A stretch of 64,000 nt of DNA from an uncultured Bacteroidales bacterium (GTDB lineage Bacteria > Bacteroidota > Bacteroidia > Bacteroidales > Paludibacteraceae), in assembly GCA_946187555.1 (NCBI GenBank), contig CAMHQP010000001.1:2651-66650 (forward strand). The letters are read 5' to 3'. The notes beneath the pieces are model-generated. The model searched no databases. It was not told the DNA's origin and saw only the letters and a program-made list of their open reading frames with translations. Shown one piece after another: positions 1 to 64,000 of this stretch (positions are counted from its first letter, which is position 1; every line of letters starts with the position of its first letter). A program made the position numbers and the translations under genes.

Positions 1-2
1 TA

Positions 3-182
3 ATTATTCCGATAGACAAGCTAAGAGGCATGTTACGGAAAAACGGATTTTATTTCCGGATGTACCGAGAGCAGCAGATTGTACAGAAGTGTCCGAGCGG
101 TTGGAAAGATACGCCGGCGAGGAAGGCTGCGCGGGAGAAGTTTGCCGCGACATGGGGGCAGAGGTATAAAAAGAATGTTTGA
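3..182 (+). CDS. hypothetical small basic protein, C-terminal fragment (first member of a tandem paralog family)
   Basis: Frame is open from the window edge to TGA 180-182. The tail ...NGFYFRMYREQQIVQKCPSGWKDTPARKAAREKFAATWGQRYKKNV shares the aromatic-F-R ... A-x-[RK]-x-[RK]-F core with ORFs 241, 868 and 1558. Confidence 0.35.
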   Translation: MIPIDKLRGMLRKNGFYFRMYREQQIVQKCPSGWKDTPARKAAREKFAATWGQRYKKNV

Positions 183-240
183 TTGAGCAGATGCACTCAC
201 AAATATAAACATAAATATTTTTTAAAAGAAAGGAGAAAAC

Positions 241-522
241 ATGGCAAAAGTAACAACGATGTCAGGGATTGCGTCCATATCGGGGCGCTTGGGAAACTAC
301 TGTTTCCGGACAATGAAGGCTACGGGGAAGGTATATATGCACCCGTTGGCGAGTAAGAAACAAAGACCGGTTAAAGCGCCGAGTGCTGCTATGGTGGCAC
401 AGCGGGAGCGCTTTGGGGCGATCACGAAGATGGTGGCACAGATGCGTAAGAACGGGTCAAAGAAAAGCAGTAAGCAGCTGTGGAAAATTGCTATGGAGGC
501 GTATGATGCAGCGAATCAGTAA
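241..522 (+). CDS. hypothetical small basic protein (paralog family member)
   Basis: 93-aa lysine/arginine-rich ORF. SGRLGNYCFRT ... MVAQRERFGAITKMV core is shared with neighbours. An AGGAG tract at 231-235 precedes the ATG. Confidence 0.55.
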   Translation: MAKVTTMSGIASISGRLGNYCFRTMKATGKVYMHPLASKKQRPVKAPSAAMVAQRERFGAITKMVAQMRKNGSKKSSKQLWKIAMEAYDAANQ

Positions 523-718
523 GGCGGAATTAGCCGAGCGGTTGGATGCCGCTTTAGGTGAGCCGGTCGGTATAGCAGGACTGAACATCCTGCTGTACGG
601 CTGGAAGAAATACAGGAAGTACGGAGCCAAGTATTGCGATGCGCTGAAGCATCGGGATTGGATGTACTATGTAGAGGTAGTGGATTTCAGTGCGTATGCA
701 GGCTATGATTTGACGTAA
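503..718 (+). CDS. hypothetical 71-aa protein
   Basis: ATG at 503 lies in the frame of track ORF 383..718 and overlaps the previous stop by 20 nt. A hairpin plus T-run follows directly. No family recognised. Confidence 0.3.
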   Translation: MMQRISKAELAERLDAALGEPVGIAGLNILLYGWKKYRKYGAKYCDALKHRDWMYYVEVVDFSAYAGYDLT

Positions 719-738
719 AAGGGAGTAGAATCCCTTTT
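717..738 (+). terminator. hairpin terminator candidate (AAAAGGGA-gtagaa-TCCCTTTT)
   Basis: 8-bp stem with 6-nt loop, T-run on the 3' side, immediately after the TAA at 716-718. Confidence 0.4.
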
Positions 739-751
739 GCAGGGGAGAAAG

Positions 752-783
752 TTTGCGTATGTCGGGGATTTTTCGTACCTTTG
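752..783 (+). promoter_or_regulatory. Bacteroidetes-type promoter (TTTG-N20-TACCTTTG)
   Basis: TTTG at 752-755 and TACCTTTG at 776-783 with 20-nt spacing. Would give an ~80-nt leader for ORF 868. Confidence 0.55.
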
Positions 784-867
784 TCGTCGGAATTGGAGAT
801 CAATGACTTCGATTTTCGGGGACCCCATAATTAACATTATTAACAATCTAAACCCTAACTATTTTTT

Positions 868-1206
868 ATGGCAGAGATTAGACCAATGGAGCTCATCAAG
901 AGTATGAGCAAGAAAGTGTGCATGCACAGCGATGTGTATTTCCGCACGAACAAACAGACCGGCAAGACGACGACCGGTAAGCTCTGTAATCCGAGTGAGA
1001 AGCCGGACAGTGCCAATCAGATTGCTGCGAAAGCGCGTTTTGCGAAAATAGTCGCGGCGGTACGTACGGTGCTGGCTGATCCGACGGAGAAGGCTAAACT
1101 GAAGGCTGAGTACAAGGCTCAGAACAAGATTGGTTCGCTGTTCGGCTACGCGATGCACAAGTTGAACGGTAACTACGATGCAAACGGTGATTTGATTAGT
1201 GATTAA
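868..1206 (+). CDS. hypothetical small basic protein (paralog family member)
   Basis: 112 aa. DVYFRTNKQTGK ... QIAAKARFAKIVAAV core matches ORFs 241 and 1558. Own promoter and conserved AT-rich leader. Confidence 0.6.
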   Translation: MAEIRPMELIKSMSKKVCMHSDVYFRTNKQTGKTTTGKLCNPSEKPDSANQIAAKARFAKIVAAVRTVLADPTEKAKLKAEYKAQNKIGSLFGYAMHKLNGNYDANGDLISD

Positions 1207-1227
1207 CGATTAGCGATTAGCGAGTTA
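1201..1227. repeat. 7-nt tandem array GATTAAC GATTAGC GATTAGC GAGTTA
   Basis: Read directly. It spans the stop of ORF 868 and the whole spacer to the ATG at 1227. The 20-mer 1208-1227 is identical to 20585-20604. Confidence 0.9.
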
Positions 1228-1427
1228 TGAGTAAGCAACAGATTATCAAGATCATCGTCTCGGTGCTCATCGCAGCACTCACGGCACTCGGAGCAGCGTT
1301 CGGACTGACGAGTTGTAACGTGACGCGGACGATTACGAACGAGAGCCAGTACTACCAACGGGGTGACACAAGCGTCGTCATCCAAACAAAAACCATCGAG
1401 ACTTACGACGCATCGCGCAAGCTCTAA
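1227..1427 (+). CDS. small putative lipoprotein / membrane-anchored protein
   Basis: 66 aa. N-terminal hydrophobic helix IIVSVLIAALTALGAAFGLTSC ends in a lipobox-like L-T-S-C. Confidence 0.5.
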   Translation: MSKQQIIKIIVSVLIAALTALGAAFGLTSCNVTRTITNESQYYQRGDTSVVIQTKTIETYDASRKL

Positions 1428-1557
1428 CTCGTGCGAATCGCGACCCCGTCACTCAAATAGCACTACGTTAGGCTCCCCGCTCTCCCCATTCGAGCAAAGC
1501 TCTTTGGGGGCCCCAATTAAATTATTAATCAACCATTAAACCTAAATTTTAACTATT

Positions 1558-1944
1558 ATGGGAAAAGTTAGTTATTCGCCGGGTATTGAGTTCGTACAGG
1601 GCTCCCTGGCAAAACCGAAGAAAGTAGATGGTCACAGTCACGGCGATTACCTGATTGGTACGCACCGCACCGCTCCGACCGAGAATCCGAACTGCACGCG
1701 TATCTACGTCCGCAAGGGTAACACCTACGGTCAGAACGTCAGCAAGTCGCAGGAGAGCATCGCAGCCCGTCTGCGTTTCAGTGCCGTCTCCACCGCGGTT
1801 AACACCCGCTCCAAAGACCTCACGAAGATCGCAGCCGACCGCGCAGCGTTCCTCGAGCAGAAGGATCTGCCGGGTGGCAAAAAGACCATGAAAGCATGGT
1901 ACTGGAAAGTAGAGGGTCAGGCCTACGACCAGCAACACGGTTAA
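1558..1944 (+). CDS. hypothetical small basic protein (paralog family member)
   Basis: 128 aa. ...SIAARLRFSAVSTAV core. The leader (1506-1557) is similar to the leader of ORF 868. Followed by a strong terminator. Confidence 0.6.
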   Translation: MGKVSYSPGIEFVQGSLAKPKKVDGHSHGDYLIGTHRTAPTENPNCTRIYVRKGNTYGQNVSKSQESIAARLRFSAVSTAVNTRSKDLTKIAADRAAFLEQKDLPGGKKTMKAWYWKVEGQAYDQQHG

Positions 1945-1949
1945 CGAAA

Positions 1950-1978
1950 GGAGCGCTTCGGCGCTTCTTTTTTTTATT
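1950..1978 (+). terminator. Rho-independent terminator
   Basis: GAGCGC-ttcg-GCGCTT hairpin followed by a run of T (1968-1975), 6 nt after the stop of ORF 1558. Confidence 0.75.
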
Positions 1979-1982
1979 TTTA

Positions 1983-2014
1983 TTTGCATATTTCAGAAAA
2001 AAGCAGTACCTTTG
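1983..2014 (+). promoter_or_regulatory. Bacteroidetes-type promoter (TTTGCATAT ... TACCTTTG)
   Basis: TTTG 1983-1986 and TACCTTTG 2007-2014, 20-nt spacer, 41 nt upstream of the ATG at 2056. Confidence 0.7.
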
Positions 2015-2055
2015 CAGCGAAAAAATGTTACTAATCACAAAAAATCCTTGTAAAT

Positions 2056-3312
2056 ATGCGTTTTTTACGTTCAAATTACCTACAACAACTCCTCGCCGGG
2101 AGAGGCAACGGAATGGTTAAAATCATCACCGGTGTCAGACGTTGCGGAAAATCATTTCTGCTGTTCGATATATTCCGTTCTTCTTTGTTGGACGAAGGCG
2201 TGAGTGAAGATCATATTATTGCGTTGACCCTTGATCAACGGGACATGAAAACTTTGCGCAATCCGGACAAATTGTTGGAATACATTGATGCGCATTTGAC
2301 TGCCGACAACCGGACGCACTATATTATCTTGGATGAAATACAGATGGTCGAAGATTTTGTGGAAGTGCTGTTAACATTAATGCGCAAGCCAAACACAGAA
2401 GTGTATGTTTCCGGCTCTAATTCCAAATTCCTCTCCAGCGATGTAGTCACAGAGTTCCGCGGCCGTGGCGATGAGATTCGTGTATACCCATTATCCCTCA
2501 GCGAATATATGGAAGGAACAGGATTGGATTACCTTACGGCAGCCAAATACTATTTTGTTTATGGCGGACTGCCGCAAGTGGCAATGATGGAAGATATACA
2601 AAAGAAAGAAGACTTTCTTCGTACCATGACCGAGGTAACTTACATTCGTGATGTAGTGGACAGAAATCACCTGCGTAATGAGGAAGGTATGCGCGAACTG
2701 ATGCGCATCTTGGCGTCCTCGGTTGCCAGTTCTACCAATCCGACCAAGATTGCTGACACGTTCAAGTCTGTTGCCAAATTGCGCATCACTGAAACGACCG
2801 TACGGCAGTATATAGCATATCTGCAAAATGCGTTTTTGGTAGAGGAAGCGCTACGTTATGACATCAAAGGAAGGCGGTATATAGGTGCCGAGAACAAGTA
2901 CTATTTCGTCGATCCCGGAATCAGAAACGCTGTGCTTAATTTTCGGCAGATAGACGACGGGCATTTGATGGAGAACATCATATACAATGAATTGCGTATG
3001 CGCGGGTATTTGGTCGATGTGGGAAGAGTGGAAACATGGCAAATAGTGAACGGGCAACGCGTGAGAAAGAATCTGGAAGTGGACTTTGTGGTCAATCGCG
3101 GCAGCCAACGATATTATATCCAGTCTGCCTTTGAAATGCCAAGTTCTACTAAAATGGCGCAAGAAGAGCATTCTCTAAAATTGGTTGATGATTCGTTCCG
3201 AAAAATCATCTTGGTACATGAAGACATCTTACCTCGCAGAGATGAAAAAGGAATAGTAACGATGGGGTTGAAGCAGTTTCTTACAGATGTACATGCTATA
3301 GAAACAGCCTAA
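2056..3312 (+). CDS. AAA-family ATPase of the AAA_14 + DUF4143 type
   Basis: 418 aa. Walker A GVRRCGKSF near the N-terminus, Walker B-like YIILDEIQ. Length and layout are typical of the multi-copy Bacteroidales ATP-binding protein family. Confidence 0.8.
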   Translation: MRFLRSNYLQQLLAGRGNGMVKIITGVRRCGKSFLLFDIFRSSLLDEGVSEDHIIALTLDQRDMKTLRNPDKLLEYIDAHLTADNRTHYIILDEIQMVEDFVEVLLTLMRKPNTEVYVSGSNSKFLSSDVVTEFRGRGDEIRVYPLSLSEYMEGTGLDYLTAAKYYFVYGGLPQVAMMEDIQKKEDFLRTMTEVTYIRDVVDRNHLRNEEGMRELMRILASSVASSTNPTKIADTFKSVAKLRITETTVRQYIAYLQNAFLVEEALRYDIKGRRYIGAENKYYFVDPGIRNAVLNFRQIDDGHLMENIIYNELRMRGYLVDVGRVETWQIVNGQRVRKNLEVDFVVNRGSQRYYIQSAFEMPSSTKMAQEEHSLKLVDDSFRKIILVHEDILPRRDEKGIVTMGLKQFLTDVHAIETA

Positions 3313-3416
3313 TCAAAAAAAATAGTACCTTTGTACCAGAAATGTTAGAAGATTATATCATAGACGACCGATTGCGTTATGAGAACCACTATCTATGGGC
3401 TCTTTTTTCGTTTTTA

Positions 3417-3448
3417 TTTGCATATGTCAAAAAAAAGTTGTACCTTTG
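3417..3448 (+). promoter_or_regulatory. Bacteroidetes-type promoter of the giant gene
   Basis: TTTG 3417-3420 and TACCTTTG 3441-3448, 20-nt spacer. The -7 box is embedded in the perfect 18-nt palindrome CCTTTGCAGCTGCAAAGG (3443-3460). Confidence 0.7.
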
Positions 3449-3486
3449 CAGCTGCAAAGGTGTGAGCATATAAAAAAAAATAACAT

Positions 3487-6400
3487 ATGAAACGATTTCT
3501 GTACTTAACCATGGTGCTGGTGGTGGCAGCCATGAGTGCGACGACCGCGCAAGCCAATGATTACATGGAACATCCGGAGAACTATCAGATTTATGCTTCT
3601 GGTATCGACAAGATTCACTTCTCCATCCCCGTATGGGTGCATGGTGATTGGTACGAGCGCAGTTATTCGGCGCTGCCGGGCAGTCATTTCACCTACAAAG
3701 TAGGAACGGGTGACGAGGTGACGGTACTGAACTGGATAGCGCATGTAGTGCGCGACAACGACCGCGACAATGACAAGGGTACGTTGGCCGTGAAGTTCCA
3801 ACCGAACCAAGGTCAGTTGTACCTTACCTGTATGCACGACGGCATACGCAGGTCAGTGCTCGATGACGGCAACTGGAGCGACTGGCTGACGGTGAAGCAG
3901 AAACCGGCAGGCGGTTATGACCGCGTGACCATTCTTGAGTTCGACTGGTATCCGCCGCAGGCATTGGACGGCAAGGATTTCACCATCAAGATGTACTCGG
4001 AGTTTGATGACTTCGAGGAGATCATCAACGAGATAGCATATAGTTTATGCGACCCCTTCGACGATTACAGCAATATCGATTGCTATTATGAAGTGAATCC
4101 GGACTACAAGGTTAACTGGCAGGTAGATAACACGTTCAAGGGCAAGGAGCAGTTGGTAACGCCGACGCTGTTTGACCCCTATCTGTATCAGATGAGTGAG
4201 GACGGTTTGGCAGGCTACGGTTATGCCGCTATTCCGTATTCGCTGGGTGATCCTCCTATCAGTTATCGTCTGTCTATAGACAGTTCGTTGCACTCCGTGA
4301 CCGAGCAGGCGGGCAATATCTTCGTCATGACCACCGATACGCTGATCAAGGATGTATGCGCCAAGTTCATCGTTTGGCGTGACTCGGCGAACAATACTAA
4401 GGACAGTATTATGAGTACGAAGGTGGATGTGAAGCCCTACCACCGCATCCATGATTTTGTGGCGAAAGAAGAGACGGACTCGACCGATACCTACACGGGT
4501 GTCAACGTACTGAGTTGGACGGTGAAGAACCCGCTGTTGGAAGATATCGTGGAGGGCGATTATTTCGAAATTGTCCGTGCGACCGACACTGCATTCACCG
4601 ATGCGACTTCGTTGGCTGTTCTTCCGTTAGAGATCGACTCGTTAGGTCAATACAGCTACCGCGACGAAGACCGAAGTATCTCGACGGGTCATCTGGACGG
4701 CGACTCGCTGACGCTGCCGCTGGTCTATGCGCCGGACGAGTATTATGAGCTCAAGGATCAAAACGGTCAGACGATGTACCTTGTGAAACTGCAAATCCAG
4801 ACGGAAAAGACGGTTGTACCGTCTCTGCCGGTTTACTACCGCATCCGCCGTGCTTCATCCGCCGTATGGGGATGGCATCCGGACTTCACGGAGCAACGCA
4901 CGGTTTATAAGCATAACTTCCTTGCTCCGCTGGACAGTGTGCAACCTGAATACGAGAAAGATGCGGACTATGAGAATAACCACAAGGTCAATTTCCGTAT
5001 CGTTTTGAAGAACGAAGAGGTACCGACCATTCTGCCGTCCGAGGATACGTTCGAGTTCAGTTATACGCCTGTGCATTCCGCATGGGACAGTCTGCCTGCG
5101 GGCATTGACTCGGCGAGTGTGAATCCGGAGCTCTTTATGGTGGACACCTTGAAGGCGCAGTTGAAGGACACGCTGTATACCCATTTGAAAGCGGAGTACG
5201 AGGCCAATCCGTTCGGTAAGTGTATGTGGGATAAGACGGCAAACCTCATTCTTGTCAAGACCATCGAAGAGACGGGTGCGACCACCGAGAGTATCGTACC
5301 TCAGGACAGCATTCGTCGCCTGGAGAACGGCGATTGGGAAGCACGTTTCTCAGACATCGCAGACAAGGGCTGTACCCATTACAGTTATGCAGTACGTATC
5401 GACCAGAGCCATTCTGATCTGCATGTCCGTAACCCGCAAGAACAGTTGGCACCGATGACCATTACGGGTCCTGAACTCTACTTCGACGAGAGTGCGAAGA
5501 TCGTTGAGTTTACGGCTACGCAAGGCGATGCCCGCAGCGATCTCAAGCAAGGCGTATTGCTTAACTGGAAACCGTCTTCGTCGGCGGTAGATGAATATAT
5601 ACTCTGCCGTATTATGCAAGGCGGCAGTGGGGCGCTTGACACCCTTTATACGGGTATCGAGACGACGTTCATGGATATTACGGCACTGCCTGATGTACAC
5701 TATGAATATACCGTCAGCTCGTATTATTACTGTAACGGCAAATCGTCCTCGAACAGCGCCAAGACGGAAGGTTGGCGAACGAACTTCGCCGAGATAAGCG
5801 GTGCTATCCTGCTGCCGGACAATAGCGGTATGGCGGGTGTAATCGTAGCATTGCAAGACTCTACAGGTGCTGTGATCGACACGATCATCACCGGCGCGGA
5901 CGGAACGTACCGGTTCGACAGCCTGGAGTATTATGAGGTGGAATGTCATTACACCCCGATCGTGAAGCTTAGTTACACGCATTATGCTCAAGTGCAAGAT
6001 CCAAAACCGTATGTTCAGATTCGTATTCTGAATGAAGACGGCACGGTACAAAAAGACTGGGGTAAGATAGACGGTGGAACGTACGAATATGTGGTAGGTA
6101 CGAAATTTGAGATCAAGACCACTGAGGAAGGCAACGAGAATAAGGACAAGGTTTATCCCGTTGTGATCAAGGGTGACTGTGAGATCGTATGCGAGAACCA
6201 AGCCCATACCGAAGGGGAGATGCATATCGTTCCGAGGTTTGTGGTGAATGTCAAGGGCAACGGAGATTTTGTGCCGTGCAAGACGATCCAATCGAGTGCC
6301 AACTATGTGGTGATCCCGACACACGAGTACGGTGTGTTCTCGTTCAACTATACGGATGCCGGATCAGCTGCTATCACGCTATCCAAGGACAACGCATTAG

Positions 6401-9400
6401 CCGACCACATCGACTTTGTGAACACGAACTCAACGCGTCTAACGGGACGTGCACTGTATGAAAACACAACGATCCCGGTTGCGGGCGCTATGTTCCGACT
6501 GAACGGAGACACGATACGTCGTGGCGGAGCACCGCTGATGACCGGCACGGACGGTAATTTTGAGATGTCACTGACCAAAGGTCAGCCGTACACGCTGCAG
6601 ATCTTCAAGCCGAACCACACCTTCGCGCAAGACGGTTACTTCCAGATGGAAGAAGGTAAGGACACGTTTGCTATTACCGAACCGCTGGACGGCATCCGTT
6701 TCTACGACCAGACACGTGTTCGACTCGTAGGCCGTGTAGCCGGTGGTAACGACCAGCGCGACCTGCCGGAAGCATTCGGTCTGGGTAAGAACAACTTAGG
6801 TGACGACCTGCAGCTAGTATTCCAGTTGGAAGGCGATAACGTCGCGCATTTCGTTTATGACCCGAACGACCTGACCCGTGACACGATACAGCAGGTAGTG
6901 GATCACCTCGTTTATACCGGTGATACCTTAGCGCCTACGCGCAGTGTGGGTACGACGCATACCCTGTTTGAGAAAAAGCGCATCATCGTACAACCCGATC
7001 CCGAAACAGGTGAGTTTGAGGTCGATCTATGCCCCGTCAAATACAAGGTAACGCAGGCGACGGCGCGCGGTTATGCGACGCTCTTCACGGACGGAACGGG
7101 CAATGAGACCTTCGACCTGACCAATGCGCCGCTGAAGCATATCACAGATACCCTCAACGGTGACAGCGTATATTACAATGCCACTTATGACCGGATCTAC
7201 CATACGCCTATTCAAATCGAACTCAAGCAGAACCTGTACGGTCTGGAGCGGATGGCATACGGTGAACCGGAGATGGAGGTGAACGGTGCGAACCCGAACC
7301 AAATGGAGAAAGTGGCGCTTTATACTATCTCCGACGGCGAGGCAACCTACACCTTGGGTTATCCGGTATTCTACGATAGCCGCAAATACCAATTCAAGGC
7401 CAAGGCATACGAAGCCTTCTATTACAACAACGACCCGGCGGGTATTGAGGACATCGTGCCGCAGCGCGGTGGTAGTGTCATCATCCGCAACGGCATGCAC
7501 AGTGCGACCGAAGTGGAGCGCTATCCGCTTAATGAGAAGGGCGAGAACAACGTGATCTGGTTGACGGTGGACGATGTGGATGTAGAGCATGCCGGTACGG
7601 CACCGCTACGCAGCGTGAGCATCGCCCTCGAGGACGAAGGCAATATTGTGGAGACGAATGTGTTCAGCGGTTTCATTGCCGGTTCGGTACTGGAGGCTAA
7701 CAGTCTCCGTACCTCTCGCGGTGACATCCAGTTGCTGGACATCGTCCGTGACCCGGGTGGTGCCGGTTCATCTTCCTATGTGGAGAACGGCGCTGAATAT
7801 ACCTTCTCGTACGCGCAGACTGTAAAAGCAGAGTACGGTATCAAACTGTCACCTACATGGGGCACGAATCTCGATCAGTATATCGGTGCCTATACCGGTT
7901 CGCCGGTCGGCGGTTCGTTTATCGGCGAAGAAGTCAACACGCAGAAAGCTATTTCGTTTGACCTGCCTATCTCGCATAAGATCGACTACGGTCATTCGTA
8001 CACGTATAAGATGACGACCAACAACCGTATTGAGACCTCATCGGAGAGCAGTCCGACAGGTGTAGGCAGTCCGGCGGATGTGTTCTTCGGTACAGAGGTA
8101 GCGAACATCATCGGTAAGATGAAGACCATCAGCATCATCGACGACAGTCTGTATCAGATGTGTCAACCGTCGTTCAATGCGGGTACGATGTTGCTGCTCG
8201 CACAGGGTACGGACAGTGTGGGCAAGGCCTATTACCTCGTGACCGGACAGAAGATCTATGTCAGCTCGCTGCTGACCAACACCTTCACCTATTCGCAGTA
8301 CTATATCTGGAATACGCTTATCCCTCGTCTGGCGATGGATCGTCAGGACCTGCTCAAGAACTTTTCCGACTCCGTAGCTGCACAAGCGTATGCAGACGCA
8401 ACCGGTCGTCCTGCCTACTGGGCGATTGAGACCGATTCGTATATTAACGACACGATCCCCGTGGAGGCCTATCGTATGTTCACGCCGAACGATGGCGAAG
8501 CGTATACGGATGAGGTAGCAGAACTGAACAACGCCATCACCCGATGGTTGGAGATCCTGTATGCCAACGAGCGCGAGAAAGTGATTGCCCGTCAGAGCGG
8601 TATTAACTTAGGTACATACAGCGTTTCGTTCGGCAACTCGTTCTCGCATAGCGAGAGTTATTCCTACGAGTGTTCGTACAACGAGTACCCGCAGAGTTTC
8701 TTCGGCGAACGAGACCTGAAGAAGGCGGACCTCACCGCGTTAGGTACCTTGATGGCAAGCCTTATCAAATACGGCTGGGCAAGTTATAAAGGCAAGATAG
8801 GTACTTCTGCGATCAATGCAGCTCTCCAGTCCTACAGCAAGATTTTCGAAGAGAAGAAGGATGGAGAGAACAAGACCAACACTGTGGAAGCCAAAGCGGG
8901 TAACATGAAGTTCCATATGGGCTTCGGTGTCATCGCCAATACGGACAGAGACAAACGGATGACCACGACTGCCGCGATCAGTAAGTCGACTGGCTTTACC
9001 CTGGTAGCTGACCCGAAGGGCGATATCACGACCTCCGTGTACAGGGCGGAAGTGGACTCTGCATGGCGCGCTAACTCGTCTGCGGTTCTCGAGGAAGTGG
9101 AGCAAGACGGCAACGATGATATGCTCTACGGATCGTATGTCTTCTTCACCGAAGCAGGCGCAACGCTCTGTCCGCACGAGGAAGAAGAGAAGACCCTGCT
9201 GTACAATCCGGGAACAACGATCAATAATAATACCCTTTGGGTCTCTAAACCCGAGTTGACGGCCGACCGGTATGAGATAGCCAACGTTTCTTCGGACAAG
9301 CGTGCGTCGTTCCGCATCACCCTCTTTAACCAGGGTCAGATGGATGCCGGCGCAGCCGAGAACGGACAAGGATTCTACCTCTGTCTCAACGGCGTAAGCA

Positions 9401-12400
9401 ACCCGAATGGAGCCAAAGTATATGTGAACGGTGCGCCGCTTATTAATTCGATCTACTATTGGATACAGCCGAGTACGCCGATCACGCAGACTATTGAGGT
9501 TGAGCGCGGTACGGTGGACGATTACAATCTGTCCTTCTCGCTCTATTCGGAGCACTGCGCCACCACGTCGGCGGATATGAATATCGGCGTACACTTCCTG
9601 CCGATATCCACCGATGTAGCTATCGCGGCACCGCATCAGAACTGGGTAATGAATACGCTCTCACCGCGTGACTCGACGGGCTATTACCTGCCGATAACGA
9701 TTGACGGATTCGATATTCACCATAAGAACTTCGACCATATCGAGTTCCAGTACAAACTCAGTTCCGAGAGTGATGAGAAATGGGTCAACCAGTGCTCGTT
9801 CTACGCGCAAGACAGTCTGTATGAGCTCGCTACGGGCAACAAAGCGATGATAGAGAACGGACGCATCACGCCGTTCCGCTTCTACGGCGAACGTGACCCG
9901 ATGGAGCAGAAATACGACTTGCGTGCCGTCTCCTTCTGCCGCTACGGATCAGGCTTTGTATCGAAGGCTTCGCCTGTCATCAGCGGTATGAAAGATACAC
10001 GTCCGCCGGTAGTGTTCGGCGAACCCGAACCCGCCAATTCGATCCTTGGGGTAGGAGACAATCTCAAACTCCGGTTCAACGAAGCGATAGCGGGTAACTA
10101 CCTCGATGAGGACAATAACTTCCAAATCACCGGTGTCACCAACGAAAGCGGGCTCGCGGCCTCTACCGCGCTCCATTTCGACGGTAACGCGGTAGCCTAC
10201 ACGAAAGTGAGACGCGACATATCGGAGAAATCATTCACCATCGATGTGATGATTCGTCCTTCTGTGCCGAATAACCGCGCGAAGGATATGATCCTCTTCG
10301 AAGCGACGAAAGACCAATTGACCAAACAGTTCATCCTGACCAAGGATAACCGGTTGCAACTGCTCACTGTCACGCCAAGGGCTACCGTCGGCAGAACATC
10401 CAAGCCTATCGGGGACATCTTGGCGCTCACACGTGTGCTGTGCGTTTACGATAAGACTACGTCCGATATGCATTTCTATGTCGGTTCGGAAGATTTCACA
10501 GACAGAACGATTGGAGACTCCACCACGCAGGCTATGCCGAGCAGCAGTGCGTACTTCAAGTTTGGTACTACCTACGACGGCGATATGCTCGAGGCGCGTA
10601 TCTGGACCAAAGCGCTGACGCTCGAACAGATCGTTGCCACCGCCAACCATTCGCTCACCGGCTATGAGCGCGAACTGCTGACCTACTACCGCATGGACGA
10701 AGGAAAGGGAGATGCTATCACCGACTATGCCCACGGAGCCACCCTCTATCTCGACGGCTGCAGTTGGAACAAGCAAAAAGGCTTCTCGCTCCGGTTTGAC
10801 GGTACCAATACGGCGCAACTCGACGGCAATCTGATAGGACGCTCGACTACTTACGACGAGTCCATCCTATTCTGGTTCAATGCCGAGTCAGACGGTACGC
10901 TCTTCAGTGCCGGATCGACCATCATCGCTATCGAAGACGGCCATCTCGTCTTCCAAAGCGGAGACCGGAAATTTGAACTCAAAAATCAAGCATGCACCGA
11001 TGGTGCTTGGCATCATTTCGTACTCACTATCAGCCGTACGTATAACAACGCTGCGCTTTTCCTTGACGGCCAACTCTATCAGTACTTTGATGCGCTGTCG
11101 CTCGAAGGAATCACCGGTGCGATGTACCTCGGTGGTAACGGGTTCAAGGGACATATAGACGAGTTCGTTATCTTCGAGCAGGCGCTGCCCAAATCGCTCG
11201 TGGAAGTGTACGAAGAGATTGCCCTGACCGGTGACGAGATGGGGCTGATGGCATATCTGCCGTTCGAAGAGCAATACCTTAACCCGAGCGGTGTACTGCA
11301 ACTCCGCTTCTCCGGCAACGACAAGCGTATTTACAAAAACCCGGAGACCGGCGAAGTGATTGACAAGATCGTTCCGCTCGTCATCAGCGATGTCACCGGC
11401 ATGGAAGACGAAGACAACAATGCGCCTGTCAAATCGCATGGCTTGCTTACGAAGTTGAATTTCAACTGGTCGTTCAACAACAACGAGTTGATGATCAACA
11501 TACTCAATCGCGATTATGAGGTGAACAAACAGTCGATCTATGTCTCCGTACGGGATGTAGAGGATCTGAACGGCAACCCCATGACATCGCCTGTTACATG
11601 GACGGCATTCGTGGACCGCAACAGCCTCAAGTGGTCGTCCAAACAACTGACCATCAAAGCAGATGACGGAACGAACAACAACCCTGAAACGGAGGTTCGG
11701 ATCATTAACCAAAGCGGTAAACACCATACCTACAGCATTGAATCGCTGCCATCGTGGCTTACCGTAGATACCGAGTACGGCTCTATTGATCCGACGGAAG
11801 AAATAACCGTCACGCTCACGTTCGACCATCAGATACCGGTAGGCGAGTACAGCGATCTCATCTATCTGACGGACGAAAACGGACTCAGCGAACCGCTCAA
11901 AGTGGACTTTACCATCGAGGCTATCTGTCCTTGGGATCCGGCGGAGGGACGTCAGTTCGACCAATCGATGTCACTCTGCGGACAAGTAGTACTGGCGGAT
12001 GAAAGCGGAGTGATTACACAAGACACATCCAACGACGATATCATTGCTGCTTTCTGCAACGGCGAACTCGTCGGTACGGCGAACAACACCTTCGATAACA
12101 CCGCCAATAAGTCCTATGTCTATCTGACTATCTACGGCAAGGCGGAGAATGAGAACAAACCGATCACATTCAAACTATGGCAGGCTTCGACCGGAAAAGT
12201 CTTTAACCTGACTACCGAACGTGTTATCCAATACCACGAGAACGGCATCGAGGGTTACGCCCCGGCTCAACCGATTATCCTCAGCGCATACGCAGGCTTG
12301 TCACAGCAGATTGCAATCAAGCAAGGATGGAACTGGATCAGTCTCAACCTCAAACCTGTCGGAAACGGCATCCTGAACACCACGCTTCCGGCTACACAAG

Positions 12401-13299
12401 GTTGGAACGACGAGGATCTGATCAAGTCTTCCGTCTCGCGTACCTTCGCGCAGTTCGTCAAAAACGACACTGCCAATAAATGGATAGGTACACTCAACCG
12501 TATTAACTATCACAATATGTATATGGTCTATACGCACGAAGCGAATCCGGAATTGATGGTGGATGGAACACGACTGAACGACGAAGAACGGGTGCTTACC
12601 GTAAGCAAGGGCTGGAACAGCATCGCGTGTCTGATCGATGACGTAACGCTCGTTTCCGAAGCATTGGCTGACTATTATGACAATGCCACCGAAGGAGATC
12701 TCATCAAGTCCAAGAATGCCGTCGCTGTCTTCTCGCAAGATGGCAAATGGGTCGGTTCGCTCACCCACCTCCATCCGGGTGAAGGATACCTCTTCCGCCG
12801 TTATGGAGAAGGATCGGTGCCTCTCACCTTACAGCAAGGCAGTCAGTCTAACCCCGCTCCGAAGAGAACTCCCGCTGTTGAGCATCCGGAGTTTACTAAC
12901 CCGAATGCTGCAACGAATATGACGATGATCGCTATGATTAATGATGGAATGAGCGCGACTGCGTCGCTCAATGATGTAAATGATGTATTGAAGGTGTATG
13001 TGGGCGACGAGTTAGCCGCTGTAGCAGAGCCGATTGACTCGCTGTACTTCTTGACAATCCAGAGCGATCAGATCGGAGAACTCCGCTTTGAGATGAACGG
13101 TCAATCGCTTACACCAATGACCTATGACCAATCACCAATCACCATTGGCTATTCCGCTGACAGCCACCACGGCTCGCTCCGCGCACCGATCGTACTCAAG
13201 CCGGCTGAATCTGACCGACCGTACAAGATCATCGAAAATCAACACGTAGTAATAATCCGAAACAATGAAAAATATGATGTTACTGGAAAGAAATTGTAA
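3487..13299 (+). CDS. giant secreted/cell-surface multidomain protein (3270 aa) with LamG-like, carboxypeptidase-regulatory-like, FN3-like and Ig/BACON-like modules
   Basis: Uninterrupted 9.8-kb ORF with signal peptide MKRFLYLTMVLVVAAMSATTAQA. By-eye modules: FN3-like (~5550-5730); CarboxypepD_reg-like ISGAILLPDNSGMAGVIVALQDSTGAVIDTIITGADGTYRFDSL (~5790-5935) and a second (~6437-6625); two LamG/concanavalin-like modules with MLEARIWTKALTLEQI and GHIDEFVIFEQALPKSLV (~10170-10640, ~10780-11210); Ig/BACON-like (~11680-11925); two copies of a ~110-aa module (~11926-12290, ~12890-13210); short C-terminal tail motif. Confidence 0.85.
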   Translation: MKRFLYLTMVLVVAAMSATTAQANDYMEHPENYQIYASGIDKIHFSIPVWVHGDWYERSYSALPGSHFTYKVGTGDEVTVLNWIAHVVRDNDRDNDKGTLAVKFQPNQGQLYLTCMHDGIRRSVLDDGNWSDWLTVKQKPAGGYDRVTILEFDWYPPQALDGKDFTIKMYSEFDDFEEIINEIAYSLCDPFDDYSNIDCYYEVNPDYKVNWQVDNTFKGKEQLVTPTLFDPYLYQMSEDGLAGYGYAAIPYSLGDPPISYRLSIDSSLHSVTEQAGNIFVMTTDTLIKDVCAKFIVWRDSANNTKDSIMSTKVDVKPYHRIHDFVAKEETDSTDTYTGVNVLSWTVKNPLLEDIVEGDYFEIVRATDTAFTDATSLAVLPLEIDSLGQYSYRDEDRSISTGHLDGDSLTLPLVYAPDEYYELKDQNGQTMYLVKLQIQTEKTVVPSLPVYYRIRRASSAVWGWHPDFTEQRTVYKHNFLAPLDSVQPEYEKDADYENNHKVNFRIVLKNEEVPTILPSEDTFEFSYTPVHSAWDSLPAGIDSASVNPELFMVDTLKAQLKDTLYTHLKAEYEANPFGKCMWDKTANLILVKTIEETGATTESIVPQDSIRRLENGDWEARFSDIADKGCTHYSYAVRIDQSHSDLHVRNPQEQLAPMTITGPELYFDESAKIVEFTATQGDARSDLKQGVLLNWKPSSSAVDEYILCRIMQGGSGALDTLYTGIETTFMDITALPDVHYEYTVSSYYYCNGKSSSNSAKTEGWRTNFAEISGAILLPDNSGMAGVIVALQDSTGAVIDTIITGADGTYRFDSLEYYEVECHYTPIVKLSYTHYAQVQDPKPYVQIRILNEDGTVQKDWGKIDGGTYEYVVGTKFEIKTTEEGNENKDKVYPVVIKGDCEIVCENQAHTEGEMHIVPRFVVNVKGNGDFVPCKTIQSSANYVVIPTHEYGVFSFNYTDAGSAAITLSKDNALADHIDFVNTNSTRLTGRALYENTTIPVAGAMFRLNGDTIRRGGAPLMTGTDGNFEMSLTKGQPYTLQIFKPNHTFAQDGYFQMEEGKDTFAITEPLDGIRFYDQTRVRLVGRVAGGNDQRDLPEAFGLGKNNLGDDLQLVFQLEGDNVAHFVYDPNDLTRDTIQQVVDHLVYTGDTLAPTRSVGTTHTLFEKKRIIVQPDPETGEFEVDLCPVKYKVTQATARGYATLFTDGTGNETFDLTNAPLKHITDTLNGDSVYYNATYDRIYHTPIQIELKQNLYGLERMAYGEPEMEVNGANPNQMEKVALYTISDGEATYTLGYPVFYDSRKYQFKAKAYEAFYYNNDPAGIEDIVPQRGGSVIIRNGMHSATEVERYPLNEKGENNVIWLTVDDVDVEHAGTAPLRSVSIALEDEGNIVETNVFSGFIAGSVLEANSLRTSRGDIQLLDIVRDPGGAGSSSYVENGAEYTFSYAQTVKAEYGIKLSPTWGTNLDQYIGAYTGSPVGGSFIGEEVNTQKAISFDLPISHKIDYGHSYTYKMTTNNRIETSSESSPTGVGSPADVFFGTEVANIIGKMKTISIIDDSLYQMCQPSFNAGTMLLLAQGTDSVGKAYYLVTGQKIYVSSLLTNTFTYSQYYIWNTLIPRLAMDRQDLLKNFSDSVAAQAYADATGRPAYWAIETDSYINDTIPVEAYRMFTPNDGEAYTDEVAELNNAITRWLEILYANEREKVIARQSGINLGTYSVSFGNSFSHSESYSYECSYNEYPQSFFGERDLKKADLTALGTLMASLIKYGWASYKGKIGTSAINAALQSYSKIFEEKKDGENKTNTVEAKAGNMKFHMGFGVIANTDRDKRMTTTAAISKSTGFTLVADPKGDITTSVYRAEVDSAWRANSSAVLEEVEQDGNDDMLYGSYVFFTEAGATLCPHEEEEKTLLYNPGTTINNNTLWVSKPELTADRYEIANVSSDKRASFRITLFNQGQMDAGAAENGQGFYLCLNGVSNPNGAKVYVNGAPLINSIYYWIQPSTPITQTIEVERGTVDDYNLSFSLYSEHCATTSADMNIGVHFLPISTDVAIAAPHQNWVMNTLSPRDSTGYYLPITIDGFDIHHKNFDHIEFQYKLSSESDEKWVNQCSFYAQDSLYELATGNKAMIENGRITPFRFYGERDPMEQKYDLRAVSFCRYGSGFVSKASPVISGMKDTRPPVVFGEPEPANSILGVGDNLKLRFNEAIAGNYLDEDNNFQITGVTNESGLAASTALHFDGNAVAYTKVRRDISEKSFTIDVMIRPSVPNNRAKDMILFEATKDQLTKQFILTKDNRLQLLTVTPRATVGRTSKPIGDILALTRVLCVYDKTTSDMHFYVGSEDFTDRTIGDSTTQAMPSSSAYFKFGTTYDGDMLEARIWTKALTLEQIVATANHSLTGYERELLTYYRMDEGKGDAITDYAHGATLYLDGCSWNKQKGFSLRFDGTNTAQLDGNLIGRSTTYDESILFWFNAESDGTLFSAGSTIIAIEDGHLVFQSGDRKFELKNQACTDGAWHHFVLTISRTYNNAALFLDGQLYQYFDALSLEGITGAMYLGGNGFKGHIDEFVIFEQALPKSLVEVYEEIALTGDEMGLMAYLPFEEQYLNPSGVLQLRFSGNDKRIYKNPETGEVIDKIVPLVISDVTGMEDEDNNAPVKSHGLLTKLNFNWSFNNNELMINILNRDYEVNKQSIYVSVRDVEDLNGNPMTSPVTWTAFVDRNSLKWSSKQLTIKADDGTNNNPETEVRIINQSGKHHTYSIESLPSWLTVDTEYGSIDPTEEITVTLTFDHQIPVGEYSDLIYLTDENGLSEPLKVDFTIEAICPWDPAEGRQFDQSMSLCGQVVLADESGVITQDTSNDDIIAAFCNGELVGTANNTFDNTANKSYVYLTIYGKAENENKPITFKLWQASTGKVFNLTTERVIQYHENGIEGYAPAQPIILSAYAGLSQQIAIKQGWNWISLNLKPVGNGILNTTLPATQGWNDEDLIKSSVSRTFAQFVKNDTANKWIGTLNRINYHNMYMVYTHEANPELMVDGTRLNDEERVLTVSKGWNSIACLIDDVTLVSEALADYYDNATEGDLIKSKNAVAVFSQDGKWVGSLTHLHPGEGYLFRRYGEGSVPLTLQQGSQSNPAPKRTPAVEHPEFTNPNAATNMTMIAMINDGMSATASLNDVNDVLKVYVGDELAAVAEPIDSLYFLTIQSDQIGELRFEMNGQSLTPMTYDQSPITIGYSADSHHGSLRAPIVLKPAESDRPYKIIENQHVVIIRNNEKYDVTGKKL

Positions 13300-13714
13300 A
13301 ATCTTGGCTCTTTGTTCCTTGTTCCTTGTAGCCCTCGTTGGCTGCAAGGACAAAGAGCCCGAAAACCCGTATGTTAATCCGGGTACCACGGAAAACCCGC
13401 AGTGGAAAATCACGGTAGACACTACCGATATGACCTCCTCCATGACCGCCATCGTTCGGGTGAGTTTCACGCAATCAGAAGGCACACTCGCTGCCTTTAT
13501 GGGCAACGAATGCTGCGGGATAGGAGAGTATACAGAGGGGCTGTATTGGCTTTATATCTCGCCCGCTTCGGAACAAAGTAATGTCCAATTAAAATTCTAT
13601 TCCCCGGACTTGAAGCGGATCTTCGTTGCCGGAGATACCTTCCCTTACGTTAACCATGGTCATCAAGGCTCGGTCAATAATCCTGCTACACCAACTTGGA
13701 TCGTAGCGCAATAA
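13265..13714 (+). CDS. lipoprotein consisting of one copy of the giant protein's C-terminal ~110-aa module
   Basis: 149 aa. Lipobox LVALVGC. SMTAIVRV ... GTLAAFMGNECCGIG ... GLYWLYISP ... VQLKFY aligns with two modules in the giant protein. Start overlaps the giant gene's end by 35 nt. Confidence 0.65.
   Translation: MKNMMLLERNCKILALCSLFLVALVGCKDKEPENPYVNPGTTENPQWKITVDTTDMTSSMTAIVRVSFTQSEGTLAAFMGNECCGIGEYTEGLYWLYISPASEQSNVQLKFYSPDLKRIFVAGDTFPYVNHGHQGSVNNPATPTWIVAQ
13312..13332. repeat. 7-nt tandem array TTGTTCC TTGTTCC TTGTAGC
   Basis: Read directly. Lies in the signal-peptide coding part of ORF 13265 (LCSLFLVAL). Confidence 0.85.
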
Positions 13715-13738
13715 TGTATAACCACTAACTGAACGACA

Positions 13739-14368
13739 ATGACAAAATTGCTATTTATCTTGCTGACAACATTTACCGTTAATTTCTGGTCTGATACGAA
13801 CGAAAACGAGTTGTTGAACTCCCAGCAAGTGGAAGAGCATGAAAATGCTGTTCAACCCAATGACCCCGATTCGGTGTGTTATAAGTTTATCGGTTGGGAT
13901 GGAAATTTCAGTGATGTACAAAGCAATTTGGACATCCACGCTACTTACGAGCTATATACATACATCCTCAGCATTGATTCGGAATCCGGTATGAGCAACG
14001 GCACGATCGTGGCAGAAGATCCCTATGCATTCAACGAATCCGGGATGATTATCAACATCCCTTGTGGCACAACCATCTCCGTGACCGCCGTGCCCGAAAA
14101 CGGGTATAAACTAGACAAATGGTATCAAAACGGAATAGAGCTAAACACCACAGCGACAACGATTGACATCCTGCTTGATGAATCAACGGTCTCGGAAGGT
14201 AATATCTATGTCTATGCCACATTCGTGGAAGATTCGCAAACGGGAGTGGAGAGCCAGGTCAGACCTGCTTCATCTATCAGCATTCAGAAAATGCTCCGCA
14301 ACGGCATGCTCTTTATCGAGCGGAACGGCCGCATCTACAATGCCCAAGGACAATTGGCTCAACCGTAA
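13739..14368 (+). CDS. small surface protein with Listeria-Bacteroides (InlB B-repeat / Flg_new-like) repeats and the same C-terminal tail motif as the giant protein
   Basis: 209 aa. ...CYKFIGWDGNFSDV...IHATYE and ...PENGYKLDKWYQNG...VYATFVE match the GY-x-F-x-GW repeat signature. The tail KMLRNGMLFIERNGRIYNAQGQ resembles KIIENQHVVIIRNNEKYDVTGK. The first repeat starts almost at the N-terminus, so the gene may be 5'-truncated. Confidence 0.55.
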   Translation: MTKLLFILLTTFTVNFWSDTNENELLNSQQVEEHENAVQPNDPDSVCYKFIGWDGNFSDVQSNLDIHATYELYTYILSIDSESGMSNGTIVAEDPYAFNESGMIINIPCGTTISVTAVPENGYKLDKWYQNGIELNTTATTIDILLDESTVSEGNIYVYATFVEDSQTGVESQVRPASSISIQKMLRNGMLFIERNGRIYNAQGQLAQP

Positions 14369-14413
14369 CGTATGGCTAAGAAACTATAACACACGCATAT
14401 GCGTAATTAAATA

Positions 14414-15622
14414 ATGAAAAAGCTTTTGATTATTATGATGACCGCTCTCAGTGTAGCGGTCTCGGCGCAGACGGACACGACGGCTGTGCCCAAAGACACC
14501 ACCGAAGGATTTCGTTTCACGACCATCGATAGCGTTGCTATCAGTCCGGTCAAAGACCAGAACCGCAGTTCGACCTGCTGGGCGTTCTCCACGCTCGGCT
14601 TCCTCGAGTCCGAAGTGTTGCGTATCAAAGGTAAACTGGTCGATTTCAGTCGTATGTTCGTAGTGAGCAAGACGATGATCGACCGCGCGACCTACTGCGT
14701 GCGTCTGTATAACGAGCCGAGGTTCGCCCCCGGCGGTAGTGCATACGACGTGATCTACTGCATGGAGCACTACGGTCTCGTGCCGCAAGAAGCGATGCCC
14801 GGTATTCGCTACGGCTGGACGGCGAACGATACCCTACCCGTGCATTCCGAACTCGACAAAGTGGCAGCCGGTTACCTCAAAGGCCTCAGCGGACTGAAAC
14901 GTATCAGTCCTGTGTGGCGCGAGGGACTGCAGGCTATCTACGATACCTATCTGGGCAAGTGTCCGGAGTCGTTTGAGTACGAAGGCAAGACCTACACCCC
15001 GCAATCATGGGTGAAGAGTCTCGGGCTCAACGCCGACGATTACGTGTCCATCACCAGCTATACCCACCATCCGTTCTATGAGCGTTTTGCACTCGAGGTG
15101 CCGGATAACTGGCGCATGGATCAGATGTACAACGTGCCTCTTGACGAGATGATGCGTATCATCGATAATGCGCTCGCGAACGGTTATACGCTGGCTTGGG
15201 GTGCAGACGTGAGTGAGATCGGTTTTACCCGCAAGGGTATCGGTGTCGTGCCGGACGATGATCACGGTGCCGACATCACCGGTAGCGATATGGCCAAATG
15301 GGTAGGCATGTCCAACGATAAGAAGAAAGAGGAACTGACCAAGAAACCGCTGCCCGAGAAGACGATCACACAGCAGATGCGGCAGGATGCGTTCGATAAC
15401 TGGGAGAACACCGACGACCACGGCATGCAGATCTTCGGTACGGCACACGACCAGAACGGCAAACGGTATTACATGGTTAAGAACTCCTGGGGCACCATGC
15501 GCTCGGACTACAAGGGTATATGGTACGTGAGCGAGGCGTTTATGCAATACAAGACCAATGATATCCTTGTGCACAAGAACGCTATCCCGAAAGATATTCG
15601 TAAAAAACTCGGTATCAAGTGA
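14414..15622 (+). CDS. pepC: C1-family cysteine peptidase (aminopeptidase C / bleomycin-hydrolase-like), secreted
   Basis: 402 aa. Signal peptide, active-site context QNRSSTCWAFS, C-terminal ...NSWG... motif typical of papain-fold C1B enzymes. Confidence 0.75.
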   Translation: MKKLLIIMMTALSVAVSAQTDTTAVPKDTTEGFRFTTIDSVAISPVKDQNRSSTCWAFSTLGFLESEVLRIKGKLVDFSRMFVVSKTMIDRATYCVRLYNEPRFAPGGSAYDVIYCMEHYGLVPQEAMPGIRYGWTANDTLPVHSELDKVAAGYLKGLSGLKRISPVWREGLQAIYDTYLGKCPESFEYEGKTYTPQSWVKSLGLNADDYVSITSYTHHPFYERFALEVPDNWRMDQMYNVPLDEMMRIIDNALANGYTLAWGADVSEIGFTRKGIGVVPDDDHGADITGSDMAKWVGMSNDKKKEELTKKPLPEKTITQQMRQDAFDNWENTDDHGMQIFGTAHDQNGKRYYMVKNSWGTMRSDYKGIWYVSEAFMQYKTNDILVHKNAIPKDIRKKLGIK

Positions 15623-16551
15623 GTAAGATTCAGGATAAGGATTGGTTGTATTTGTTTCTGCGGCCGTACGTCGATTGGATGTTCCGGCGGTCGTATCGGC
15701 ATTTTCGGTACGAGGGATTGGAGAATATCCCGACCGACGGGGCGGTTATCTTTGCGCCGAACCATACGAACGCTTTGTGCGACGCGATGGCGATATTAGG
15801 GATAGATGCGCAGCAAAAAGTGTTTGTTGCCCGGGCGGATATCTTCAAGGACCCGAAGAAAGCTGCTATCCTGAACTGGTTGAAGATCATGCCGATCAAC
15901 CGCATACGGGACGGACTGGAGGAAGTGCGGCATAACGACGAGACAATCAATAAGGCGGTGGACACGCTGCGAGACGGCGTTCCGTTCTGTATCTTCGCCG
16001 AAGGCACGCACCACCCCGACCGAACGATCTTGCCGCTGAGTAAGGGTATCTTCCGAATCGCGCTGCAAGCGAACGAGTCGTTCGGCCACGAGAAACCAAT
16101 CTATATCGTACCGGTAGGGATTGAGTACGGCGATTATTTCCATCTATGGAACAGCGTGTGCGTCACGATAGGTGCGCCTATTAACGTGACGGCGTTTGTC
16201 AATAGTCGATTGTCATTTGCCGATAGCAGGGCGCAGGTGATCATGGAACTGAGGGAGATACTGACCGAGCGATTGAAATCGCTCATTGGAGATTGGAGAT
16301 TGGAGATTGATGATCGTGGGTGGCCGAAGTGGTTGGCAGTTCTGCTATTCCCGTTGTTTGTAGTGAGTGCGGCGATGACGATCCCGTTGTGGGGCATGTG
16401 GTTGTTTATACAGCACCATGTCAAGGACCGGGCATTCCATAACTCGGTGATGTATGTATGGCAGTTGGTATTTTTGACCATCACGTTGCTCATACCATTG
16501 CCGTTTTGGATGTTTTTTCAAGAATATATTTATCAATTAAGACATGATTAG
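15619..16551 (+). CDS. lysophospholipid (1-acyl-sn-glycerol-3-phosphate) acyltransferase family protein with C-terminal membrane helices
   Basis: HX4D motif NHTNALCD, FAEGTH and PVGIEY blocks of the PlsC family. GTG start overlaps the pepC stop. Confidence 0.75.
   Translation: MSKIQDKDWLYLFLRPYVDWMFRRSYRHFRYEGLENIPTDGAVIFAPNHTNALCDAMAILGIDAQQKVFVARADIFKDPKKAAILNWLKIMPINRIRDGLEEVRHNDETINKAVDTLRDGVPFCIFAEGTHHPDRTILPLSKGIFRIALQANESFGHEKPIYIVPVGIEYGDYFHLWNSVCVTIGAPINVTAFVNSRLSFADSRAQVIMELREILTERLKSLIGDWRLEIDDRGWPKWLAVLLFPLFVVSAAMTIPLWGMWLFIQHHVKDRAFHNSVMYVWQLVFLTITLLIPLPFWMFFQEYIYQLRHD
16285..16312. repeat. 7-nt tandem array (ATTGGAG)x3 + ATTGATG
   Basis: Read directly. In frame inside the acyltransferase gene, encoding ...IGDWRLEIDD.... 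Confidence 0.9.
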
Positions 16552-17716
16552 AGTATATATTGTTATTGCGTTGTATGTGCTGGTGCCGGTGTTGATTATT
16601 GAGGCATTCAAGCGCTGGGAATGGATGCATAAAGTGGGCACGGTGGTAGCCGCTTATGCCATTGGTATATTGTTTGCGCTGACGGGTTTTGTGCATTTTG
16701 AACCGGGAACGGTAGAGGTGGCGACGTTCAGTAAGATCCAGTCACTGCTGATGTCGGTGACGGTACCGTTAGCCATCCCGTTGATGCTGTTCAACTGCGA
16801 TTTTAAGTTATGGACGAAAGCACTGCCGAAGACGCTGTGGTCGTTGGTGGGCGGTATCGGTGCGGTGCTGGCTGCGGTAATCAGCGGTTATTATATCTTC
16901 CGCACACCCGACGTACCGGAGTTCAATAAGGTAGCAGCGATGATGACGGGTATCTACACCGGCGGAACGATGAACTTCAATGCCTTGGGTGCGTCGCTCG
17001 GTGTCGATAAGACGGTGATGGCGATTGTGCTGGCGTTTGAGATGGTGCTGACCACGCCGTATATCTTATTTATTATCGGTGGCGGTTATAAGGTGTTCCG
17101 TAAGATCCTGCCGTACGACGATGTCACGCGCCGCGGACGTAAAGACGAGGACGTGGAGACCAAGGATATCGAGAACTACGACGGTATGTTCGCTAAAAAG
17201 AACGTCGGAGGTATGTTCATCGGTCTGGGTCTGAGTGTGCTGTTCTTAGCGATCGGTGCCGGTCTGGCATTGTTGCTGACGGGCACCTTAAATGAGTTGG
17301 TGGTTATTTTGACCATCACCACCCTCTCCATCATTGCGTCGTTCTTCAAGAAAGTACGTGAACTGCCGAAGACCTTTGAATTGGGTATGTTCTTTATTCT
17401 GATTTTCTCGGTGATCGTAGCCTCGCTGTTTGATATCCACAGCGTGAACGGCGGTAGCCTGATGATCGGTGGGTTCGTAGCGTGGGTGATGATTATGGCG
17501 GCGGGTCTGCATCTGTTGCTCTGCCGGATCATGCACGTGAGCGGAGATTTGTTCTGCGTGAGTCAGATCGCGCTGCTATGTTCTCCGCCTTTTGTGCCGC
17601 CGGTAGTGGGCGCAATGAAGAATAAGAAAGTGCTGATTTCGGGTATCGCCATCGGATTGGTAGGATACGCAGTAGGTACGTATTTGGGTGTGTTAATTGC
17701 TTATATTTTAGGATGA
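16544..17716 (+). CDS. polytopic inner-membrane protein, DUF819-like
   Basis: 390 aa and about 10 hydrophobic helices. The N-terminal pattern ...KRWEWMHKVGTVVAAYAIGILFA resembles DUF819 (YjcL-like) proteins. Overlaps the upstream gene by 8 nt. Confidence 0.5.
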   Translation: MIRVYIVIALYVLVPVLIIEAFKRWEWMHKVGTVVAAYAIGILFALTGFVHFEPGTVEVATFSKIQSLLMSVTVPLAIPLMLFNCDFKLWTKALPKTLWSLVGGIGAVLAAVISGYYIFRTPDVPEFNKVAAMMTGIYTGGTMNFNALGASLGVDKTVMAIVLAFEMVLTTPYILFIIGGGYKVFRKILPYDDVTRRGRKDEDVETKDIENYDGMFAKKNVGGMFIGLGLSVLFLAIGAGLALLLTGTLNELVVILTITTLSIIASFFKKVRELPKTFELGMFFILIFSVIVASLFDIHSVNGGSLMIGGFVAWVMIMAAGLHLLLCRIMHVSGDLFCVSQIALLCSPPFVPPVVGAMKNKKVLISGIAIGLVGYAVGTYLGVLIAYILG

Positions 17717-19197
17717 AAAAGATTTTTATTATACTATTAGCGGTGGTTATGCCGCTGGCGGTGATGGCAAAGAGACAACCGAAACCGCAGGAAGTGGACT
17801 CGTTGGGACGTAAGATCAAGACCGGTTGGAACTTCGGTATTTTGCCGAGTGTAGCCTATGATGCCGATTATGGTTTTCAGGGCGGTCTATTGACGAACGT
17901 GTATTATTACGGAGACGGTTCGCAGTATCCGGAGTATATCCACTCGTTGTATCTGGAGGCTGCGTACACGACCAAGCATCACGGTATCTTCCGTTTCAAT
18001 TACGACTCGAAGTACCTCATTCCGGGTTATCGGTTGACACTGGATGCCACCTATCTGCCGGATGCCATGTGCGATTTCTACGGTTTTAACGGGTATGAGT
18101 CGAAATACCACTACGACTGGCATAACTGGAGTAAGAAACCCGAGAAGATGGACGTGGCGGAATACCGTTCCCGTGTATTCTATAAGTATAAACGCGACCT
18201 GATTCGTGTGGCGGGTGATATAGAAGGGACGATTTACAAGGACCTTAAGTGGAATGCCGGTGTAGGCGTGTTGGGTTATTTAGTGGATGACTGCGATATC
18301 GACATGCTGAACGGAAAGAACAAGTACGACCCGAGTTTGCCGCATCAGAAAGCACTCAACCCCAACGAAGAATTGCTGTACGACAAATACAAACAATGGG
18401 GTCTGATCGGTGATGATGAGAAGAACGGCGGTTGGCATCCGTATCTCCGCGCCGGTATCACGTACGACACGCGTGACAAACGTCAGGGACCGAACAAAGG
18501 TATTTATACTGATTTGTTCTTCACCTATTCGGCGGCGTTCAATGCCAAGTACGGCAATCAGGCTTCCGCTGGGTACAACCACCTGCAGTTCAATTTCACC
18601 TTCCGCCATTACGTACCGTGTTACATCGATAAGAAGGGTGTACACCGTATCACGTTTGCTTACCGTGTCGGCCTGCAGAACCTCATTGCCGGACAGTCAC
18701 CGTTCTATATGAACAACTACCTGAACGCACTCTTTATCCAACGCGTGTATTACGAAGGACTGGGTGGCGGTAACTCGATTCGCGGTATGATGGCAAACAG
18801 GATTTTGGCAAACGGTTTCGCATTTGCGAACGTAGAGTTCCGCTTCCGGTTGGTTAATTTCGATATCGGTCGCCAGCATTTCTTCATCGGACTGAATCCC
18901 TTCTTTGACTTAGGTGTCATTACACAACCGTATGACTTGAATGAGTTAGTACAAACCCACACGCATGGCAAGTATGCTGACCTCTTGGCAAGTATGACCG
19001 CAGCCGGCGATGACTACGATACGTATTTTGACACAAAGGATAAGAACGCTTATTTGCCGCACATGACCGCCGGTTTAGGTCTGAAGATCGGTATGAACGA
19101 GAATTTCGTGCTTTCCGCCGATTGGGGTATGCCGCTTAATAAGCAGGACAATGCCAAATGGGCGAATTTCTACGTCAAAATGGGTTACTTGTTCTAA
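17713..19197 (+). CDS. outer-membrane beta-barrel protein, Omp85/surface-antigen (D15)-like
   Basis: 494 aa. Signal peptide MKKIFIILLAVVMPLAVMA, amphipathic beta-strand pattern throughout, C-terminal ...YVKMGYLF. ATGA overlap with the upstream gene. Confidence 0.55.
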   Translation: MKKIFIILLAVVMPLAVMAKRQPKPQEVDSLGRKIKTGWNFGILPSVAYDADYGFQGGLLTNVYYYGDGSQYPEYIHSLYLEAAYTTKHHGIFRFNYDSKYLIPGYRLTLDATYLPDAMCDFYGFNGYESKYHYDWHNWSKKPEKMDVAEYRSRVFYKYKRDLIRVAGDIEGTIYKDLKWNAGVGVLGYLVDDCDIDMLNGKNKYDPSLPHQKALNPNEELLYDKYKQWGLIGDDEKNGGWHPYLRAGITYDTRDKRQGPNKGIYTDLFFTYSAAFNAKYGNQASAGYNHLQFNFTFRHYVPCYIDKKGVHRITFAYRVGLQNLIAGQSPFYMNNYLNALFIQRVYYEGLGGGNSIRGMMANRILANGFAFANVEFRFRLVNFDIGRQHFFIGLNPFFDLGVITQPYDLNELVQTHTHGKYADLLASMTAAGDDYDTYFDTKDKNAYLPHMTAGLGLKIGMNENFVLSADWGMPLNKQDNAKWANFYVKMGYLF

Positions 19198-19201
19198 AAA
19201 A

Positions 19202-19233
19202 TTTGCATATATAAAAAATTATTCGTAATTTTG
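19202..19233 (+). promoter_or_regulatory. Bacteroidetes-type promoter (TTTGCATAT ... TAATTTTG)
   Basis: TTTG 19202-19205 and TAATTTTG 19226-19233, 20-nt spacer, 18 nt before the ATG at 19252. Confidence 0.65.
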
Positions 19234-19251
19234 CACGCAAAATTGTTTGGT

Positions 19252-21285
19252 ATGAAAAATAAGAAACCACATACCGGCTTATGGATTATCATCGTGGCAG
19301 CCGTTGCGCTGGAAGCGATCTCGTGTATTACGTATTTCACGAGTCGTGCGGCGATCAAGCATGAGGCGGAGCAACGCGCAAAAACCGAACTGCGCAAGGC
19401 GGAGTTGGAAATCGAGATGCATACAATCGAGATGGAGACGGCAGCCAAGGCTCTGGCACTGCTGGCGGAGAAATACGTTGATTGTCCAGACTCTATCTAT
19501 AAGGTTACCGATCTTGCCGTGCGTACGTTGCGGACCCACACCAGCATGGCCGTGGCCTATGTGCCGGATTATTTCCCGAAGGAAGGTCGCTATTATGAAA
19601 TCTGCAGCAGTCGTATCAGTGAAGACAGCGTCTATACGCGTCAGATAGGCAGTGCGGATCACGATTACACGGAATTGGAGTGGTGGCAGAACGGTTTTGT
19701 TCATGACAGTTGCTGGTGGTGTGAGCCGTATATGGACGATTCCGGTTCGGAGGCTCCGGTGGTGAGTTGCTCCTATCCGGTACGGGACAAAGCGGGCAAG
19801 ATAGTTGCTGTTGTGTGCGTTGATATGACGCTCGACTACCTGCAGAAGAAGCTGCCGGAGTACCTGCAAGTCTATAAGAACAGTTATTACTCAATCAAAT
19901 CGAGCAAAGGCGGTGATATCGTGCGGGTGATCGATACGATCCCGGGACGCAAGTACAACGTGTTCAACGAAGAGATCGACGCGACGGGTTGGCATATCGA
20001 GATCATCATTCCGGAGGATGAGATGTTCGCCGACCTTAACCGTATCGGTAAGATCATCGGTCTGTTGATGCTGCTGGGTCTGGGTGTGCTGATCTTTATC
20101 ATCTGGCATGCGGGACGTAATAACAAACGCCTGTTGGAGACCACCGCCGAGAACCAGCGTATGGAGAGTGAGTTGCAGATCGCGAGCACGATCCAGATGG
20201 CGATGTTGCCGAAAGTATTCCCGCCGTTCATGGATCGATTGGATCTGAACCTGTACGGTATGGTCGATCCGGCCAAAGAGATCGGCGGCGACCTGTACGA
20301 TTTCTATGTACGCCATAATAAACTGTTCTTCTGTATCGGCGACGTGAGCGGTAAGGGTGTTCCGGCGGCACTGGTAATGGCCATGACCCGTTCGCTGTTC
20401 CGCAGTATCACTTCCCACGAGGAAGACCCCGCGGAGATAGTACGTAAGATGAACCGCGCCATCGTTGATCAGAACACGCAGAATATGTTCCTTACTTTGT
20501 TCTTGGGTGCACTCGACTGCGAGACCGGTGAACTCGGTTACTGCAATGCGGGACATAATGCGCCGGTTGCGATTAGCGATGAGGGATTAGCGATTAGCGA
20601 GTTAGAGGTAGTGCCGAACCTGCCATTGGGTATCGAGCCGGAGTTTGTGTTTAAGGCACAACAGATGACGCTGAAACATGGAGACACGCTCTTCCTTTAC
20701 ACCGACGGCCTGACCGAGGCGGAGAACAAACGCCATGAGTTATACGGCGAAGGGAGAATGTTGAAGGAATTAATGGATGAAAGGATGAAAGGGTTGAGTC
20801 CGCGGCATTTGGTGAACGCTATGCAAGCGAGCGTGGAAGCCTTCCGCGAGGGAGCCGAGCAGAGCGATGATCTGACGATGCTCGTCGTTCGTTATCAGAC
20901 ACCGGCGCTCATTATGCGCAACGATATTGAGCAGATACCTACTCTTTCGGAGTGGATTGAAGGCTTGGGTATCCCCGAAGAACTGAATATGCCGGTTAAC
21001 CTCGCTTTGGAAGAGATCGTAAGCAACGTGATGCTGTATGCATATCCGCACTCGAGCGGACGCGTGATCGTTGAGTTCAGTAAAGGTGATCGATTGATAT
21101 TTACCATCACGGACAGCGGTATTCCTTTTGACCCGACCAAACAGAAAGAAGCGGACATCACGCTCAGCGCCGAAGAACGTCAGATTGGCGGACTCGGTAT
21201 TCATCTGGTGCGGCAGATCATGGACGAAGTGATCTATGAACGGGTTGAGGACAAAAATGTATTGACACTAATTAAACATATATGA
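19252..21285 (+). CDS. membrane sensor PP2C/SpoIIE-family phosphatase fused to an RsbW/SpoIIAB-type GHKL kinase domain
   Basis: ATG at 19252; the track start 19231 is a TTG inside the promoter. Two TM helices flank a ~230-aa extracytoplasmic region. PP2C motif GDVSGKGVPAALVMA. C-terminal LALEEIVSNVMLYAY, ITDSGIPFDP and GGLGIHLVRQIM form the HATPase N, G1 and G2 boxes. Confidence 0.85.
   Translation: MKNKKPHTGLWIIIVAAVALEAISCITYFTSRAAIKHEAEQRAKTELRKAELEIEMHTIEMETAAKALALLAEKYVDCPDSIYKVTDLAVRTLRTHTSMAVAYVPDYFPKEGRYYEICSSRISEDSVYTRQIGSADHDYTELEWWQNGFVHDSCWWCEPYMDDSGSEAPVVSCSYPVRDKAGKIVAVVCVDMTLDYLQKKLPEYLQVYKNSYYSIKSSKGGDIVRVIDTIPGRKYNVFNEEIDATGWHIEIIIPEDEMFADLNRIGKIIGLLMLLGLGVLIFIIWHAGRNNKRLLETTAENQRMESELQIASTIQMAMLPKVFPPFMDRLDLNLYGMVDPAKEIGGDLYDFYVRHNKLFFCIGDVSGKGVPAALVMAMTRSLFRSITSHEEDPAEIVRKMNRAIVDQNTQNMFLTLFLGALDCETGELGYCNAGHNAPVAISDEGLAISELEVVPNLPLGIEPEFVFKAQQMTLKHGDTLFLYTDGLTEAENKRHELYGEGRMLKELMDERMKGLSPRHLVNAMQASVEAFREGAEQSDDLTMLVVRYQTPALIMRNDIEQIPTLSEWIEGLGIPEELNMPVNLALEEIVSNVMLYAYPHSSGRVIVEFSKGDRLIFTITDSGIPFDPTKQKEADITLSAEERQIGGLGIHLVRQIMDEVIYERVEDKNVLTLIKHI
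20571..20604. repeat. 7-nt array GATTAGC GATGAGG GATTAGC GATTAGC GAGTTA
   Basis: Read directly. Encodes AISDEGLAISEL inside the PP2C domain. 20585-20604 is identical to 1208-1227. Confidence 0.9.
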
Positions 21286-21584
21286 AAACGGAAATTGTAA
21301 AAAACGGAGATCAACTGATTGCTAAGTTTGCCGGTCGGTTAGACACTCCTGCAGCCGTGCAAACCACGGAAGATGTAAAACCCTTATTGGAGGCGCAGAA
21401 CAAAGAGATTATCCTCGATTGCACCGAACTGGAGTATATCTCGTCGAGTGGTCTGCGTATCTTCCTGAGCATCCGCAAGGAAGCCGCAGCGCATGGCAGT
21501 AAGGTGATTGTTCGTAACATCAACGACGACATCCGTCAGGTATTCATGATGACAGGCTTTATCAGTCTGTTTGAAATTCAATAA
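21282..21584 (+). CDS. STAS-domain protein (anti-sigma-factor-antagonist / RsbV-SpoIIAA-like)
   Basis: 100 aa. LDCTELEYISSSGLRIFLSIRK contains the conserved phosphorylatable serine context. ATGA overlap with the upstream gene. Confidence 0.85.
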   Translation: MKTEIVKNGDQLIAKFAGRLDTPAAVQTTEDVKPLLEAQNKEIILDCTELEYISSSGLRIFLSIRKEAAAHGSKVIVRNINDDIRQVFMMTGFISLFEIQ

Positions 21585-21586
21585 GC

Positions 21587-22624
21587 ATGGATCTGCATAC
21601 TGAAATGTTGCTGGAGGAGTACCGCGAAGCGATACCTGTCTTTGAGCGCATGCAAGAAGAGGTGCTCGCTACGTTGCGCGATGCGCTACAGCGTAACGGC
21701 TTGATTGTGACGGCTATCGAGTCCCGCATCAAGACCGAAGAGAGCCTGGCAGGTAAGCTGGCATTGAAAGGCGGTAAGTATGCCTCTCTCAATGACATCA
21801 CCGATATCCTCGGCGCACGTATCGTGACCTTCTATACGGACGATGTGGATCGTATCGCAGCGATGGCAGAGCAGCTGTTCGAGATAGACTGGGAGAACTC
21901 GGTTGATAAACGTATGCTGCACGAGTTAGACAGTTTTGGTTATAACTCGCTGCATTACATCTGCAAAATGCCGGGTTACGACTATCGCTTTGAGTTACAA
22001 CTGCGTACAACCCTCCAGCATGCATGGGCATCGATCAACCACGATATCGGTTATAAGTCCGGCGTAGAGATCCCGCGTGAGTACATGCGGCGTATCAACC
22101 GTATGGCGGGTTTGTTGGAGATGGCTGACGATGAGTTCAGTCGTATCCGCACGGAGATTACGGACTACCGGCGTCGCGTACAACACCTGGTGCAGAACGG
22201 CAAATTGGACGATGTACAATTAGACGGCGATACGTTCAACAGTTATCTGCAGGTTCGTCCGTTCGATTCGCTCAATAAACGTATTGCGGCGATTAATCAG
22301 GCAGAGATACAGGAAGTACCGCTTATCCGATACCTACGGGTATTCAAGGCTTTGGGTTGCAATACCTTGGGCGATATCGAGCGTCTGAAGAAACAATACC
22401 AAGAGGATGCTTACCGTCTGGCGCGCCACCAGTTGGGCAACACCGATCTGGATATCATCTCTTCGGCAGTCGGTGCGCAGAACATCTGCATCGTATGTAT
22501 CCTGGCTACCGGTGGCGGCAAATTGGGTCTGGTACGTCTGTTTGATGCCCTCAACGGACATAATACCCAGAATGAAGCCATCGCCGAAATGACATATGAA
22601 CAAGCAAAAAACTTACAGTTATGA
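21587..22624 (+). CDS. RelA/SpoT-domain protein (stand-alone alarmone synthetase-like) with an uncharacterised C-terminal extension
   Basis: 345 aa. SRIKTEESLAGKL, ITDILGARIVTFY, FGYNSLHYI and ELQLRTTLQHAWASINHDIGYK match the synthetase (nucleotidyltransferase) core of RelQ/RelP-type enzymes. Confidence 0.8.
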   Translation: MDLHTEMLLEEYREAIPVFERMQEEVLATLRDALQRNGLIVTAIESRIKTEESLAGKLALKGGKYASLNDITDILGARIVTFYTDDVDRIAAMAEQLFEIDWENSVDKRMLHELDSFGYNSLHYICKMPGYDYRFELQLRTTLQHAWASINHDIGYKSGVEIPREYMRRINRMAGLLEMADDEFSRIRTEITDYRRRVQHLVQNGKLDDVQLDGDTFNSYLQVRPFDSLNKRIAAINQAEIQEVPLIRYLRVFKALGCNTLGDIERLKKQYQEDAYRLARHQLGNTDLDIISSAVGAQNICIVCILATGGGKLGLVRLFDALNGHNTQNEAIAEMTYEQAKNLQL

Positions 22625-23493
22625 CACCTATTAAAATTGATTTGAACGACTACGTGCGTACGGGCGAAGGCGCTAACGGCGCGAGTTTTAACCATAAGAC
22701 CGATCCGAACATCATGATGAAACTGTACCTGCGTAATTTTGAGTCCGCACGTACAGAGTTGGAGATGGCGAAGAAAGTGTATGAACTCGGTATCCCGAGT
22801 CCCGAACCGGGTGATCTGGTAACCGACGGCGAGCGGATGGGTATTCGTTTCCGCCGTATCGACGGTAAGAAATCCTACTCCCGTGCTTGCGGTGATGATC
22901 CGGAGCATACGGAGGAGTACGCTCGGGAATTTGCCCAGATGTGTCTTCAGTTGCACAACACACATGTCGATACCACGCAGTTCGAGAACGTCAAAGACCG
23001 TCAGTATAACTGGCTGAAAGAGAACCCGTTCTTTACAGAGGAGGAGAAAGACAAACTGCGTGCGTTCATTGCAGCAGCGCCTGACACCGACACCGCTATT
23101 CACGGCGATCTGCAGTTCAGCAACGGTATCTTCGTCGATAAAGACGGCAAGCGGGAGAAATACTTCATTGACCTAGGTGATTTCTGCTATGGTTATCCGA
23201 TGTTCGATATAGGTATGGTGTATCTGTGCTGCAAGCTGAATGACGAGAGTTGGACGCTGGAGCAATACCACATGAGCAATGCTACCGCCGGGCGCTTCTG
23301 GGACGCGTTTGCCGATGAGTATTTCCACTCTCCGGACTGCCCGATAGCGGGTTGCGGACCGAATGTCGATATGGAAGCGATTGAAAAGACCGTACGCGTC
23401 TATGCAGGTCTGAAGACCTTGCTTATTGAGAGTTGTACCCACCGCCCGATGCCGGAGTTCAGAGCGGTATTGGCAGAAAACATCCTGAAATAA
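22621..23493 (+). CDS. APH-fold (aminoglycoside phosphotransferase / choline-kinase-like) kinase family protein
   Basis: 290 aa. Catalytic loop AIHGDLQFSNGIF and metal-binding FIDLGDF. ATGA overlap with the upstream gene. Confidence 0.75.
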   Translation: MTPIKIDLNDYVRTGEGANGASFNHKTDPNIMMKLYLRNFESARTELEMAKKVYELGIPSPEPGDLVTDGERMGIRFRRIDGKKSYSRACGDDPEHTEEYAREFAQMCLQLHNTHVDTTQFENVKDRQYNWLKENPFFTEEEKDKLRAFIAAAPDTDTAIHGDLQFSNGIFVDKDGKREKYFIDLGDFCYGYPMFDIGMVYLCCKLNDESWTLEQYHMSNATAGRFWDAFADEYFHSPDCPIAGCGPNVDMEAIEKTVRVYAGLKTLLIESCTHRPMPEFRAVLAENILK

Positions 23494-24071
23494 TGGCAAA
23501 TAAATACCTGGACACCGACTTGTTGGATCGCGCAATTGTTTTCGCAGTAAAGGCGCACCATAACACGGAGCGGAGAGGCAAGGGTTTTCCGTATATCGTG
23601 CATCCGATGGAGGCCGTGGAGATTGTGGCTACTATCACACCGGATCAGGAACTATTGGCCGCAGCGGCTTTGCACGACACCATCGAAGATACAGACGTGA
23701 CGGTAGAGCAGATCCGTGAGGCATTCGGCGAGCGCATTGCAGAGTTGGTACATGCGGAGAGTGATCAGTTCACCGAGGGCGTCAGTGAGGAGGATAGTTG
23801 GCATGATCGTAAGCAAGCTGCTATCAATCGTCTGGCTGCCGCTCCGTACGATGCGAAGATAGTAGCGATGGGGGATAAGTTGAGTAACATGCGGGCTATC
23901 TGGCGTGACTATCAGGTCAAAGGCGATGCGTTATGGAATATCTTCCACGTCAAGGACAAAGCGTCACATGAATGGCATTATCGCGGGTTGGCTGCTTCGC
24001 TCAAAGAGTTAGAGGGCACATTTGCCTATCAAGAATTTGCACGATTAATAGATGATGTTTTTGCACATTGA
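23493..24071 (+). CDS. HD-domain hydrolase of the SpoT/Mesh1 (small alarmone hydrolase) type
   Basis: ATG at 23493 overlaps the upstream TAA (TAATG). AVKAHHNTERRGKGFPYIVHPMEAVEIV ... AAALHDTIEDT matches the (p)ppGpp hydrolase HD_4 signature. 192 aa. Confidence 0.75.
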   Translation: MANKYLDTDLLDRAIVFAVKAHHNTERRGKGFPYIVHPMEAVEIVATITPDQELLAAAALHDTIEDTDVTVEQIREAFGERIAELVHAESDQFTEGVSEEDSWHDRKQAAINRLAAAPYDAKIVAMGDKLSNMRAIWRDYQVKGDALWNIFHVKDKASHEWHYRGLAASLKELEGTFAYQEFARLIDDVFAH

Positions 24072-24871
24072 AAATTATCTTTGAACATATAGACAACGCC
24101 CGCGATTTAGGAGGAATGATCGGCGCCGGCGGACGAGCGATTCGTTCGCATCGCTTGATACGTACAGCGCATTTACACGAAGCCTCGGATGCCGATGTGA
24201 AACGACTCAAAGAGGAGTATAACCTCTGCCGTATCTTCGATTTCCGTTCGTTGGGCGAGTTTGAGGCTGTGCCGGATCGGGAGATAGAAGGCGTACAGCA
24301 TCATCTGCTGCCGACCATTGACATGCGAGCCGAGCAGCAGACCGGCAAACCCATACCCGACGAGGCGTTCTTGGAACTCGATCGTCATATCGTCAATTAT
24401 TCCTTCTATCCGGAGGTACAGATGATGGCGGCGAACATGTACCCGTCGCTGATTCGCTCAGAGTTCAGCCAGTTGCAGTACGCTGCCTTCTTGCGCCTGA
24501 TCATCGAAGCCCCCGAAGACGGCGGCATCCTTTGGCACTGCGCACAAGGAAAGGATCGTACGGGTTGGGGAGCAGCGTTCTTGATGTTCGCTTTAGGTAT
24601 CTCCCGAGAAGATATCATAGAAGATTTTGAGCAGAGCAACGAGCATTATCGACCGATCGTTAATAAACTGAACGCAGACGTTATTGCCCGCGGTGGCGGT
24701 GAAGCAGAGATGAAAGTGATACAAGCTTTCATGGGTGTAAGTACCCCAAATTTCATCTCCACCCTCGAGCTCATTGACCGCGAGTTCGGCGGCATGACCA
24801 ATTATCTGCATGAGATCCTGTGTCTCACGCACGATGATATACAAATCCTTAGAAAACGATACTTATTATGA
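24068..24871 (+). CDS. CX5R phosphatase (tyrosine-phosphatase-like, Y_phosphatase3 family)
   Basis: 267 aa. NARDLGG near the N-terminus and P-loop HCAQGKDRTGW. TTG start overlaps the upstream TGA. Confidence 0.75.
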   Translation: MKIIFEHIDNARDLGGMIGAGGRAIRSHRLIRTAHLHEASDADVKRLKEEYNLCRIFDFRSLGEFEAVPDREIEGVQHHLLPTIDMRAEQQTGKPIPDEAFLELDRHIVNYSFYPEVQMMAANMYPSLIRSEFSQLQYAAFLRLIIEAPEDGGILWHCAQGKDRTGWGAAFLMFALGISREDIIEDFEQSNEHYRPIVNKLNADVIARGGGEAEMKVIQAFMGVSTPNFISTLELIDREFGGMTNYLHEILCLTHDDIQILRKRYLL

Positions 24872-26322
24872 TTCACACCAACGAAGAAGTGGCACGCTGT
24901 CTCTTATGCGCAGATGCCCCCTGCGGTGCCAAGGTTGCCCGCGCTCTCCGCGCTTTGCGTTTTGATAACCTGTGGACAGCCGCAGAAGTGTTCAGTCAGA
25001 TCAACGACACCGAGATAGAAGCCGCCGAAAAGGCATGTATTCACTACGACAAACCTATTCGCATTGCGGAGTTGAAGAAGGCCGTCTTAGAAAACAGACC
25101 GGCGGTACATGAGGATCTGCCGTCGCTGGAGCTGAATTTTTGCGACATGGTTTGCGAGAACCCGTTCTTCCTGGCTTCGTCGGCCGTGTGCACCAACTAC
25201 GACATGGTCGCGCGGGCTTTCGATGCCGGATGGGCAGGTGTGTTCTATAAGACGATTTGCAAACAGGACATCCGCGAGGTCAGTCCGCGTTTTGATGCCG
25301 TACGCAAAGAAGGTACGCCTTTCGTCGGATTCCGAAATATGGAGCAGCTCTCCGAGAACCCGTACGAGATGGACTTCGATATCCTGCGTCGTCTCAAACA
25401 GAACTACCCCGCCAAACGCGTCATTGCCTCTATCATGGGTCAGACCGAAGAGGAATGGGTAGAGTTGGCTAAGATGGCAGAAGACGCCGGTTGCGATGCT
25501 GTAGAGCTCAACTTCTCCTGCCCCCAGATGAAACTATCCGGCTTGGGTAGCGATATCGGTCAAAACAACGAACTGGTACTGGCATATACTTCGTTCGTCT
25601 CAGAAGCAGTGAAGATACCTGTTATCCCGAAGATGACACCCAACGTCAAATCGATGGAGAAACCGGCCATAGCTTCTTTCTTCGGCGGCGCCAAAGGTAT
25701 CAGTGCTATCAACACCATCAAATCCATCACCATGAGTCATGATGCGGAGGTGAGCGAGAAGAAGACCGTCAGCGGTTATTCCGGCAAAGCCGTCAAACCG
25801 ATTGCGCTGCGTATGATATATGAGATGACCGGTCACCCGCTCATTCATAAAGCCGGCATCGAGAAACATATGGACGTCAGCGGTATCGGTGGTATCGAGA
25901 CTTGGCGCGATGCACTCGAGTTCATCCAACTCGGTTGCCGGAACGTGCAGGTTTGTACGGCCGTCATGCAGTACGGTTACCGCATCATCGATGACCTCAA
26001 ACTGGGTCTGCAGCATTACATGAAAGAGCGCGGTATCGTCGAACTGAAGAAACTCGTGGGCGAAGAACTCAAGAACATCGTGATGCCGTCTGATCTGGAT
26101 CGCGAGACAATGGTCTTCCCGAAAGTGGATCGAGATAAATGTATCGGTTGCGGCCGTTGTTATGTCTCCTGTATGGACGGTGGTCATCAGGCGATAGAGT
26201 TCGGTGAAGATCGTAAGCCGCGAATTATCGGTACCAAGTGTGTCGGTTGTCATCTTTGCCGTCTCGTCTGCCCGACTAACGCGATGGGAATGGCTAAACG
26301 TATGCCCAAACCACAGAAATAA
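24868..26322 (+). CDS. dihydroorotate/dihydropyrimidine dehydrogenase-family flavoprotein with C-terminal 2x[4Fe-4S] ferredoxin domain (PreA-like)
   Basis: 484 aa. DHO_dh-type TIM-barrel blocks (ELNFSCPQ, GIGGIETWRDALEF) and two CxxCxxCxxxC(P) motifs (CIGCGRCYVSC, CVGCHLCRLVCP). Confidence 0.7.
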   Translation: MIHTNEEVARCLLCADAPCGAKVARALRALRFDNLWTAAEVFSQINDTEIEAAEKACIHYDKPIRIAELKKAVLENRPAVHEDLPSLELNFCDMVCENPFFLASSAVCTNYDMVARAFDAGWAGVFYKTICKQDIREVSPRFDAVRKEGTPFVGFRNMEQLSENPYEMDFDILRRLKQNYPAKRVIASIMGQTEEEWVELAKMAEDAGCDAVELNFSCPQMKLSGLGSDIGQNNELVLAYTSFVSEAVKIPVIPKMTPNVKSMEKPAIASFFGGAKGISAINTIKSITMSHDAEVSEKKTVSGYSGKAVKPIALRMIYEMTGHPLIHKAGIEKHMDVSGIGGIETWRDALEFIQLGCRNVQVCTAVMQYGYRIIDDLKLGLQHYMKERGIVELKKLVGEELKNIVMPSDLDRETMVFPKVDRDKCIGCGRCYVSCMDGGHQAIEFGEDRKPRIIGTKCVGCHLCRLVCPTNAMGMAKRMPKPQK

Positions 26323-27093
26323 ATGCGTACCCCCGAACAGATAGCATTGGACAAACAACGGGATCGTCTGACGAAGCGTTTCCATAAGGCTTGTGCAGAC
26401 TACGGACTTATTGCCGATGGCGACCATATACTGATCGGCCTCAGTGGCGGCAAAGATAGTCTACTGCTGACCGAACTGCTGGGACGGCGTGCGAAGATTT
26501 ACAAACCTCGCTTTACCGTGACGGCACTGCATGTGCGGGTCAAAGAACGGGATTATCAAACGGATCTCAGTTATCTGGAACATTTCTGCCAAGAGGCAGG
26601 TGTGCCCTTGTTGGTTCGCGATACAGAGATCGGAGAGATTCCAAAATCAGAAATCAAAAATCAGAAATCAAAAATCGAAAACGAATGTTTTCTATGCTCG
26701 TGGTACAGACGCAAAACCTTATTCAATGTAGCGCAGGAGTTGGGATGTAACAAGATCGCTTTCGGACATCATCGGGATGATGTCGCCGAGACACTGCTGA
26801 TGAATTTGATTTATCAAGGGGCTTTCGCCACCATGCCGCCTAAACTGCAAATGGAGAAAATGCCCCTGCAAATTATCCGACCGCTATGTCTGATAGACGA
26901 GGCGGATATTGTTACGTATGCGGCCAAGAGAGGGTATCAAAAACAAGCCAAATTGTGCCCGTTTGAGCATGTGAGTTCGCGCGAAAAAGTGAAAGGATTA
27001 TTGGCGCAGATCAAAGCCCTCAATCCCGAAGCCGTGGACTCGATGTACGGGGCAATGACAAATATTAAGACGGAATATTTACCAAACAAATGA
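26323..27093 (+). CDS. ttcA: PP-loop ATPase, tRNA 2-thiocytidine synthetase TtcA-like
   Basis: 256 aa. PP-loop GLSGGKDS, CFLCSWYRRK and KIAFGHHRDD blocks. Contains a 42-nt heptamer array. Confidence 0.7.
   Translation: MRTPEQIALDKQRDRLTKRFHKACADYGLIADGDHILIGLSGGKDSLLLTELLGRRAKIYKPRFTVTALHVRVKERDYQTDLSYLEHFCQEAGVPLLVRDTEIGEIPKSEIKNQKSKIENECFLCSWYRRKTLFNVAQELGCNKIAFGHHRDDVAETLLMNLIYQGAFATMPPKLQMEKMPLQIIRPLCLIDEADIVTYAAKRGYQKQAKLCPFEHVSSREKVKGLLAQIKALNPEAVDSMYGAMTNIKTEYLPNK
26644..26685. repeat. 7-nt tandem array AAATCAG AAATCAA AAATCAG AAATCAA AAATCGA AAACGAA
   Basis: Read directly. Six units = 42 nt, in frame, encoding KSEIKNQKSKIENE just before the CxxC motif. Confidence 0.9.
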
Positions 27094-27461
27094 ATGCATT
27101 ATACACTATTTTATTGCTTTTAGCGTCGAATATCTTCATGACGCTGGCGTGGTACGGACATCTCAAATTGCAACAAACGGGATTCTTTACCAATTCCACG
27201 CCGCTTATCTTCGTGATACTCCTATCTTGGGGCATTGCTTTCTTCGAGTACTGCCTGCAAGTGCCGGCGAATCGGATGGGTTTTATTGGGAACGGCGGTA
27301 CGTTCAGTCTGATGCAACTCAAGGTCATCCAAGAGGTCATCACGCTGGTGGTGTTTGTCGTTTTCTCCGCGATTGCTTTCCATATGGAACTGAGGTGGAA
27401 TCATTTCGTAGCATGTCTGCTACTTATTGCTGCGGTCTATTTTGTTTTTGGATTCAAATAA
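27090..27461 (+). CDS. small DMT-superfamily membrane protein (DUF486-like)
   Basis: 123 aa and 4 helices. N-terminus LLLASNIFMTLAWYGHLKL is characteristic of the DUF486 family. Confidence 0.7.
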   Translation: MNALYTILLLLASNIFMTLAWYGHLKLQQTGFFTNSTPLIFVILLSWGIAFFEYCLQVPANRMGFIGNGGTFSLMQLKVIQEVITLVVFVVFSAIAFHMELRWNHFVACLLLIAAVYFVFGFK

Positions 27462-27462
27462 T

Positions 27463-28161
27463 ATGAAACGTATTGTTGTTTTCACGGGCGCCGGAGTGAG
27501 CGCAGAGAGTGGTCTGGGGACGTTCAGAGACTCAGACGGGTTATGGGAAAAATACCGCATCGAGGATGTGTGTACCCACGAGGCATGGCTGCGCAATCCG
27601 CAGTTATGTGTGGACTTCTACAACGCGCGCCGAAAAGACACCTTAGCGGCTCAACCGAACGCGGCGCATATAGCGATTGCTAAGTTGCAGCATGCCATCC
27701 CGGGTACGCGTATCATCACGCAGAATATCGACGATCTGCACGAACGCGCGGGGGCCAAAGAGGTCGTTCATTTACACGGCGAGATCACAAAGTTACGCTC
27801 GGAGAATAACGAGACGGCTACCGTGCCATTGAAGGGCTGGGAGCAGCATTACGGTGACCGTCATCCTGATGGGTCGTTATTACGTCCGTATATCGTGTTC
27901 TTCGGCGAAGGTGTGCCGTATTTCGATGAGGCATGTCGTATCGCGAGTGAAGCGGATATCATGGTGGTAGTGGGTACAAGTCTGAACGTGTATCCGGCAG
28001 CTTCGCTCATCCATTATGCGCCGGCTAACTGCCCGATTTATTTCGTTGATCCCGGACAACCGGAGTTCGGTATATGGGCGGATCGCATTACTCATATCCA
28101 AAAGCCTGCCACTGTTGGTGTACCGCTGCTGGTGGATAAACTGATTGAAGAAAATCGATGA
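27463..28161 (+). CDS. cobB: NAD-dependent protein deacylase (Sir2 family)
   Basis: ATG at 27463 gives MKRIVVFTGAGVSAESGLGTFRDSDGLW. QNIDDLHERAG and HLHGE blocks. 232 aa. Confidence 0.9.
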   Translation: MKRIVVFTGAGVSAESGLGTFRDSDGLWEKYRIEDVCTHEAWLRNPQLCVDFYNARRKDTLAAQPNAAHIAIAKLQHAIPGTRIITQNIDDLHERAGAKEVVHLHGEITKLRSENNETATVPLKGWEQHYGDRHPDGSLLRPYIVFFGEGVPYFDEACRIASEADIMVVVGTSLNVYPAASLIHYAPANCPIYFVDPGQPEFGIWADRITHIQKPATVGVPLLVDKLIEENR

Positions 28162-29000
28162 ATCCGTATATTCAGTCATTACGTTTGAGAACACTACCGT
28201 TATCGATGTCGGGAATCATTCTCGGCACGGGTTTGGCTGGTTTTCAAAACGGGATCGTCTTCACACTTGCTATCTGCACGACGCTGAGTCTGCAGATACT
28301 GAGTAATCTCAGTAATGAACTCGGCGATGCGATGAAAGGGACGGATGCTGACCAACATGGACGCGAAGCCTATGGTCTGCAAGCCGGCACGATCACCATG
28401 CAGCAGATGCGGAACATGATCTTGCTCTTCATCGGCCTGTGTATTGTCTTTGGAACGGCTCTCGTATGGACGGCCTTCGGTACACTCAATAGCGAACAGA
28501 GTTGGGTTTTTCTTGGCCTTGGTGCATTAGCCATCGTAGGGGCTATCAAATACACCCTCGGTAAGCACAGTTACGGGTATATCGGTTTGGGTGATGTAGG
28601 TGTCTTACTTTTCTTCGGTTTGCTGAGTACCATCGGTGGATACTACCTTCAAACGCAGACGCTTACATGGGAGATTGTTGCCTGCGGCGCGGCTATCGGT
28701 TTACCCTGCGTGGGCGTACTCAATCTCAATAACATACGCGATATGAATAACGATCGCGTGCATGGGAAGCGGACATTCGCCAGTTTATTAGGCCCTATCG
28801 GCGCGCGGATTTATCACACCATGCTTTTAGTGAGTTGTCTGGCATTTTTTGCAGGATACGGGCATTGGTGGACACTCGTCATCATCCCTATATGGGCATG
28901 GCATCTATGGTACATATGGACACATTCCGATAAACTGGACAAACAGATGCCGGTACTGATGTTCACCACCCTAATTGTGTCAATTTTGGCACTATTTTGA
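28158..29000 (+). CDS. menA: 1,4-dihydroxy-2-naphthoate prenyltransferase (UbiA superfamily)
   Basis: 280 aa and about 8 helices. First aspartate-rich motif NELGDAMKGTD and second NNIRDMNNDR. Confidence 0.75.
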   Translation: MNPYIQSLRLRTLPLSMSGIILGTGLAGFQNGIVFTLAICTTLSLQILSNLSNELGDAMKGTDADQHGREAYGLQAGTITMQQMRNMILLFIGLCIVFGTALVWTAFGTLNSEQSWVFLGLGALAIVGAIKYTLGKHSYGYIGLGDVGVLLFFGLLSTIGGYYLQTQTLTWEIVACGAAIGLPCVGVLNLNNIRDMNNDRVHGKRTFASLLGPIGARIYHTMLLVSCLAFFAGYGHWWTLVIIPIWAWHLWYIWTHSDKLDKQMPVLMFTTLIVSILALF

Positions 29001-29017
29001 CAAAAAATACACATTTT

Positions 29018-29049
29018 CTTGCATATGTGGAAAAATTGTGTTACCTTTG
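29018..29049 (+). promoter_or_regulatory. Bacteroidetes-type promoter of rfbA (CTTGCATAT ... TACCTTTG)
   Basis: TTG at 29019-29021 and TACCTTTG at 29042-29049 with a 20-nt spacer. Confidence 0.6.
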
Positions 29050-29067
29050 CAGTCGCAAAGGTTTTTT
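29044..29067 (+). terminator. hairpin plus T6 overlapping the rfbA -7 box (CCTTTGC-agtc-GCAAAGG-TTTTTT)
   Basis: 7-bp stem, 4-nt loop, six T. Positioned to stop read-through from the menA block. Confidence 0.4.
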
Positions 29068-29071
29068 AATT

Positions 29072-29947
29072 ATGAAAGGAATTATTCTTGCCGGAGGAAG
29101 TGCAACAAGGTTGTACCCTTTAAGTAAAGCGATCAGTAAACAGATTATGCCGGTTTATGACAAGCCGATGATCTATTATCCGCTTAGTACGTTGATGTTA
29201 GCTGGCATCCGCGAAGTATTGGTAATCAGTACGCCGCGAGACCTGCCGATGTTTGAAGAACTGCTTGGTGACGGAAGCCGTATAGGTATGAAATTGAGTT
29301 ATAAAGTGCAACTCGTTCCTAACGGTCTGGCGCAAGCTTTTGTGCTGGGTCGCGAGTTCCTGAACGGCGAACCGGGATGCCTTATTCTGGGCGATAACAT
29401 GTTCTATGGTCAGCATTTCGGTCATATGCTCAAGGATGCTGTAGCGAGCGTGAAAGATGGGGGTGCGTGTATCTTCGGTTATGAAGTGGCTGACCCGCGT
29501 GCGTACGGCGTAGTCGAGTTTGATCCGGACGGTAAGGTGCTGTCGCTCGAAGAGAAACCGGCAAATCCAAAGAGCAATTATGCCGTTCCCGGCTTGTATT
29601 TCTACGACGAGACAGTATGTGAGAAGGCAGCGAATCTGCAACCCAGCGCCCGTGGAGAATATGAGATCACCGACCTCAATAAAATCTACCTCAATGAAGG
29701 TACCCTGAAAGTGAAACTCTTCAGCCGCGGTTTTGCATGGCTCGATACGGGTAACTGCGATAGTCTGCTCGAAGCCGGTAATTTCATTGCTACCATTCAG
29801 AACCGTCAAGGATTTTATGTAAGCTGTATCGAGGAGATCGCATGGCGTAATGGATGGATCAGCACCGAGCAGTTGGCTGCATTAGGCAAAGAGATGAAGA
29901 CGGCTTACGGTCGTTATCTGGAGCGCGTAGCCAGCAAAGGATTCTAA
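29072..29947 (+). CDS. rfbA: glucose-1-phosphate thymidylyltransferase
   Basis: ATG at 29072 gives MKGIILAGGSATRLYPLSKAISKQIMPVYDKPMIYYPLSTLMLAGIREVLVIS, the canonical RmlA N-terminus. 291 aa. Confidence 0.92.
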   Translation: MKGIILAGGSATRLYPLSKAISKQIMPVYDKPMIYYPLSTLMLAGIREVLVISTPRDLPMFEELLGDGSRIGMKLSYKVQLVPNGLAQAFVLGREFLNGEPGCLILGDNMFYGQHFGHMLKDAVASVKDGGACIFGYEVADPRAYGVVEFDPDGKVLSLEEKPANPKSNYAVPGLYFYDETVCEKAANLQPSARGEYEITDLNKIYLNEGTLKVKLFSRGFAWLDTGNCDSLLEAGNFIATIQNRQGFYVSCIEEIAWRNGWISTEQLAALGKEMKTAYGRYLERVASKGF

Positions 29948-29958
29948 ACTATACCATC

Positions 29959-32900
29959 ATGAAACGCAACTTCGTTTTCTTCTTCAGCTGTTGGCTGGCG
30001 CTGTGCATGCAGGCCAACGAGCACTATGTGGTTCAACACTACTCCATTCTGGACGGTATGAGTCAAAATACCGTCATGGCCATTATGCAGGACAAGCAGG
30101 GTTTTATGTGGTTTGGTACCTGGGATGGATTAAATCGCTTCGACGGCTACACGTTTGAGGTCTTCAAGGCGATGAACCACGGTGAGGCTGCGCATGTGAA
30201 TAACCGCGTGGACTGGATATACGAAGATGAGAAGGAGCAGATATGGTGGAGTACGTATGACGGTCATTACTACCGTATGGATGCAGCTCGTCAAGTGACG
30301 GCAGAGTATCCGTACGACAGCCTTCCGGAAGGGATGCTGGCAAAAATGGCGGAGGGAGAGAAAAAGACGAAAGTTGATTCTCATGGTGTCATCTGGTTGG
30401 CAGATAACACCTATGGCATTCAGCGCTATCGGTACGGGCAATGGAAACGCTTTACACCCCCGTTGGACAGTCGTTATGCCGGTCGGTTGCGCGAACATTT
30501 CTTTTTGTTGGAAGATAACCTTGGACGAACATGGGTAAACCCGACCGGTGGCGGTTGGAGTTATTACGACTACGAGAAAGACGAGTTGGTTTATCCGATA
30601 GAAGGTCTGACAAACATGATTCATACCGCCTACGTCGATCGGGACGGGCAGATGTGGATTGCAACCTACGACGGAGGTGTGGACTGCGTGAACATGGATC
30701 CGACGCCTTATCAGTTGCACGACATGCGTCGCTCCGAGCGCGATAACGGCGAGGTGAGAGCCTTTGCGATCACCGGCAAAGGAGAGGTTCTAACGCTCGT
30801 TAAGTCGGAGACCAATGTCTATTGTGCCATGGAGAGCCGTCATGGATTGCTGTATGGCACCAAAGGCAACGGCCTCAAAAACAAAACAACCGGTCAAACA
30901 ATTCCTACCTCTCACTCGGATATCTATGATATCGAAGAAGATAGCGACGGTACGCTTTATGTGGCCACCTATGGTGACGGCGTGAACATCATCCGTTGGA
31001 ACGGCAGTGGCTGGAGTAGACCAGAGGTAATCGGGCAGGGTATGAAAGTGCGCGATATCGAGATCGTAGAAGACAATCTGTGGTGCGGTACTACGACCGG
31101 TATTCTGCTCATCAACCTCAACACACAAGAGAGTACCGTCATTCCCAGTTATGACATCCGCGCTATCTGCTATAACCAAGACAGACTGTGGTTCGGGTCG
31201 TTCGGCGGCGGTTTAATGACGCTCCCGCTCAAAGATCCCAAGATGGAGATCACCCGCGTTGAGACGTTCCATGATATCATTTTAAGTCTAATCAGTGACG
31301 GTCACAACCTATGGTTCTGCTCAGAGAGCGACATCGCCCAATTGGATTTGGAGACAGGTAATCTGTATTACTACGATGCCCTGGACGGCGAGGCGAACAC
31401 GTATTTCACGGAAGCCGAGGCTTTGCGTACACCGGACGGTAAGATTCTCTTCGGTTACTCTAACGGCTACTGTTCGTTCGATCCATCCCGTATCAGCCGC
31501 TCCAATTCGGTTCCGCCGTTGCGTATCACACGCGTTGTGTCGCAGGATGCAGAACTGACGGGAGACACGATCACCATTGCCGACGGCAGTAATGTCACCA
31601 TCGAATACGCAGCTATGGAGTATGTGGGAACCAACAAGATCTACTACTCTTATAAGATGGACGGTATCGATAAGAACTGGAACCATCCTACGGATCTGCG
31701 TCGCGTGACGTACAGTAATCTCCGACACGGCAATTATGTCTTCCATGTACGTTCCACCAACCGCGAAGGAGGAGATGTGGATAATGAGAAAAAACTCTAT
31801 ATCTGTGTCAACGCCCCGTTATGGTTATCCTGGTGGGCTATCCTGTTGTACATCCTCGGCGTCATTCTGATGATTGTGATCATCGTCTATTTCTTAGGTA
31901 TATATAACTCGCTGCGCCAGAAAGTAAAAGTGGAGCAACAAGTGACGGATATCAAATTGCGCTTCTTCACCAACATCAGCCATGAGCTCCGTACACCGCT
32001 CACGCTCATCGCCGCACCGGTGGAGAACATCCTGCAAAATGAACGTATCAGTCAGAACGTGCGCAGCCAATTAGAGATCGTGCAGAGTAACAGCCAGCGC
32101 ATGCTGCGTATGGTCAACCAACTGCTTGAGTTCCGCAAGGTACAAAACCAGAAGATGAAACTCAAAGTGCAGCAGACCCTATTGAGCGAACTGGTGGAAG
32201 AGACCTGCGCCAATTTCCGCAAAGAGGCGGATGACAAACATATTCGTTTTGAGGTAGAGAACCGCACCGAAGACTCTACGGTATGGATTGACCGCGCCCG
32301 TATGGACACGATCTTATGGAATCTGTTGAGCAATGCATTTAAGTTCACGCCGGCCGGCAAGACGATCCGTGTCATCGTAGGTGAGCGTCCGGGATTTGTA
32401 ACTCTTACCGTTCAGGACGAAGGTATCGGCATCCCGCCGGAGAAACGCAGTGTGCTCTTTGAGCGCTTCTCCAGCAATAACGAACTGAATAATAACAACA
32501 CCGGTGGTACGGGTATCGGTATGAACCTAACCAAGGAACTGGTGGATCTTCATCATGGTTATATTGAGGTGGAGAGTGAAGTAGGTGTCGGAACGACGAT
32601 CACTGTCTTGCTACACACCGGTAAAGAGCATTTTGACGCGGACGTGGACTTTATTGATGATATGCCGGCTGCCACGATGCCGAGCGTAGCACCTACGTTT
32701 GAGGACAAGATCGAGCAGTTGCAGCAAGAGCAACAGGAATCGCAGCACACGATCTTAGTCGTAGATGACAGCAAAGACATGCGCACGTTCCTCGCTAATA
32801 TCCTCAGCCGTGAATACCACGTTGAGACCGCAGCGGACGGCGAAGAGGCAGAGAAGATCATACGCACCAAGCCAATCGATCTCGTGATCACCGACCTGAT

Positions 32901-33516
32901 GATGCCGAAAGTGGATGGACTCGAACTCACGCAGTTCATAAAGAAAAATACCGATTTGGACTATATACCGGTTATCCTGTTGACAGCCAAGACAGCCATT
33001 GAGAGTAAGCTGGAGGCGTTAGGATACGGTGCCGATGACTACGTAACCAAGCCCTTTGAACCTGAGTATCTGCGCGCTCGTGTACACAATATTATTGCGC
33101 AACGAGAGCAACTCGAGCAGAGTTATCGTCAACGTCTGATGCGTTTGGAACCGCAGAAGAGCGATGAGCCTATACCGGGCGATGCTTTCCTGGCCAAACT
33201 GCTCGATGTGATGAACAAGCAGTTGGATAACAACACGCTGACGGTAGATGACTTGGTAGAAGAGATGGGTATGGGACGTACGGTGTTCTTCAACAAGCTG
33301 AAGAGTATGACGGGTCTCAGTCCTGTAGAGTTCATCCGCGAGATGCGTATCAAACGCGCCGCACAATTGCTCGAAGAGCGGAAATATAACATCACCGAGG
33401 TAACGTACATGGTCGGTATGAATGACAGCCGCTACTTCGCTAAATGTTTCAAGAATACCTATGGTATCACGCCGAGTGAGTACCGCCGGGCAGCATTGGA
33501 GAGGAGCGAGAAGTGA
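29959..33516 (+). CDS. hybrid two-component system regulator (beta-propeller/Y_Y_Y sensor, HisKA-HATPase, receiver, AraC-type HTH)
   Basis: ATG at 29959 gives a signal peptide. Repeated propeller blades (FGTWDGLNRFDG etc.), TM helix, H-box FFTNISHELRTPLT, G-boxes, receiver ILVVDDSKDM...DLVITDLMMPKVDG, C-terminal AraC HTH. Confidence 0.9.
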   Translation: MKRNFVFFFSCWLALCMQANEHYVVQHYSILDGMSQNTVMAIMQDKQGFMWFGTWDGLNRFDGYTFEVFKAMNHGEAAHVNNRVDWIYEDEKEQIWWSTYDGHYYRMDAARQVTAEYPYDSLPEGMLAKMAEGEKKTKVDSHGVIWLADNTYGIQRYRYGQWKRFTPPLDSRYAGRLREHFFLLEDNLGRTWVNPTGGGWSYYDYEKDELVYPIEGLTNMIHTAYVDRDGQMWIATYDGGVDCVNMDPTPYQLHDMRRSERDNGEVRAFAITGKGEVLTLVKSETNVYCAMESRHGLLYGTKGNGLKNKTTGQTIPTSHSDIYDIEEDSDGTLYVATYGDGVNIIRWNGSGWSRPEVIGQGMKVRDIEIVEDNLWCGTTTGILLINLNTQESTVIPSYDIRAICYNQDRLWFGSFGGGLMTLPLKDPKMEITRVETFHDIILSLISDGHNLWFCSESDIAQLDLETGNLYYYDALDGEANTYFTEAEALRTPDGKILFGYSNGYCSFDPSRISRSNSVPPLRITRVVSQDAELTGDTITIADGSNVTIEYAAMEYVGTNKIYYSYKMDGIDKNWNHPTDLRRVTYSNLRHGNYVFHVRSTNREGGDVDNEKKLYICVNAPLWLSWWAILLYILGVILMIVIIVYFLGIYNSLRQKVKVEQQVTDIKLRFFTNISHELRTPLTLIAAPVENILQNERISQNVRSQLEIVQSNSQRMLRMVNQLLEFRKVQNQKMKLKVQQTLLSELVEETCANFRKEADDKHIRFEVENRTEDSTVWIDRARMDTILWNLLSNAFKFTPAGKTIRVIVGERPGFVTLTVQDEGIGIPPEKRSVLFERFSSNNELNNNNTGGTGIGMNLTKELVDLHHGYIEVESEVGVGTTITVLLHTGKEHFDADVDFIDDMPAATMPSVAPTFEDKIEQLQQEQQESQHTILVVDDSKDMRTFLANILSREYHVETAADGEEAEKIIRTKPIDLVITDLMMPKVDGLELTQFIKKNTDLDYIPVILLTAKTAIESKLEALGYGADDYVTKPFEPEYLRARVHNIIAQREQLEQSYRQRLMRLEPQKSDEPIPGDAFLAKLLDVMNKQLDNNTLTVDDLVEEMGMGRTVFFNKLKSMTGLSPVEFIREMRIKRAAQLLEERKYNITEVTYMVGMNDSRYFAKCFKNTYGITPSEYRRAALERSEK

Positions 33517-33519
33517 GAG

Positions 33520-34050
33520 ATGAAAGGATTCGGAATAAGAGGAATAGTGATTAGCGGGTTAGCCATGTTGTTCGTTGCATGCGGACAGCAAGCACCGCAA
33601 CGTCCGAGTCAGCGCATGGGGCAAGCACCGCAAGTGGATAGTGCCCAATTGGCGCTTATGGAATTGAACATGCGTCTCGCCGAGGCCGCCGACCAGCAAG
33701 TACTGCAAGCTGTTCAAACCCAAGAAGAGTCGTACGCCTTATACGAAGGACAGGTGTGGATGCATATCCTCGCCCCGGGAGATACACAACGCGATAAGTT
33801 CAAGAACGGCGATCTTTGCTCTGTTCACATGCAGGTTTATACCTTGGCTCGAGAACTGCTGGTGGATAGCGAAGGCTCGTACCACGTCGGAAAAGGAGAA
33901 CTGCCACGCGGCGTGGACGCTAACCTACCGGAGCTATATCCGGGCGCCAAGGTGCGCATGTATATCCCTTGGTACATGGCTTATGGGTTGCAGGGAACGG
34001 AACATATTCCGCCATATGAAAACGTAATTATCGATTTAGAATTAAAATAA
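33520..34050 (+). CDS. lipoprotein with FKBP-type peptidyl-prolyl isomerase-like C-terminal domain
   Basis: 176 aa. Lipobox FVACG. ...CSVHMQVYTL...GELPRGVDANLPELYPGAKVRMYIPWYMAYGLQG...IPPYENVIIDLEL follows the FKBP pattern. Confidence 0.5.
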   Translation: MKGFGIRGIVISGLAMLFVACGQQAPQRPSQRMGQAPQVDSAQLALMELNMRLAEAADQQVLQAVQTQEESYALYEGQVWMHILAPGDTQRDKFKNGDLCSVHMQVYTLARELLVDSEGSYHVGKGELPRGVDANLPELYPGAKVRMYIPWYMAYGLQGTEHIPPYENVIIDLELK

Positions 34051-34632
34051 ATGAAGAAGATTTGCTTGTTTTTGCTATTCGGTTTGGTACTGATGATCAC
34101 CGGATGTGCTTCCAACACATACTCCAAACTGAGGGATAAGGAAGATAAACTGATAGCGAATTATATCAGTCGTAACGGCTTGGTGATTCTGGAGGACGAA
34201 CCCGCCGCAGATCATGTGTGGGGAGAAAAAGAGTACTATAAGGTGCGGGATTACGATAACTTGTATTTCCACCTCATAGAACGCGGCGACTCGATACGCG
34301 TTGATTCGATCAGTCCTACCCTAAACGACACCGTCGATTTGGAAATCATCGCCAATGATCTCATCGTCATGCGATATAAAAAATTCGAACTGACAGAGAA
34401 TGCCGATACGCTCAGTTACTGGACTACACTTGACCAGGCCTTCCCGACGGAGTTTCACTATGGCAACCTCAGTGACTGCGAGTGTGTGGCGTGGCACGTA
34501 GCCGTTAAACAGATGAAGTATCCGGAGTCCCTATGCGAGGTGATTGTCCCCAGTAAGTTAGGTTTCTCGGATGACCAGACGAGTGTGACTCCCTTTGTAT
34601 ATATTTTGAAAATCAAAGTAAAACAACAATAA
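34051..34632 (+). CDS. lipoprotein of unknown function (possibly DUF4827-like)
   Basis: 193 aa. Lipobox MITGC. Starts directly at the upstream stop. Family assignment is from memory only. Confidence 0.45.
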   Translation: MKKICLFLLFGLVLMITGCASNTYSKLRDKEDKLIANYISRNGLVILEDEPAADHVWGEKEYYKVRDYDNLYFHLIERGDSIRVDSISPTLNDTVDLEIIANDLIVMRYKKFELTENADTLSYWTTLDQAFPTEFHYGNLSDCECVAWHVAVKQMKYPESLCEVIVPSKLGFSDDQTSVTPFVYILKIKVKQQ

Positions 34633-34633
34633 T

Positions 34634-36007
34634 ATGAGTTTAGTTAAATCTATTTCCGGTATCCGTGGCACGATAGGCGGGCGCGTAGGCGAGGGTTTGA
34701 ACCCCGTAGATATCGTTCGTTTTACGGCAGCGTATGCCACGCAGCGTCGCGCAGCGATGCCTGATAATAACATCATCGTCGTCGGCCGTGATGCCCGCTT
34801 GAGCGGTCACATGGTCGAGAGTATCGTTTGCGGTACACTCATGGGTATGGGATACGATGTGATCAATATCGGTCTTGCCACTACCCCGACTACCGAACTG
34901 GCCGTCACCGGCGAGAAAGCAGCCGGAGGTATCATCCTCACCGCCAGCCATAATCCCAAACAATGGAACGCCCTCAAGTTACTGAACGAGAAGGGTGAGT
35001 TCCTCAATGATGCCGAGGGCAAAGGCGTACTGGCGATTGCCGAAGCGGAAGACTTCACGTTCGCGGAGGTGGATGCCTTAGGCCATATGACCCACAAGGA
35101 CTATCTGCCCTATCATGTACAACAAGTGTTGGATTTGAAATTAGTGGATGTAGAGGCTATCAAGAAACGCAATTTCACCGTGGCTATCGACTGTGTCAAT
35201 TCTGTAGGCGGACTCGCTATACCGGCTATCTTGAAAGCTGTTGGTGTGAATAACATCATCGAACTGAACTGCACGCCAAACGGCCATTTCCCGCATAACC
35301 CCGAACCCCTTCCGCAGCACTTGACTGAGATTAGTGATCTGCTGAAGTCCGGCAAAGCGGATGTGGGTTTTGTAGTCGATCCGGATGTCGATCGTTTGGC
35401 CATTATCTGCGAGAACGGTGATATGTTTGGCGAGGAATACACACTGGTGAGCGTAGCGGATTATATCCTGCGTCACACGCCGGGTAACACTGTTAGCAAC
35501 ATGTCATCCACTCGTGCTTTGAGCGATGTAACGGCCAAGCATGGTGGTGAGTACAGTGCCAGTGCGGTAGGCGAAGTGAACGTGGTAGCGGAGATGAAGC
35601 GTGTGAATGCCGTTATCGGTGGTGAAGGCAACGGCGGTGTCATCTATCCCGCATGCCATTATGGACGTGATGCGCTGGTGGGTATCGCGCTTTTCCTCAG
35701 TCATCTGGCGCACCTCAATATGAAAGTGAGCGAACTGCGCCGTACCCTACCCGATTACTGCATCAGTAAGAACCGTATCGACCTCACTCCTGACACCGAT
35801 GTGGATGCTATCTTGGCGCGCGTAAAAGAACTCTATAAGAACGAACGCGTGAACGATAAAGACGGTGTGAAGATTGATTTTAAAGACGGTTGGGTACACC
35901 TGCGTAAGTCCAATACCGAACCCATCATCCGCGTTTATTCGGAAGCAGCCACGATGGACGAGGCAAATGCACTCGCACAGAAAGTGATCGATGTCGTTAA
36001 ACAATAA
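34634..36007 (+). CDS. glmM: phosphoglucosamine mutase (alpha-D-phosphohexomutase family)
   Basis: 457 aa. SGIRGT start, active-site TASHNP, metal loop VDPDVDR, GGEGNGG sugar-binding loop. Confidence 0.8.
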   Translation: MSLVKSISGIRGTIGGRVGEGLNPVDIVRFTAAYATQRRAAMPDNNIIVVGRDARLSGHMVESIVCGTLMGMGYDVINIGLATTPTTELAVTGEKAAGGIILTASHNPKQWNALKLLNEKGEFLNDAEGKGVLAIAEAEDFTFAEVDALGHMTHKDYLPYHVQQVLDLKLVDVEAIKKRNFTVAIDCVNSVGGLAIPAILKAVGVNNIIELNCTPNGHFPHNPEPLPQHLTEISDLLKSGKADVGFVVDPDVDRLAIICENGDMFGEEYTLVSVADYILRHTPGNTVSNMSSTRALSDVTAKHGGEYSASAVGEVNVVAEMKRVNAVIGGEGNGGVIYPACHYGRDALVGIALFLSHLAHLNMKVSELRRTLPDYCISKNRIDLTPDTDVDAILARVKELYKNERVNDKDGVKIDFKDGWVHLRKSNTEPIIRVYSEAATMDEANALAQKVIDVVKQ

Positions 36008-36020
36008 TCCCTAACCGAAC

Positions 36021-37121
36021 ATCGCTAATCGATATTTCATTATAGCAGGCGAAGCCTCGGGTGATCTGCATGCAGCTCAACTGATCGAGCAGATTAAGCG
36101 GCAAGATCCCGAAGCGCAGATAAGCGGCCTCGGCGGCGACCGAATGAGTGCCGCCGGGTGCCGTCTATACCGGCATATACGGCATATGGCCTTCATGGGC
36201 TTCGTTGCTGTCATACGCCATTGGAAAGACGTACGGGATAACTTCCGTATCACCCGTCAGGCCTTGCTGGACGAAAAGCCCGATGCTCTCATCCTCATTG
36301 ACTACCCCTCTTTCAACCTGCAGATAGCATCGTTCTGCAAACGCCATCTTCCCAACACAAAAATCTACTATTATATCCCGCCGAAAGTGTGGGCGTGGAA
36401 GCGTAGACGCATTCATATGATTGCCCGCTTATGCGACGAGGTACTGGGTATCTTTCCCTTTGAACCCGCTTTCTATGCGAAGTACGGCTATACGTGCCGC
36501 TATGTCGGCAATCCGACTGCGGAGGAATTATCTAGGGTACCTAGGGTGCCTAGGAGTCCTGGAATCCTAGCCATCCTCCCCGGCTCGCGTCCTTCGGAGA
36601 TCAGTCATTGCTTACCGAAGATGTTAGAGGCCGCGCGTCGTTTTCCGGACTACGCCATTACCGTCTGTGCAGCGCCGGGTATCAGCGACGATTTCTATTC
36701 TCCTTATTTAAACGCGCGCGACACGCTCACGCGTGATACCTATGCCACCGTCCAATCGGCCTCAGCAGCAATCGTCAACTCCGGTACGGCTACGTTGGAG
36801 ACCGCGCTCTTAGGTTGTCCGCAAGTAGCAGTGTATCACCTAGCGTGCGCCCAGTTGTTGGGTATGATACGATGGGCACAACCGCTTGTCTTCTCCATCA
36901 AATACTTCACCCTCGTCAATATCATCGAAGGAAAAGAGGTCATCAAAGAATGCGTGGCCAATGAGTTTACGGTGGACAAAATAGCAGCCGAACTGCATCG
37001 GTTGTTGACGGACGAAGCATATAAAAAAGAGATGCTCGCATCGTACGAACATCTCCATTCTCTTTTGGGTTCTTCTGCGGCTTCTGAGACCGCTGCGTCT
37101 ATCATCACATCGAGACAATAA
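36021..37121 (+). CDS. lpxB: lipid-A-disaccharide synthase; start codon uncertain (no in-frame ATG/GTG/TTG before the conserved N-terminus)
   Basis: The frame is open from the TAA at 36012-36014. It encodes ...RYFIIAGEASGDLHAAQLI..., the conserved LpxB N-terminal motif, 100 nt upstream of the first ATG (36144). Only ATC (36021), ATT (36039) and ATA (36042) are available. Confidence 0.75.
   Translation: MANRYFIIAGEASGDLHAAQLIEQIKRQDPEAQISGLGGDRMSAAGCRLYRHIRHMAFMGFVAVIRHWKDVRDNFRITRQALLDEKPDALILIDYPSFNLQIASFCKRHLPNTKIYYYIPPKVWAWKRRRIHMIARLCDEVLGIFPFEPAFYAKYGYTCRYVGNPTAEELSRVPRVPRSPGILAILPGSRPSEISHCLPKMLEAARRFPDYAITVCAAPGISDDFYSPYLNARDTLTRDTYATVQSASAAIVNSGTATLETALLGCPQVAVYHLACAQLLGMIRWAQPLVFSIKYFTLVNIIEGKEVIKECVANEFTVDKIAAELHRLLTDEAYKKEMLASYEHLHSLLGSSAASETAASIITSRQ
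36532..36575. repeat. degenerate 9-nt tandem array CTAGGGTAC CTAGGGTGC CTAGGAGTC CTGGAATC CTAGCCATC
   Basis: Read directly. In frame in lpxB, encoding SRVPRVPRSPGILAI. Confidence 0.85.
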
Positions 37122-37383
37122 GTGCGGCCAGCACATATGGCATAGCACCCGCTAACACGCCTTTGGAAAGGCGCCATGTATCCGTCGTGTAAAAGACAAA
37201 GATAAGCGCTAAGTCCGGAAATACACTCACCAGCAATAGTTTACTCAATACCCCGCCGGCTTGAAACTGCAGCGTTTGCAGCGGATACCATAGGTTCATC
37301 ACCTCGATATACGTCAGTCCGAAGGCGGCCGGTAAGATCAGCCCTATCAGTATGCCTATCCAATAGCGGTCAAAGCGATCCAT
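37105..37383 (-). CDS. small membrane protein, unknown function
   Basis: 92 aa and 3 predicted helices. Overlaps the surE 3' end by 14 nt and the convergent lpxB 3' end by 17 nt. Confidence 0.5.
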   Translation of the reverse strand: MDRFDRYWIGILIGLILPAAFGLTYIEVMNLWYPLQTLQFQAGGVLSKLLLVSVFPDLALIFVFYTTDTWRLSKGVLAGAMPYVLAALIVSM

Positions 37384-38113
37384 AGTCTGTCCAATCGATG
37401 GTAAGCGGCGTGATGGCTAACAGCTGATGCTCCACCGCCCACATATCCGTATCGGTTTCTGAGGGTTCGTCATTCACAAACTCTCCGCCTAATTTCCATG
37501 CCTTGAGTACACCTTCGGGCTTTTGATCTATCTCCACTAACTCATTCGCCCAATGTCCTATGCATTCTCTCGTCCAGCGGATACCTTCTATCTCACCCAC
37601 CGGCGCATTGATATTGAAGCAGGTGCGCGGCGCAATACCTTCTTCATACAGGTGTTGGGTCACCTCCACCAAGAACGGCTGCAACCAATGCAGATCGACG
37701 TCCATCTCGTGGCTGTTGATGGACCATCCGATAGCCGGTATACCTTTCTCCGCCGCCACAAGGCATGCACCGATCGTACCGGAATACATCGTGTTGACCG
37801 AGGCATTGGAGCCGTGGTTAATACCGGAGACTACCAAGTCAATCTTCTTGTCGCGGAACAAGTACTCGCGGGCTATCTTAATACAATCCGCCGGCGTACC
37901 GTTCGTCACATACACCTCTGCGCCGTTGAGATCATGCTCCTCAACCCGACGCAGATACATCGGCGTGGCGGCACTGATAGCGGCACCGAAACCGCTACGC
38001 GGACTATCCGGGCATACCACCGTCACATGACCCATCTTGGTCATCTCCTTGGCTAACAAACGGATACCCGCTGTGCCCCAACCATCATCATTGACTACTA
38101 CTATCTCCATCAT
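37370..38113 (-). CDS. surE: 5'/3'-nucleotidase SurE
   Basis: 247 aa. N-terminal IVVVNDDGWGTAGIRLL and SGINHGSN blocks. Confidence 0.9.
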   Translation of the reverse strand: MMEIVVVNDDGWGTAGIRLLAKEMTKMGHVTVVCPDSPRSGFGAAISAATPMYLRRVEEHDLNGAEVYVTNGTPADCIKIAREYLFRDKKIDLVVSGINHGSNASVNTMYSGTIGACLVAAEKGIPAIGWSINSHEMDVDLHWLQPFLVEVTQHLYEEGIAPRTCFNINAPVGEIEGIRWTRECIGHWANELVEIDQKPEGVLKAWKLGGEFVNDEPSETDTDMWAVEHQLLAITPLTIDWTDYGSL

Positions 38114-40914
38114 TCCGGGAACATTACCACTTCAAACATATTACCCGCCGAAACCAGTTTCTTCAGGGTCTCTTGCACCGTTTCCGCCGTGATGGCTTCT
38201 ACGGCTGCTTTGTAGTCGCGGATATTATTCATACCGTACATGTAATACATACAGATTGAGTTCCTCCAGTAGGGATTCTTCTCCAGATTCTCTTGGAAGT
38301 CCTTGAGCATCGACTCTTTCTCTTTCAACAGGTCGGTAGCTAACGGACCATCGGCAATGATCGTATTCACCTCTTCATGGATAATCTCCATCAGACGCTC
38401 CTGTTTCTTCGGATTGGTATCAAATTGCATAATCAGTCCGGCACGAGGTACCGGAAGAGCGACCATGTAACCGTAAGTACCTACGCCATATGAACCACCT
38501 TCGCGCTCACGTATCGACTCCAGGTAACGGGTACTCAGGATACGACCGATCATCTCCATGTTGAGGTCATTCGCCATCGTGTAAGGCATGTCGTAGGAGG
38601 TGTACTGGATGCGGTTGGAAGCCGTGGTGGTCTCCATCTGACGGCTGAAATAGTTTTTCTGTTGACCGAGCGTAACAGTCACATGATGGTCAATAACCTC
38701 CTCGTGTTGGCACTTACTGGTCTTCATACCACCCAGCCATTGGCAGATCAAATCCTTTACTTTGGCATCCTCGGGGTTGATATTGCCAACAAACACAAAC
38801 GTGAAGTCTGCCGGGTTGGCAAAACGGGCTTTGTAGATCTCGAGTGCTTTGTCCAGATGCACTTTCTCCAGCAATTCCATATTGTACAGCGGTGCACGCT
38901 CCGAGTGGTTATGACTCATCAGTTGCACAGAATCCGAGAATGCCATTCTCGGGCTCTTGCTACGATTCGCTAATTGGTTCTTGAGCAGTCCCATTAAGGT
39001 CTCATACGCCTGCTCATCGCGACGCGGTGCGGTGAAATAGAGATAGGTCAGTTGCAGCATCGTTTCCAGATCCTTTACAGACGCTGAACCATGCATACGT
39101 TCCATACAATCCGAGATCTCCGGTTCCACAGAAACAGTCTTTCCGGTGAGTGCTTTCTCCAACTGCGTGCGGTTGAAACGACCTATACCCGAGTATTCTA
39201 TTACATAGGTAGCCACTTCTGCCGAAGGCAGATCGGCTGTCTTCACCTGACTAAGACCTCCCTTTGAGAAAGCCTGCATCAGGATCTCGTCCGCTTTGTA
39301 CTCCGTCGGGTGGAAAATCACCTTAATACCGTTGGACAACATCCATTCAGTGGACTCGATCTCCTCGTTATAACGCATCGATTTGATCTTTCCTTTGCGC
39401 GGTGCTTTCTTCACCAACTCGGTGTCAATCTGCTCCTCTTTCGGTGCCTCGATAGCTAATTCGCTCTGTCCGGCAAGGGAAGCCAATATAGCCTCTTCGG
39501 AAGGAATATGAACGCCCTCTTTCTCCGGTGCAGAAATAGCCACGGTCGGATTAACATGCACCAGTGCCTTCGCCAGGTTATTCACCGTCTCCAGACTAAC
39601 CATCGGCAGTACGGCTTGCACAAAATCGTACTCCCATTGCATGCCGGGCATCGACTCTCCGTTCTCGAAATGACGGATACACTCACGGGCAAGGCTGATG
39701 TTACGGCGTGTGTTACGCTCGTTATACATCTTCTCCCACGTATTGAGCTTCTCGGTCTTCACACGGTCTAACTCGCTCTGGGTAAAACCATACCGATGCA
39801 GTTTCTCTAATTGGTAGAGCAGGTCATTGAACGCCTCCGTCTCTCGTCCCTCTTTCGGGATTGAGATAGCATAGAAAGCATCCATTTTCTTCGCTGCCTG
39901 GTCGTAGTAACAACCGGCTCCGGTGAACGATGCCTTCGGATCGAGTGCCAGTTCTGCAAAGCGGTTATCCAGCATGTCGCACGCCAGACCGCGTACCATC
40001 GATAACATGTATTCCTGCGCCGTACCTTGCATCATCTCAGGCAGTTGGTCGAACTTATACTCGATGGTTATACGACTTCCCTCTGCTTCCGGATCGGTCA
40101 CGATAGCCACGAGCGGCTTATCGTTATGATTGACCGTATAGATAGGACGCTCGCCATAATTAGCACGACGCGGTACCTCTGCCCACAGCGCTTTGATCTT
40201 CGCCTCGATGCTATCCACATCGATATCTCCCACTACAATGATAGCCTGGTTGTCAGGTCCGTACCATTTATGGTAGTAGTCGCGCAGAGCCTGATAAGCG
40301 AAGTTATTGATGACAGCCGTATCACCGATCACGTCGCGTTTGGCATACTGCGTACCCGGGTACATCTTCGCCGTCAACTCTCTGCTCATACGACGACGCG
40401 CCGTACGACCGGTACGCCATTCCTCAAGAATGACTCCGCGTTCTGCGTCAATCTCCTCGTCCAAGAGCAACAGACCACAACTCCAATCGTGCATCACTAG
40501 CAGCGCACTGTCGATGATTCCTTCACGGTAGGTCGGTACGTCACTCAGACGATAGACCGTCTCGTCAATCGAGGTGTAGGCGTTGATGTTTCCGCCGAAG
40601 TTAACACCCACGGACTCAAAGTAATTGATGATCCCCTTGCCCGGGAAATGTTGGGTTCCGTTAAACGCCATGTGCTCCAAGAAATGCGCCAGACCGTTTT
40701 GATGGTCCTCTTCGAGGATAGCACCTACCGCCTGCGCGATATGGAACTCACAACGCTGCTTCGGCTGCTCGTTATGACGAATGTAATAGGTCAATCCGTT
40801 ATCTAACTTACCGTAACGGACATCCGGATCCATCGGCAGTTTCTCCGGCGCTTCTTGCGCCCACACCATCATCGCTGCGCACAGCAGCACGATGTTAAGC
40901 ATCAGTTTTCTCAT
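38110..40914 (-). CDS. M16-family (insulinase-like) zinc peptidase, secreted
   Basis: The start at 40914 gives signal peptide [21 protein letters not shown]. The track ORF extends further upstream through the ftsH tail. HxxEH motif GLAHFLEHMAFNG. Two M16 halves. 934 aa. Confidence 0.88.
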   Translation of the reverse strand: MRKLMLNIVLLCAAMMVWAQEAPEKLPMDPDVRYGKLDNGLTYYIRHNEQPKQRCEFHIAQAVGAILEEDHQNGLAHFLEHMAFNGTQHFPGKGIINYFESVGVNFGGNINAYTSIDETVYRLSDVPTYREGIIDSALLVMHDWSCGLLLLDEEIDAERGVILEEWRTGRTARRRMSRELTAKMYPGTQYAKRDVIGDTAVINNFAYQALRDYYHKWYGPDNQAIIVVGDIDVDSIEAKIKALWAEVPRRANYGERPIYTVNHNDKPLVAIVTDPEAEGSRITIEYKFDQLPEMMQGTAQEYMLSMVRGLACDMLDNRFAELALDPKASFTGAGCYYDQAAKKMDAFYAISIPKEGRETEAFNDLLYQLEKLHRYGFTQSELDRVKTEKLNTWEKMYNERNTRRNISLARECIRHFENGESMPGMQWEYDFVQAVLPMVSLETVNNLAKALVHVNPTVAISAPEKEGVHIPSEEAILASLAGQSELAIEAPKEEQIDTELVKKAPRKGKIKSMRYNEEIESTEWMLSNGIKVIFHPTEYKADEILMQAFSKGGLSQVKTADLPSAEVATYVIEYSGIGRFNRTQLEKALTGKTVSVEPEISDCMERMHGSASVKDLETMLQLTYLYFTAPRRDEQAYETLMGLLKNQLANRSKSPRMAFSDSVQLMSHNHSERAPLYNMELLEKVHLDKALEIYKARFANPADFTFVFVGNINPEDAKVKDLICQWLGGMKTSKCQHEEVIDHHVTVTLGQQKNYFSRQMETTTASNRIQYTSYDMPYTMANDLNMEMIGRILSTRYLESIREREGGSYGVGTYGYMVALPVPRAGLIMQFDTNPKKQERLMEIIHEEVNTIIADGPLATDLLKEKESMLKDFQENLEKNPYWRNSICMYYMYGMNNIRDYKAAVEAITAETVQETLKKLVSAGNMFEVVMFPE

Positions 40915-42958
40915 TATCTTCTGTTTTTTGAGTTTCTTCTTTCTTTTTACGCGTCGCACGTTTCTTCGGTTTGGCCGCTTTCTCTGCCTCGGCAATAGCC
41001 GCATTGACTTCCAGCAATTCGTCTCCGCGACTCTTCCATGGACGAGGCCCAAGGATACGCTCTACATCTTCCGACGTGATCACTTCACGGTCAATAAGCA
41101 GTTGCGCAATCTGATGATGTCCTTCTGCGTTGTCCGTCAATATCTGCTTGGCGCGTGCCATCTGATCGGCAATGATACGCTGAGTCTCTTGATCAATAGT
41201 AGCCGCCGTCTTATCCGAATAAGGCTTCACAAAACCATAGTCGTACCGGCCGGTCGAGTCATAGAAACTGATATCCTTCAGTTTGTCACTCATACCGTAG
41301 TATGCCACCATCGCATAAGCCTGTTTGGTTGCACGCTCCAAGTCGTTGAGTGCACCGGTAGAGGTCTGTTCCAGGAACAACTGCTCTGCCGCACGACCGC
41401 CGAGTAACGAGCATAACTCGTCGAGGATATGCTCCTCGTTGGTCAACTGACGCTCTTCGGGCAGGTACCACGCAGCGCCCAAGGCCATACCACGCGGTAC
41501 GATCGTCACTTTGACGAGCGGATTCGCCCAACGAAGCATCCAACTGATCGTTGCATGACCTGCCTCATGGAAAGCGATAGAGCGTTTCTCCTCTTCGGTC
41601 ATGATCTTGTTCTTACGCTCCAGACCGCCCACGATACGATCGACAGCGTCCATAAAGTCCTGCTTGCCGACTTTCTTGCGTCCGCCACGCGCAGCTATTA
41701 GCGCCGCTTCGTTACATACATTGGCGATGTCGGCACCCGAGAAACCCGGAGTCTGTTTGCTCAAGAAATCGATATCCACCGTCTCATCCAGTTTCAGCGG
41801 ACGGAGATGTACTTGGAAGATCTCCTTACGCTCCTGCAGGTCAGGTAACTCGACATGTATCTGTCGGTCAAAACGTCCGGCACGCAGCAGGGCTGCATCG
41901 AGCACATCAGCGCGGTTAGTAGCCGCCAGAATGATGACACCGGAGTTCGTTCCGAAGCCGTCCATCTCGGTCAGCAACTGGTTAAGCGTACTCTCGCGCT
42001 CATCGTTACCACCGGTCATCACACCCTTTCCGCGCGCGCGACCGATCGCGTCTATCTCGTCGATGAAGATGATAGCCGGTGCTTTCTCTTTGGCCTGACG
42101 GAACAGGTCTCTGACACGACTCGCGCCCACACCCACGAACATCTCCACGAAGTCCGAACCGCTCATCGAGAAGAACGGCACACCGGCTTCGCCGGCCACT
42201 GCTTTGGCGAGCAAGGTCTTACCCGTTCCCGGAGGGCCTACAAGCAATGCGCCTTTAGGAATCTTGGCACCTATCTCCGTGTATTTCTTGGGGTTCTTGA
42301 GGAACTCGACGATCTCCTGTACCTCCTGCTTGGCACCGTACAGACCGGCTACGTCTTCAAACGTCACTTTGTCCTTTTTCTCGCTGTCAAACAACTGTGC
42401 CTGGGCTCTGCCCACGCCGAAGATACCACCGATACCTCCTGCACCGCCGATGCCACGACTCATGTACACAAAGAAGAGGATCAGCAGCGCGAAAGGCAGC
42501 ACATTGACCAATATCAGGTACCAATAGTCGTGCGACTTCGCATACTTGACATCAATAGCCGCCTGACCATCCGCTTTGCGGGCTGCGTTCACACCGCTCA
42601 TGTACTTATCGAACTCCTCAATGGAAGGCACTTGCGTGCGCAGCGTACCTTTGGCTTTCTCGCCATCACCCTGCGTACCAAAAACGAGTGTATAACTCTG
42701 CGGCTTCACCGTAGCTTTGGCCTGCAGGTCGTCCGTCACTTCGATCTTCTCGATTGCACCGGCCTCAATATACGCCGTTAACTTCGTATAACTGAGTTCT
42801 TTGCTCACGCCGTTGCCTTCTTTGTTACCGAAGAAATAGAAGCCGATCAGCGCAAAAGCAAGCGTGTAGAAGAGAAGGCTGATCCATCTTCTCGGCCCGC
42901 TCGGTTGTTGACCTTGCGGTTGTTGCGGCATACGCCGCCTATTCTTGTTATCTGCCAT
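40895..42958 (-). CDS. ftsH: ATP-dependent zinc metalloprotease FtsH
   Basis: 687 aa. Walker A GPPGTGKT, Walker [12 protein letters not shown], zinc site HEAGHA. Lys/Glu-rich tail overlaps the M16 start by 20 nt. Confidence 0.97.
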
Positions 42959-42960
42959 AC

Positions 42961-43326
42961 TTACAAAATTTCCGGCAGTTCCGTTACCTTACCGTCTGCC
43001 CATAAATGCTCAATATCGTAGAATGCCCGCGGCTCGCGCTGCATGACATGCACAAAGATAGTGCCATAGTCCATTGCAATCCACTCCGCATTCTCTTCGC
43101 CGGCAACGCTCAGCGGGTGTACATGCGTAGTTGTACGCACGAAATCATTGATCTCGTCCGCGATAGCCGATACCTGCGTGTTACTCTGTCCCTCGCAGAT
43201 GACCATCATCTCCACCGGTGCCTCTTTGATCTTCTTCAGATCGATTGTTACAATACGTTGTCCTTTACGATTGCGGATACCTTCAATGATGGTATCCATC
43301 AGTTTTTTTGTTGTTATTTCTTTCAT
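42961..43326 (-). CDS. rsfS: ribosome silencing factor RsfS
   Basis: 121 aa. ...MVICEGQSNTQVSAIAD...EWIAMDYGTIFVHVM...YDIEHLW matches the RsfS/YbeB pattern. Confidence 0.85.
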   Translation of the reverse strand: MKEITTKKLMDTIIEGIRNRKGQRIVTIDLKKIKEAPVEMMVICEGQSNTQVSAIADEINDFVRTTTHVHPLSVAGEENAEWIAMDYGTIFVHVMQREPRAFYDIEHLWADGKVTELPEIL

Positions 43327-43337
43327 TTCAAAATGGT

Positions 43338-44720
43338 TTATTTCGTTGCTCCGCCAAGGGCGATATACAAACCGATCAGCGCTTGCGCTCCGTTGTAGAG
43401 GTTCTCTGCCTCACTCAGTTGTGCTGACAGAAGAGACTCCTGTGCCTTGAGCACCTCGATATAACTTGCCTTACCGGCGTTCATCAGCTCGTGCGTACCG
43501 GTGTAAGCGTCGTGAAGCACCTCCACTTGGCGTTTGTACAGTCCGTCTTTGTCCTTGGCCAACTGACAGTCAGCCAGTGCTTCGTTCACTTGATTACCGG
43601 CATCAATAACGGTCTGGATATAATCATTCAGTTTGTCCTCTTGGTTGAGTTTGGCGATCTTCAATTGCGCGATCAACTTACCTTGCGCGAAGACAGGTTG
43701 CATCACCGAGGCGGCTATTTTCATCAGCAGCGCACCCGGATCGGCACCGTTCTCACCTACCCATCCGAGCAGACCGGTCAGGTTGAACGAAGGATAGAAT
43801 TGTGCCCGAGCCGCAGCGGTGTTATAGAACGCCTCTGCCAGTATCTGGTCTGCCACCTTGATGTCCGGACGGTTCTCCAGCAGCGTAGCCGGCACACCCG
43901 TTCCGAAACGTTCCGGCAGCTTATAATCACCCCATGCCGTACGGGTTATCTGTCGCGGCGTCATACGGAGCAATTTACAGAGCTCATTCTCCGCGGACAG
44001 AATACTACGACGCGTGCTATAGATCTGGTTCTTCACATCCATACACGAACTCTCCATCTGGTTGACAGCGGTCGAGTACGCCTGTCCGTTCTCCCAGAGG
44101 GCGCGCTCCGTTTCCAGCGACTCATTCCAAAGACTATCGGTCTCGATGAGGATCTCCAGTTCTTTATCCAAAATCAGCAATTGGAAATAGTACTGTGCGA
44201 CGGTTGCGATAAGGTTCGCTTGCGTGGCCTCACGTGCCGCTTGAGCTTGTTCGAGTACCGCTTTCGCTTTGCGCTTATTCACCGTCACCGAACCCGATAT
44301 GCCGATGTTCCAATCCAACTGCAGGGGGATGTTATACGAATAACTCATACCCGAACCGCTTCCTGCCGAACCGAACTTGCTCCAGCTCACACCGGCTTGC
44401 GGGTTCAGACTGAGCGAAGGCAGATACGCCAATTTGGCTGCTTTGAGACTCGCCTGTGCTTGCATCACCGCCGACTTAGCCGCCAACATGTCTGTGTTAC
44501 GGGCAAGCGCTGAATCGATGAGTTGTTGCAACTGCGGATCGGTGAAGAACTCACGCCAAGAGATCTCAGCAATAGACGCGTCTTGCAATGCCGCTTGGGC
44601 AATCGAATCACCGCTACCGAACAGGTCTGCCGGCGCATCGTTCTGCGACTGATATTTCTTATAAACGCCACAGGAACACAAAACCAAACCTGCGAGAACT
44701 ATAGTTATGATCTTTTTCAT
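43338..44720 (-). CDS. RND-efflux outer-membrane factor lipoprotein (TolC/NodT family)
   Basis: 460 aa. Lipobox VLCSCG. Two tandem OEP repeats with long coiled-coil segments. ATGA overlap with the pump gene. Confidence 0.85.
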   Translation of the reverse strand: MKKIITIVLAGLVLCSCGVYKKYQSQNDAPADLFGSGDSIAQAALQDASIAEISWREFFTDPQLQQLIDSALARNTDMLAAKSAVMQAQASLKAAKLAYLPSLSLNPQAGVSWSKFGSAGSGSGMSYSYNIPLQLDWNIGISGSVTVNKRKAKAVLEQAQAAREATQANLIATVAQYYFQLLILDKELEILIETDSLWNESLETERALWENGQAYSTAVNQMESSCMDVKNQIYSTRRSILSAENELCKLLRMTPRQITRTAWGDYKLPERFGTGVPATLLENRPDIKVADQILAEAFYNTAAARAQFYPSFNLTGLLGWVGENGADPGALLMKIAASVMQPVFAQGKLIAQLKIAKLNQEDKLNDYIQTVIDAGNQVNEALADCQLAKDKDGLYKRQVEVLHDAYTGTHELMNAGKASYIEVLKAQESLLSAQLSEAENLYNGAQALIGLYIALGGATK

Positions 44721-47700
44721 TTTGCTTCCTCCTTTTCTTCTTTCACCGGACTGCCGTTTACCTTCTCTTCCAGCGTCTGGAAAACGATGAAGAACGCCGG
44801 TACGACGAACACGAGTGCGAGCGTACCGATACTCATACCGCCTACCACACCGAGGGCGAGTGCACGGTTACCGTTGGCTCCTGCACCGCCGGAGATGACG
44901 AGCGGAATCATACCTACGATCATCGTGATGACGGTCATCAAGATCGGACGCAGACGTTCTTTACATGCCTCAAAGGCGGCCTCCGTGATACTCAGTCCCT
45001 GCTTACGACGCTCACTCGCGAACTCCGTAATAAGAATAGCCGTCTTCGCCAGCAAACCGATCAACATGATCACACCGGTCTGCAAGTAGATATTATTCTC
45101 CATACCCGGCAGACCCATCTTGTTGCCTACCCACGAGAACAGGAACGAACCCATGAGTCCGAACGGAACGGACAGCAGCACCGCAAACGGAGTGAGCCAA
45201 CTGTTATAAAGCGAACCCAAAATGAGGTAAATCAAGATCACGCAGATAAGGTAGATGAGTACCGTCATGTTACTCTTCGAACTGGACTCTACCTCACGCG
45301 ACATCGAGCCGTATTCGTACGTGCAGTACGTCGGCATCGTCTCTTTGAACACCTCGGCGATAGCCTGATGCGCCTCAGCCTCCGAATAGCCGGTGGCAGA
45401 GGTTACCGAGCAGGAGATAGACTGGAAGAGGTTGAAGTGATTGTTCGATGCAGAACCGACGATCTCTTCCAAACGCACGAACTGCGAGATAGGAGCCATC
45501 TTGTTGTTGCTTACCTTAATGTACATATTGTCCAGCGAGGACGGATCCAGACGATATTCCGGCGCAGCGCCCAACCAGATCTGATAGACCTTACTGAACT
45601 GGTTGAAGTTACCTACATACGAACCGCCGCAGTATGCACCGAGGGTGTTGAGCACCTTCTTAGCCGTTGTACCGGCGCGCTCGCACTGGATCGGATCCAC
45701 ATGCACTTTGTATTTCGGGAATCGCTCCGAATAGGTGGACATAGCGCTCGATATCTCCGGACGTTCCTGCAGTTTGGCAAGGAATGCATTCGTCTTGTTT
45801 CCGAAATCACTCATGTCGCCGTCGCTCTTATCCTGCACCTGCAGATCGATACTGTTCGACGTACCGTATCCCGGGATCTGCGGCATCTGGAACGGCAGCA
45901 CCTGGGCATTCTTGATACTCTGGCAGTCCAGATAGAAACGATAGATAATGAGGTCAATATAATGGTTGAAACCCTTACGTTCATCCCAGTTTTTCAAACG
46001 GATGACGAGCGAAGCGTAACTCGATCCGTTGGACGATATCAAACCGTATCCGCTACACAGACCGTAACTCTCCAACTCCGGAATGGCTTTCACTTTCTCT
46101 TCCACCTGCTTCATGATCTCCGTGTTCTCATGGAGCGTGGCACCTTCCGGCATACGCACCTCACACATGATAACACCTTGGTCTTCTTGCGGAACGAGTC
46201 CCGAAGGCATGATCTTCATGAACAGCACGAACAGCACAGATGCGCCGGCCAGCAGTACGAACGATACCCACGGACGTTTGAGGAATTTCTGTACAGCGCC
46301 CTGGTACTTGCCCAGAATAGCATTGTAACTTGCCTCGTAAGCAATCTTCGTGTAGTAGTCTATACCTTTGTGCGTTCCTTCGCCTTCCTCATTCGGGCGC
46401 ATCAGAATGGCGCAGAGTGCCGGACAGAGCACGAGGGCGCAGACGCAGGAGAGACCTACTGAACCTGCGATCGTGATACCGAACTGCGTGAAGAACGTAC
46501 CACTCGTTCCGCTCATGAAGGTCACAGGGATGAACACCGCCATGAACACGAGCGTACACGAGATAACGGCTACCGACACCTCGCTCATAGCCTCGCGCGT
46601 GGCTTGAATAGCTTTGTCTTTCGGACTACCCTTCATTTTACCCGTCTCCAGTTTAGCCATCACGGCCTCGACCACGACGATCGCATCATCGACGACGGTA
46701 CCGATGGCAAGCACAAGGGCGAAGAGGGTCAAAATATTCAGCGAGAACCCTGCTACCTGCACAATCGCAAACGTACCGAGCAGAGACACGATGATCGAGA
46801 TTGACGGGATCAAGGTTGCTTTCCAGTTCTGCAGGAAGAAATAAACGACCAAGATCACGAGCAGAATAGCGATGACAAGCGTCTCCACCACGTTATGGAT
46901 GGCGGCGAAGAGGAAGTCATTACTCGTCTCCAGCGTGACGAACTCCAGTCCTGCCGGCAGAGTCGGCTTGAGTTGCTCGTACAACTCATCGATCTGCTGA
47001 TTGACCAGCGTAGCATTGGCTCCCGGAGATTGGTTCACCAGATAGAACACACCGGGTTGACCGTCCATGACCGAGGTCATCGTATAGGTCTTCGCTCCGA
47101 TTTCTACCGTTGCCACATCGCGCAGATACAGCACATTACCGTTCTCCGATGTACGGACAACGATATTCTCAAACTCCTCGATACTCTTCAGCGTTCCTTT
47201 GTACTCCATCGGGTACTGATAGGCGTTCTCGGACTGCTGACCGAGTGTACCGGTAGAGGTGACGAAACTCTGCGATTGGATAGCGTAAGACACATCATCG
47301 GGTTCGAGCCCGTACTGCGCCATCACGTCCGGCTTCAACCATACGCGCAGCGCGTAGGTGTTACCTAAGTTACTCACGTTACCCACACCCGTGATACGCA
47401 GCAGACGGGGCTTGACGTTGATATCGATGTAGTTTGAGATGAAGTCCGCATCGTACTTGCCGTCTGTCGATTTGAGTCCGGCAATCTGCAAGATACTGTT
47501 CTGTCGCTTGGAAACCGTCACACCGGTCTGCAGCACATCACTCGGCAAGAGCGCTTGCGCCTGGGTCACACGGTTCTGCACATTGACCGTCGCCATATCG
47601 GGGTCGGTGCCCTGCTTGAAATACACCGTGATATTCACGTCACCCGTCGAAGAGGCGGTGGCGGTCATATACGTCATGTCTTGCACACCGTTGATCTGTT

Positions 47701-47902
47701 CCTCGAGCGGCTGAATAACCGATTTCATACAGGTGTTCGCATCCGCACCCGAATAAGAGGTGGAGATGTCCACCGTAGGCGGCGCGATATTCGGATACTG
47801 CTCAACCGGTAAGGTCTTGAGACAGATGAATCCGATGAGCGCAATGACAATCGCTATCGAGATTGCCATCACGTTTCGTTTAATGAAAATATTCTCTTTC
47901 AT
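44717..47902 (-). CDS. RND efflux pump inner-membrane permease (AcrB/HAE1-like)
   Basis: 1061 aa, 12-TM architecture with two large periplasmic loops. N-terminal FIKRNVMAISIAIVIALIG and conserved TM4 GTVVDDAIVVVE. Confidence 0.9.
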   Translation of the reverse strand: MKENIFIKRNVMAISIAIVIALIGFICLKTLPVEQYPNIAPPTVDISTSYSGADANTCMKSVIQPLEEQINGVQDMTYMTATASSTGDVNITVYFKQGTDPDMATVNVQNRVTQAQALLPSDVLQTGVTVSKRQNSILQIAGLKSTDGKYDADFISNYIDINVKPRLLRITGVGNVSNLGNTYALRVWLKPDVMAQYGLEPDDVSYAIQSQSFVTSTGTLGQQSENAYQYPMEYKGTLKSIEEFENIVVRTSENGNVLYLRDVATVEIGAKTYTMTSVMDGQPGVFYLVNQSPGANATLVNQQIDELYEQLKPTLPAGLEFVTLETSNDFLFAAIHNVVETLVIAILLVILVVYFFLQNWKATLIPSISIIVSLLGTFAIVQVAGFSLNILTLFALVLAIGTVVDDAIVVVEAVMAKLETGKMKGSPKDKAIQATREAMSEVSVAVISCTLVFMAVFIPVTFMSGTSGTFFTQFGITIAGSVGLSCVCALVLCPALCAILMRPNEEGEGTHKGIDYYTKIAYEASYNAILGKYQGAVQKFLKRPWVSFVLLAGASVLFVLFMKIMPSGLVPQEDQGVIMCEVRMPEGATLHENTEIMKQVEEKVKAIPELESYGLCSGYGLISSNGSSYASLVIRLKNWDERKGFNHYIDLIIYRFYLDCQSIKNAQVLPFQMPQIPGYGTSNSIDLQVQDKSDGDMSDFGNKTNAFLAKLQERPEISSAMSTYSERFPKYKVHVDPIQCERAGTTAKKVLNTLGAYCGGSYVGNFNQFSKVYQIWLGAAPEYRLDPSSLDNMYIKVSNNKMAPISQFVRLEEIVGSASNNHFNLFQSISCSVTSATGYSEAEAHQAIAEVFKETMPTYCTYEYGSMSREVESSSKSNMTVLIYLICVILIYLILGSLYNSWLTPFAVLLSVPFGLMGSFLFSWVGNKMGLPGMENNIYLQTGVIMLIGLLAKTAILITEFASERRKQGLSITEAAFEACKERLRPILMTVITMIVGMIPLVISGGAGANGNRALALGVVGGMSIGTLALVFVVPAFFIVFQTLEEKVNGSPVKEEKEEAK

Positions 47903-47905
47903 AAT

Positions 47906-47933
47906 TGTCCAATGTCAAATATCCAATGTCCAA
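47906..47933. repeat. 7-nt tandem array TGTCCAA TGTCAAA TATCCAA TGTCCAA filling the adaptor-pump spacer
   Basis: Read directly. 28 of the 31 intergenic nt between the stop (47934-36) and the start (47900-02) on the minus strand. Confidence 0.9.
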
Positions 47934-49016
47934 TTAGAAAATCACCCGCTGATTTTCAACGAGGTTATTCGCTCCTTCGGTCACGATGACGTCGCCTACT
48001 TCCAGTCCTTCGGTCACTACCAAGTCGCGATCCGAACTGATACTTGCGGTCTTGACAATCACGCTCGTCACGCAGCTGTCTGCGCCTACTTTATATGCCA
48101 GCGACTTGTCTTGCAGCCGAACAATCGCGTTCTGCGGAACAACCATCACATCTTTCACGTCAATCGGCACAACCACCGTTCCTTGCTCACCCGAATAGAG
48201 TCCTCCGTCGGGGTTGGGGAACGTAGCCTTGCAGGTCAGCGTACCTGTGGTACGATCTACCGTACCGGTGATACTCGTGATACGACCTTTGAGCGGATAT
48301 TCCGCACCGGTCTTGAAGAGGAACTTCACATCAGGTAAGGCCGCTAACAGACTTTCGTTATCTTTGACATCGGAGTGTGCGCGCTCCTCCAGGATCGACT
48401 CGTTCACCGAGAACTCGGCGTACATCTTCGCATTACCGCTGACCATCGTCAGGTAGGTGCCAGGGCTTACTTGGTCGCCGGCATAGACATGAATCGAACC
48501 GATCACACCGTCCACCGGAGCTTCGATGGTACAATAACTCAAGTTCACACGCGCACGGTTGGCCGTTGCCTGATATTGGGCAGCCGACGCCTGCGCCTGC
48601 TTGTATTGGTTCTCTGCGTTATCAAGTACGTACTTGCTCACGATGTGTTTTTCGTACAGGTTCTTATTGCTCTCGTACTCCAACTTGGCACTACTCTCTT
48701 GCGCCTTAGCGGCCAATAGGTTTGCCTCTGCCGATTCCAGTTCCAATTGTTTGTCACGGCTGTCGATGCGGAACAGCACTTGACCTTTCTTCACCTGCTG
48801 ACCTTCCGTGATGCACACTTCCATCAACTGACCGCTGATCTGCGGACTAATCGTCACATCGGCGGTTCCCTTCAGGGTTGCACTGTACTTCAGCGGCACG
48901 GAGATGTCGCTCTTACTGATCGTCATCGTCTGATACGAGGTCTGAACGGCCTTGGGTACATCGATACCACAAGCGGTCAGTACCACGGCAATTACAAATA
49001 GAAGATTTTTTTTCAT
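47934..49016 (-). CDS. RND efflux periplasmic adaptor (membrane fusion protein, HlyD family)
   Basis: The start at 49016 gives lipoprotein signal MKKNLLFVIAVVLTACG. Lipoyl/hairpin/beta-barrel order with coiled-coil LELESAEANLLAAKAQ. Confidence 0.85.
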   Translation of the reverse strand: MKKNLLFVIAVVLTACGIDVPKAVQTSYQTMTISKSDISVPLKYSATLKGTADVTISPQISGQLMEVCITEGQQVKKGQVLFRIDSRDKQLELESAEANLLAAKAQESSAKLEYESNKNLYEKHIVSKYVLDNAENQYKQAQASAAQYQATANRARVNLSYCTIEAPVDGVIGSIHVYAGDQVSPGTYLTMVSGNAKMYAEFSVNESILEERAHSDVKDNESLLAALPDVKFLFKTGAEYPLKGRITSITGTVDRTTGTLTCKATFPNPDGGLYSGEQGTVVVPIDVKDVMVVPQNAIVRLQDKSLAYKVGADSCVTSVIVKTASISSDRDLVVTEGLEVGDVIVTEGANNLVENQRVIF

Positions 49017-49042
49017 ATTGTATAGCATTTATTCCATCATTT

Positions 49043-50017
49043 TTAAATACTCAGCACATTCATTGCTTCCCAGGAGTCTTCCTTGATATCTTTCTTCTGG
49101 TGAATAGCCTTGCTCAGCGGAACGAGTACGATATCATCGTTCTGGATACCCACCATCACATTGCGCTGGCCGTCCACCAGCGCTTGCACAGCCGCTACAC
49201 CCATACGGGATGCCAAGATACGGTCATAAGCCGAAGGACTACCGCCGCGCTGTAAGTGACCGAGTACCGTCACGCGGGTCGAGTACTCAGGGTGCACCTT
49301 CTCGATCATCTGTGCCACGGTAGCCGCACCGCCTTCTACGGCATGCTCCTGTACCAGCACGATGGACGAGTTCTTCGATTTGCGACGACCGCTACCGATC
49401 GCTTCCTCTATCTGCTCGAGGATAGGTGCGCGTTCCGGGATGATTGCTGCCTCACAACCGCCCGCGATAGCCGCGTTCAGTGTCAGGAAGCCGGCATCAC
49501 GACCCATTACTTCAACAAGGAACACGCGCTCGTGCGAGGTCGCCGTATCACGCAGTTTGTCGATACTCTCCGTGATCGTGTTCAACGCCGTGTCATAACC
49601 GATCGTGGCATCTGTGCCCCAGAGATCATTGTCGATCGTTCCCGGGATACCGATCACCGGCAGATCATACTCCTGCGCAAACAGACTGCCGCCGGTGAAT
49701 GTACCGTCACCGCCGATCACGATCAGCGCGTCAATATGCTCGCGTTGCAAGGTCTCATAGGCTTGTTTACGACCTTCCGGAGTGTGAAACTCCGTACAAC
49801 GGGCGGACTTGATCAGCGTACCGCCGCGCGGGATGATACCCGACACGTCTTGGGTGGTAAACGTCTTCACTTCTCCGTCTATCAGGCCTTTGTAACCGCG
49901 ATAGATCACTTTCACTTCCATTCCTTGCGCAATACCTGCACGTGTCACCGCACGCACCGCCGCGTTCATGCCCGGGGCATCACCACCGGATGTCAGTACT
50001 CCAATAGTCTTTATCAT
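49043..50017 (-). CDS. pfkA: ATP-dependent 6-phosphofructokinase
   Basis: 324 aa. [29 protein letters not shown] and MGR blocks. Confidence 0.93.
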
Positions 50018-50049
50018 AGGTATTAATATTTATTTTTCAAAATCGGGCG

Positions 50050-50081
50050 CAAATTTACGAAAAAAAAATGACATACGCAAG
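50050..50081 (-). promoter_or_regulatory. pfkA promoter (minus strand CTTG-N20-TAAATTTG)
   Basis: The reverse complement of 50050-50057 is TAAATTTG, and of 50078-50081 is CTTG. It forms the left arm of a 42-nt inverted repeat with the promoter at 50321-50362. Confidence 0.6.
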
Positions 50082-50220
50082 CGTATGCCATTCTTTTCGC
50101 GATTTTTGTGCCCGTTTTCTCTAAAAAAATGCATTTTTTCTCCGTCTGTTTCGTCTGGATTGAATCCAGACACCTATAGTATTATATACTATGTATATAA
50201 TATAGATCTCGTTCAAAACG

Positions 50221-50264
50221 TTAGATATTAGTTAGATATTCCTTAGATATAAGTTAGTCATTAC
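50221..50264. repeat. four 11-nt direct repeats TTAGATATTAG TTAGATATTCC TTAGATATAAG TTAGTCATTAC
   Basis: Read directly, in the divergent pfkA / TonB-receptor control region. The period is about one helical turn. Confidence 0.85.
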
Positions 50265-50320
50265 CCTATGTATTACCTACCATCAAGCGAGGCATCTGCA
50301 TATAAAAAATATACTCATCT

Positions 50321-50352
50321 CTTGCGTATGTCATTTTTTTGTTGTAATTTTG
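50321..50352 (+). promoter_or_regulatory. promoter of the riboswitch/TonB receptor unit (CTTG-N20-TAATTTTG)
   Basis: CTTG at 50321-50324 and TAATTTTG at 50345-50352. Right arm of the inverted repeat. Confidence 0.6.
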
Positions 50353-50357
50353 CACCC

Positions 50358-50425
50358 GATTTGAGTTAGGGGTGCTTCGGCTGAGATCATACCCTTAGAA
50401 CTTGAACAGGTAATGCTGTTAAAGA
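50358..50425 (+). promoter_or_regulatory. TPP (thiamine pyrophosphate, THI-box) riboswitch
   Basis: GGGGTGC (50369-75), CTGAGA (50381-86), ACCC (50391-94) and GAACTTGAACAGGTAATGCTG (50398-418) match the conserved THI-element cores in order and spacing. Ends 3 nt before the ATG at 50428. Confidence 0.85.
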
Positions 50426-50427
50426 AA

Positions 50428-52599
50428 ATGAAAAGGAACATTCTTTTTTTATGCGCTTTCGCGCTCGTAGTATCTGCGCAAATGAGTGCGCAGGAAAATG
50501 CGGACACACTGTCCGCGAGTGATTTCAACCTTCAGGAGATCGTAGTGAGTGCGCCTGTTATGCAAGTGACCAATAGCAAACAGGAGATGAACCATGCGGA
50601 GCTGAACCGTGATAACACGGGTCAGAACTTGCCGTACCTGCTGAGTACCAGTCCGTCCATCGTGGTGACAAGCGACGACGGTATAGGCGTGGGTTACACG
50701 TATTTCCATATTCGCGGAACGGACCAGACGCGTATCAACATGACGATGAACGAGGTGCCCCTGAATGATGCGGAGAGTCAAGGTGTCTTCTGGGTCAATC
50801 TCACAGACATGGCGAGCGGTGTGAGCAGTCTGCAGGTTCAGCGCGGTATCGGAACAAGCGCCAACGGCGGCAGCAGTTTCGGTGCGAGTGTCAACCTCCG
50901 GACCTTGGACGCGTCTATCCCCGAGAGCGCACACCCCGGTCCCATACGCGGCGAAATCGACTTCAACGGCGGCATGTACAATACCTTCCGCGAGATGGTG
51001 AAGATAGACGGTTACTGGGGGAACCGGACTTCAAAGAAAGGCGCGTGGCATCTCGGCGGACGATTCTCCAAAGTAAACTCTGACGGCTACATCGACCGTG
51101 CCTGGTCTGATCTGCTCAGCTATCAGGGTGAGTTAGGCTGGCAGAACAGCAAGACTGCCGTTACTCTCACCGCTTTTGGCGGAAAAGAGAAGACCTATAT
51201 GGCTTGGTACGGCGTGGATGACGCCCATGCCTACAGTCAGAACGAAGCCGAGCGACGCTATAATCCCGCCGGCGAGTACATCGATAAAAACGGCAATATA
51301 GCTTATTACGACAACCAGACAGATAACTACCAGCAACACCACGTACACCTGCATGTAGGTCACCGCTTCAATATGCACTGGACGCTTTCCGCCACGGCGC
51401 ACTACACCTATGGAACCGGTTTTTACGAGATGTTGATTACGGATTGGACTACCTACGAGGCAGATAACATCACCCAGAAAGGCTTGCGGAACCATTTCTA
51501 CGGAGGAATATTAAGCACGAAATATGTGCATGAGAAAGTGGATGTGCAGATGGGTGTCGCCTTCAACCAATACCGCGGTCTGCAATACGGCAACATCGAC
51601 ACCACACTCTCTGTTCAACGTTGTTTTATTCCTTACTACGAGGGCCACGGCCTGAAGACAGACGCGAATATCTATGCCAAAGCCAACTGGCGCGTACTGC
51701 ACCGCGGCCGCGAGAAACTGAGCCTCTATGGCGATGTACAATATCGTCTTGTGGACTATCGTATCTGGGGCGATAACGAAGAGACAAGTTTTCTGGATGC
51801 CAGAGATCCGATTAACAAGCATCATACCTGGCATTTCTTTAACCCGAAAGCCGGTTTGACATACGACAATAAGGGTCACCGTCTGTCTGCCACTTTTGCC
51901 ATGGCGCATCGTGAACCAACGCGTAATAATTTCGTGACCAACACCGCTCCGGAAGATCCGAAGCCTGAGGTACTGTTTGACTACGAGTTGGGATACAGTT
52001 TTTCTTCGCCGGGCGTACTCAAAAGCGGCTATGCGATGCCTTGGACCATCGGATTGAACCTCTATTGCATGGACTACAACAATCAGTTGATCGCTACAGG
52101 CGATGTGAGCAGCGTCGGTTATCTGAACACCACGAACGTGAAGGACTCGTATCGCTGCGGAGCAGAGTTCCAGTTCGGTGTCGATTGGACACCTTGGTTT
52201 GCATGGAGAGGCAATATCACGTGGAGTCGTAACCGTTGGAGAGACGGCAATACATGGCGTACTATCTCTTTCTCGCCGGACTGGACCGCAGGCAACACCT
52301 TTAGTTTTCACTACGCAGGCTTCAATGCCGACATCCAGACACTGGTGGTCAGCAGCCAATATCTGGGCAATTACGAAGATGTTAACGCACAGTTAAAAGC
52401 CTATACGGTGACTAACCTGCTGCTTACGTATGCACTTCCGATAAGGAACAGCAATATACCTAACATAACACTCAAATGTCAGTGCAATAATCTATTCAAT
52501 ACAAAATACGTGAACAACGGAGGTACAGACGGCACGTACGTATGGTATTTCCCGCAAGCGGGTATCAACGTACACGCAGGTTTTGTCGTGCAATGGTAG
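50428..52599 (+). CDS. TonB-dependent outer-membrane receptor, thiamine-related by riboswitch context
   Basis: ATG at 50428 gives signal peptide MKRNILFLCAFALVVSAQ; the track start 50413 lies inside the riboswitch. Plug domain (ITVRGT-like FHIRGTDQTRINMTMNEVPLND), beta-barrel, C-terminal ...AGFVVQW. Confidence 0.85.
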   Translation: MKRNILFLCAFALVVSAQMSAQENADTLSASDFNLQEIVVSAPVMQVTNSKQEMNHAELNRDNTGQNLPYLLSTSPSIVVTSDDGIGVGYTYFHIRGTDQTRINMTMNEVPLNDAESQGVFWVNLTDMASGVSSLQVQRGIGTSANGGSSFGASVNLRTLDASIPESAHPGPIRGEIDFNGGMYNTFREMVKIDGYWGNRTSKKGAWHLGGRFSKVNSDGYIDRAWSDLLSYQGELGWQNSKTAVTLTAFGGKEKTYMAWYGVDDAHAYSQNEAERRYNPAGEYIDKNGNIAYYDNQTDNYQQHHVHLHVGHRFNMHWTLSATAHYTYGTGFYEMLITDWTTYEADNITQKGLRNHFYGGILSTKYVHEKVDVQMGVAFNQYRGLQYGNIDTTLSVQRCFIPYYEGHGLKTDANIYAKANWRVLHRGREKLSLYGDVQYRLVDYRIWGDNEETSFLDARDPINKHHTWHFFNPKAGLTYDNKGHRLSATFAMAHREPTRNNFVTNTAPEDPKPEVLFDYELGYSFSSPGVLKSGYAMPWTIGLNLYCMDYNNQLIATGDVSSVGYLNTTNVKDSYRCGAEFQFGVDWTPWFAWRGNITWSRNRWRDGNTWRTISFSPDWTAGNTFSFHYAGFNADIQTLVVSSQYLGNYEDVNAQLKAYTVTNLLLTYALPIRNSNIPNITLKCQCNNLFNTKYVNNGGTDGTYVWYFPQAGINVHAGFVVQW

Positions 52600-53074
52600 A
52601 AGCGAGCCAAGCGAGTAAGACAGCGCCTGTGGGAATCCATCCCCAGGCGTTTTCTGTTGCCCAGAAATCTGTCCACGGATTGGCTATCCATCCGAAGAAA
52701 AGGAAGATAGCCGCCCAGATAGCAACCAGCGCAAAGCCGATCAGAAGGGCAAAGAAAGAATGCAGATCAAAGAGGTGCTTATAATACAAATACCCGATCA
52801 TCGGGATGGCAATAAAGACCACCGTAGGCAACCAGTACGATGCTACACCCAGCAGAACAGCCACCTCAAAACACTGCTCCACCGAACTCTCGTGACGTTT
52901 GATGCGACCGAGAATAAGAATACAGAAAAGCACCAAAGCCATCACTGCAAAACCCCACCAATAATTATCCGGCAGGGACACAAACGCCATAGGCAATATA
53001 GCACCACCTATTGCCAGCAACCAGAAGATTGCCGGCAACAGATGGTACAATATCTCTTGGGTATGACGTTTCAT
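52565..53074 (-). CDS. integral membrane protein, unknown function
   Basis: 169 aa, about 5 helices, Trp-rich. ATGA-coupled to dcp. The 3' end overlaps the convergent receptor gene by 35 nt. Confidence 0.5.
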   Translation of the reverse strand: MKRHTQEILYHLLPAIFWLLAIGGAILPMAFVSLPDNYWWGFAVMALVLFCILILGRIKRHESSVEQCFEVAVLLGVASYWLPTVVFIAIPMIGYLYYKHLFDLHSFFALLIGFALVAIWAAIFLFFGWIANPWTDFWATENAWGWIPTGAVLLAWLASTIARQNLRVR

Positions 53075-55176
53075 TCGATGAATCCTTTACGACGCAGCAG
53101 GTTCTTCGGATCTGCCTCTTTGCCGCGGAACTCAATATACAACTCCTGTGCGTCACGCGTACCGCCTTGCTCCAACAAATGACGGAAACGTTTAGCTGTC
53201 TCAGCATCAAACAGATCACCCGTCTCTTTGAAAGCGGCGAATGCATCTGCATCGAGCACCGCTGCCCAGGTATAACTGTAGTAACCTGCCTCGTATCCTG
53301 TGGTGAAAATATGATTGTAGAACGTCGGACGATAGCGCACGATGATCTCATCAATCATGCCCATTTCATCGAGACTTTTGCGCTCAAAGGCATTCACATC
53401 CAGACCCTCTGCAGTGGTCAACTCATGGAAGTCCATATCGAGGATAGACGCACTCAGTAACTCGGTCGTTACGAAGCCCTGATTGAACTTACCGGCAGCG
53501 TTGATTTTCTCGATCAATTCGTCAGGAATGACCTCTCCGGTCTGATAATGGAAAGCATAAGTCTTGAGCACTTCCGGTTCATATGCGTAGTTCTCCATAA
53601 ACTGACTCGGCAACTCGACGAAATCACGCGGCGTGTTCGTACCGCTCAGCGATTTATAGTGTGCTTTCGAAAGCAAACCGTGCAAGGCGTGACCGAACTC
53701 ATGGAAGAGTGTCTCTACATCATCCATCGAGAGTAACGACGGATTGCCTGCGGTCGGTTTATTGAAGTTACCTACATTGATAATCACCGGACGATGATCT
53801 ACCCCCTCAGCATCGATATACTGCGGCAGAATCTGGTTCATCCATGCGCCCGGACGTTTGCCTGCGCGCGGGAAATAATCGGTATAGAGAATACCCACCA
53901 GACTACCGTCCGCTTCGGTCACTTTGAACACCTCCACCTCCGGGTTATACACCGGCATATTCTCCAGTTTCTCAAACTGTACGCCGTACAACTTGGTGGC
54001 TACACCGAACGCACCCTTACGTACGTTATCCAACTCAAAGTAGGGTTTGATCTCCTCTTCATCCAACGCATATTTGGCCTTACGCAGTTTCTCTGCGTAG
54101 TACCACCAATCCCACGGTTGCAGTTTTTCACCCGGATAATCCTGCTCCAGCAACTCCTGCAGCGCTGCTGCCTCACGTTTAGCTGCTTCCAAAGATGGAG
54201 CCCAAACGGATTGCAGGAAAGCGTCCACCGTATGATGATTCTTTGCCATACAATCGGCAAGGATATAATCAGCCGGGTTGTCATAACCGAAGAGTTGGGC
54301 TTTCTCAATGCGCAGTTCCATCTCGCGGATGATAACGGCTTTGTTATCGTTCTCATTCTCATGGTTAGCACGGGTCGTGTAGTCCATGAGCAACTGCTTA
54401 CGTAACTCTCTGTTCTCGCAGTACTGCAGTACTGGCGTGAAAGATGTACGCTTCGGGGTGAACAACCACTCACCCGGATGACCTGCCGCCGCAGCCTCTT
54501 CAGCCGCAGCTGCTTTAGCGGACTCCGGAAGACCTTTCAACATCGCCTCGTCGGCTACAAAACGCTGGCAGGCATTGGTCTCTGCTACTACGTTATTACC
54601 GAACTTAAGCGACAACAGACCGAGCTCCTGATTGATCTCTTTCAGACGCTCTTTCTTGTCCTCCGGCAGGTTGGCTCCATTATCCGCAAAATGCTTATAG
54701 GTTTCGGTCACGAGGCGCATCTGCTCGGGGTTCAAGCCCAACTGCTCACGCTGGTCATAGACGAACTTAACACGCTGGAAGAGCTTGTCATTGAGGATGA
54801 TGCCGTCGCTCAACTCGCTCAACATCGGACTCACTTGCTCTGCAATCGCGTTCATATCATCGTTACCGTCTGCCTCCAGCACATTGAAGAACACACCTAC
54901 CACGCGATCCAGCAACAGACCCGTTCTGTCCAAGGCCACGATTGTGTTCTCAAACGTCGGCTCGGCCTCGTTATTGGTGATGGCCTCTACCTCTGCTTTC
55001 TGTTCAGCGATAGCTGCTTCAAAAGCCGGCATGTAATGCGCTAATTGGATTTGGTCAAAAGCCGGTACACCGTAAGGGGTGTTGGGTTGACTGATGAGCG
55101 GATTGTTGGTATTATCCGCCTTGTTACATGCTAATAAACTCATAGCAATAACTCCTAAAATAAAAACTTTTTTCAT
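53071..55176 (-). CDS. dcp: M3-family metallopeptidase (peptidyl-dipeptidase Dcp-like), lipoprotein
   Basis: 701 aa. Lipobox LLACN. Zinc motif LFHEFGHALHG and downstream E in FVELPSQ. Confidence 0.85.
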   Translation of the reverse strand: MKKVFILGVIAMSLLACNKADNTNNPLISQPNTPYGVPAFDQIQLAHYMPAFEAAIAEQKAEVEAITNNEAEPTFENTIVALDRTGLLLDRVVGVFFNVLEADGNDDMNAIAEQVSPMLSELSDGIILNDKLFQRVKFVYDQREQLGLNPEQMRLVTETYKHFADNGANLPEDKKERLKEINQELGLLSLKFGNNVVAETNACQRFVADEAMLKGLPESAKAAAAEEAAAAGHPGEWLFTPKRTSFTPVLQYCENRELRKQLLMDYTTRANHENENDNKAVIIREMELRIEKAQLFGYDNPADYILADCMAKNHHTVDAFLQSVWAPSLEAAKREAAALQELLEQDYPGEKLQPWDWWYYAEKLRKAKYALDEEEIKPYFELDNVRKGAFGVATKLYGVQFEKLENMPVYNPEVEVFKVTEADGSLVGILYTDYFPRAGKRPGAWMNQILPQYIDAEGVDHRPVIINVGNFNKPTAGNPSLLSMDDVETLFHEFGHALHGLLSKAHYKSLSGTNTPRDFVELPSQFMENYAYEPEVLKTYAFHYQTGEVIPDELIEKINAAGKFNQGFVTTELLSASILDMDFHELTTAEGLDVNAFERKSLDEMGMIDEIIVRYRPTFYNHIFTTGYEAGYYSYTWAAVLDADAFAAFKETGDLFDAETAKRFRHLLEQGGTRDAQELYIEFRGKEADPKNLLRRKGFIE

Positions 55177-55178
55177 AT

Positions 55179-58136
55179 CTATTGTATTCTTACGTTTTTC
55201 TCCATCGATTGCTTGATGCGTTCACGCAGTTCACGCGACTGGTTATCGGCTTTCTGATACCAATGCGGACGGAAATCCTGAGCATACTTGCATTTCGCCA
55301 ACTTAATACTCAGGTTGTCCAAATCACCGCCCACATGTACGCCCAAATAAATAGGACTAAGGACGTTGATATCATAATCGAAGGTCATGTCGGTGCGGTG
55401 CCGACCACCCAATGCTACCATGTAATTGTCCATCTGCACACAGAGCGGATAAATGTCAATCTGGTTCTTATAAACCGTTATCTCCGCATTAAGCGAATCG
55501 ATCTTGTTCTCCGTCTTTTTCTTGAACATCAGCAGTTTGGCTATCTTATCGAAGGTCTCGCCATCCAACACAACAAGATCTTTACCGGTCAGCGAAGCCG
55601 CGCCACGAAGCGTACTCATTTTCGGCTTATACTGGCTGGTCATATAGGTCTCTGCTGCCAAGTGGAACTGCGCCGCGCCCTTGAAACTGCTCAACATCGG
55701 AACCATCTGCTCCAAATCAGGAATCATGGACAGCAACTCATCGATATCCACATCGATCATATGATAGTCAAATCCGACATAGAGATCATTGCGTCTGGGA
55801 GTCTCGTACATAGCGGTCAGTTGCAACTTAGCAGCCCTGCATACAAAGCCTACCTCATCCAAAATCAGCACACCGTCTTTGACAAAGATACCACCTTTGA
55901 GGTCTTTGGCGTTCTGGTTGAAGATATCCACCTCGCGCATGTGGGTATGCAGTGCCAAATCAACATCCATCGGCACAAGGAAAGGCTCACTCTCGCCTGC
56001 GGGCTCTTGACTCTCCGCCTTCGGCTGCTCTTCGCTTTTCACTTCTTCACTACCGCTATCGGCACTAAACCAAGCCAACAATTGGTTCGCATCGCAGTGA
56101 TTGGACACCACTTCCAGTTCGCCCTGCAGTATATCTTCGTGACGGAACCACTTACCGATATGACGCACATTGCCCTTCAGTTCCAAATCGGACTTACCCA
56201 ACTCTATTTTGCTGTTGTCAATGGTCATCTCGCGGTTAGAGTACTTGAACTCAATAGATGGGATAACAACCGGTTCAGGAAGCCGTGTCGGCATGTTCAG
56301 TTCGCCGTGCTTAAGGTTGATCTTCAATCGCGGATTCCACTTCAGCAACGCATTCTCGCCATCCCTATTATATCGCGCTGCCGCTTCTACAGCCAGCGCA
56401 CCCGTCTTGGCCTTCAGTTCTTCACCCATCTTAGCGTTCAGGGCTGCGGTCTTGAGTTTGGCACTCACCCGCTGTCCTCCATCCACAAAGGCTTCTAATT
56501 CGGACGCCTTCATGTCAGCAAAAATCGTGTCGTACTTCGCGTCCAACGCATCAAAAGACAGCGCAGCGAAATACTCCTGCTTTTTATCCAATACGTTTGC
56601 TACCTCGGCACGGATAACCGGCGCATCGATCATCGCGTGGGTGTCATCACCCATGATGAAATCGATCTTATCCGTCTCTAACTCCACGCGTGCCCAGTTA
56701 ACGGACTTGCGGGAAGGTTGGTCATTGGGAATCTGCACCTTGACATGCGTCTTCGGCAACACGGCTAACATTGAGTCTTGCTCATAACGCATATCCTTCA
56801 AATCCAAATCCGCGGCAATGCGTCCCTTATGCAGGCGCATACTAGTCAAATCAGACAGACGAATCTTTGCACTCGCCGTACCCTTCGTCGTACCGGTAAC
56901 AGTCATCGAGTCCGGCATAAAATACGCGAAGTCCGGCAGGTTGGCATCCAACTTGAGTTGGATATCCAATAACATGTCTCCCATCAGGTCGTTCACCTTA
57001 CCCGTCGCACTGACCTTACTGTCTTTCGTCTTCGCCGCCAGTTTGTTGATGGTCACATGGGACTTACCGCCTTTATTGAGGTTCAACGCGGCATTGGCAT
57101 CCAGTGCCATGTCACGCAGCGTATAAGGCAGCGGTTTATAAGCGCCCTGACCGTCTTCCAGTATCAGGTGGGCATCGATGAGCGGCATCGATGTTTCGCT
57201 ATACACACCCTTAGCCGTTGCTTCCAGTTGAACCGTCCCGTCCACATCAATATCCTTGAGACTTTCCGTAAACCGCGCCGGAACCAAAGCCAAGAGCGGC
57301 TGTATTTGCCATGCGTCTTTAGTTGCTACACCCAGATCTACCTCGATGGAATCGGCAATATTTACCATTCCGCCAAGAACCAACGCAAACTCATTCACCG
57401 CCAATTCTGCTCTGCGGAAAGCAAAATGCATCGTGTTGAGATCGGTCGACATTGGCGCGTATATACGGATACGCACGCTATCGGCATACCTCTCACCTTT
57501 GAGCGTTGCGCATACATCCTGTGCATCCAACGAGAGGAACATATCGTCCCAACTATTGACAGATGCCGCAAGTTCCGTCTCTCCGAGCGAAGCCTCAATG
57601 GTGTCTTTTTTGTCGATCAAATCGATGGTTTTTGCTTTGATGCGCAACCCATCTACAGTCAATTGATCGAAAGGCAACGAGAAAGCCGTCGTGTCTTCTT
57701 CTATCGTGTCCGGCGACGTAACAAAAGCACCCGTAAGGTTCGTCGTACCATCTTCCGCAATGAAGAAATGTACGCTGGCATCGTCCAAGATTGCCTCATG
57801 CACATGGAGGTTATTGTTGTTGAGAAACTCCATGACATCCACCGTCGCAATTAGATGTTTAGCCTCAACTACCGTGTCATTCTGCGCACCGGCTTTAGGA
57901 TTGATCAGCAGCAAACCGTCGGCACGCAAACCAAAACGAGGGAAGGTAGAGAAGAATGTCAGATCGACTTCGCCTATCTCATACTCACAAGCCACGAACT
58001 GATCGGCGGCTTGGCGTGCAATCGGGGTCAAACGCTCCGGCGTGAAGATGACATACATCGCGATACAAACGACAGCAATAACCGTCATCACAATACCGAA
58101 CAGCGTCCACCCTATGATTTTAAGCGCTTTTATCAT
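55179..58136 (-). CDS. AsmA/TamB-like large envelope protein
   Basis: 985 aa. A single N-terminal TM helix followed by a long beta-rich region and the C-terminal AsmA-like part. Assignment from architecture only. Confidence 0.5.
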   Translation of the reverse strand: MIKALKIIGWTLFGIVMTVIAVVCIAMYVIFTPERLTPIARQAADQFVACEYEIGEVDLTFFSTFPRFGLRADGLLLINPKAGAQNDTVVEAKHLIATVDVMEFLNNNNLHVHEAILDDASVHFFIAEDGTTNLTGAFVTSPDTIEEDTTAFSLPFDQLTVDGLRIKAKTIDLIDKKDTIEASLGETELAASVNSWDDMFLSLDAQDVCATLKGERYADSVRIRIYAPMSTDLNTMHFAFRRAELAVNEFALVLGGMVNIADSIEVDLGVATKDAWQIQPLLALVPARFTESLKDIDVDGTVQLEATAKGVYSETSMPLIDAHLILEDGQGAYKPLPYTLRDMALDANAALNLNKGGKSHVTINKLAAKTKDSKVSATGKVNDLMGDMLLDIQLKLDANLPDFAYFMPDSMTVTGTTKGTASAKIRLSDLTSMRLHKGRIAADLDLKDMRYEQDSMLAVLPKTHVKVQIPNDQPSRKSVNWARVELETDKIDFIMGDDTHAMIDAPVIRAEVANVLDKKQEYFAALSFDALDAKYDTIFADMKASELEAFVDGGQRVSAKLKTAALNAKMGEELKAKTGALAVEAAARYNRDGENALLKWNPRLKINLKHGELNMPTRLPEPVVIPSIEFKYSNREMTIDNSKIELGKSDLELKGNVRHIGKWFRHEDILQGELEVVSNHCDANQLLAWFSADSGSEEVKSEEQPKAESQEPAGESEPFLVPMDVDLALHTHMREVDIFNQNAKDLKGGIFVKDGVLILDEVGFVCRAAKLQLTAMYETPRRNDLYVGFDYHMIDVDIDELLSMIPDLEQMVPMLSSFKGAAQFHLAAETYMTSQYKPKMSTLRGAASLTGKDLVVLDGETFDKIAKLLMFKKKTENKIDSLNAEITVYKNQIDIYPLCVQMDNYMVALGGRHRTDMTFDYDINVLSPIYLGVHVGGDLDNLSIKLAKCKYAQDFRPHWYQKADNQSRELRERIKQSMEKNVRIQ

Positions 58137-58588
58137 TATTCTTTTACTTTGGTGAACTTATATTTCCAACTCTTGTTCTCTTTTTCGTAGTACTCAAGAG
58201 CCGTATCCGTTAACTTAGTAACGGCAAAACCGACACCGTTAGGAATCTCGGCTCCACCGTTTTTCATAAGGTGGATCTCCGTCAAAGTACCATCGGACTT
58301 GAGGTCATACTTGAACCAACCGTTACCGGGAAAACCGTCCTTATTGCGCTGCTTTATCAAATCCTCTTCGTGCTTGTCATCGCTGGTTGTCCACTCGCGA
58401 CCTAACAGAAACGGATTCTCATCACTCTTCTCAGTAGTGAAACGCACGAAATGACCTTCCGTACTATCTCCGTTTTCCAACCATAAACCCTGCAGATCTT
58501 GCAGGTAGAATGTCGGAGTACTCTGTTGACAACTGCTGAATACCAGACCTACCAGCGCGATAAGCGCCAAATAATAGATTTTTCTCAT
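58136..58588 (-). CDS. small lipoprotein, lipocalin-like
   Basis: 150 aa. Lipobox VFSSC. LQGLWLENGD... start is typical of lipocalin_4-type lipoproteins. Shares boundary nucleotides with both neighbours. Confidence 0.45.
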   Translation of the reverse strand: MRKIYYLALIALVGLVFSSCQQSTPTFYLQDLQGLWLENGDSTEGHFVRFTTEKSDENPFLLGREWTTSDDKHEEDLIKQRNKDGFPGNGWFKYDLKSDGTLTEIHLMKNGGAEIPNGVGFAVTKLTDTALEYYEKENKSWKYKFTKVKE

Positions 58589-61500
58589 TATGCTTTTTCG
58601 ATTTTGATGTTCACATTATATCCGTCCATTTCCACGCTCTCGCCTTGTACATCCTTTGCAAGTTGTAGCGAGGTAGCCAGTACCTGACCGGCGATGTACT
58701 CATTGCAATGAAGCACGGCGTTATGGATCTCTTCGCGGTCTTCGATAACCACCTGAATTCGGTCGGTAATCTCCAAACCGGACGACTTACGAAGGTTCTG
58801 GATACGATTGACGAGTTCACGTGCGATACCTTCTTCTATCAACTCGTCCGTCAGTTCGATATCAAGGGCTATAGTGAGGATACCGTTGTTGGCCACCAAC
58901 CACCCCGGCATGTCTTCGGTAATGATCTCTACATCTTCGGGCACAAGCGTGTAGTCCAACAACGTGAACTGACCGTCCGCTTCCATCTTGGCGATGTCAT
59001 CCTGACTCATCTTGCCGATGGCCTCCGCGAGGGCTTTCATCTGACCTCCCACTTTCTTACCGAGTACCTTGAACTGCGGTTTGATCTTCTTCACGAGTTT
59101 GATCTCACTCTGCTCTGCCGGCACGATAACCAGTTCCTTCACGTTCACTTCGCTCTTGATAAGATCGGCTACGTGGAGCAATGCATCGGTGGTCTCTTTA
59201 TCCGGCGTCGGGATAACGGCTTTCTGCAGCGGTTGACGTACGTTCTTCTCTGCGCGCTTACGGAGCGAGAGGATCGTAGAGGTGGCCTGTTGCGCGAGGT
59301 ACATCTGACGCTCTAGATTGAGGTCGATAAGTGCCTCATTGGCATTCGGCCAATCACTTAAATGCACGGTTTCATCGGTCAAATCACGATAGAGACGGTC
59401 TGCATAGAACGGTGCGTTCGGAGCCATAAGTTGGGCAACCGTCTTAAGACAGGTATAGAGTGTCTCGTACGCCGCTTGCTTGTCTGCGTCCATCTCTCCG
59501 CCCCAGAAACGTTTGCGGTTCAGACGAACATACCAGTTACTCAAGTCATCTTGTACAAAATCGCTGATAGCACGGCCGGCCTTAGTCGGTTCATAAGCCT
59601 CGTAGGCTTCGGTCACTTCCTTCACGAGCGAGTTCAGTTTGCTCAGGATCCAACGGTCAATCTCTGAGTACTGACCACTGCCAATTGACGGCTGCCAATT
59701 ATCCACATTGGCATACAATGCAAAGAAACCGTAGGTGTTATACAGCGTGCCGAAGAACTTACGGCGTACCTCATCCACGCCTTCGGGATCGAACTTAAGG
59801 TTCTCCCACGGGCTAGAGTTCGTCAACATATACCAACGAACAGGGTCTGCTCCATAAGTATCAAGTGCACCGAAAGGATCCACAGCATTGCCCAGACGTT
59901 TGGACATCTTGTTGCCGTTCTTATCCAACACGAGTCCATTGGAGATCACATTCTTGTATGCCACCGTTCCCTCAATCATCGTGTGGATAGCGTGCAGCGT
60001 AAAGAACCATCCGCGAGTTTGATCGACACCTTCGGAGATGAAGTCTGCAGTACGCGGGGCGTCTGCGTTCTCGAACGGATAGTGGTTCTGTGCATAAGGC
60101 ATGGCACCGCTATCAAACCACACATCGATAAGATCGAGTTCACGCTTCATCGGTTTACCACTTGGCGAAACGAGCACAATAGCATCTACGTACGGGCGAT
60201 GCAGATCAATAACAGACGGATCATAGTTCGCTTTGTTATAATCACCCACTTTATGCTTCGGCCAAGGGTTAGCTTGCATGAAACCCGCCTTCACAGATTT
60301 CTCGATTTCATCGAACAATTCTGCGATAGAACCGATACAAATCTCTTCTTTGCCATCCTCGGTGCGCCAGATAGGCAGCGGTGTTCCCCAATAACGTGAA
60401 CGGCTGAGGTTCCAATCATTGAGATTATTGAGCCATTGACCGAAACGACCCGTACCGGTAGATTCCGGTTGCCAGTTGATGGTCTTGTTGAGCGCGATCA
60501 TCTGCTCGCGCGCTTTGGTTGATTGGATGAACCAAGAGTCCAGCGGGTAGTAGATAACCGGTTTGTCGGTACGCCAGCAATGAGGATACGAGTGCACATG
60601 CTTCTCGGTCTTCAGCAAACGACCATCCGCTTTCATCTCCATACAGAGGTGCAAATCGAGCGACTCATCTTTATCGGTGAGATTCGGATCATAGGCATTC
60701 TTAACGAAACGTCCGGCGTATTTACCGTATAGTTCCGTATTGACATTATCCTTTACCCATGCCTCGTCAAGGTCCTCTATCTTCCAATATTTTCCGGTGA
60801 AATCGACCATAGGACGCGGTCCGAAGTCTTTGGTCTGCATGTAGAGACCGGGCACACCGGCAGCATCACCAACCTTCTTATCGTCCGCACCGAACGTAGG
60901 TGCGATATGTACGATACCCGTACCATCTTCAGTGGTTACGTAATCACCCGGGATAACACGAAAAGCTCCCTTTCCCGGATTCACCCACGGGAACAACGGA
61001 TCATACTCGAGCCCCACAAGATCCGCACCTTTGTAACGCGCTACGATCTCGGCATTCTCAAAATAAGCCGACAGGCGGGCTTCTGCCAAGATAATATGCT
61101 CACCGCTCTCAAGCGCAATCTCGACGTAGTCGATCTTCGGTCCTACGCAGAGTGCCGTATTACTCGGCAATGTCCACGGAGTAGTCGTCCAAGCAATGAT
61201 ATATCGGCCGTCCTTGAGATGGAACTTCGCCGTACAAGTGAGATCTTTGACGTCACGATAACAACCCGGTTGGTTCAACTCGTGACTGCTCAGACCCGTT
61301 CCTGCAGCCGGCGAATAAGGCTGAATGGTATAGCCCTTGTAGAGGTAACCCTTTTTGTAGAGTTCCTTGAGCAAGTACCACAGCGTCTCGATATACTTGT
61401 TGTCGTACGTGATATACGGATCATCGAGATCCACCCAATACCCCATCTGCTTGGTGAGGTTCGTCCACTCTTTCGTGTACTTCATCACCTCACGGCGGCA

Positions 61501-61860
61501 GGCTGCATTATACTCATCCACGGAGATCTTCTTGCCGATATCCTCTTTGGTGATACCCAGCATTTTCTCTACGCCTAACTCAACCGGCAGACCGTGGGTG
61601 TCCCAACCGGCCTTACGGCGTACCTGATAACCCTGCATCGTTTTGAAACGGCAGAACGTATCCTTGATGGTACGCGCCATGACGTGGTGAATACCCGGCA
61701 TTCCGTTTGCCGAAGGAGGACCTTCAAAGAACAAAAACTGCGGATGACCTTCGCGTGTAGATACACTTTTTTCAAATAGATTCTCTTGTTCCCACTGCGC
61801 CAGAACCTCGCGGCTGAGCGCAGGTAAATCCAATCGTTTGTACTCGTTAAATTTTTTCAT
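58588..61860 (-). CDS. ileS: isoleucine--tRNA ligase
   Basis: The start at 61860 (MKKFNEYKRLDL...) follows a promoter; the track ORF has a spurious 110-codon extension. HIGH-type PSANGMPGIHH, KMSKR (GNKMSKRLGN), CP1 editing domain. 1090 aa. Confidence 0.95.
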   Translation of the reverse strand: MKKFNEYKRLDLPALSREVLAQWEQENLFEKSVSTREGHPQFLFFEGPPSANGMPGIHHVMARTIKDTFCRFKTMQGYQVRRKAGWDTHGLPVELGVEKMLGITKEDIGKKISVDEYNAACRREVMKYTKEWTNLTKQMGYWVDLDDPYITYDNKYIETLWYLLKELYKKGYLYKGYTIQPYSPAAGTGLSSHELNQPGCYRDVKDLTCTAKFHLKDGRYIIAWTTTPWTLPSNTALCVGPKIDYVEIALESGEHIILAEARLSAYFENAEIVARYKGADLVGLEYDPLFPWVNPGKGAFRVIPGDYVTTEDGTGIVHIAPTFGADDKKVGDAAGVPGLYMQTKDFGPRPMVDFTGKYWKIEDLDEAWVKDNVNTELYGKYAGRFVKNAYDPNLTDKDESLDLHLCMEMKADGRLLKTEKHVHSYPHCWRTDKPVIYYPLDSWFIQSTKAREQMIALNKTINWQPESTGTGRFGQWLNNLNDWNLSRSRYWGTPLPIWRTEDGKEEICIGSIAELFDEIEKSVKAGFMQANPWPKHKVGDYNKANYDPSVIDLHRPYVDAIVLVSPSGKPMKRELDLIDVWFDSGAMPYAQNHYPFENADAPRTADFISEGVDQTRGWFFTLHAIHTMIEGTVAYKNVISNGLVLDKNGNKMSKRLGNAVDPFGALDTYGADPVRWYMLTNSSPWENLKFDPEGVDEVRRKFFGTLYNTYGFFALYANVDNWQPSIGSGQYSEIDRWILSKLNSLVKEVTEAYEAYEPTKAGRAISDFVQDDLSNWYVRLNRKRFWGGEMDADKQAAYETLYTCLKTVAQLMAPNAPFYADRLYRDLTDETVHLSDWPNANEALIDLNLERQMYLAQQATSTILSLRKRAEKNVRQPLQKAVIPTPDKETTDALLHVADLIKSEVNVKELVIVPAEQSEIKLVKKIKPQFKVLGKKVGGQMKALAEAIGKMSQDDIAKMEADGQFTLLDYTLVPEDVEIITEDMPGWLVANNGILTIALDIELTDELIEEGIARELVNRIQNLRKSSGLEITDRIQVVIEDREEIHNAVLHCNEYIAGQVLATSLQLAKDVQGESVEMDGYNVNIKIEKA

Positions 61861-61899
61861 TATAGTGTGTTTAATCGTTTGCAAGCCGTAAAACGGCTG

Positions 61900-61931
61900 C
61901 AAAGGTACTGCTTTTTTTTTAGATATGCAAA
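61900..61931 (-). promoter_or_regulatory. ileS promoter (minus strand TTTGCATAT ... TACCTTTG)
   Basis: The reverse complement of 61900-61907 is TACCTTTG, and of 61928-61931 is TTTG. 20-nt spacer. Confidence 0.7.
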
Positions 61932-61957
61932 AAAATCTGCACTTTTGATGCAGATTT
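61929..61957 (-). terminator. Rho-independent terminator of pepD
   Basis: On the minus strand AAATCTGCA-tcaaaag-TGCAGATTT is followed by TTTTTT. A second hairpin GTAGTTTG-aaa-CAAACTAC (61970-61988) overlaps the pepD stop. Confidence 0.7.
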
Positions 61958-61984
61958 CCTTGTTTACAGGTAGTTTGAAACAAA

Positions 61985-63442
61985 CTACAAAGCTTGCAGT
62001 GTTTGGCAAAGCCAGCGGTAACAACGCTCCGTCGAAGGAATAGAGAGACGCTCTTGAGGCGAGTGAACTCCGTACATCTGCGGACCGATAGAAACCATGT
62101 CGAGGTAAGGATATTTCTCCAAGAACAAACCGCACTCCAGACCGGCATGAATAGCGAGTACCTGCGGTTCGGACTTGAATAAATCGACATAGGCTTTCTT
62201 TACTACTTCCAAAAGCGGAGAGTTAGGGTTCGGTGCCCAACCCGGGTATCCGTCTCCGTGCGTCACTTCGTCACACGCCAACGAGAGGGCTTGTTCTACC
62301 GCCCATTTGAGGTGATGTTTAGCCGGTTCTTTAGAGGAGCGCTGGGACGTATTTACCTCGATGAAATCGGCACTTTTTTCACTTTTCATCTTAATGGAAG
62401 CGAGGTTAGTTGAGGTCTCCACAAGACCGGGCATTTCCTGACTCATAGCAATCATTCCGTGCGGACATTCGCAGAGCGCCATGATAAGACGATAAGCTTT
62501 GTCGGCAGGCACAAATATCTCGGGCATGTCGCAGGTCTCCAGTTCGAGACGCATGTCCTTCTCCACTTCGCCGAAGACGCCTTCCATCTGTGCTACAAAA
62601 TGATTCCACTCAATACGGATCTGCTCTTTGTACGCCATAGGAATAGCGATGACGGCTTCCGCTTCGCGGGCGATCGCATTGCGGAGGTTACCACCGTTGA
62701 TAGAGGCCAACTGAATCTCGGTCTGCGGCCAGATACGTGCAAGGAACCACACAATGAACTGATTCGCATTCGCGCGACCCTTGTTGATATCATCTCCGGA
62801 GTGACCGCCCATGAGTCCACTGACGGATAGGCGAACTCCGATTCTTTCACCTTTAAACTTTAAACTTTCAACTTTAACCGGTTCATAGTGCATCTTCGCT
62901 AATGTGTCGATTCCACCGGCACAACCGATGAAGATCTGACCGTCGTCTTCGGAGTCCAGGTTGATGAGTCGTTTGGACTGCAGCATGCCGTCTTGCAGTT
63001 TCATTGCGCCGGTGAGACCGGTCTCCTCGTCCACTGTGAAAAGGCACTCGATAGCCGGGTGTTGCAGGTTGAGGTCGGTGATTGCAGCAAGCGCCATAGA
63101 GATACCGATGCCGTTATCTGCACCGAGGGTTGTTCCCTTCGCTTTGAGCCATTCACCGTCCACATAGGTCTGAATAGGATCGGTCATGAAGTCATGTTGT
63201 ACGTCGCCGTTTTTCTCGCAAACCATGTCCATATGCGCCTGAAGGATAACGCCTTCATGATTCTCGTAACCTGGCGTAGCGGGCACACGCATGATAACGT
63301 TCATCGCCTCGTCAGCCACACATTCGATGTGATGAGCTGCTGCAAAATCCTGCAACCACTTACTGATTCGCTCCTCGTGTTTGGACGGACGAGGTACTTG
63401 ATTGATCTGCGCAAAAATGTCAAAAACTGCTTTCGGTTCCAT
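61985..63442 (-). CDS. pepD: aminoacyl-histidine dipeptidase (M20C, PepD)
   Basis: 485 aa. N-terminal FAQINQVPRPSKHEERISKWL, HMDMV, TLGADNGIG and VDEETG blocks. Confidence 0.9.
   Translation of the reverse strand: MEPKAVFDIFAQINQVPRPSKHEERISKWLQDFAAAHHIECVADEAMNVIMRVPATPGYENHEGVILQAHMDMVCEKNGDVQHDFMTDPIQTYVDGEWLKAKGTTLGADNGIGISMALAAITDLNLQHPAIECLFTVDEETGLTGAMKLQDGMLQSKRLINLDSEDDGQIFIGCAGGIDTLAKMHYEPVKVESLKFKGERIGVRLSVSGLMGGHSGDDINKGRANANQFIVWFLARIWPQTEIQLASINGGNLRNAIAREAEAVIAIPMAYKEQIRIEWNHFVAQMEGVFGEVEKDMRLELETCDMPEIFVPADKAYRLIMALCECPHGMIAMSQEMPGLVETSTNLASIKMKSEKSADFIEVNTSQRSSKEPAKHHLKWAVEQALSLACDEVTHGDGYPGWAPNPNSPLLEVVKKAYVDLFKSEPQVLAIHAGLECGLFLEKYPYLDMVSIGPQMYGVHSPQERLSIPSTERCYRWLCQTLQAL
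62844..62878. repeat. 7-nt tandem array CTTTCAC CTTTAAA CTTTAAA CTTTCAA CTTTAAC
   Basis: Read directly. Inside pepD on the minus strand, encoding ...VKVESLKFKGE.... Confidence 0.9.
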
Positions 63443-63474
63443 ATACTATTCGATTTAAATTATCAATTTCGGCA

Positions 63475-63505
63475 CAAAGTTACAACTTTTTTTGCATATA
63501 TCAAA
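63475..63505 (-). promoter_or_regulatory. pepD promoter candidate (minus strand TTTG-N19-TAACTTTG)
   Basis: The reverse complement of 63475-63482 is TAACTTTG, and of 63502-63505 is TTTG. Confidence 0.5.
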
Positions 63506-63522
63506 ATTTTATAGTACCTTTG
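63491..63522 (+). promoter_or_regulatory. Bacteroidetes-type promoter (TTTGCATAT ... TACCTTTG)
   Basis: TTTG 63491-63494 and TACCTTTG 63515-63522, 20-nt spacer, 10 nt before the ATG at 63533. Confidence 0.7.
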
Positions 63523-63532
63523 CAGCCGATTT

Positions 63533-64000
63533 ATGAGACAATTCGGAGTAATAGTGCTTTTTTTGAGCCTCAGCGTGTGTGCGTTGTGGGCGGATGACAC
63601 CAAACAACCGGCGTATCAAATAGCCGATAACTCGTTCTTTGACCCCACACGTAAAGTGGAGAAAGAGAAGAGTTATGAGTTCGGTGTGGAGTACCGTATT
63701 GAGGTGGGCTACGCGCAACATAAGCAACATGTACGCAATCTGTCTTATCCGGGATTGTACTTACACGGCATTCGTTTGGGTGCCAGTTTCACCTTCAATC
63801 TGCCGATTCATTTTGGTTTGCAGACCGGATTGTATTACACGCTCCTGTATGGTCAAAACGAGCAACACTGGCGTTCCATGGATGCCCCGAGCGTACAAGC
63901 GGAATACATCAACCATCGTGTGCTGGAGCATAATCTGACGATTCCCGTTCGCGCGTATTACACGATTCCTCTTTGGAAGAAACTGAATCTGTTCTTCTAC
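63533..64000 (+). CDS. putative outer-membrane beta-barrel protein, 5' part (runs off the window)
   Basis: Not in the ORF track because it is open-ended. The ATG at 63533 gives signal peptide MRQFGVIVLFLSLSVCALWA, then alternating beta-strand pattern (YEFGVEYRIEVGY, IRLGASFTFNL, LQTGLYYTLLY). No stop to 64000. Confidence 0.6.
   Translation, partial: MRQFGVIVLFLSLSVCALWADDTKQPAYQIADNSFFDPTRKVEKEKSYEFGVEYRIEVGYAQHKQHVRNLSYPGLYLHGIRLGASFTFNLPIHFGLQTGLYYTLLYGQNEQHWRSMDAPSVQAEYINHRVLEHNLTIPVRAYYTIPLWKKLNLFFY

Follow-up and report, generated by a model that had tools for sequence, protein, structure and literature searches.

The question raised by this locus is how tandem repeats of a 7-nt unit arise within ordinary genes and how they persist there. 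The window (the whole stretch of 64,000 nt analysed here) comes from a rumen Paludibacteraceae/Bacteroidales MAG, G000. A reading made from the sequence alone had proposed that a lineage-specific slippage or insertion process generates heptamer arrays, which are retained only when their total length is frame-neutral; this interpretation is partly supported by the comparisons reported below.

Heptamer arrays in the window and in the genome

Eight period-7 arrays were detected in the window using TRF, at or near the positions given previously and including one not listed before (13113..13144).

1194..1223, + strand: GATTAGC x4.3, over the stop codon (1204-1206) of ORF 868-1206 and filling the spacer to the ATG at 1227
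13113..13144, + strand: ACCAATG x4.6, in the C-terminal part of the 3270-aa ORF 3487-13299, peptide LTPMTYDQSPITIG
13312..13329, + strand: TTGTTCC x2.6, in the signal peptide LALCSLFLVALVGC of the lipoprotein 13265-13714
16285..16309, + strand: ATTGGAG x3.6, perfect, in the acyltransferase gene 15619-16551, residues ~223-231 (IGDWRLEID)
20569..20605, + strand: GCGATTA x5.1, in the PP2C/SpoIIE domain, encoding AISDEGLAISELE
26643..26685 (TRF: 26643-26681), + strand: AAAATCA/GAAATCA x5.6, in TtcA, residues ~107-121 (PKSEIKNQKSKIEN), directly N-terminal of the CFLC motif
47906..47934, - strand: TTGGACA-type (TGTCCAA on the + strand) x4.1, the entire 31-nt spacer from the RND adaptor stop to the pump ATG
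62851..62877, - strand: GTTKAAA (CTTTAAA on the + strand) x3.9, in the M20 peptidase (PepD-like), residues ~188-197 (PVKVESLKFKGE)

The contexts described in the sequence-only reading were correct; strain-contig gene calls and Pfam confirmed the acyltransferase, the PP2C/SpoIIE domain, the TtcA-type PP-loop protein, the RND adaptor/pump spacer and the M20 peptidase. A range of three to six copies per locus had been given, from which the array at 13312..13329 departs with 2.6 copies; it is the weakest of those listed. The arrays at 1194..1223 and in the PP2C gene have an identical 20-mer, GATTAGCGATTAGCGAGTTA, in common. The claim of a different unit at each locus is correct within the window but not genome-wide, where 308 arrays are built from 112 units and a few families dominate (GGTTACR with 63 arrays, AATCACC with 16).

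Four further repeats are present in the window.

3751..3774, + strand: 12-nt x2 in-frame duplication in the giant ORF
12970-12987: 9-nt x2, of the same kind
36532..36575, + strand: period-9 CTAGGGTAC-type array in an lpxB-like gene, peptide SRVPRVPRSPGIL
50220..50257: period-11 array GTTAGATATTA x3.5, intergenic

The codon-multiple repeats reported earlier (the first three) were thus found again; those at 3751..3774 and 12970-12987 are ordinary codon-multiple duplications, and the 9-nt repeat from 36532 onward is a member of a second, CTAGG-containing array family with periods of 8-10.

The 1.57-Mb genome contains 263 period-7 arrays of at least three copies (TRF), compared with 24, 62, 31 and 27 arrays for periods 6, 8, 9 and 11, respectively; in the Markov-4 control (two simulated genomes, TRF) the counts for periods 7, 8 and 9 were 1, 3 and 1. 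Regarding exact arrays of at least 2.5 copies, period 7 occurred 109 times (0.4 in the Markov-4 simulations) and periods 6, 8 and 9 occurred 36, 27 and 4 times. The excess of period 7 over periods 6, 8 and 9, on which the sequence-only reading depended, is therefore real. The mode of the copy number is 4.x and that of the length 31 nt, the typical array consisting of four units plus 3 nt, e.g. (AATCACC)4AAT. Both modes are unchanged when only the 247 arrays with no GGG or CCC in their units are counted, so that a G-quadruplex cannot explain the preference for four units.

The lineage is enriched in such arrays, as had been supposed: the density was 1-2 per 10 kb in the genus, which matches the studied genome, and in the family, whereas eight further Bacteroidales families that were sampled reached ~0.3 per 10 kb, ~6x less. 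The counts, from related genomes that are non-independent samples, were 138 period-7 arrays in 512 kb at the TtcA loci of 80 relatives, 78 in 410 kb of G004 (the closest relative) and 8 in 284 kb of the other Bacteroidales families. The unit families are species-specific, their abundances differing between G000 and G004 (Fisher p = 5e-4). Of 64 pairs of neighbouring arrays, 12 had both unit and strand in common (3.2 expected, p < 0.0005), and longer exact strings were also common to neighbours.

Location in loops and the stop and frame filter

About half of the arrays are located well within coding frames, affecting 127 of 1245 ORFs (the gene calls of G000 being a greedy ORF approximation). 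The host sites are the hypervariable loops of TtcA, PepD and PP2C and a variable linker after the acyltransferase domain, and comparison with orthologs showed that the arrays are lineage-specific insertions or replacements at such sites, not conserved residues. The TtcA loop measures 6-50 aa among 80 orthologs, many of which carry arrays of other units, and the coil encoded by the array has a low pLDDT (AlphaFold). Other arrays occupy the PepD loop in relatives, and the alignment of the acyltransferase orthologs ends at residue 223, beyond which they have a different and longer linker in place of the ATTGGAG array.

The reading frame acts as a filter, as had been proposed. The sense strand was stop-free in 70 versus 18 cases (p = 2e-8), and one unit of the PP2C array is edited from TAG to GAG, so that the frame stays open. 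Length differences between relatives at coding sites were multiples of 3, amounting to 0, 3, 6, 9, 12, 15, 27, 30 or 36 nt between filled and empty or replaced sites. The suggestion that frame is kept by three units making 21 nt did not hold, given the typical size of four units plus 3 nt and site differences of 0-36 nt that are not multiples of 21.

Turnover between strains and relatives

Among strains 94-99% identical (1-9 strain contigs per site), no change of unit number was found at any period-7 array of the window. The arrays were unchanged in strain L113 (acyltransferase), in five (PP2C), four (TtcA) and nine (efflux spacer) strain contigs and in strain L182 (PepD). Differences between strains concerned whole blocks. 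The site of the array at 13113..13144 is non-repeat sequence in strain contig L124 (94.9% identical); the efflux spacer of L129 is an empty site, TAA-GCT-ATG, the difference of 28 nt being equal to four units; a 25-nt array between AsmA and an M3 peptidase is present in some strains and absent in others; and an array patch at window position 23776 (+12 nt) occurs in L113 only. In L117 the PP2C array is swapped, in register and at equal length, for a GGTTACG-type array, which agrees in 31 of 32 nt with arrays found in other genes of G000; G004 has a GGTGAAT array at this site (-6 nt). Of the 44 arrays mapped between G000 and G004, 12 are conserved, in 13 cases the site is occupied by another array and in 19 it is without one, the coding differences being divisible by 3 and not by 21.

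Plain replication slippage (the polymerase-footprint idea attributed to Mrazek et al. 2007), in which heptamers would behave as local neutral microsatellites that grow and shrink by units while selection removes only out-of-frame states, is an unlikely explanation for these observations. Among the long SSRs of many bacteria, heptamers are the most frequent class, and slippage was put forward as their cause (as cited in PMC4679880 and PMC4692102); period 7 is the top period even in Bacteroidales families of low array density. Slippage also occurs, by +/-1-2 units in spacers and +/-3 units elsewhere: indels of +/-21 nt (twice) and +14 nt (once) were found within arrays of close relatives, and the period-11 array at 50220..50257, which is +11 nt in L129 and L132, is the only array of the window with a single-unit polymorphism between strains. 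One new array seen at strain level resembles its own flank (AATAGAT vs ATAGTGA), as local seeding would predict, which counts against copying from elsewhere. However, states of +7 or +14 nt are impassable for the mid-gene arrays of 127 ORFs, and unit-by-unit growth needs these frameshift intermediates; slippage as the main generator is not supported. The distribution of copy numbers has its maximum at 4 instead of falling from 2 onward, the strains exchange blocks and not units, coding-site differences are not multiples of 21, the unit families are species-specific and, in a relative, a 16-nt unit recurs at dozens of sites. MutS and MutL are intact, so that the arrays do not result from a repair defect.

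Selection might keep arrays as functional cis-elements, and similar proposals have been made for TAACTGA repeats (PMC4679880). They could, e.g., provide an unstructured leader or spacer where initiation in Bacteroidota is independent of a Shine-Dalgarno sequence, or be bound by a protein reading a 7-nt register in RNA or DNA. This is quite improbable. Outside deep coding sequence, 57 of 131 arrays lie over the ATG of a long ORF or at most 10 nt upstream of it, but arrays upstream of genes occur in both orientations (48 vs 39), half of all arrays are in protein loops and the unit diversity is great. The 12 arrays conserved between G000 and G004 are 94.8% identical versus 91.3% in their flanks, an excess which is not significant (p = 0.1); folding is weaker than that of random genomic segments (-1.8 vs -4.4 kcal/mol) but equals that of composition-matched shuffles. 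Orthologous sites are empty or hold unrelated units in close strains with no visible consequence.

Dispersed families, known repeat classes and proposed spread

Decisive evidence for dispersal comes from a 16-nt family in one relative, G003, in which the unit GGTCTGTCAGCGAAGC yielded 58 matches (0 for the control), located in S23p cassette arms, in hairpins between genes and, with the frame kept, within long ORFs, the PepD loop being one of these sites. This family, which was not found in G000, is common to S23p arms and in-gene arrays. Of 15 genomes of the genus, 13 have S23p genes flanked by inverted arrays (period 7, 8, 10 or 16), as do most of the other Bacteroidales families that were sampled, the bracketing arrays of relatives having 4-6 units and lying within ~100 nt of the gene. 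A canonical S23p gene was not found in G000 (70% complete) or G004 (75% complete), G000 having one weak S23p-like gene whose arms have a 10-nt period. At one unit-match threshold, neighbour pairs in G000 were inverted in 0 and direct in 11 cases, and the arrays studied here are solitary. In G007 the arm units of five S23p cassettes do not match the units of solitary arrays, and across families the number of S23p copies does not follow the density of arrays; together with the missing S23p gene in G000 and G004, these are among the points against block copying.

S23p (PF05635) is similar to the DGR accessory protein Avd (PMC10053308). Writing of arrays by a retroelement-type process, in which an Avd-like S23p protein and a reverse transcriptase would copy an RNA template into the tract (by DGR mutagenic homing or telomerase-like addition), might draw on this likeness, on the inverted arrays around S23p genes and on the PP2C replacement, which resembles templated homing in its register and length; it is highly improbable, as no RVT_1 was found in four of the five genus genomes searched (including those 99% and 96% complete, which nearly amounts to array-rich species without any reverse transcriptase), the PP2C replacement has no adenine-specific pattern and the assembled G000 and G004 have no canonical S23p gene. 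Contingency loci, with unit gain or loss toggling genes on and off, have in their favour only the arithmetic that one unit shifts the frame and the overlap of some arrays with start or stop codons, and are hardly credible given invariant unit numbers at all window period-7 arrays in independent metagenome assemblies, imperfect repeats (mean match 85%; 19 of 263 perfect) and housekeeping hosts hit mid-ORF.

This kind of repeat is not unique to the lineage. The arrays are best read as belonging to the known class of heptameric SSR/STRR repeats (PMC4692102, PMC4679880); both papers cite Mrazek et al. 2007 for a 'long SSR, 5-11 nt unit' class. Heptameric SSR families were described with the units GGGAATC in Xanthomonas and GGGGA(C/T)T in Nostoc (Rehm et al. 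2015, PMC4692102). Like these, the present arrays are dispersed, strongly over-represented tandem heptamers, denser in non-coding DNA and beside start and stop codons and much varied in length and sequence at one intergenic site among close relatives; the units AATCCCT and AATCNCC are one step from the Nostoc unit on the opposite strand (AATCCCC). They differ in their occurrence in Bacteroidota (an uncultured rumen lineage), in having many unit families instead of one, in the low share with G or C triplets (61 of 308), in the in-frame location of about half of them inside genes, whereas the others are under-represented in coding DNA, and in documented block replacement at strain level. TAACTGA repeats occur in Beggiatoaceae, cyanobacteria and a few Bacteroidetes, including Paludibacter propionicigenes (MacGregor 2015, PMC4679880). 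These and the STRR of heterocystous cyanobacteria likewise have a heptamer unit in 2-6 copies at many dispersed sites, often a few nucleotides upstream of start codons. They are mostly intergenic and have one or a few fixed heptamers, unlike the 112 units, species-specific families and massive in-gene insertion seen here.

Rickettsia palindromic elements are reported to lie in frame within protein-coding genes (Ogata et al. 2000). They too form a dispersed family entering ordinary genes with the frame kept, in surface-exposed tolerant parts of the protein, but are palindromic and ~100-150 bp long, unlike the ~30-nt tandem arrays; the likeness is one in the way of working, not of membership.

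With modest confidence, the heptamer arrays are regarded as part of a dispersed family of short-period tandem-repeat blocks (period 7 dominant; 8, 10, 11 and 16 too) across the genus and family, spread and replaced as blocks by DNA-level copying, with slippage secondary. An array would be laid down, or an existing tract overwritten, in one block of ~25-35 nt, probably copied from an array elsewhere in the genome, in many cases one close by, through replication template switching or short-patch ectopic conversion; S23p/Avd-like cassettes may have a part in this. A donor and its recipient were not observed together in any such event, and recurrent internal variants (CAG for CGG, GAC for TAC, TAA to TCA) can be explained without copying if selection acts convergently on stops or on the peptide encoded. 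Unit-number slippage would add minor changes. Selection would keep blocks in spacers by stop and start codons and, within genes, only in permissive surface loops and linkers. There a block would last only where it alters the length by a multiple of 3 and where the sense strand has no stop, either from the outset or after editing. Since 7 and 3 have no common factor, a heptamer array gives the same 7-residue repeat in any frame, which would make such blocks unusually tolerable.

Abundance, units and distribution of the arrays

Eight period-7 arrays were detected in the window with TRF, and the sequence was also read directly (window coordinates):

1194, stop codon of ORF 868-1206 and the following spacer
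13113-13144, giant ORF
13312, lipoprotein gene
16285, acyltransferase gene (15619-16551)
20569, PP2C gene
26643, TtcA gene
47906, spacer between RND efflux adaptor and pump genes
62851, PepD (M20) gene

The array at 13113-13144 had escaped the sequence-only reading, whose seven heptamer loci were all recovered at or within a few bases of their coordinates; the 3-6 copies claimed there at 13312 were too many for TRF, which gives 2.6. The codon-multiple repeats reported at 3751, 12970 and 36532 are all present in the window.

Across the source assembly, G000 (1.57 Mb in 100 contigs, 50% G+C, about 70% complete; the window is C1:2651-66650), period 7 predominates under each counting scheme, and the excess expected over periods 6, 8 and 9 and over simulated sequence was found (263 arrays of at least three copies versus 24, 62 and 31, and about one simulated). 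This genome-wide excess of head-to-tail units with period 7 dominant is that of the heptameric or long-unit (5-11 nt) simple sequence repeat (SSR) class.

Table. Tandem arrays in G000 by period, with Markov-4 simulated controls
Counting scheme	Period 6	Period 7	Period 8	Period 9	Period 11	Control (period)
Exact, at least 2.5 copies	36	109	27	4	-	0.4 (7)
TRF, all	50	309	101	155	-	25-28 (7)
TRF, at least 3 copies	24	263	62	31	27	about 1 (7), 3 (8), 1 (9)

A total of 112 canonical units serve 308 arrays. The GGTTACR family has 63 arrays, situated in unrelated genes and encoding the peptides VTGYGLQVTG or VTGDGLQVT, followed by AATCACC (16 arrays) and AATCGCT, AATCTCC and AATCCCT (10 each). The dinucleotide AA occurs on the A-rich strand of 89% of the units, compared with 55% of random heptamers. 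The period-8 arrays (e.g., TTCTCTAA in 10.5 copies, and AATTCCCT) have units that look like heptamer units plus one base, and they lie mostly outside ORFs (29% fully inside, versus 63% of the period-7 arrays). A second array family, based on CTAGG and with periods of 8-10, occurs at window positions 36532-36575 and on contigs C3, C31, C60, C74, C76 and C99 of G000; one member is in frame within the lpxB-like gene of the window. The tetranucleotide CTAG is usually rare in bacteria.

When species-representative genomes were searched with TtcA, every match (64-92% protein identity) came from a MAG of uncultured Bacteroidales or 'Paludibacteraceae' of the rumen or gut, and the 512 kb surrounding those loci contain 138 period-7 arrays. 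The closest relative, G004, which belongs to the same genus and has flanks about 88-95% identical, has 78 in 410 kb. Regarding eight genomes from other Bacteroidales families, eight arrays of at least three copies were counted in 284 kb, about one sixth of the density, the relatives compared not being independent samples; period 7 is still the commonest period there. The arrays are thus strongly enriched in the genus and family, yet they are no unique invention, so that of the lineage-specific process postulated earlier the enrichment stands and the exclusiveness does not. Membership of the cyanobacterial STRR repeats, which use few defined heptamers in heterocystous cyanobacteria, is ruled out for a Bacteroidales/Paludibacteraceae MAG with 112 units and rumen Bacteroidales as relatives.

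In G000 the commonest copy number is 4.x (135 of 308 arrays) and the commonest length 31 nt, and the exact form (AATNNNN)4AAT is frequent; the preference for about four units is again that of the SSR class. The repeats GGGAATC of Xanthomonas and GGGGA(C/T)T of Nostoc likewise prefer four units, lie near gene ends and vary among close relatives, and their four-unit preference was attributed to G-quadruplex formation (PMC4692102). That explanation, which needs four tracts of at least three G per array, cannot apply here: GGG or CCC is present in the unit of only 61 of 308 arrays, and the other 247 peak at four units all the same. A role as specially unstructured RNA is ruled out, since the arrays do not differ from composition-matched shuffles.

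Arrays inside genes

ORFs in G000 were approximated by greedy selection of the longest ORF, which over-calls coding sequence (93.5%). With this approximation, 127 of 1245 ORFs contain arrays that are situated 150 nt or more inside the ORF and no closer than 30 nt to its end; these make up 150 of the 309 arrays. The others are intergenic or overlap ORF ends, and 57 of 131 non-deep arrays overlap, or lie no more than 10 nt upstream of, the start codon ATG of an ORF that encodes 100 aa or more. Although about half of the arrays are deep in ORFs, arrays are several times as dense elsewhere as in deep coding sequence, by a rough estimate from the approximate ORFs. Gene calls on near-identical strain contigs place the window arrays at 13312, 16285, 20569, 26643 and 62851 within called genes, and that at 13113 within a called gene that reaches the end of its strain contig.

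The expectation that in-gene arrays are insertions rather than conserved residues was borne out by alignment with distant orthologs for TtcA, PepD, PP2C and the acyltransferase. In TtcA the segment from VRDTEIGE to NPCFLCSWYRRK varies from about 6 to 50 residues across 80 orthologs, and in many of them it is a heptamer array of another unit (CAAATCA, AATCGAA, AATCACC, AATCTCC, AGTCGAG, AGGCGAA and others); an AlphaFold model (mean pLDDT 79.6) has residues 102-120 as coil, with pLDDT below 50 at 112-117. The PepD array occupies the hypervariable loop that leads from DTLAKMHY to the GGHSGD strand, the PP2C loop exceeds that of more distant orthologs by about 6-7 residues, and the acyltransferase array stands where orthologs have a different, longer linker. 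Around 23 linker residues (...DDEHYEENF...NPPAPF...) that ten orthologs possess are missing from this acyltransferase, with the array at the deletion point. The arrays within genes are insertions, and the places they occupy are tolerant ones.

As 7 has no common factor with 3, an array of three or more units is read in all three phases, and any stop codon in the unit falls in frame. Among the deep in-gene arrays, 70 are free of stops in the sense and stop-containing in the antisense direction, versus 18 with the reverse arrangement (binomial p = 2e-8). Arrays with stops on both strands have one edited unit, as in the PP2C array (GAT TAG to GAT GAG); in several CCGTAAC arrays TAA has become TCA. 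The strand bias and the edited stops argue that the in-gene arrays are translated and under purifying selection for an open frame.

The PP2C gene is preceded by an AT-rich spacer of about 50 nt (window 19197-19250, AAAATTTGCATATATAAAAAATTATTCGTAATTTTGCACGC...), copies of which, 80-94% identical, are present on many contigs of both G000 and its relatives; the spacer resembles the promoter consensus of Bacteroidota (TTTG ... TAnnTTTG).

Changes between strains and between species

Strain contigs are independent metagenome contigs obtained by exact-protein look-up; they are 94-99% identical to the window and few per site. The look-up with ORF 1558-1944, for the array at 1194, returned no record. 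The arrays at 16285, 20569, 26643, 47906 and 62851 are the same at every base, imperfections included, in 1-9 contigs each, and no unit-number polymorphism of the kind by which phase-variable contingency repeats switch frame or promoter was seen at these five period-7 arrays in 1-9 strain contigs per site. A change by a single unit was found among window arrays only at the period-11 array at 50220. Strains that share an identical PfkA differ upstream of pfkA (window 50040 and 50220-50257) in two ways, some having a GC-rich insert of 27-28 nt (CGTACGATGCGCGTACGCACGCACACC) and some one additional 11-nt unit in the GTTAGATATTA array; the adjoining TonB-receptor leader is only about 85% identical among them.

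The other differences involve whole blocks. In the efflux spacer, contig L129 (94.8% identical) has TAA-GCT-ATG in place of the 31-nt TTGGACA array of the window and eight other strains, a difference of 28 nt or four units. In contigs L183 and L184 the AsmA stop codon and the next ATG are separated by a 25-nt array of AAGTGAA type, where the window reads TAG-AT-ATG; L113 has, in an HD hydrolase gene, a GGTGAAT-like patch that adds 12 nt and replaces neighbouring bases and that the window does not have; L124 is without the array at 13113. In L117 (95.7% identical) the PP2C array is replaced in register at unchanged length between essentially identical flanks, which alters the encoded peptide from AISDEGLAISELE (window) to KVTGEGLQVTGLD; 31 of 32 nt of the new array match arrays in three other G000 genes. 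At the same site G004 has a third array, GGTGAAT, which agrees in 32 of 33 nt with an array at another place in G000. A flank-pattern search of JGI metagenomes for further alleles of the PP2C site matched a single contig.

The flanks of 44 G004 arrays of at least three copies were mapped in G000: the array is conserved at 12 of these sites, G000 has a different array at 13, and at 19 it has no clear array. At replaced sites the unit differs, sometimes together with the strand or with a period of 8-16, and the lengths differ by -15 to +20 nt, four times by 0; at coding sites the differences are multiples of 3, never 21, in agreement with the frame-neutrality filter proposed earlier. Close TtcA loci show unit-number changes of +21, -21 and +14 nt. 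Such same-site variation of length and sequence among close relatives is again typical of the SSR class. The conserved arrays showed no significant extra conservation over their own flanks. GGTTACR is abundant in G000 and AATCACC in G004 (Fisher p = 5e-4). Of 64 pairs of neighbouring arrays within 600 nt of each other, 12 agree in unit and strand, versus 3.2 expected, and longer exact strings are common to nearby arrays of the same family. Shared internal variants are weakened as proof of copying, because frame-dependent selection (stop removal, CGG to CAG, TAC to GAC) can recreate some of them.

Proposed origin of the arrays and possible relation to S23p cassettes

Polymerase slippage, together with G-quadruplex formation for G-rich units, is the customary explanation of heptamers, and slippage or insertion was also the process first proposed for these arrays. 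As the generator of mid-gene arrays stepwise slippage fails: steps of +7 or +14 nt are frameshifts, a single unit offers no substrate for slippage, and the strains show whole-block changes. Three other readings are rejected. A mismatch-repair-deficient mutator lineage does not fit the presence of MutS_I and MutL_C in five of five genomes, including G000. Writing by a diversity-generating retroelement or another reverse transcriptase, including a telomerase-like one, is opposed by the absence of RVT_1 from four of five genus genomes searched and by the replacement in L117, which has no adenine-specific pattern. Paired hairpin arms are excluded for the heptamer arrays of G000, none of whose 64 neighbour pairs is inverted.

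Inverted arrays of the same unit are found around genes for S23p (PF05635), an Avd-like four-helix bundle protein. PF05635 has been described as Avd-like (PMC10053308) and as occurring inside cas operons. S23p genes that score above the cut-off number 1-6 per genome in 13 of 15 genus genomes, and they also occur in most of the other Bacteroidales families sampled. At most inspected loci, arrays of period 7, 8, 10 or 16 flank the gene on both sides at a distance of no more than about 100 nt, one array being the reverse complement of the other. The S23p genes at loci L190-L225 (in G001-G022, with G013-G020 from other families) encode 120-150 aa, with a separate unit for each cassette, and many cassettes lie within 3 kb of contig ends. 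G000 itself has, outside the window (C34:883-1455; L155), a gene for a 190-aa S23p/Avd-like four-helix bundle (27.7 bits to PF05635, below the cut-off) with inverted CTAGG-containing arrays of about 10-nt period on both sides.

In the relative G003 the same 16-nt unit, GGTCTGTCAGCGAAGC, forms the arm of an S23p cassette and the GTCAGCGAAGCGGTCTGTC repeats of the PepD loop. It gave 58 19-mer matches in G003 (loci L169, L192 and L241-L260), versus 0 for the reversed control, located beside two S23p genes, in intergenic inverted pairs or hairpins, and in frame within ORFs of 316-796 aa, where it encodes GLSAKRSVS-type peptides. This peptide type also occurs in the TtcA loops of L049, L055 and L059. 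Dozens of separate origins are not possible for a unit of 16 nt, so this family, at least, must spread by copying, and its members enter genes in frame. The unit is absent from G000. Two results oppose a simple connection between cassettes and solitary arrays: in G007 the S23p arm units did not match the solitary arrays, a match being found only in G003; and S23p copy number showed no clear relation to array density across families (small samples).

Block-wise copying followed by filtering, with slippage secondary, is the best-supported account of the arrays, given their standard block size, whole-block polymorphisms, in-register replacements, species-specific families and the G003 family. Arrays would arise by copying of DNA blocks from existing, preferentially nearby, arrays through template switching or short-patch conversion; selection for frame and against stops would act after copying, and slippage would only modify the result. 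The copying step itself is an inference. A wider reading, that short-period arrays, including classical heptamer/STRR repeats, are mobile ends or 'solo arms' of S23p/Avd-like cassettes, spread and overwritten by RT-independent DNA block writing, is a speculative one that we consider unlikely.

The heptameric SSR class itself is already known. Heptamers are the commonest long-unit SSRs according to Mrazek 2007, as quoted in PMC4679880 and PMC4692102, and TAACTGA repeats are known from Beggiatoaceae, cyanobacteria and five Bacteroidetes, Paludibacter among them (PMC4679880). No paper describing Bacteroidales genes with heptamer arrays, or PF05635 genes with repeat arms, was found. What is added here is the phylum, the many unit families, the in-frame share of about 50%, block replacement at strain level and the family shared by S23p arms and genes. 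Bacterial heptamer repeats have been on record since about 1990, to our knowledge with no mechanism established.

About half of the arrays of this lineage are in essential-type genes, which do not allow stepwise slippage, and this makes the lineage a natural test of slippage; that in-gene arrays arise there, keep four units and swap families between near-identical strains argues for block-wise copying, and the block changes and the shared 16-nt family of G003 link in-gene arrays to the arms of S23p/Avd-like cassettes. About 10% of the ORFs hold repeat-encoded loop inserts of some 7-14 residues (e.g., VTGDGLQVT and NHQSPIT), which in annotation should be treated as lineage noise and not as conserved motifs. 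Array presence or absence and unit type are good strain markers for rumen Bacteroidales. If the solo-arm reading were true, there would be in-frame insertion into about one in ten of the lineage's genes, and the loops of its proteome would be continuously re-tiled by repeat-encoded peptides.

Follow-up and report, generated by a model that had tools for sequence, protein, structure and literature searches.

Six genes that run in one direction within the 64-kb window (the whole stretch of DNA analysed, from a rumen Bacteroidales genome) raise the question of whether a partner-switching module and a small alarmone synthetase (SAS) with a small alarmone hydrolase (SAH) work as one functional unit and, if so, how a phosphorylation switch could govern alarmone production. 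The initial annotation had described these genes, g1 to g6 (Table 1), as a translationally coupled cassette. Its ORFs, domains, catalytic motifs, topology and junctions were all recovered from the ORF list, Pfam/NCBIfam searches, transmembrane prediction and a re-reading of the junctions (from g1 to g6: ATGA, a 2-nt gap, ATGA, TAATG and TTGA), and the profiles that it had named (SpoIIE, HATPase_c_2, STAS, RelA_SpoT, APH, HD_4 and Y_phosphatase3) were all matched by the six proteins. The overlaps are thus exact, but as evidence for coupling they are weak: 4-nt overlaps also join unrelated + strand neighbours (15619/22, 16544/51, 17713/16, 24868/71, 26322/23, 28158/61 and 28997/29000), and g6 itself overlaps, via ATGA, the downstream preA gene, which is not kept beside the cluster in most species. 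Since overlaps are common among the unrelated genes of this + strand run, tight junctions alone cannot define a cassette.

A candidate promoter upstream of g1, recognised by its resemblance to the Bacteroides -33/-7 consensus, is likely to mark the start of the transcription unit. The pattern TTTG-N18-22-TAnnTTTG occurs eight times in the window, where 0.64 matches would be expected, and no full match was found on the + strand within the cassette. The ATG at 19252 is favoured as the g1 start over the TTG at 19231, because the latter falls within the -7 box. A Pfam search of the six proteins found no sigma factor or HTH domain, in agreement with the earlier reading that the cassette encodes no sigma factor or DNA-binding output, and no mobile-element genes were found near the cluster.

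Table 1. Coordinates of the g1–g6 genes, their domains and the candidate promoter in the window.
Feature	Position	Strand	Size	Basis or note
Candidate Bacteroidetes-type promoter, TTTG-N20-TAATTTTG	19202..19233	+		In the 54-nt gap from an Omp85-family gene to g1
g1, sensor with PP2C phosphatase fused to RsbW-type kinase	19252..21285	+	677 aa	Pfam, topology
g1 TM1	19279-19344	+	aa 10-31	Topology prediction
g1 extracytoplasmic PDC/Cache	19345-20046	+	~230 aa	Between the TM segments
g1 TM2	20047-20109	+	aa 266-286	Topology prediction
g1 SpoIIE/PP2C	20317-20895	+		Pfam SpoIIE, E 5e-54
g1 HATPase_c_2 kinase	20944-21276	+		Pfam HATPase_c_2, E 1e-21
g2, single-domain STAS protein, SpoIIAA/RsbV-like	21282..21584	+	100 aa	Pfam STAS, E 9e-17; TIGR00377
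g2 predicted phospho-acceptor Ser55	21444-21446	+	codon	Alignment to SpoIIAA
g3, SAS	21587..22624	+	345 aa	Pfam RelA_SpoT, E 3e-18
g3 RelQ/RelP-like catalytic domain	21587-22186	+		Sequence, fold
g3 C-terminal domain, family-specific, mostly helical	22199-22621	+	~140-150 aa	AF2
g4, APH-fold kinase, uncharacterised TIGR02172 family	22621..23493	+	290 aa	APH / TIGR02172
g5, SAH, Mesh1-SpoT type	23493..24071	+	192 aa	Pfam HD_4, E 5e-19
g6, Cys-based phosphatase, CX5R motif HCAQGKDRTG	24068..24871	+	267 aa	Pfam Y_phosphatase3, E 1.5e-52

The motifs quoted in the initial annotation proved real, the active sites of g1–g6 being invariant or nearly so in 62–93 orthologues of 33–98% identity. In g1, whose N-terminal sensor region is MCP-like PDC/dCache (Pfam/NCBIfam), the metal-binding motifs (GDVSGKG, TDG and SDD) and the ATP-binding motifs (E..N, D.G.PFD and GGLGI) are invariant in 75 sequences. 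The NCBIfam SiaA model matches the phosphatase domain only partially (E 2e-14, 53 bits, the cutoff being 700), which rules out g1 as a SiaA equivalog. The g2 protein aligns with SpoIIAA (1TH8/1AUZ) and TM1442, with Ser58 of SpoIIAA corresponding to Ser55, and both S54 and S55 are invariant (85 of 85 sequences). The catalytic motifs of g3 are intact and invariant in 94 sequences; its PDB sequence matches are to RelQ/RelP-type SASs only, and its AF2 model (pLDDT 85.8) gives Foldseek TM values of 0.7–0.82 to RelQ/RelP. Sequence and model both place the catalytic domain close to RelQ/RelP, which are true (p)ppGpp synthetases, and not close to their toxic tRNA-modifying relatives. For the C-terminal domain of g3, Foldseek found no structural match.

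The g4 protein scores just above the TIGR02172 cutoff (230 against 228 bits), and its AF2 model (pLDDT 84, pTM 0.85) has methylthioribose kinase, APH(3') and choline kinase as its nearest folds (TM ~0.5); its HGDLQ.xN and IDLGDF motifs are invariant. The best PDB sequence matches of g5 are the solved SAHs 7QOE and 7QOC, followed by Lmo0812 and Mesh1, and its H...HD...ED...D..N motifs are invariant (74 sequences). The PDB relatives of g6 are 8DHI and M. tuberculosis PtpB, and 63 sequences share its C(X)5R motif without variation.

Well outside this strain, about 80 species-level genomes of rumen and gut Bacteroidales retain the order g1-g2-g3-g4-g5(-g6), with g1 down to ~52% identity, whereas only the nearest relatives also have Omp85 and preA on the flanks. 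Across 68–78 species, the median g1–g5 junction gaps are 1–20 nt, that between g2 and g3 being 1 nt. We then counted the genes within 6 kb of the SAS gene in 79 non-redundant loci, each flanked by 3 kb or more, using HMMs trained on orthologues of the cluster; the loci come mostly from rumen metagenomes, and the sample is taxonomically skewed. STAS was the commonest neighbour (66/79) and usually immediately adjacent, followed by SAH (61/79), SpoIIE (60/79) and HATPase_c_2 (59/79), all on the SAS strand. APH was present in 51 loci, almost always adjoining SAH, and Y_phosphatase3 in 41, which makes g6 the member most often missing. Outside the clusters, 1,312 kb held three STAS, three SpoIIE and five HATPase matches, an enrichment of more than twentyfold at SAS loci, and no further match to these domains was found elsewhere in the 64-kb window. 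The loci show 29 distinct arrangements: all six genes are reordered in L093 and L129 (SAS-sensor-STAS-SAH-APH-phosphatase), and L117 and L142 have SAS-SAH-APH-sensor-STAS. Among the 12 assessable SAS clades below 60% identity, seven have partner-switching genes nearby, directly adjacent in six. The linkage that had been proposed thus stands. A core of sensor, STAS, SAS and SAH, joined by accessory members (the APH-like kinase g4, the Cys phosphatase g6 and, in some species, a cytidylate-kinase-like gene), describes the unit better than a fixed six-gene cassette does.

Reduced versions of the module occur in SAS clades about 33–55% identical to g3. These include a STAS-SAS pair (L082), a SAS-SAH-STAS set (L086) and a SAS-STAS-SpoIIE-HATPase_c_2 set of separate genes (L085), which lies beside a Treponema-like gene and is probably from Treponema; the module thus probably extends outside Bacteroidota. 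In three Prevotellaceae sequences from different assemblies (81–82% mutual identity), which form one small clade, HATPase_c_2 and SAS are fused in one polypeptide. The kinase domain of this fusion shares 45% identity with the g1 kinase domain (E 2e-35) and retains intact ATP-binding boxes; no STAS gene was found within 8 kb of the fusion. Stand-alone SAS relatives are numerous (Prevotella L090-92, Olsenella L081 and eight of the 79 loci are examples), so adjacent partner-switching genes are not needed for SAS to function. Taken with the ~80-species conservation and the shuffled orders, the fusion leaves us highly confident that g1–g6-type genes form one functional unit, and it strongly supports the claim of a partner switch joined to SAS and SAH with an alarmone as output.

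How the unit might work can be proposed from what was read directly: the genes present, their intact catalytic and phospho-acceptor motifs, the topology, the order-independent linkage and the kinase-SAS fusion. Our inferences concern the protein contacts and the sign of the regulation, as well as the identities of ligand and nucleotide product. In g1, the periplasmic PDC/Cache domain would sense a small molecule and shift the balance between the cytoplasmic PP2C phosphatase and RsbW-type serine kinase, which together would set the phosphorylation of g2 Ser55; the state of g2 would then determine g3 activity through protein–protein contacts. We consider it a reasonably good bet that SAS activity is under post-translational control by the STAS phospho-state. 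In the version that we prefer, a classical partner switch, the g1 kinase domain would keep g3 at the membrane, as RsbW does with sigma-B, until unphosphorylated g2 binds the kinase domain and frees g3 to make (p)ppGpp or pGpp; granted control by the STAS phospho-state, this version is put forward tentatively. The g5 hydrolase would clear the alarmone and so make the response transient, while the accessory proteins (g4, a small-molecule-type kinase; g6; and, in some species, the cytidylate-kinase-like protein) probably target the nucleotides or one of the proteins. On balance, we lean towards reading the 19252–24871 region as one operon for a signalling pathway that begins with an extracytoplasmic ligand and ends in a nucleotide alarmone.

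The alternative that survives best, although we consider it rather unlikely, is that the STAS protein itself binds SAS, activating or inhibiting it according to its phospho-state, while g1 merely writes and erases the phosphate. SiaC, which acts on the diguanylate cyclase SiaD, and HsbA, which acts on HsbD, are models for such phospho-state-dependent direct binding, and the architecture of g1 resembles those of HsbR and SypE, whose signal is passed on by the STAS protein. The frequency of STAS beside SAS and the 1-nt median gap point the same way, as do loci of several arrangements that have STAS but lack kinase and phosphatase within 6 kb (L082, L062, L135, L086, L094, L160 and L168); direct STAS-SAS binding accounts for these no less well than the kinase-holds-SAS version does. 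However, the three kinase-SAS fusions without a nearby STAS gene suggest proximity of kinase and SAS, although such a fusion might do no more than scaffold the kinase beside a STAS-SAS complex.

It is improbable that the partner switch targets something encoded elsewhere (a sigma/anti-sigma pair or another enzyme) and that SAS and SAH are merely co-transcribed with it. This would suit the common stand-alone SAS genes and the generally dense packing of genes in the genome, and the contacts among g1, g2 and g3 are themselves proposals. However, linkage irrespective of order in six or seven SAS clades, over a very low background, and two-gene STAS-SAS units speak against it, the covalent kinase-SAS fusion would be difficult to account for if no direct functional relationship existed, and no sigma or anti-sigma target gene was seen in any cluster.

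Less probable still is a toxic SAS (toxSAS) neutralised by SAH, in a toxin–antitoxin or anti-phage abortive infection system triggered by the partner switch. In toxSAS modules (FaRel, CapRel and PhRel), a SAS lies beside a neutralising gene, and its pairing with SAH is a known toxSAS–antitoxin arrangement (PMC7229694). The g3 catalytic domain matches the PADLOC candidate PDC-S33 (E 4e-15), and its C-terminal extension of ~150 aa recalls the C-terminal regulatory domain of CapRel. However, the PADLOC match is confined to the shared catalytic core, toxSAS structures are not matched at the sequence level, and CapRel superposes on g3 only at an rmsd above 20 A. Moreover, the cluster is chromosomal and appears vertically conserved across the family (52–98% identity), with mobile-element genes absent nearby, and SAS members also occur in housekeeping contexts with neither SAH nor any small gene beside them, a situation that would be intolerable for a toxin. 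Chance adjacency in a densely packed genome, for which overlaps of unrelated genes such as g6/preA might speak, is refuted by some 80 species with changing flanks, the 29 orders, the enrichment and the domain fusion.

The preferred reading, a switch that acts on SAS within one unit, has partial counterparts among known systems. RsbU/RsbV/RsbW-sigma-B and SpoIIE/SpoIIAA/SpoIIAB-sigma-F of Bacillus share three protein families with g1–g2 (SpoIIE/PP2C phosphatase, STAS antagonist with phospho-Ser and HATPase_c_2 kinase), whereas our clusters encode no sigma factor, the g1 kinase is tethered to the phosphatase and the membrane, and the candidate held partner is an enzyme. In SiaABCD of Pseudomonas aeruginosa, a membrane PP2C phosphatase (SiaA) and a kinase (SiaB) likewise set the phospho-state of a small STAS-like switch protein (SiaC), and the output is likewise a nucleotide-second-messenger synthetase (SiaD); that enzyme is a GGDEF cyclase and not a RelA/SpoT-type pyrophosphokinase, whereas here a single Cache-sensor protein contains both phosphatase and kinase, and a dedicated hydrolase belongs to the unit. 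HsbR-HsbA(-HsbD/FlgM) of Pseudomonas and SypE-SypA of Vibrio fischeri, like g1–g2, combine PP2C and RsbW-type kinase in a single polypeptide. Their target is a single-domain STAS protein and their outputs are not sigma factors, but their input is a receiver domain instead of a periplasmic Cache domain, and they serve c-di-GMP, flagellar or biofilm functions with no RSH enzyme known to be involved. RelQ/RelP of Firmicutes, which are known to be regulated transcriptionally and allosterically (by pppGpp and RNA) and are not known to be regulated through partner switching, share catalytic fold and motifs with g3, as SAHs (Mesh1 and the 7QOE/7QOC type) do with g5; g3 differs in its extra ~140-aa C-terminal domain, which has no structural counterpart, and here both genes accompany a phospho-signalling module. 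SypA/SypE are described in PMC8256260 and PMC10120452.

The literature searched held no description of partner switching coupled to an alarmone synthetase/hydrolase, consistent with the claim that no such module had been described in Bacteroidota, although, given the probable Treponema version, the module is not confined to that phylum. The operon hence suggests an undescribed route by which a signal from outside the cell may lead to alarmone production.

Each of the six proteins carries the domains assigned to it in the initial annotation, as confirmed by both Pfam and NCBIfam (see the table), and the five junctions between their genes were re-read exactly as stated there. In the membrane sensor g1, two hydrophobic segments (residues 10-31 and 266-286), positively charged at their cytoplasmic sides, enclose an outside domain of ~230 residues. 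The catalytic motifs of g1-g6 are invariant or almost so among 62-93 orthologues. This includes the N, G1 and G2 ATP-binding boxes of the g1 HATPase_c_2 kinase (invariant in 75 sequences) and the metal-binding residues D364, D485, D539 and D540 of its SpoIIE phosphatase, which are all invariant. When the STAS protein g2 was aligned to SpoIIAA and TM1442, the phospho-serine Ser58 of SpoIIAA corresponded to Ser55 of g2, which is kept in 85 of 85 sequences. Judged by its domains and motifs, the cassette holds a complete set of predicted partner-switching parts with intact active-site motifs. No sigma-70 or HTH domain was found in g1-g6 or in the variant clusters of relatives, as the initial annotation had already concluded for the six proteins. 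Since there is no sigma-factor output, we group this partner switch with the non-sigma-output variants. Its logic is like that of SiaABCD, HsbR/HsbA and SypE/SypA, but the cluster is a member of none of these systems: g1 reaches 53 bits with the SiaA model, whose cutoff is 700, and is not a SiaA equivalog, while the output of SiaABCD is GGDEF, a domain absent from the g1-g6 cluster.

Features of the window (plain coordinates) and of synthetase loci in relatives (coordinates after the locus handle); domains of g1-g6 from Pfam/NCBIfam
Feature	Position	Strand	Assignment or remark
g1, membrane sensor	19252-21285	+	MCP-like PDC/dCache; SpoIIE (E 5e-54); HATPase_c_2 (E 1e-21)
g2, STAS protein	21282-21584	+	STAS (E 9e-17); anti-sigma-factor antagonist superfamily; TIGR00377
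g3, small alarmone synthetase (SAS)	21587-22624	+	RelA_SpoT (E 3e-18)
g4, APH-fold kinase	22621-23493	+	APH; slightly over the cutoff of the uncharacterised family TIGR02172
g5, small alarmone hydrolase (SAH)	23493-24071	+	HD_4 (E 5e-19)
g6, Cys-based phosphatase	24068-24871	+	Y_phosphatase3 (E 1.5e-52)
Co-directional gene run	14414-29000	+	Functionally unrelated genes
Overlaps joining unrelated genes	15619/22, 16544/51, 17713/16, 24868/71, 26322/23, 27090/93, 28158/61, 28997/29000	+	
Predicted Bacteroidetes-type promoter	19202-19233	+	TTTG-N20-TAATTTTG; in the 54-nt gap upstream of g1
Sites of the extended promoter-like consensus	752-783, 1983-2014, 3417-3448, 19202-19233, 61900-61931 (-), 63475-63522 (both strands)		
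Hybrid two-component protein	29854-33516	+	1220 aa
Cytidylate-kinase-like gene	L077:7004-7651, L072:10789-11427		Pfam PF13189
CitMHS-type transporter	L077:12752-14548, L082:5840-7633		With TrkA_C domains
Second divergent sensor copy	L072:11433-13744, L141:10502-11563		
Phosphatase gene of sister loci	L085:6027-6452, L100:5091-6705		141 aa in one

The synthetase g3 has the motifs R.K...S...K, D..G.R, GY.S.H, E.Q.RT and W....H...YK and is without HD, TGS and ACT domains; that the enzyme might prove, on alignment, to lack key catalytic residues is countered by these motifs being intact and invariant. In a PDB sequence search, residues 1-200 matched RelQ/RelP-type SASs only, and at E<=0.01 no CapRel or Tas1 structure was matched. 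The AF2 model (pLDDT 85.8) has a RelQ/RelP-type fold (TM 0.7-0.82), and CapRel superposes on it only at rmsd >20 A. By its closest similarity, to RelQ/RelP, g3 is predicted to make (p)ppGpp or pGpp from ATP and GTP, GDP or GMP. Its helical C-terminal domain (residues 205-345) had no PDB counterpart in a Foldseek search. The hydrolase g5 is a single-domain HD_4 protein with the H, HD, ED and D...N metal/catalytic residues, nearest to the solved SAHs 7QOE and 7QOC, Lmo0812 and Mesh1. On their motifs and fold, g3 and g5 are to be regarded as a genuine SAS and SAH, and their motifs place them among the ordinary RSH-superfamily enzymes, the one departure being the additional C-terminal domain that g3 carries. 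A 422-aa protein from our searches (P0193) joins an amidohydrolase-like N-terminus to a region 54% identical to that domain (residues 174-343 of g3); this may show the domain in a second context, or the gene call may be chimeric. As for the remaining proteins, the relatives of g6 are 8DHI and M. tuberculosis PtpB, and the confident AF2 model of g4 (pTM 0.85) has methylthioribose kinase, APH(3') and choline kinase as its nearest folds in Foldseek (TM ~0.5), which points to a small-molecule-type kinase. A PDB sequence search with g4 gave only RecA-repeat matches, which we judged spurious.

Tight gene junctions were rejected as evidence for a cassette. The surrounding co-directional run includes genes for a C1 peptidase, an acyltransferase, a membrane protein, Omp85, preA, ttcA, a sirtuin and menA, with many 4-nt ATGA-type overlaps, and preA overlaps g6 by ATGA, yet in most species is not conserved beside the cluster. 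Since unrelated genes overlap too, overlap is a packing feature of this genome and not the sign of a cassette. The upstream boundary appears better defined than the junctions, by the gap before g1 with its predicted promoter. The underlying pattern (TTTG/TAnnTTTG) has eight full matches in the window against 0.64 expected, and a scan of the 64 kb found none within the cassette on the + strand. The eight sites share a promoter-like consensus, TTTGCATAT...(A-rich)...TACCTTTG, that extends beyond the length of the textbook -33/-7 Bacteroides motif. A scan for sigma-70-type promoters and intrinsic terminators gave fewer matches than shuffled sequence, or no more, and was set aside as uninformative for a Bacteroidetes genome in favour of the TTTG/TAnnTTTG pattern. 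Unrelated to the finding, the window also encodes a hybrid two-component protein (beta-propeller sensor, histidine kinase, receiver and AraC HTH) of a kind common in Bacteroidetes polysaccharide-utilisation regulation.

Scanning one genome per species with g3 gave 131 relatives, and the best 80 loci, all from rumen/gut Bacteroidales MAGs (labelled Paludibacteraceae, Bacteroidales or Bacteroidaceae), were mapped. The order g1-g2-g3-g4-g5(-g6), first noticed in the window, is conserved in the large majority of these 80, with g1 down to ~52% identity. Median gaps at the g1-g5 junctions are 1-20 nt (68-78 species), g2-g3 being the tightest, and the Omp85 and preA flanks are kept in the nearest relatives only, preA lying at times upstream or inverted. 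Some of the 80 loci are without g4 or g6, others have the sensor displaced downstream (L075, L077 and L079), and a second sensor-STAS pair occurs in L072. By this gene-order conservation, the module is widespread in rumen/gut Bacteroidales.

Several further genes were seen at these and other loci. A second, divergent sensor copy lies directly downstream of the cluster in L072, where it comes with a STAS gene, and in L141; the second copies have ~33% identity to g1/g2, which suggests multiple inputs to one output in some species. In 20 loci, a cytidylate-kinase-like gene stands within the cluster or next to it (30-81% mutual identity; also in L025, L060, L061, L062, L074 and L133), in several species between the SAH and Y_phosphatase3 genes. 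The cassette of the window lacks this gene, which may be a seventh, accessory, nucleotide-related member. A CitMHS-type transporter adjoins the cluster in 12 loci (among them L150, L149 and L021-L024), in varied positions and different SAS clades; it could hint at a carboxylate ligand or be a coincidence.

An exhaustive search at E<=1e-30 showed the family with the ~350-aa architecture of synthetase plus C-terminal extension to be large (979 representatives). Among members 33-57% identical to g3, the contexts examined include STAS-SAS-GerE (L082/83), SAS-SAH-STAS (L086), SAS-STAS-SpoIIE-HATPase_c_2 with each its own gene (L085), and the six genes in another order, SAS-sensor-STAS-SAH-APH-Y_phosphatase3 (L093), besides stand-alone SASs in Prevotella (L090-92) and Olsenella (L081). 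In Lachnospiraceae (L087/88), STAS and HATPase_c_2 genes lie ~5.5 kb off on either side with unrelated genes between, and these loci were not counted as linked. L085 adjoins a Treponema-like release factor gene, by neighbour-protein comparison, and the range of the module probably also extends beyond Bacteroidota. The SASs of L085 and its sister locus L100 are 99% identical; the phosphatase gene is 141 aa long in one, and the other has ~1 kb extra between STAS and the SpoIIE domain, which could reflect a deletion or an assembly difference.

We then took a census of 173 loci, a rumen-heavy sample that includes 80 loci found by scanning metagenomes with a distant clade as seed, using HMMs built from our own orthologue alignments. 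A domain was counted when within 6 kb of the SAS on the same strand, and loci were taken as non-redundant at <90% SAS identity with flanks of at least 3 kb. STAS was present in 66 of the 79 non-redundant loci (20 of the 33 outside the first genome scan), SAH in 61 (18), SpoIIE in 60 (15), HATPase_c_2 in 59 (14), APH in 51 (9) and Y_phosphatase3 in 41 (6); since the HMMs were trained on the cluster's own orthologues, the counts are minimum values where relatives are divergent. There were 29 distinct arrangements, with the SAS alone in 8 loci. Outside the clusters, the same loci (1,312 kb) gave 3 STAS, 3 SpoIIE and 5 HATPase matches, so that ~0.03 STAS genes per 12 kb are predicted from background, compared to 0.6-0.84 observed, and the HMMs had no further match elsewhere within the 64-kb window. 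Of the 12 SAS clades that could be assessed (60% single linkage), 7 have partner-switching genes in their neighbourhood, and six linked clades remain when L087/88 are dropped. The genomic linkage of the partner switch to the SAS is strong and independent of gene order, and chance adjacency, of negligible probability, is excluded by this conservation and enrichment.

A 521-aa protein (P0124) consists of an RsbW-type HATPase_c_2 domain, a short linker and a complete SAS with 47-48% identity to g3. Its kinase domain is 45% identical to that of g1 (E 1.7e-35), with the N, G1 and G2 boxes intact. The fusion is kept in two further sequences (81-82% identical to P0124) from other contigs and sources, and hence is not a gene-calling accident. 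The loci were placed in Xylanibacter/Prevotella by neighbour-protein comparison, and the fusions have no STAS gene within 8 kb. By its domain composition, this protein is a Rosetta-stone link between a partner-switching kinase and the synthetase. Another protein (P0153, 528 aa, on a 3.3-kb Logan contig) has the SAS followed by HD_4, opposite to the domain order of long RSH proteins; it is a singleton and possibly a frameshift artefact of overlapping SAS and SAH genes, and was therefore left out of the evidence.

From the genomic linkage and the fusion, we propose that the kinase or the STAS protein would alternate between two protein partners, one of them the output. By the logic of RsbU/V/W, SpoIIE/AA/AB, SiaABCD and HsbR/HsbA, the Cache domain of g1 would shift the balance between PP2C phosphatase and kinase, and this balance would set the phosphorylation of g2 Ser55. 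The state of the STAS protein would gate the SAS, and the SAH would reset the signal. The kinase-SAS fusion leads us to prefer the classical version: the SAS would be bound by the kinase domain until unphosphorylated STAS frees it. Direct binding of STAS to the SAS has almost the same likelihood, since no neighbour of the SAS is more constant or closer than STAS and loci with STAS only exist. Co-expression without protein contact is improbable, as the fusion and the minimal STAS-SAS units are hard to reconcile with absent contact. Still less probable is a toxSAS or defence system: PADLOC matches g3 to a candidate family over its catalytic domain only, which we judged insufficient, and the affinity of g3 to RelQ/RelP, the apparently vertical conservation and the SAS homologues that occur alone all argue against it. 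In summary, genomic inference supports the initial reading of the partner-switching module and the SAS/SAH pair as one unit.

A more specific scheme, which we regard as unlikely, is a widespread, ribosome-independent alarmone trigger of gut/rumen anaerobes (Paludibacteraceae, Prevotellaceae, probably Treponema), in which a Cache-sensed extracellular metabolite would act through the phospho-STAS switch on alarmone synthesis. The accessory proteins (APH-like kinase, cytidylate-kinase-like protein and Cys-phosphatase) would then add further phosphate to the nucleotide or remove it, and the product would be a modified or undescribed alarmone instead of plain (p)ppGpp.

Known SASs are controlled by transcription, by allosteric pppGpp and by RNA, and their switching-on is only partly understood. 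To our knowledge, the outputs of partner-switching systems have so far been sigma factors, c-di-GMP cyclases, secretion and biofilm. Full-text searches, whose scope many subscription papers lie outside, found no paper combining 'small alarmone synthetase' with partner switching, STAS, SpoIIE or RsbW, in agreement with the initial annotation, which knew of no described module coupling both in Bacteroidota. Papers that join partner switching and ppGpp were about other matters, such gene neighbourhoods are not mentioned in the RSH surveys, and ppGpp is not mentioned in a STAS review. What appears to be new here is a putative partner switch with an alarmone synthetase as its output, built of known kinds of parts. 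The natural variants (two-gene STAS-SAS units, split-gene versions and the kinase-SAS fusion) are usable as ready test constructs. If the proposal is true, the RSH superfamily would gain a new principle of control, a phosphorylation-driven partner switch with periplasmic ligand input, and partner-switching systems would gain a new output class, an alarmone synthetase. The module is abundant in the rumen/gut Bacteroidales that dominate fibre degradation, and hence could explain how nutrient or host signals are coupled to growth arrest in these uncultured organisms.
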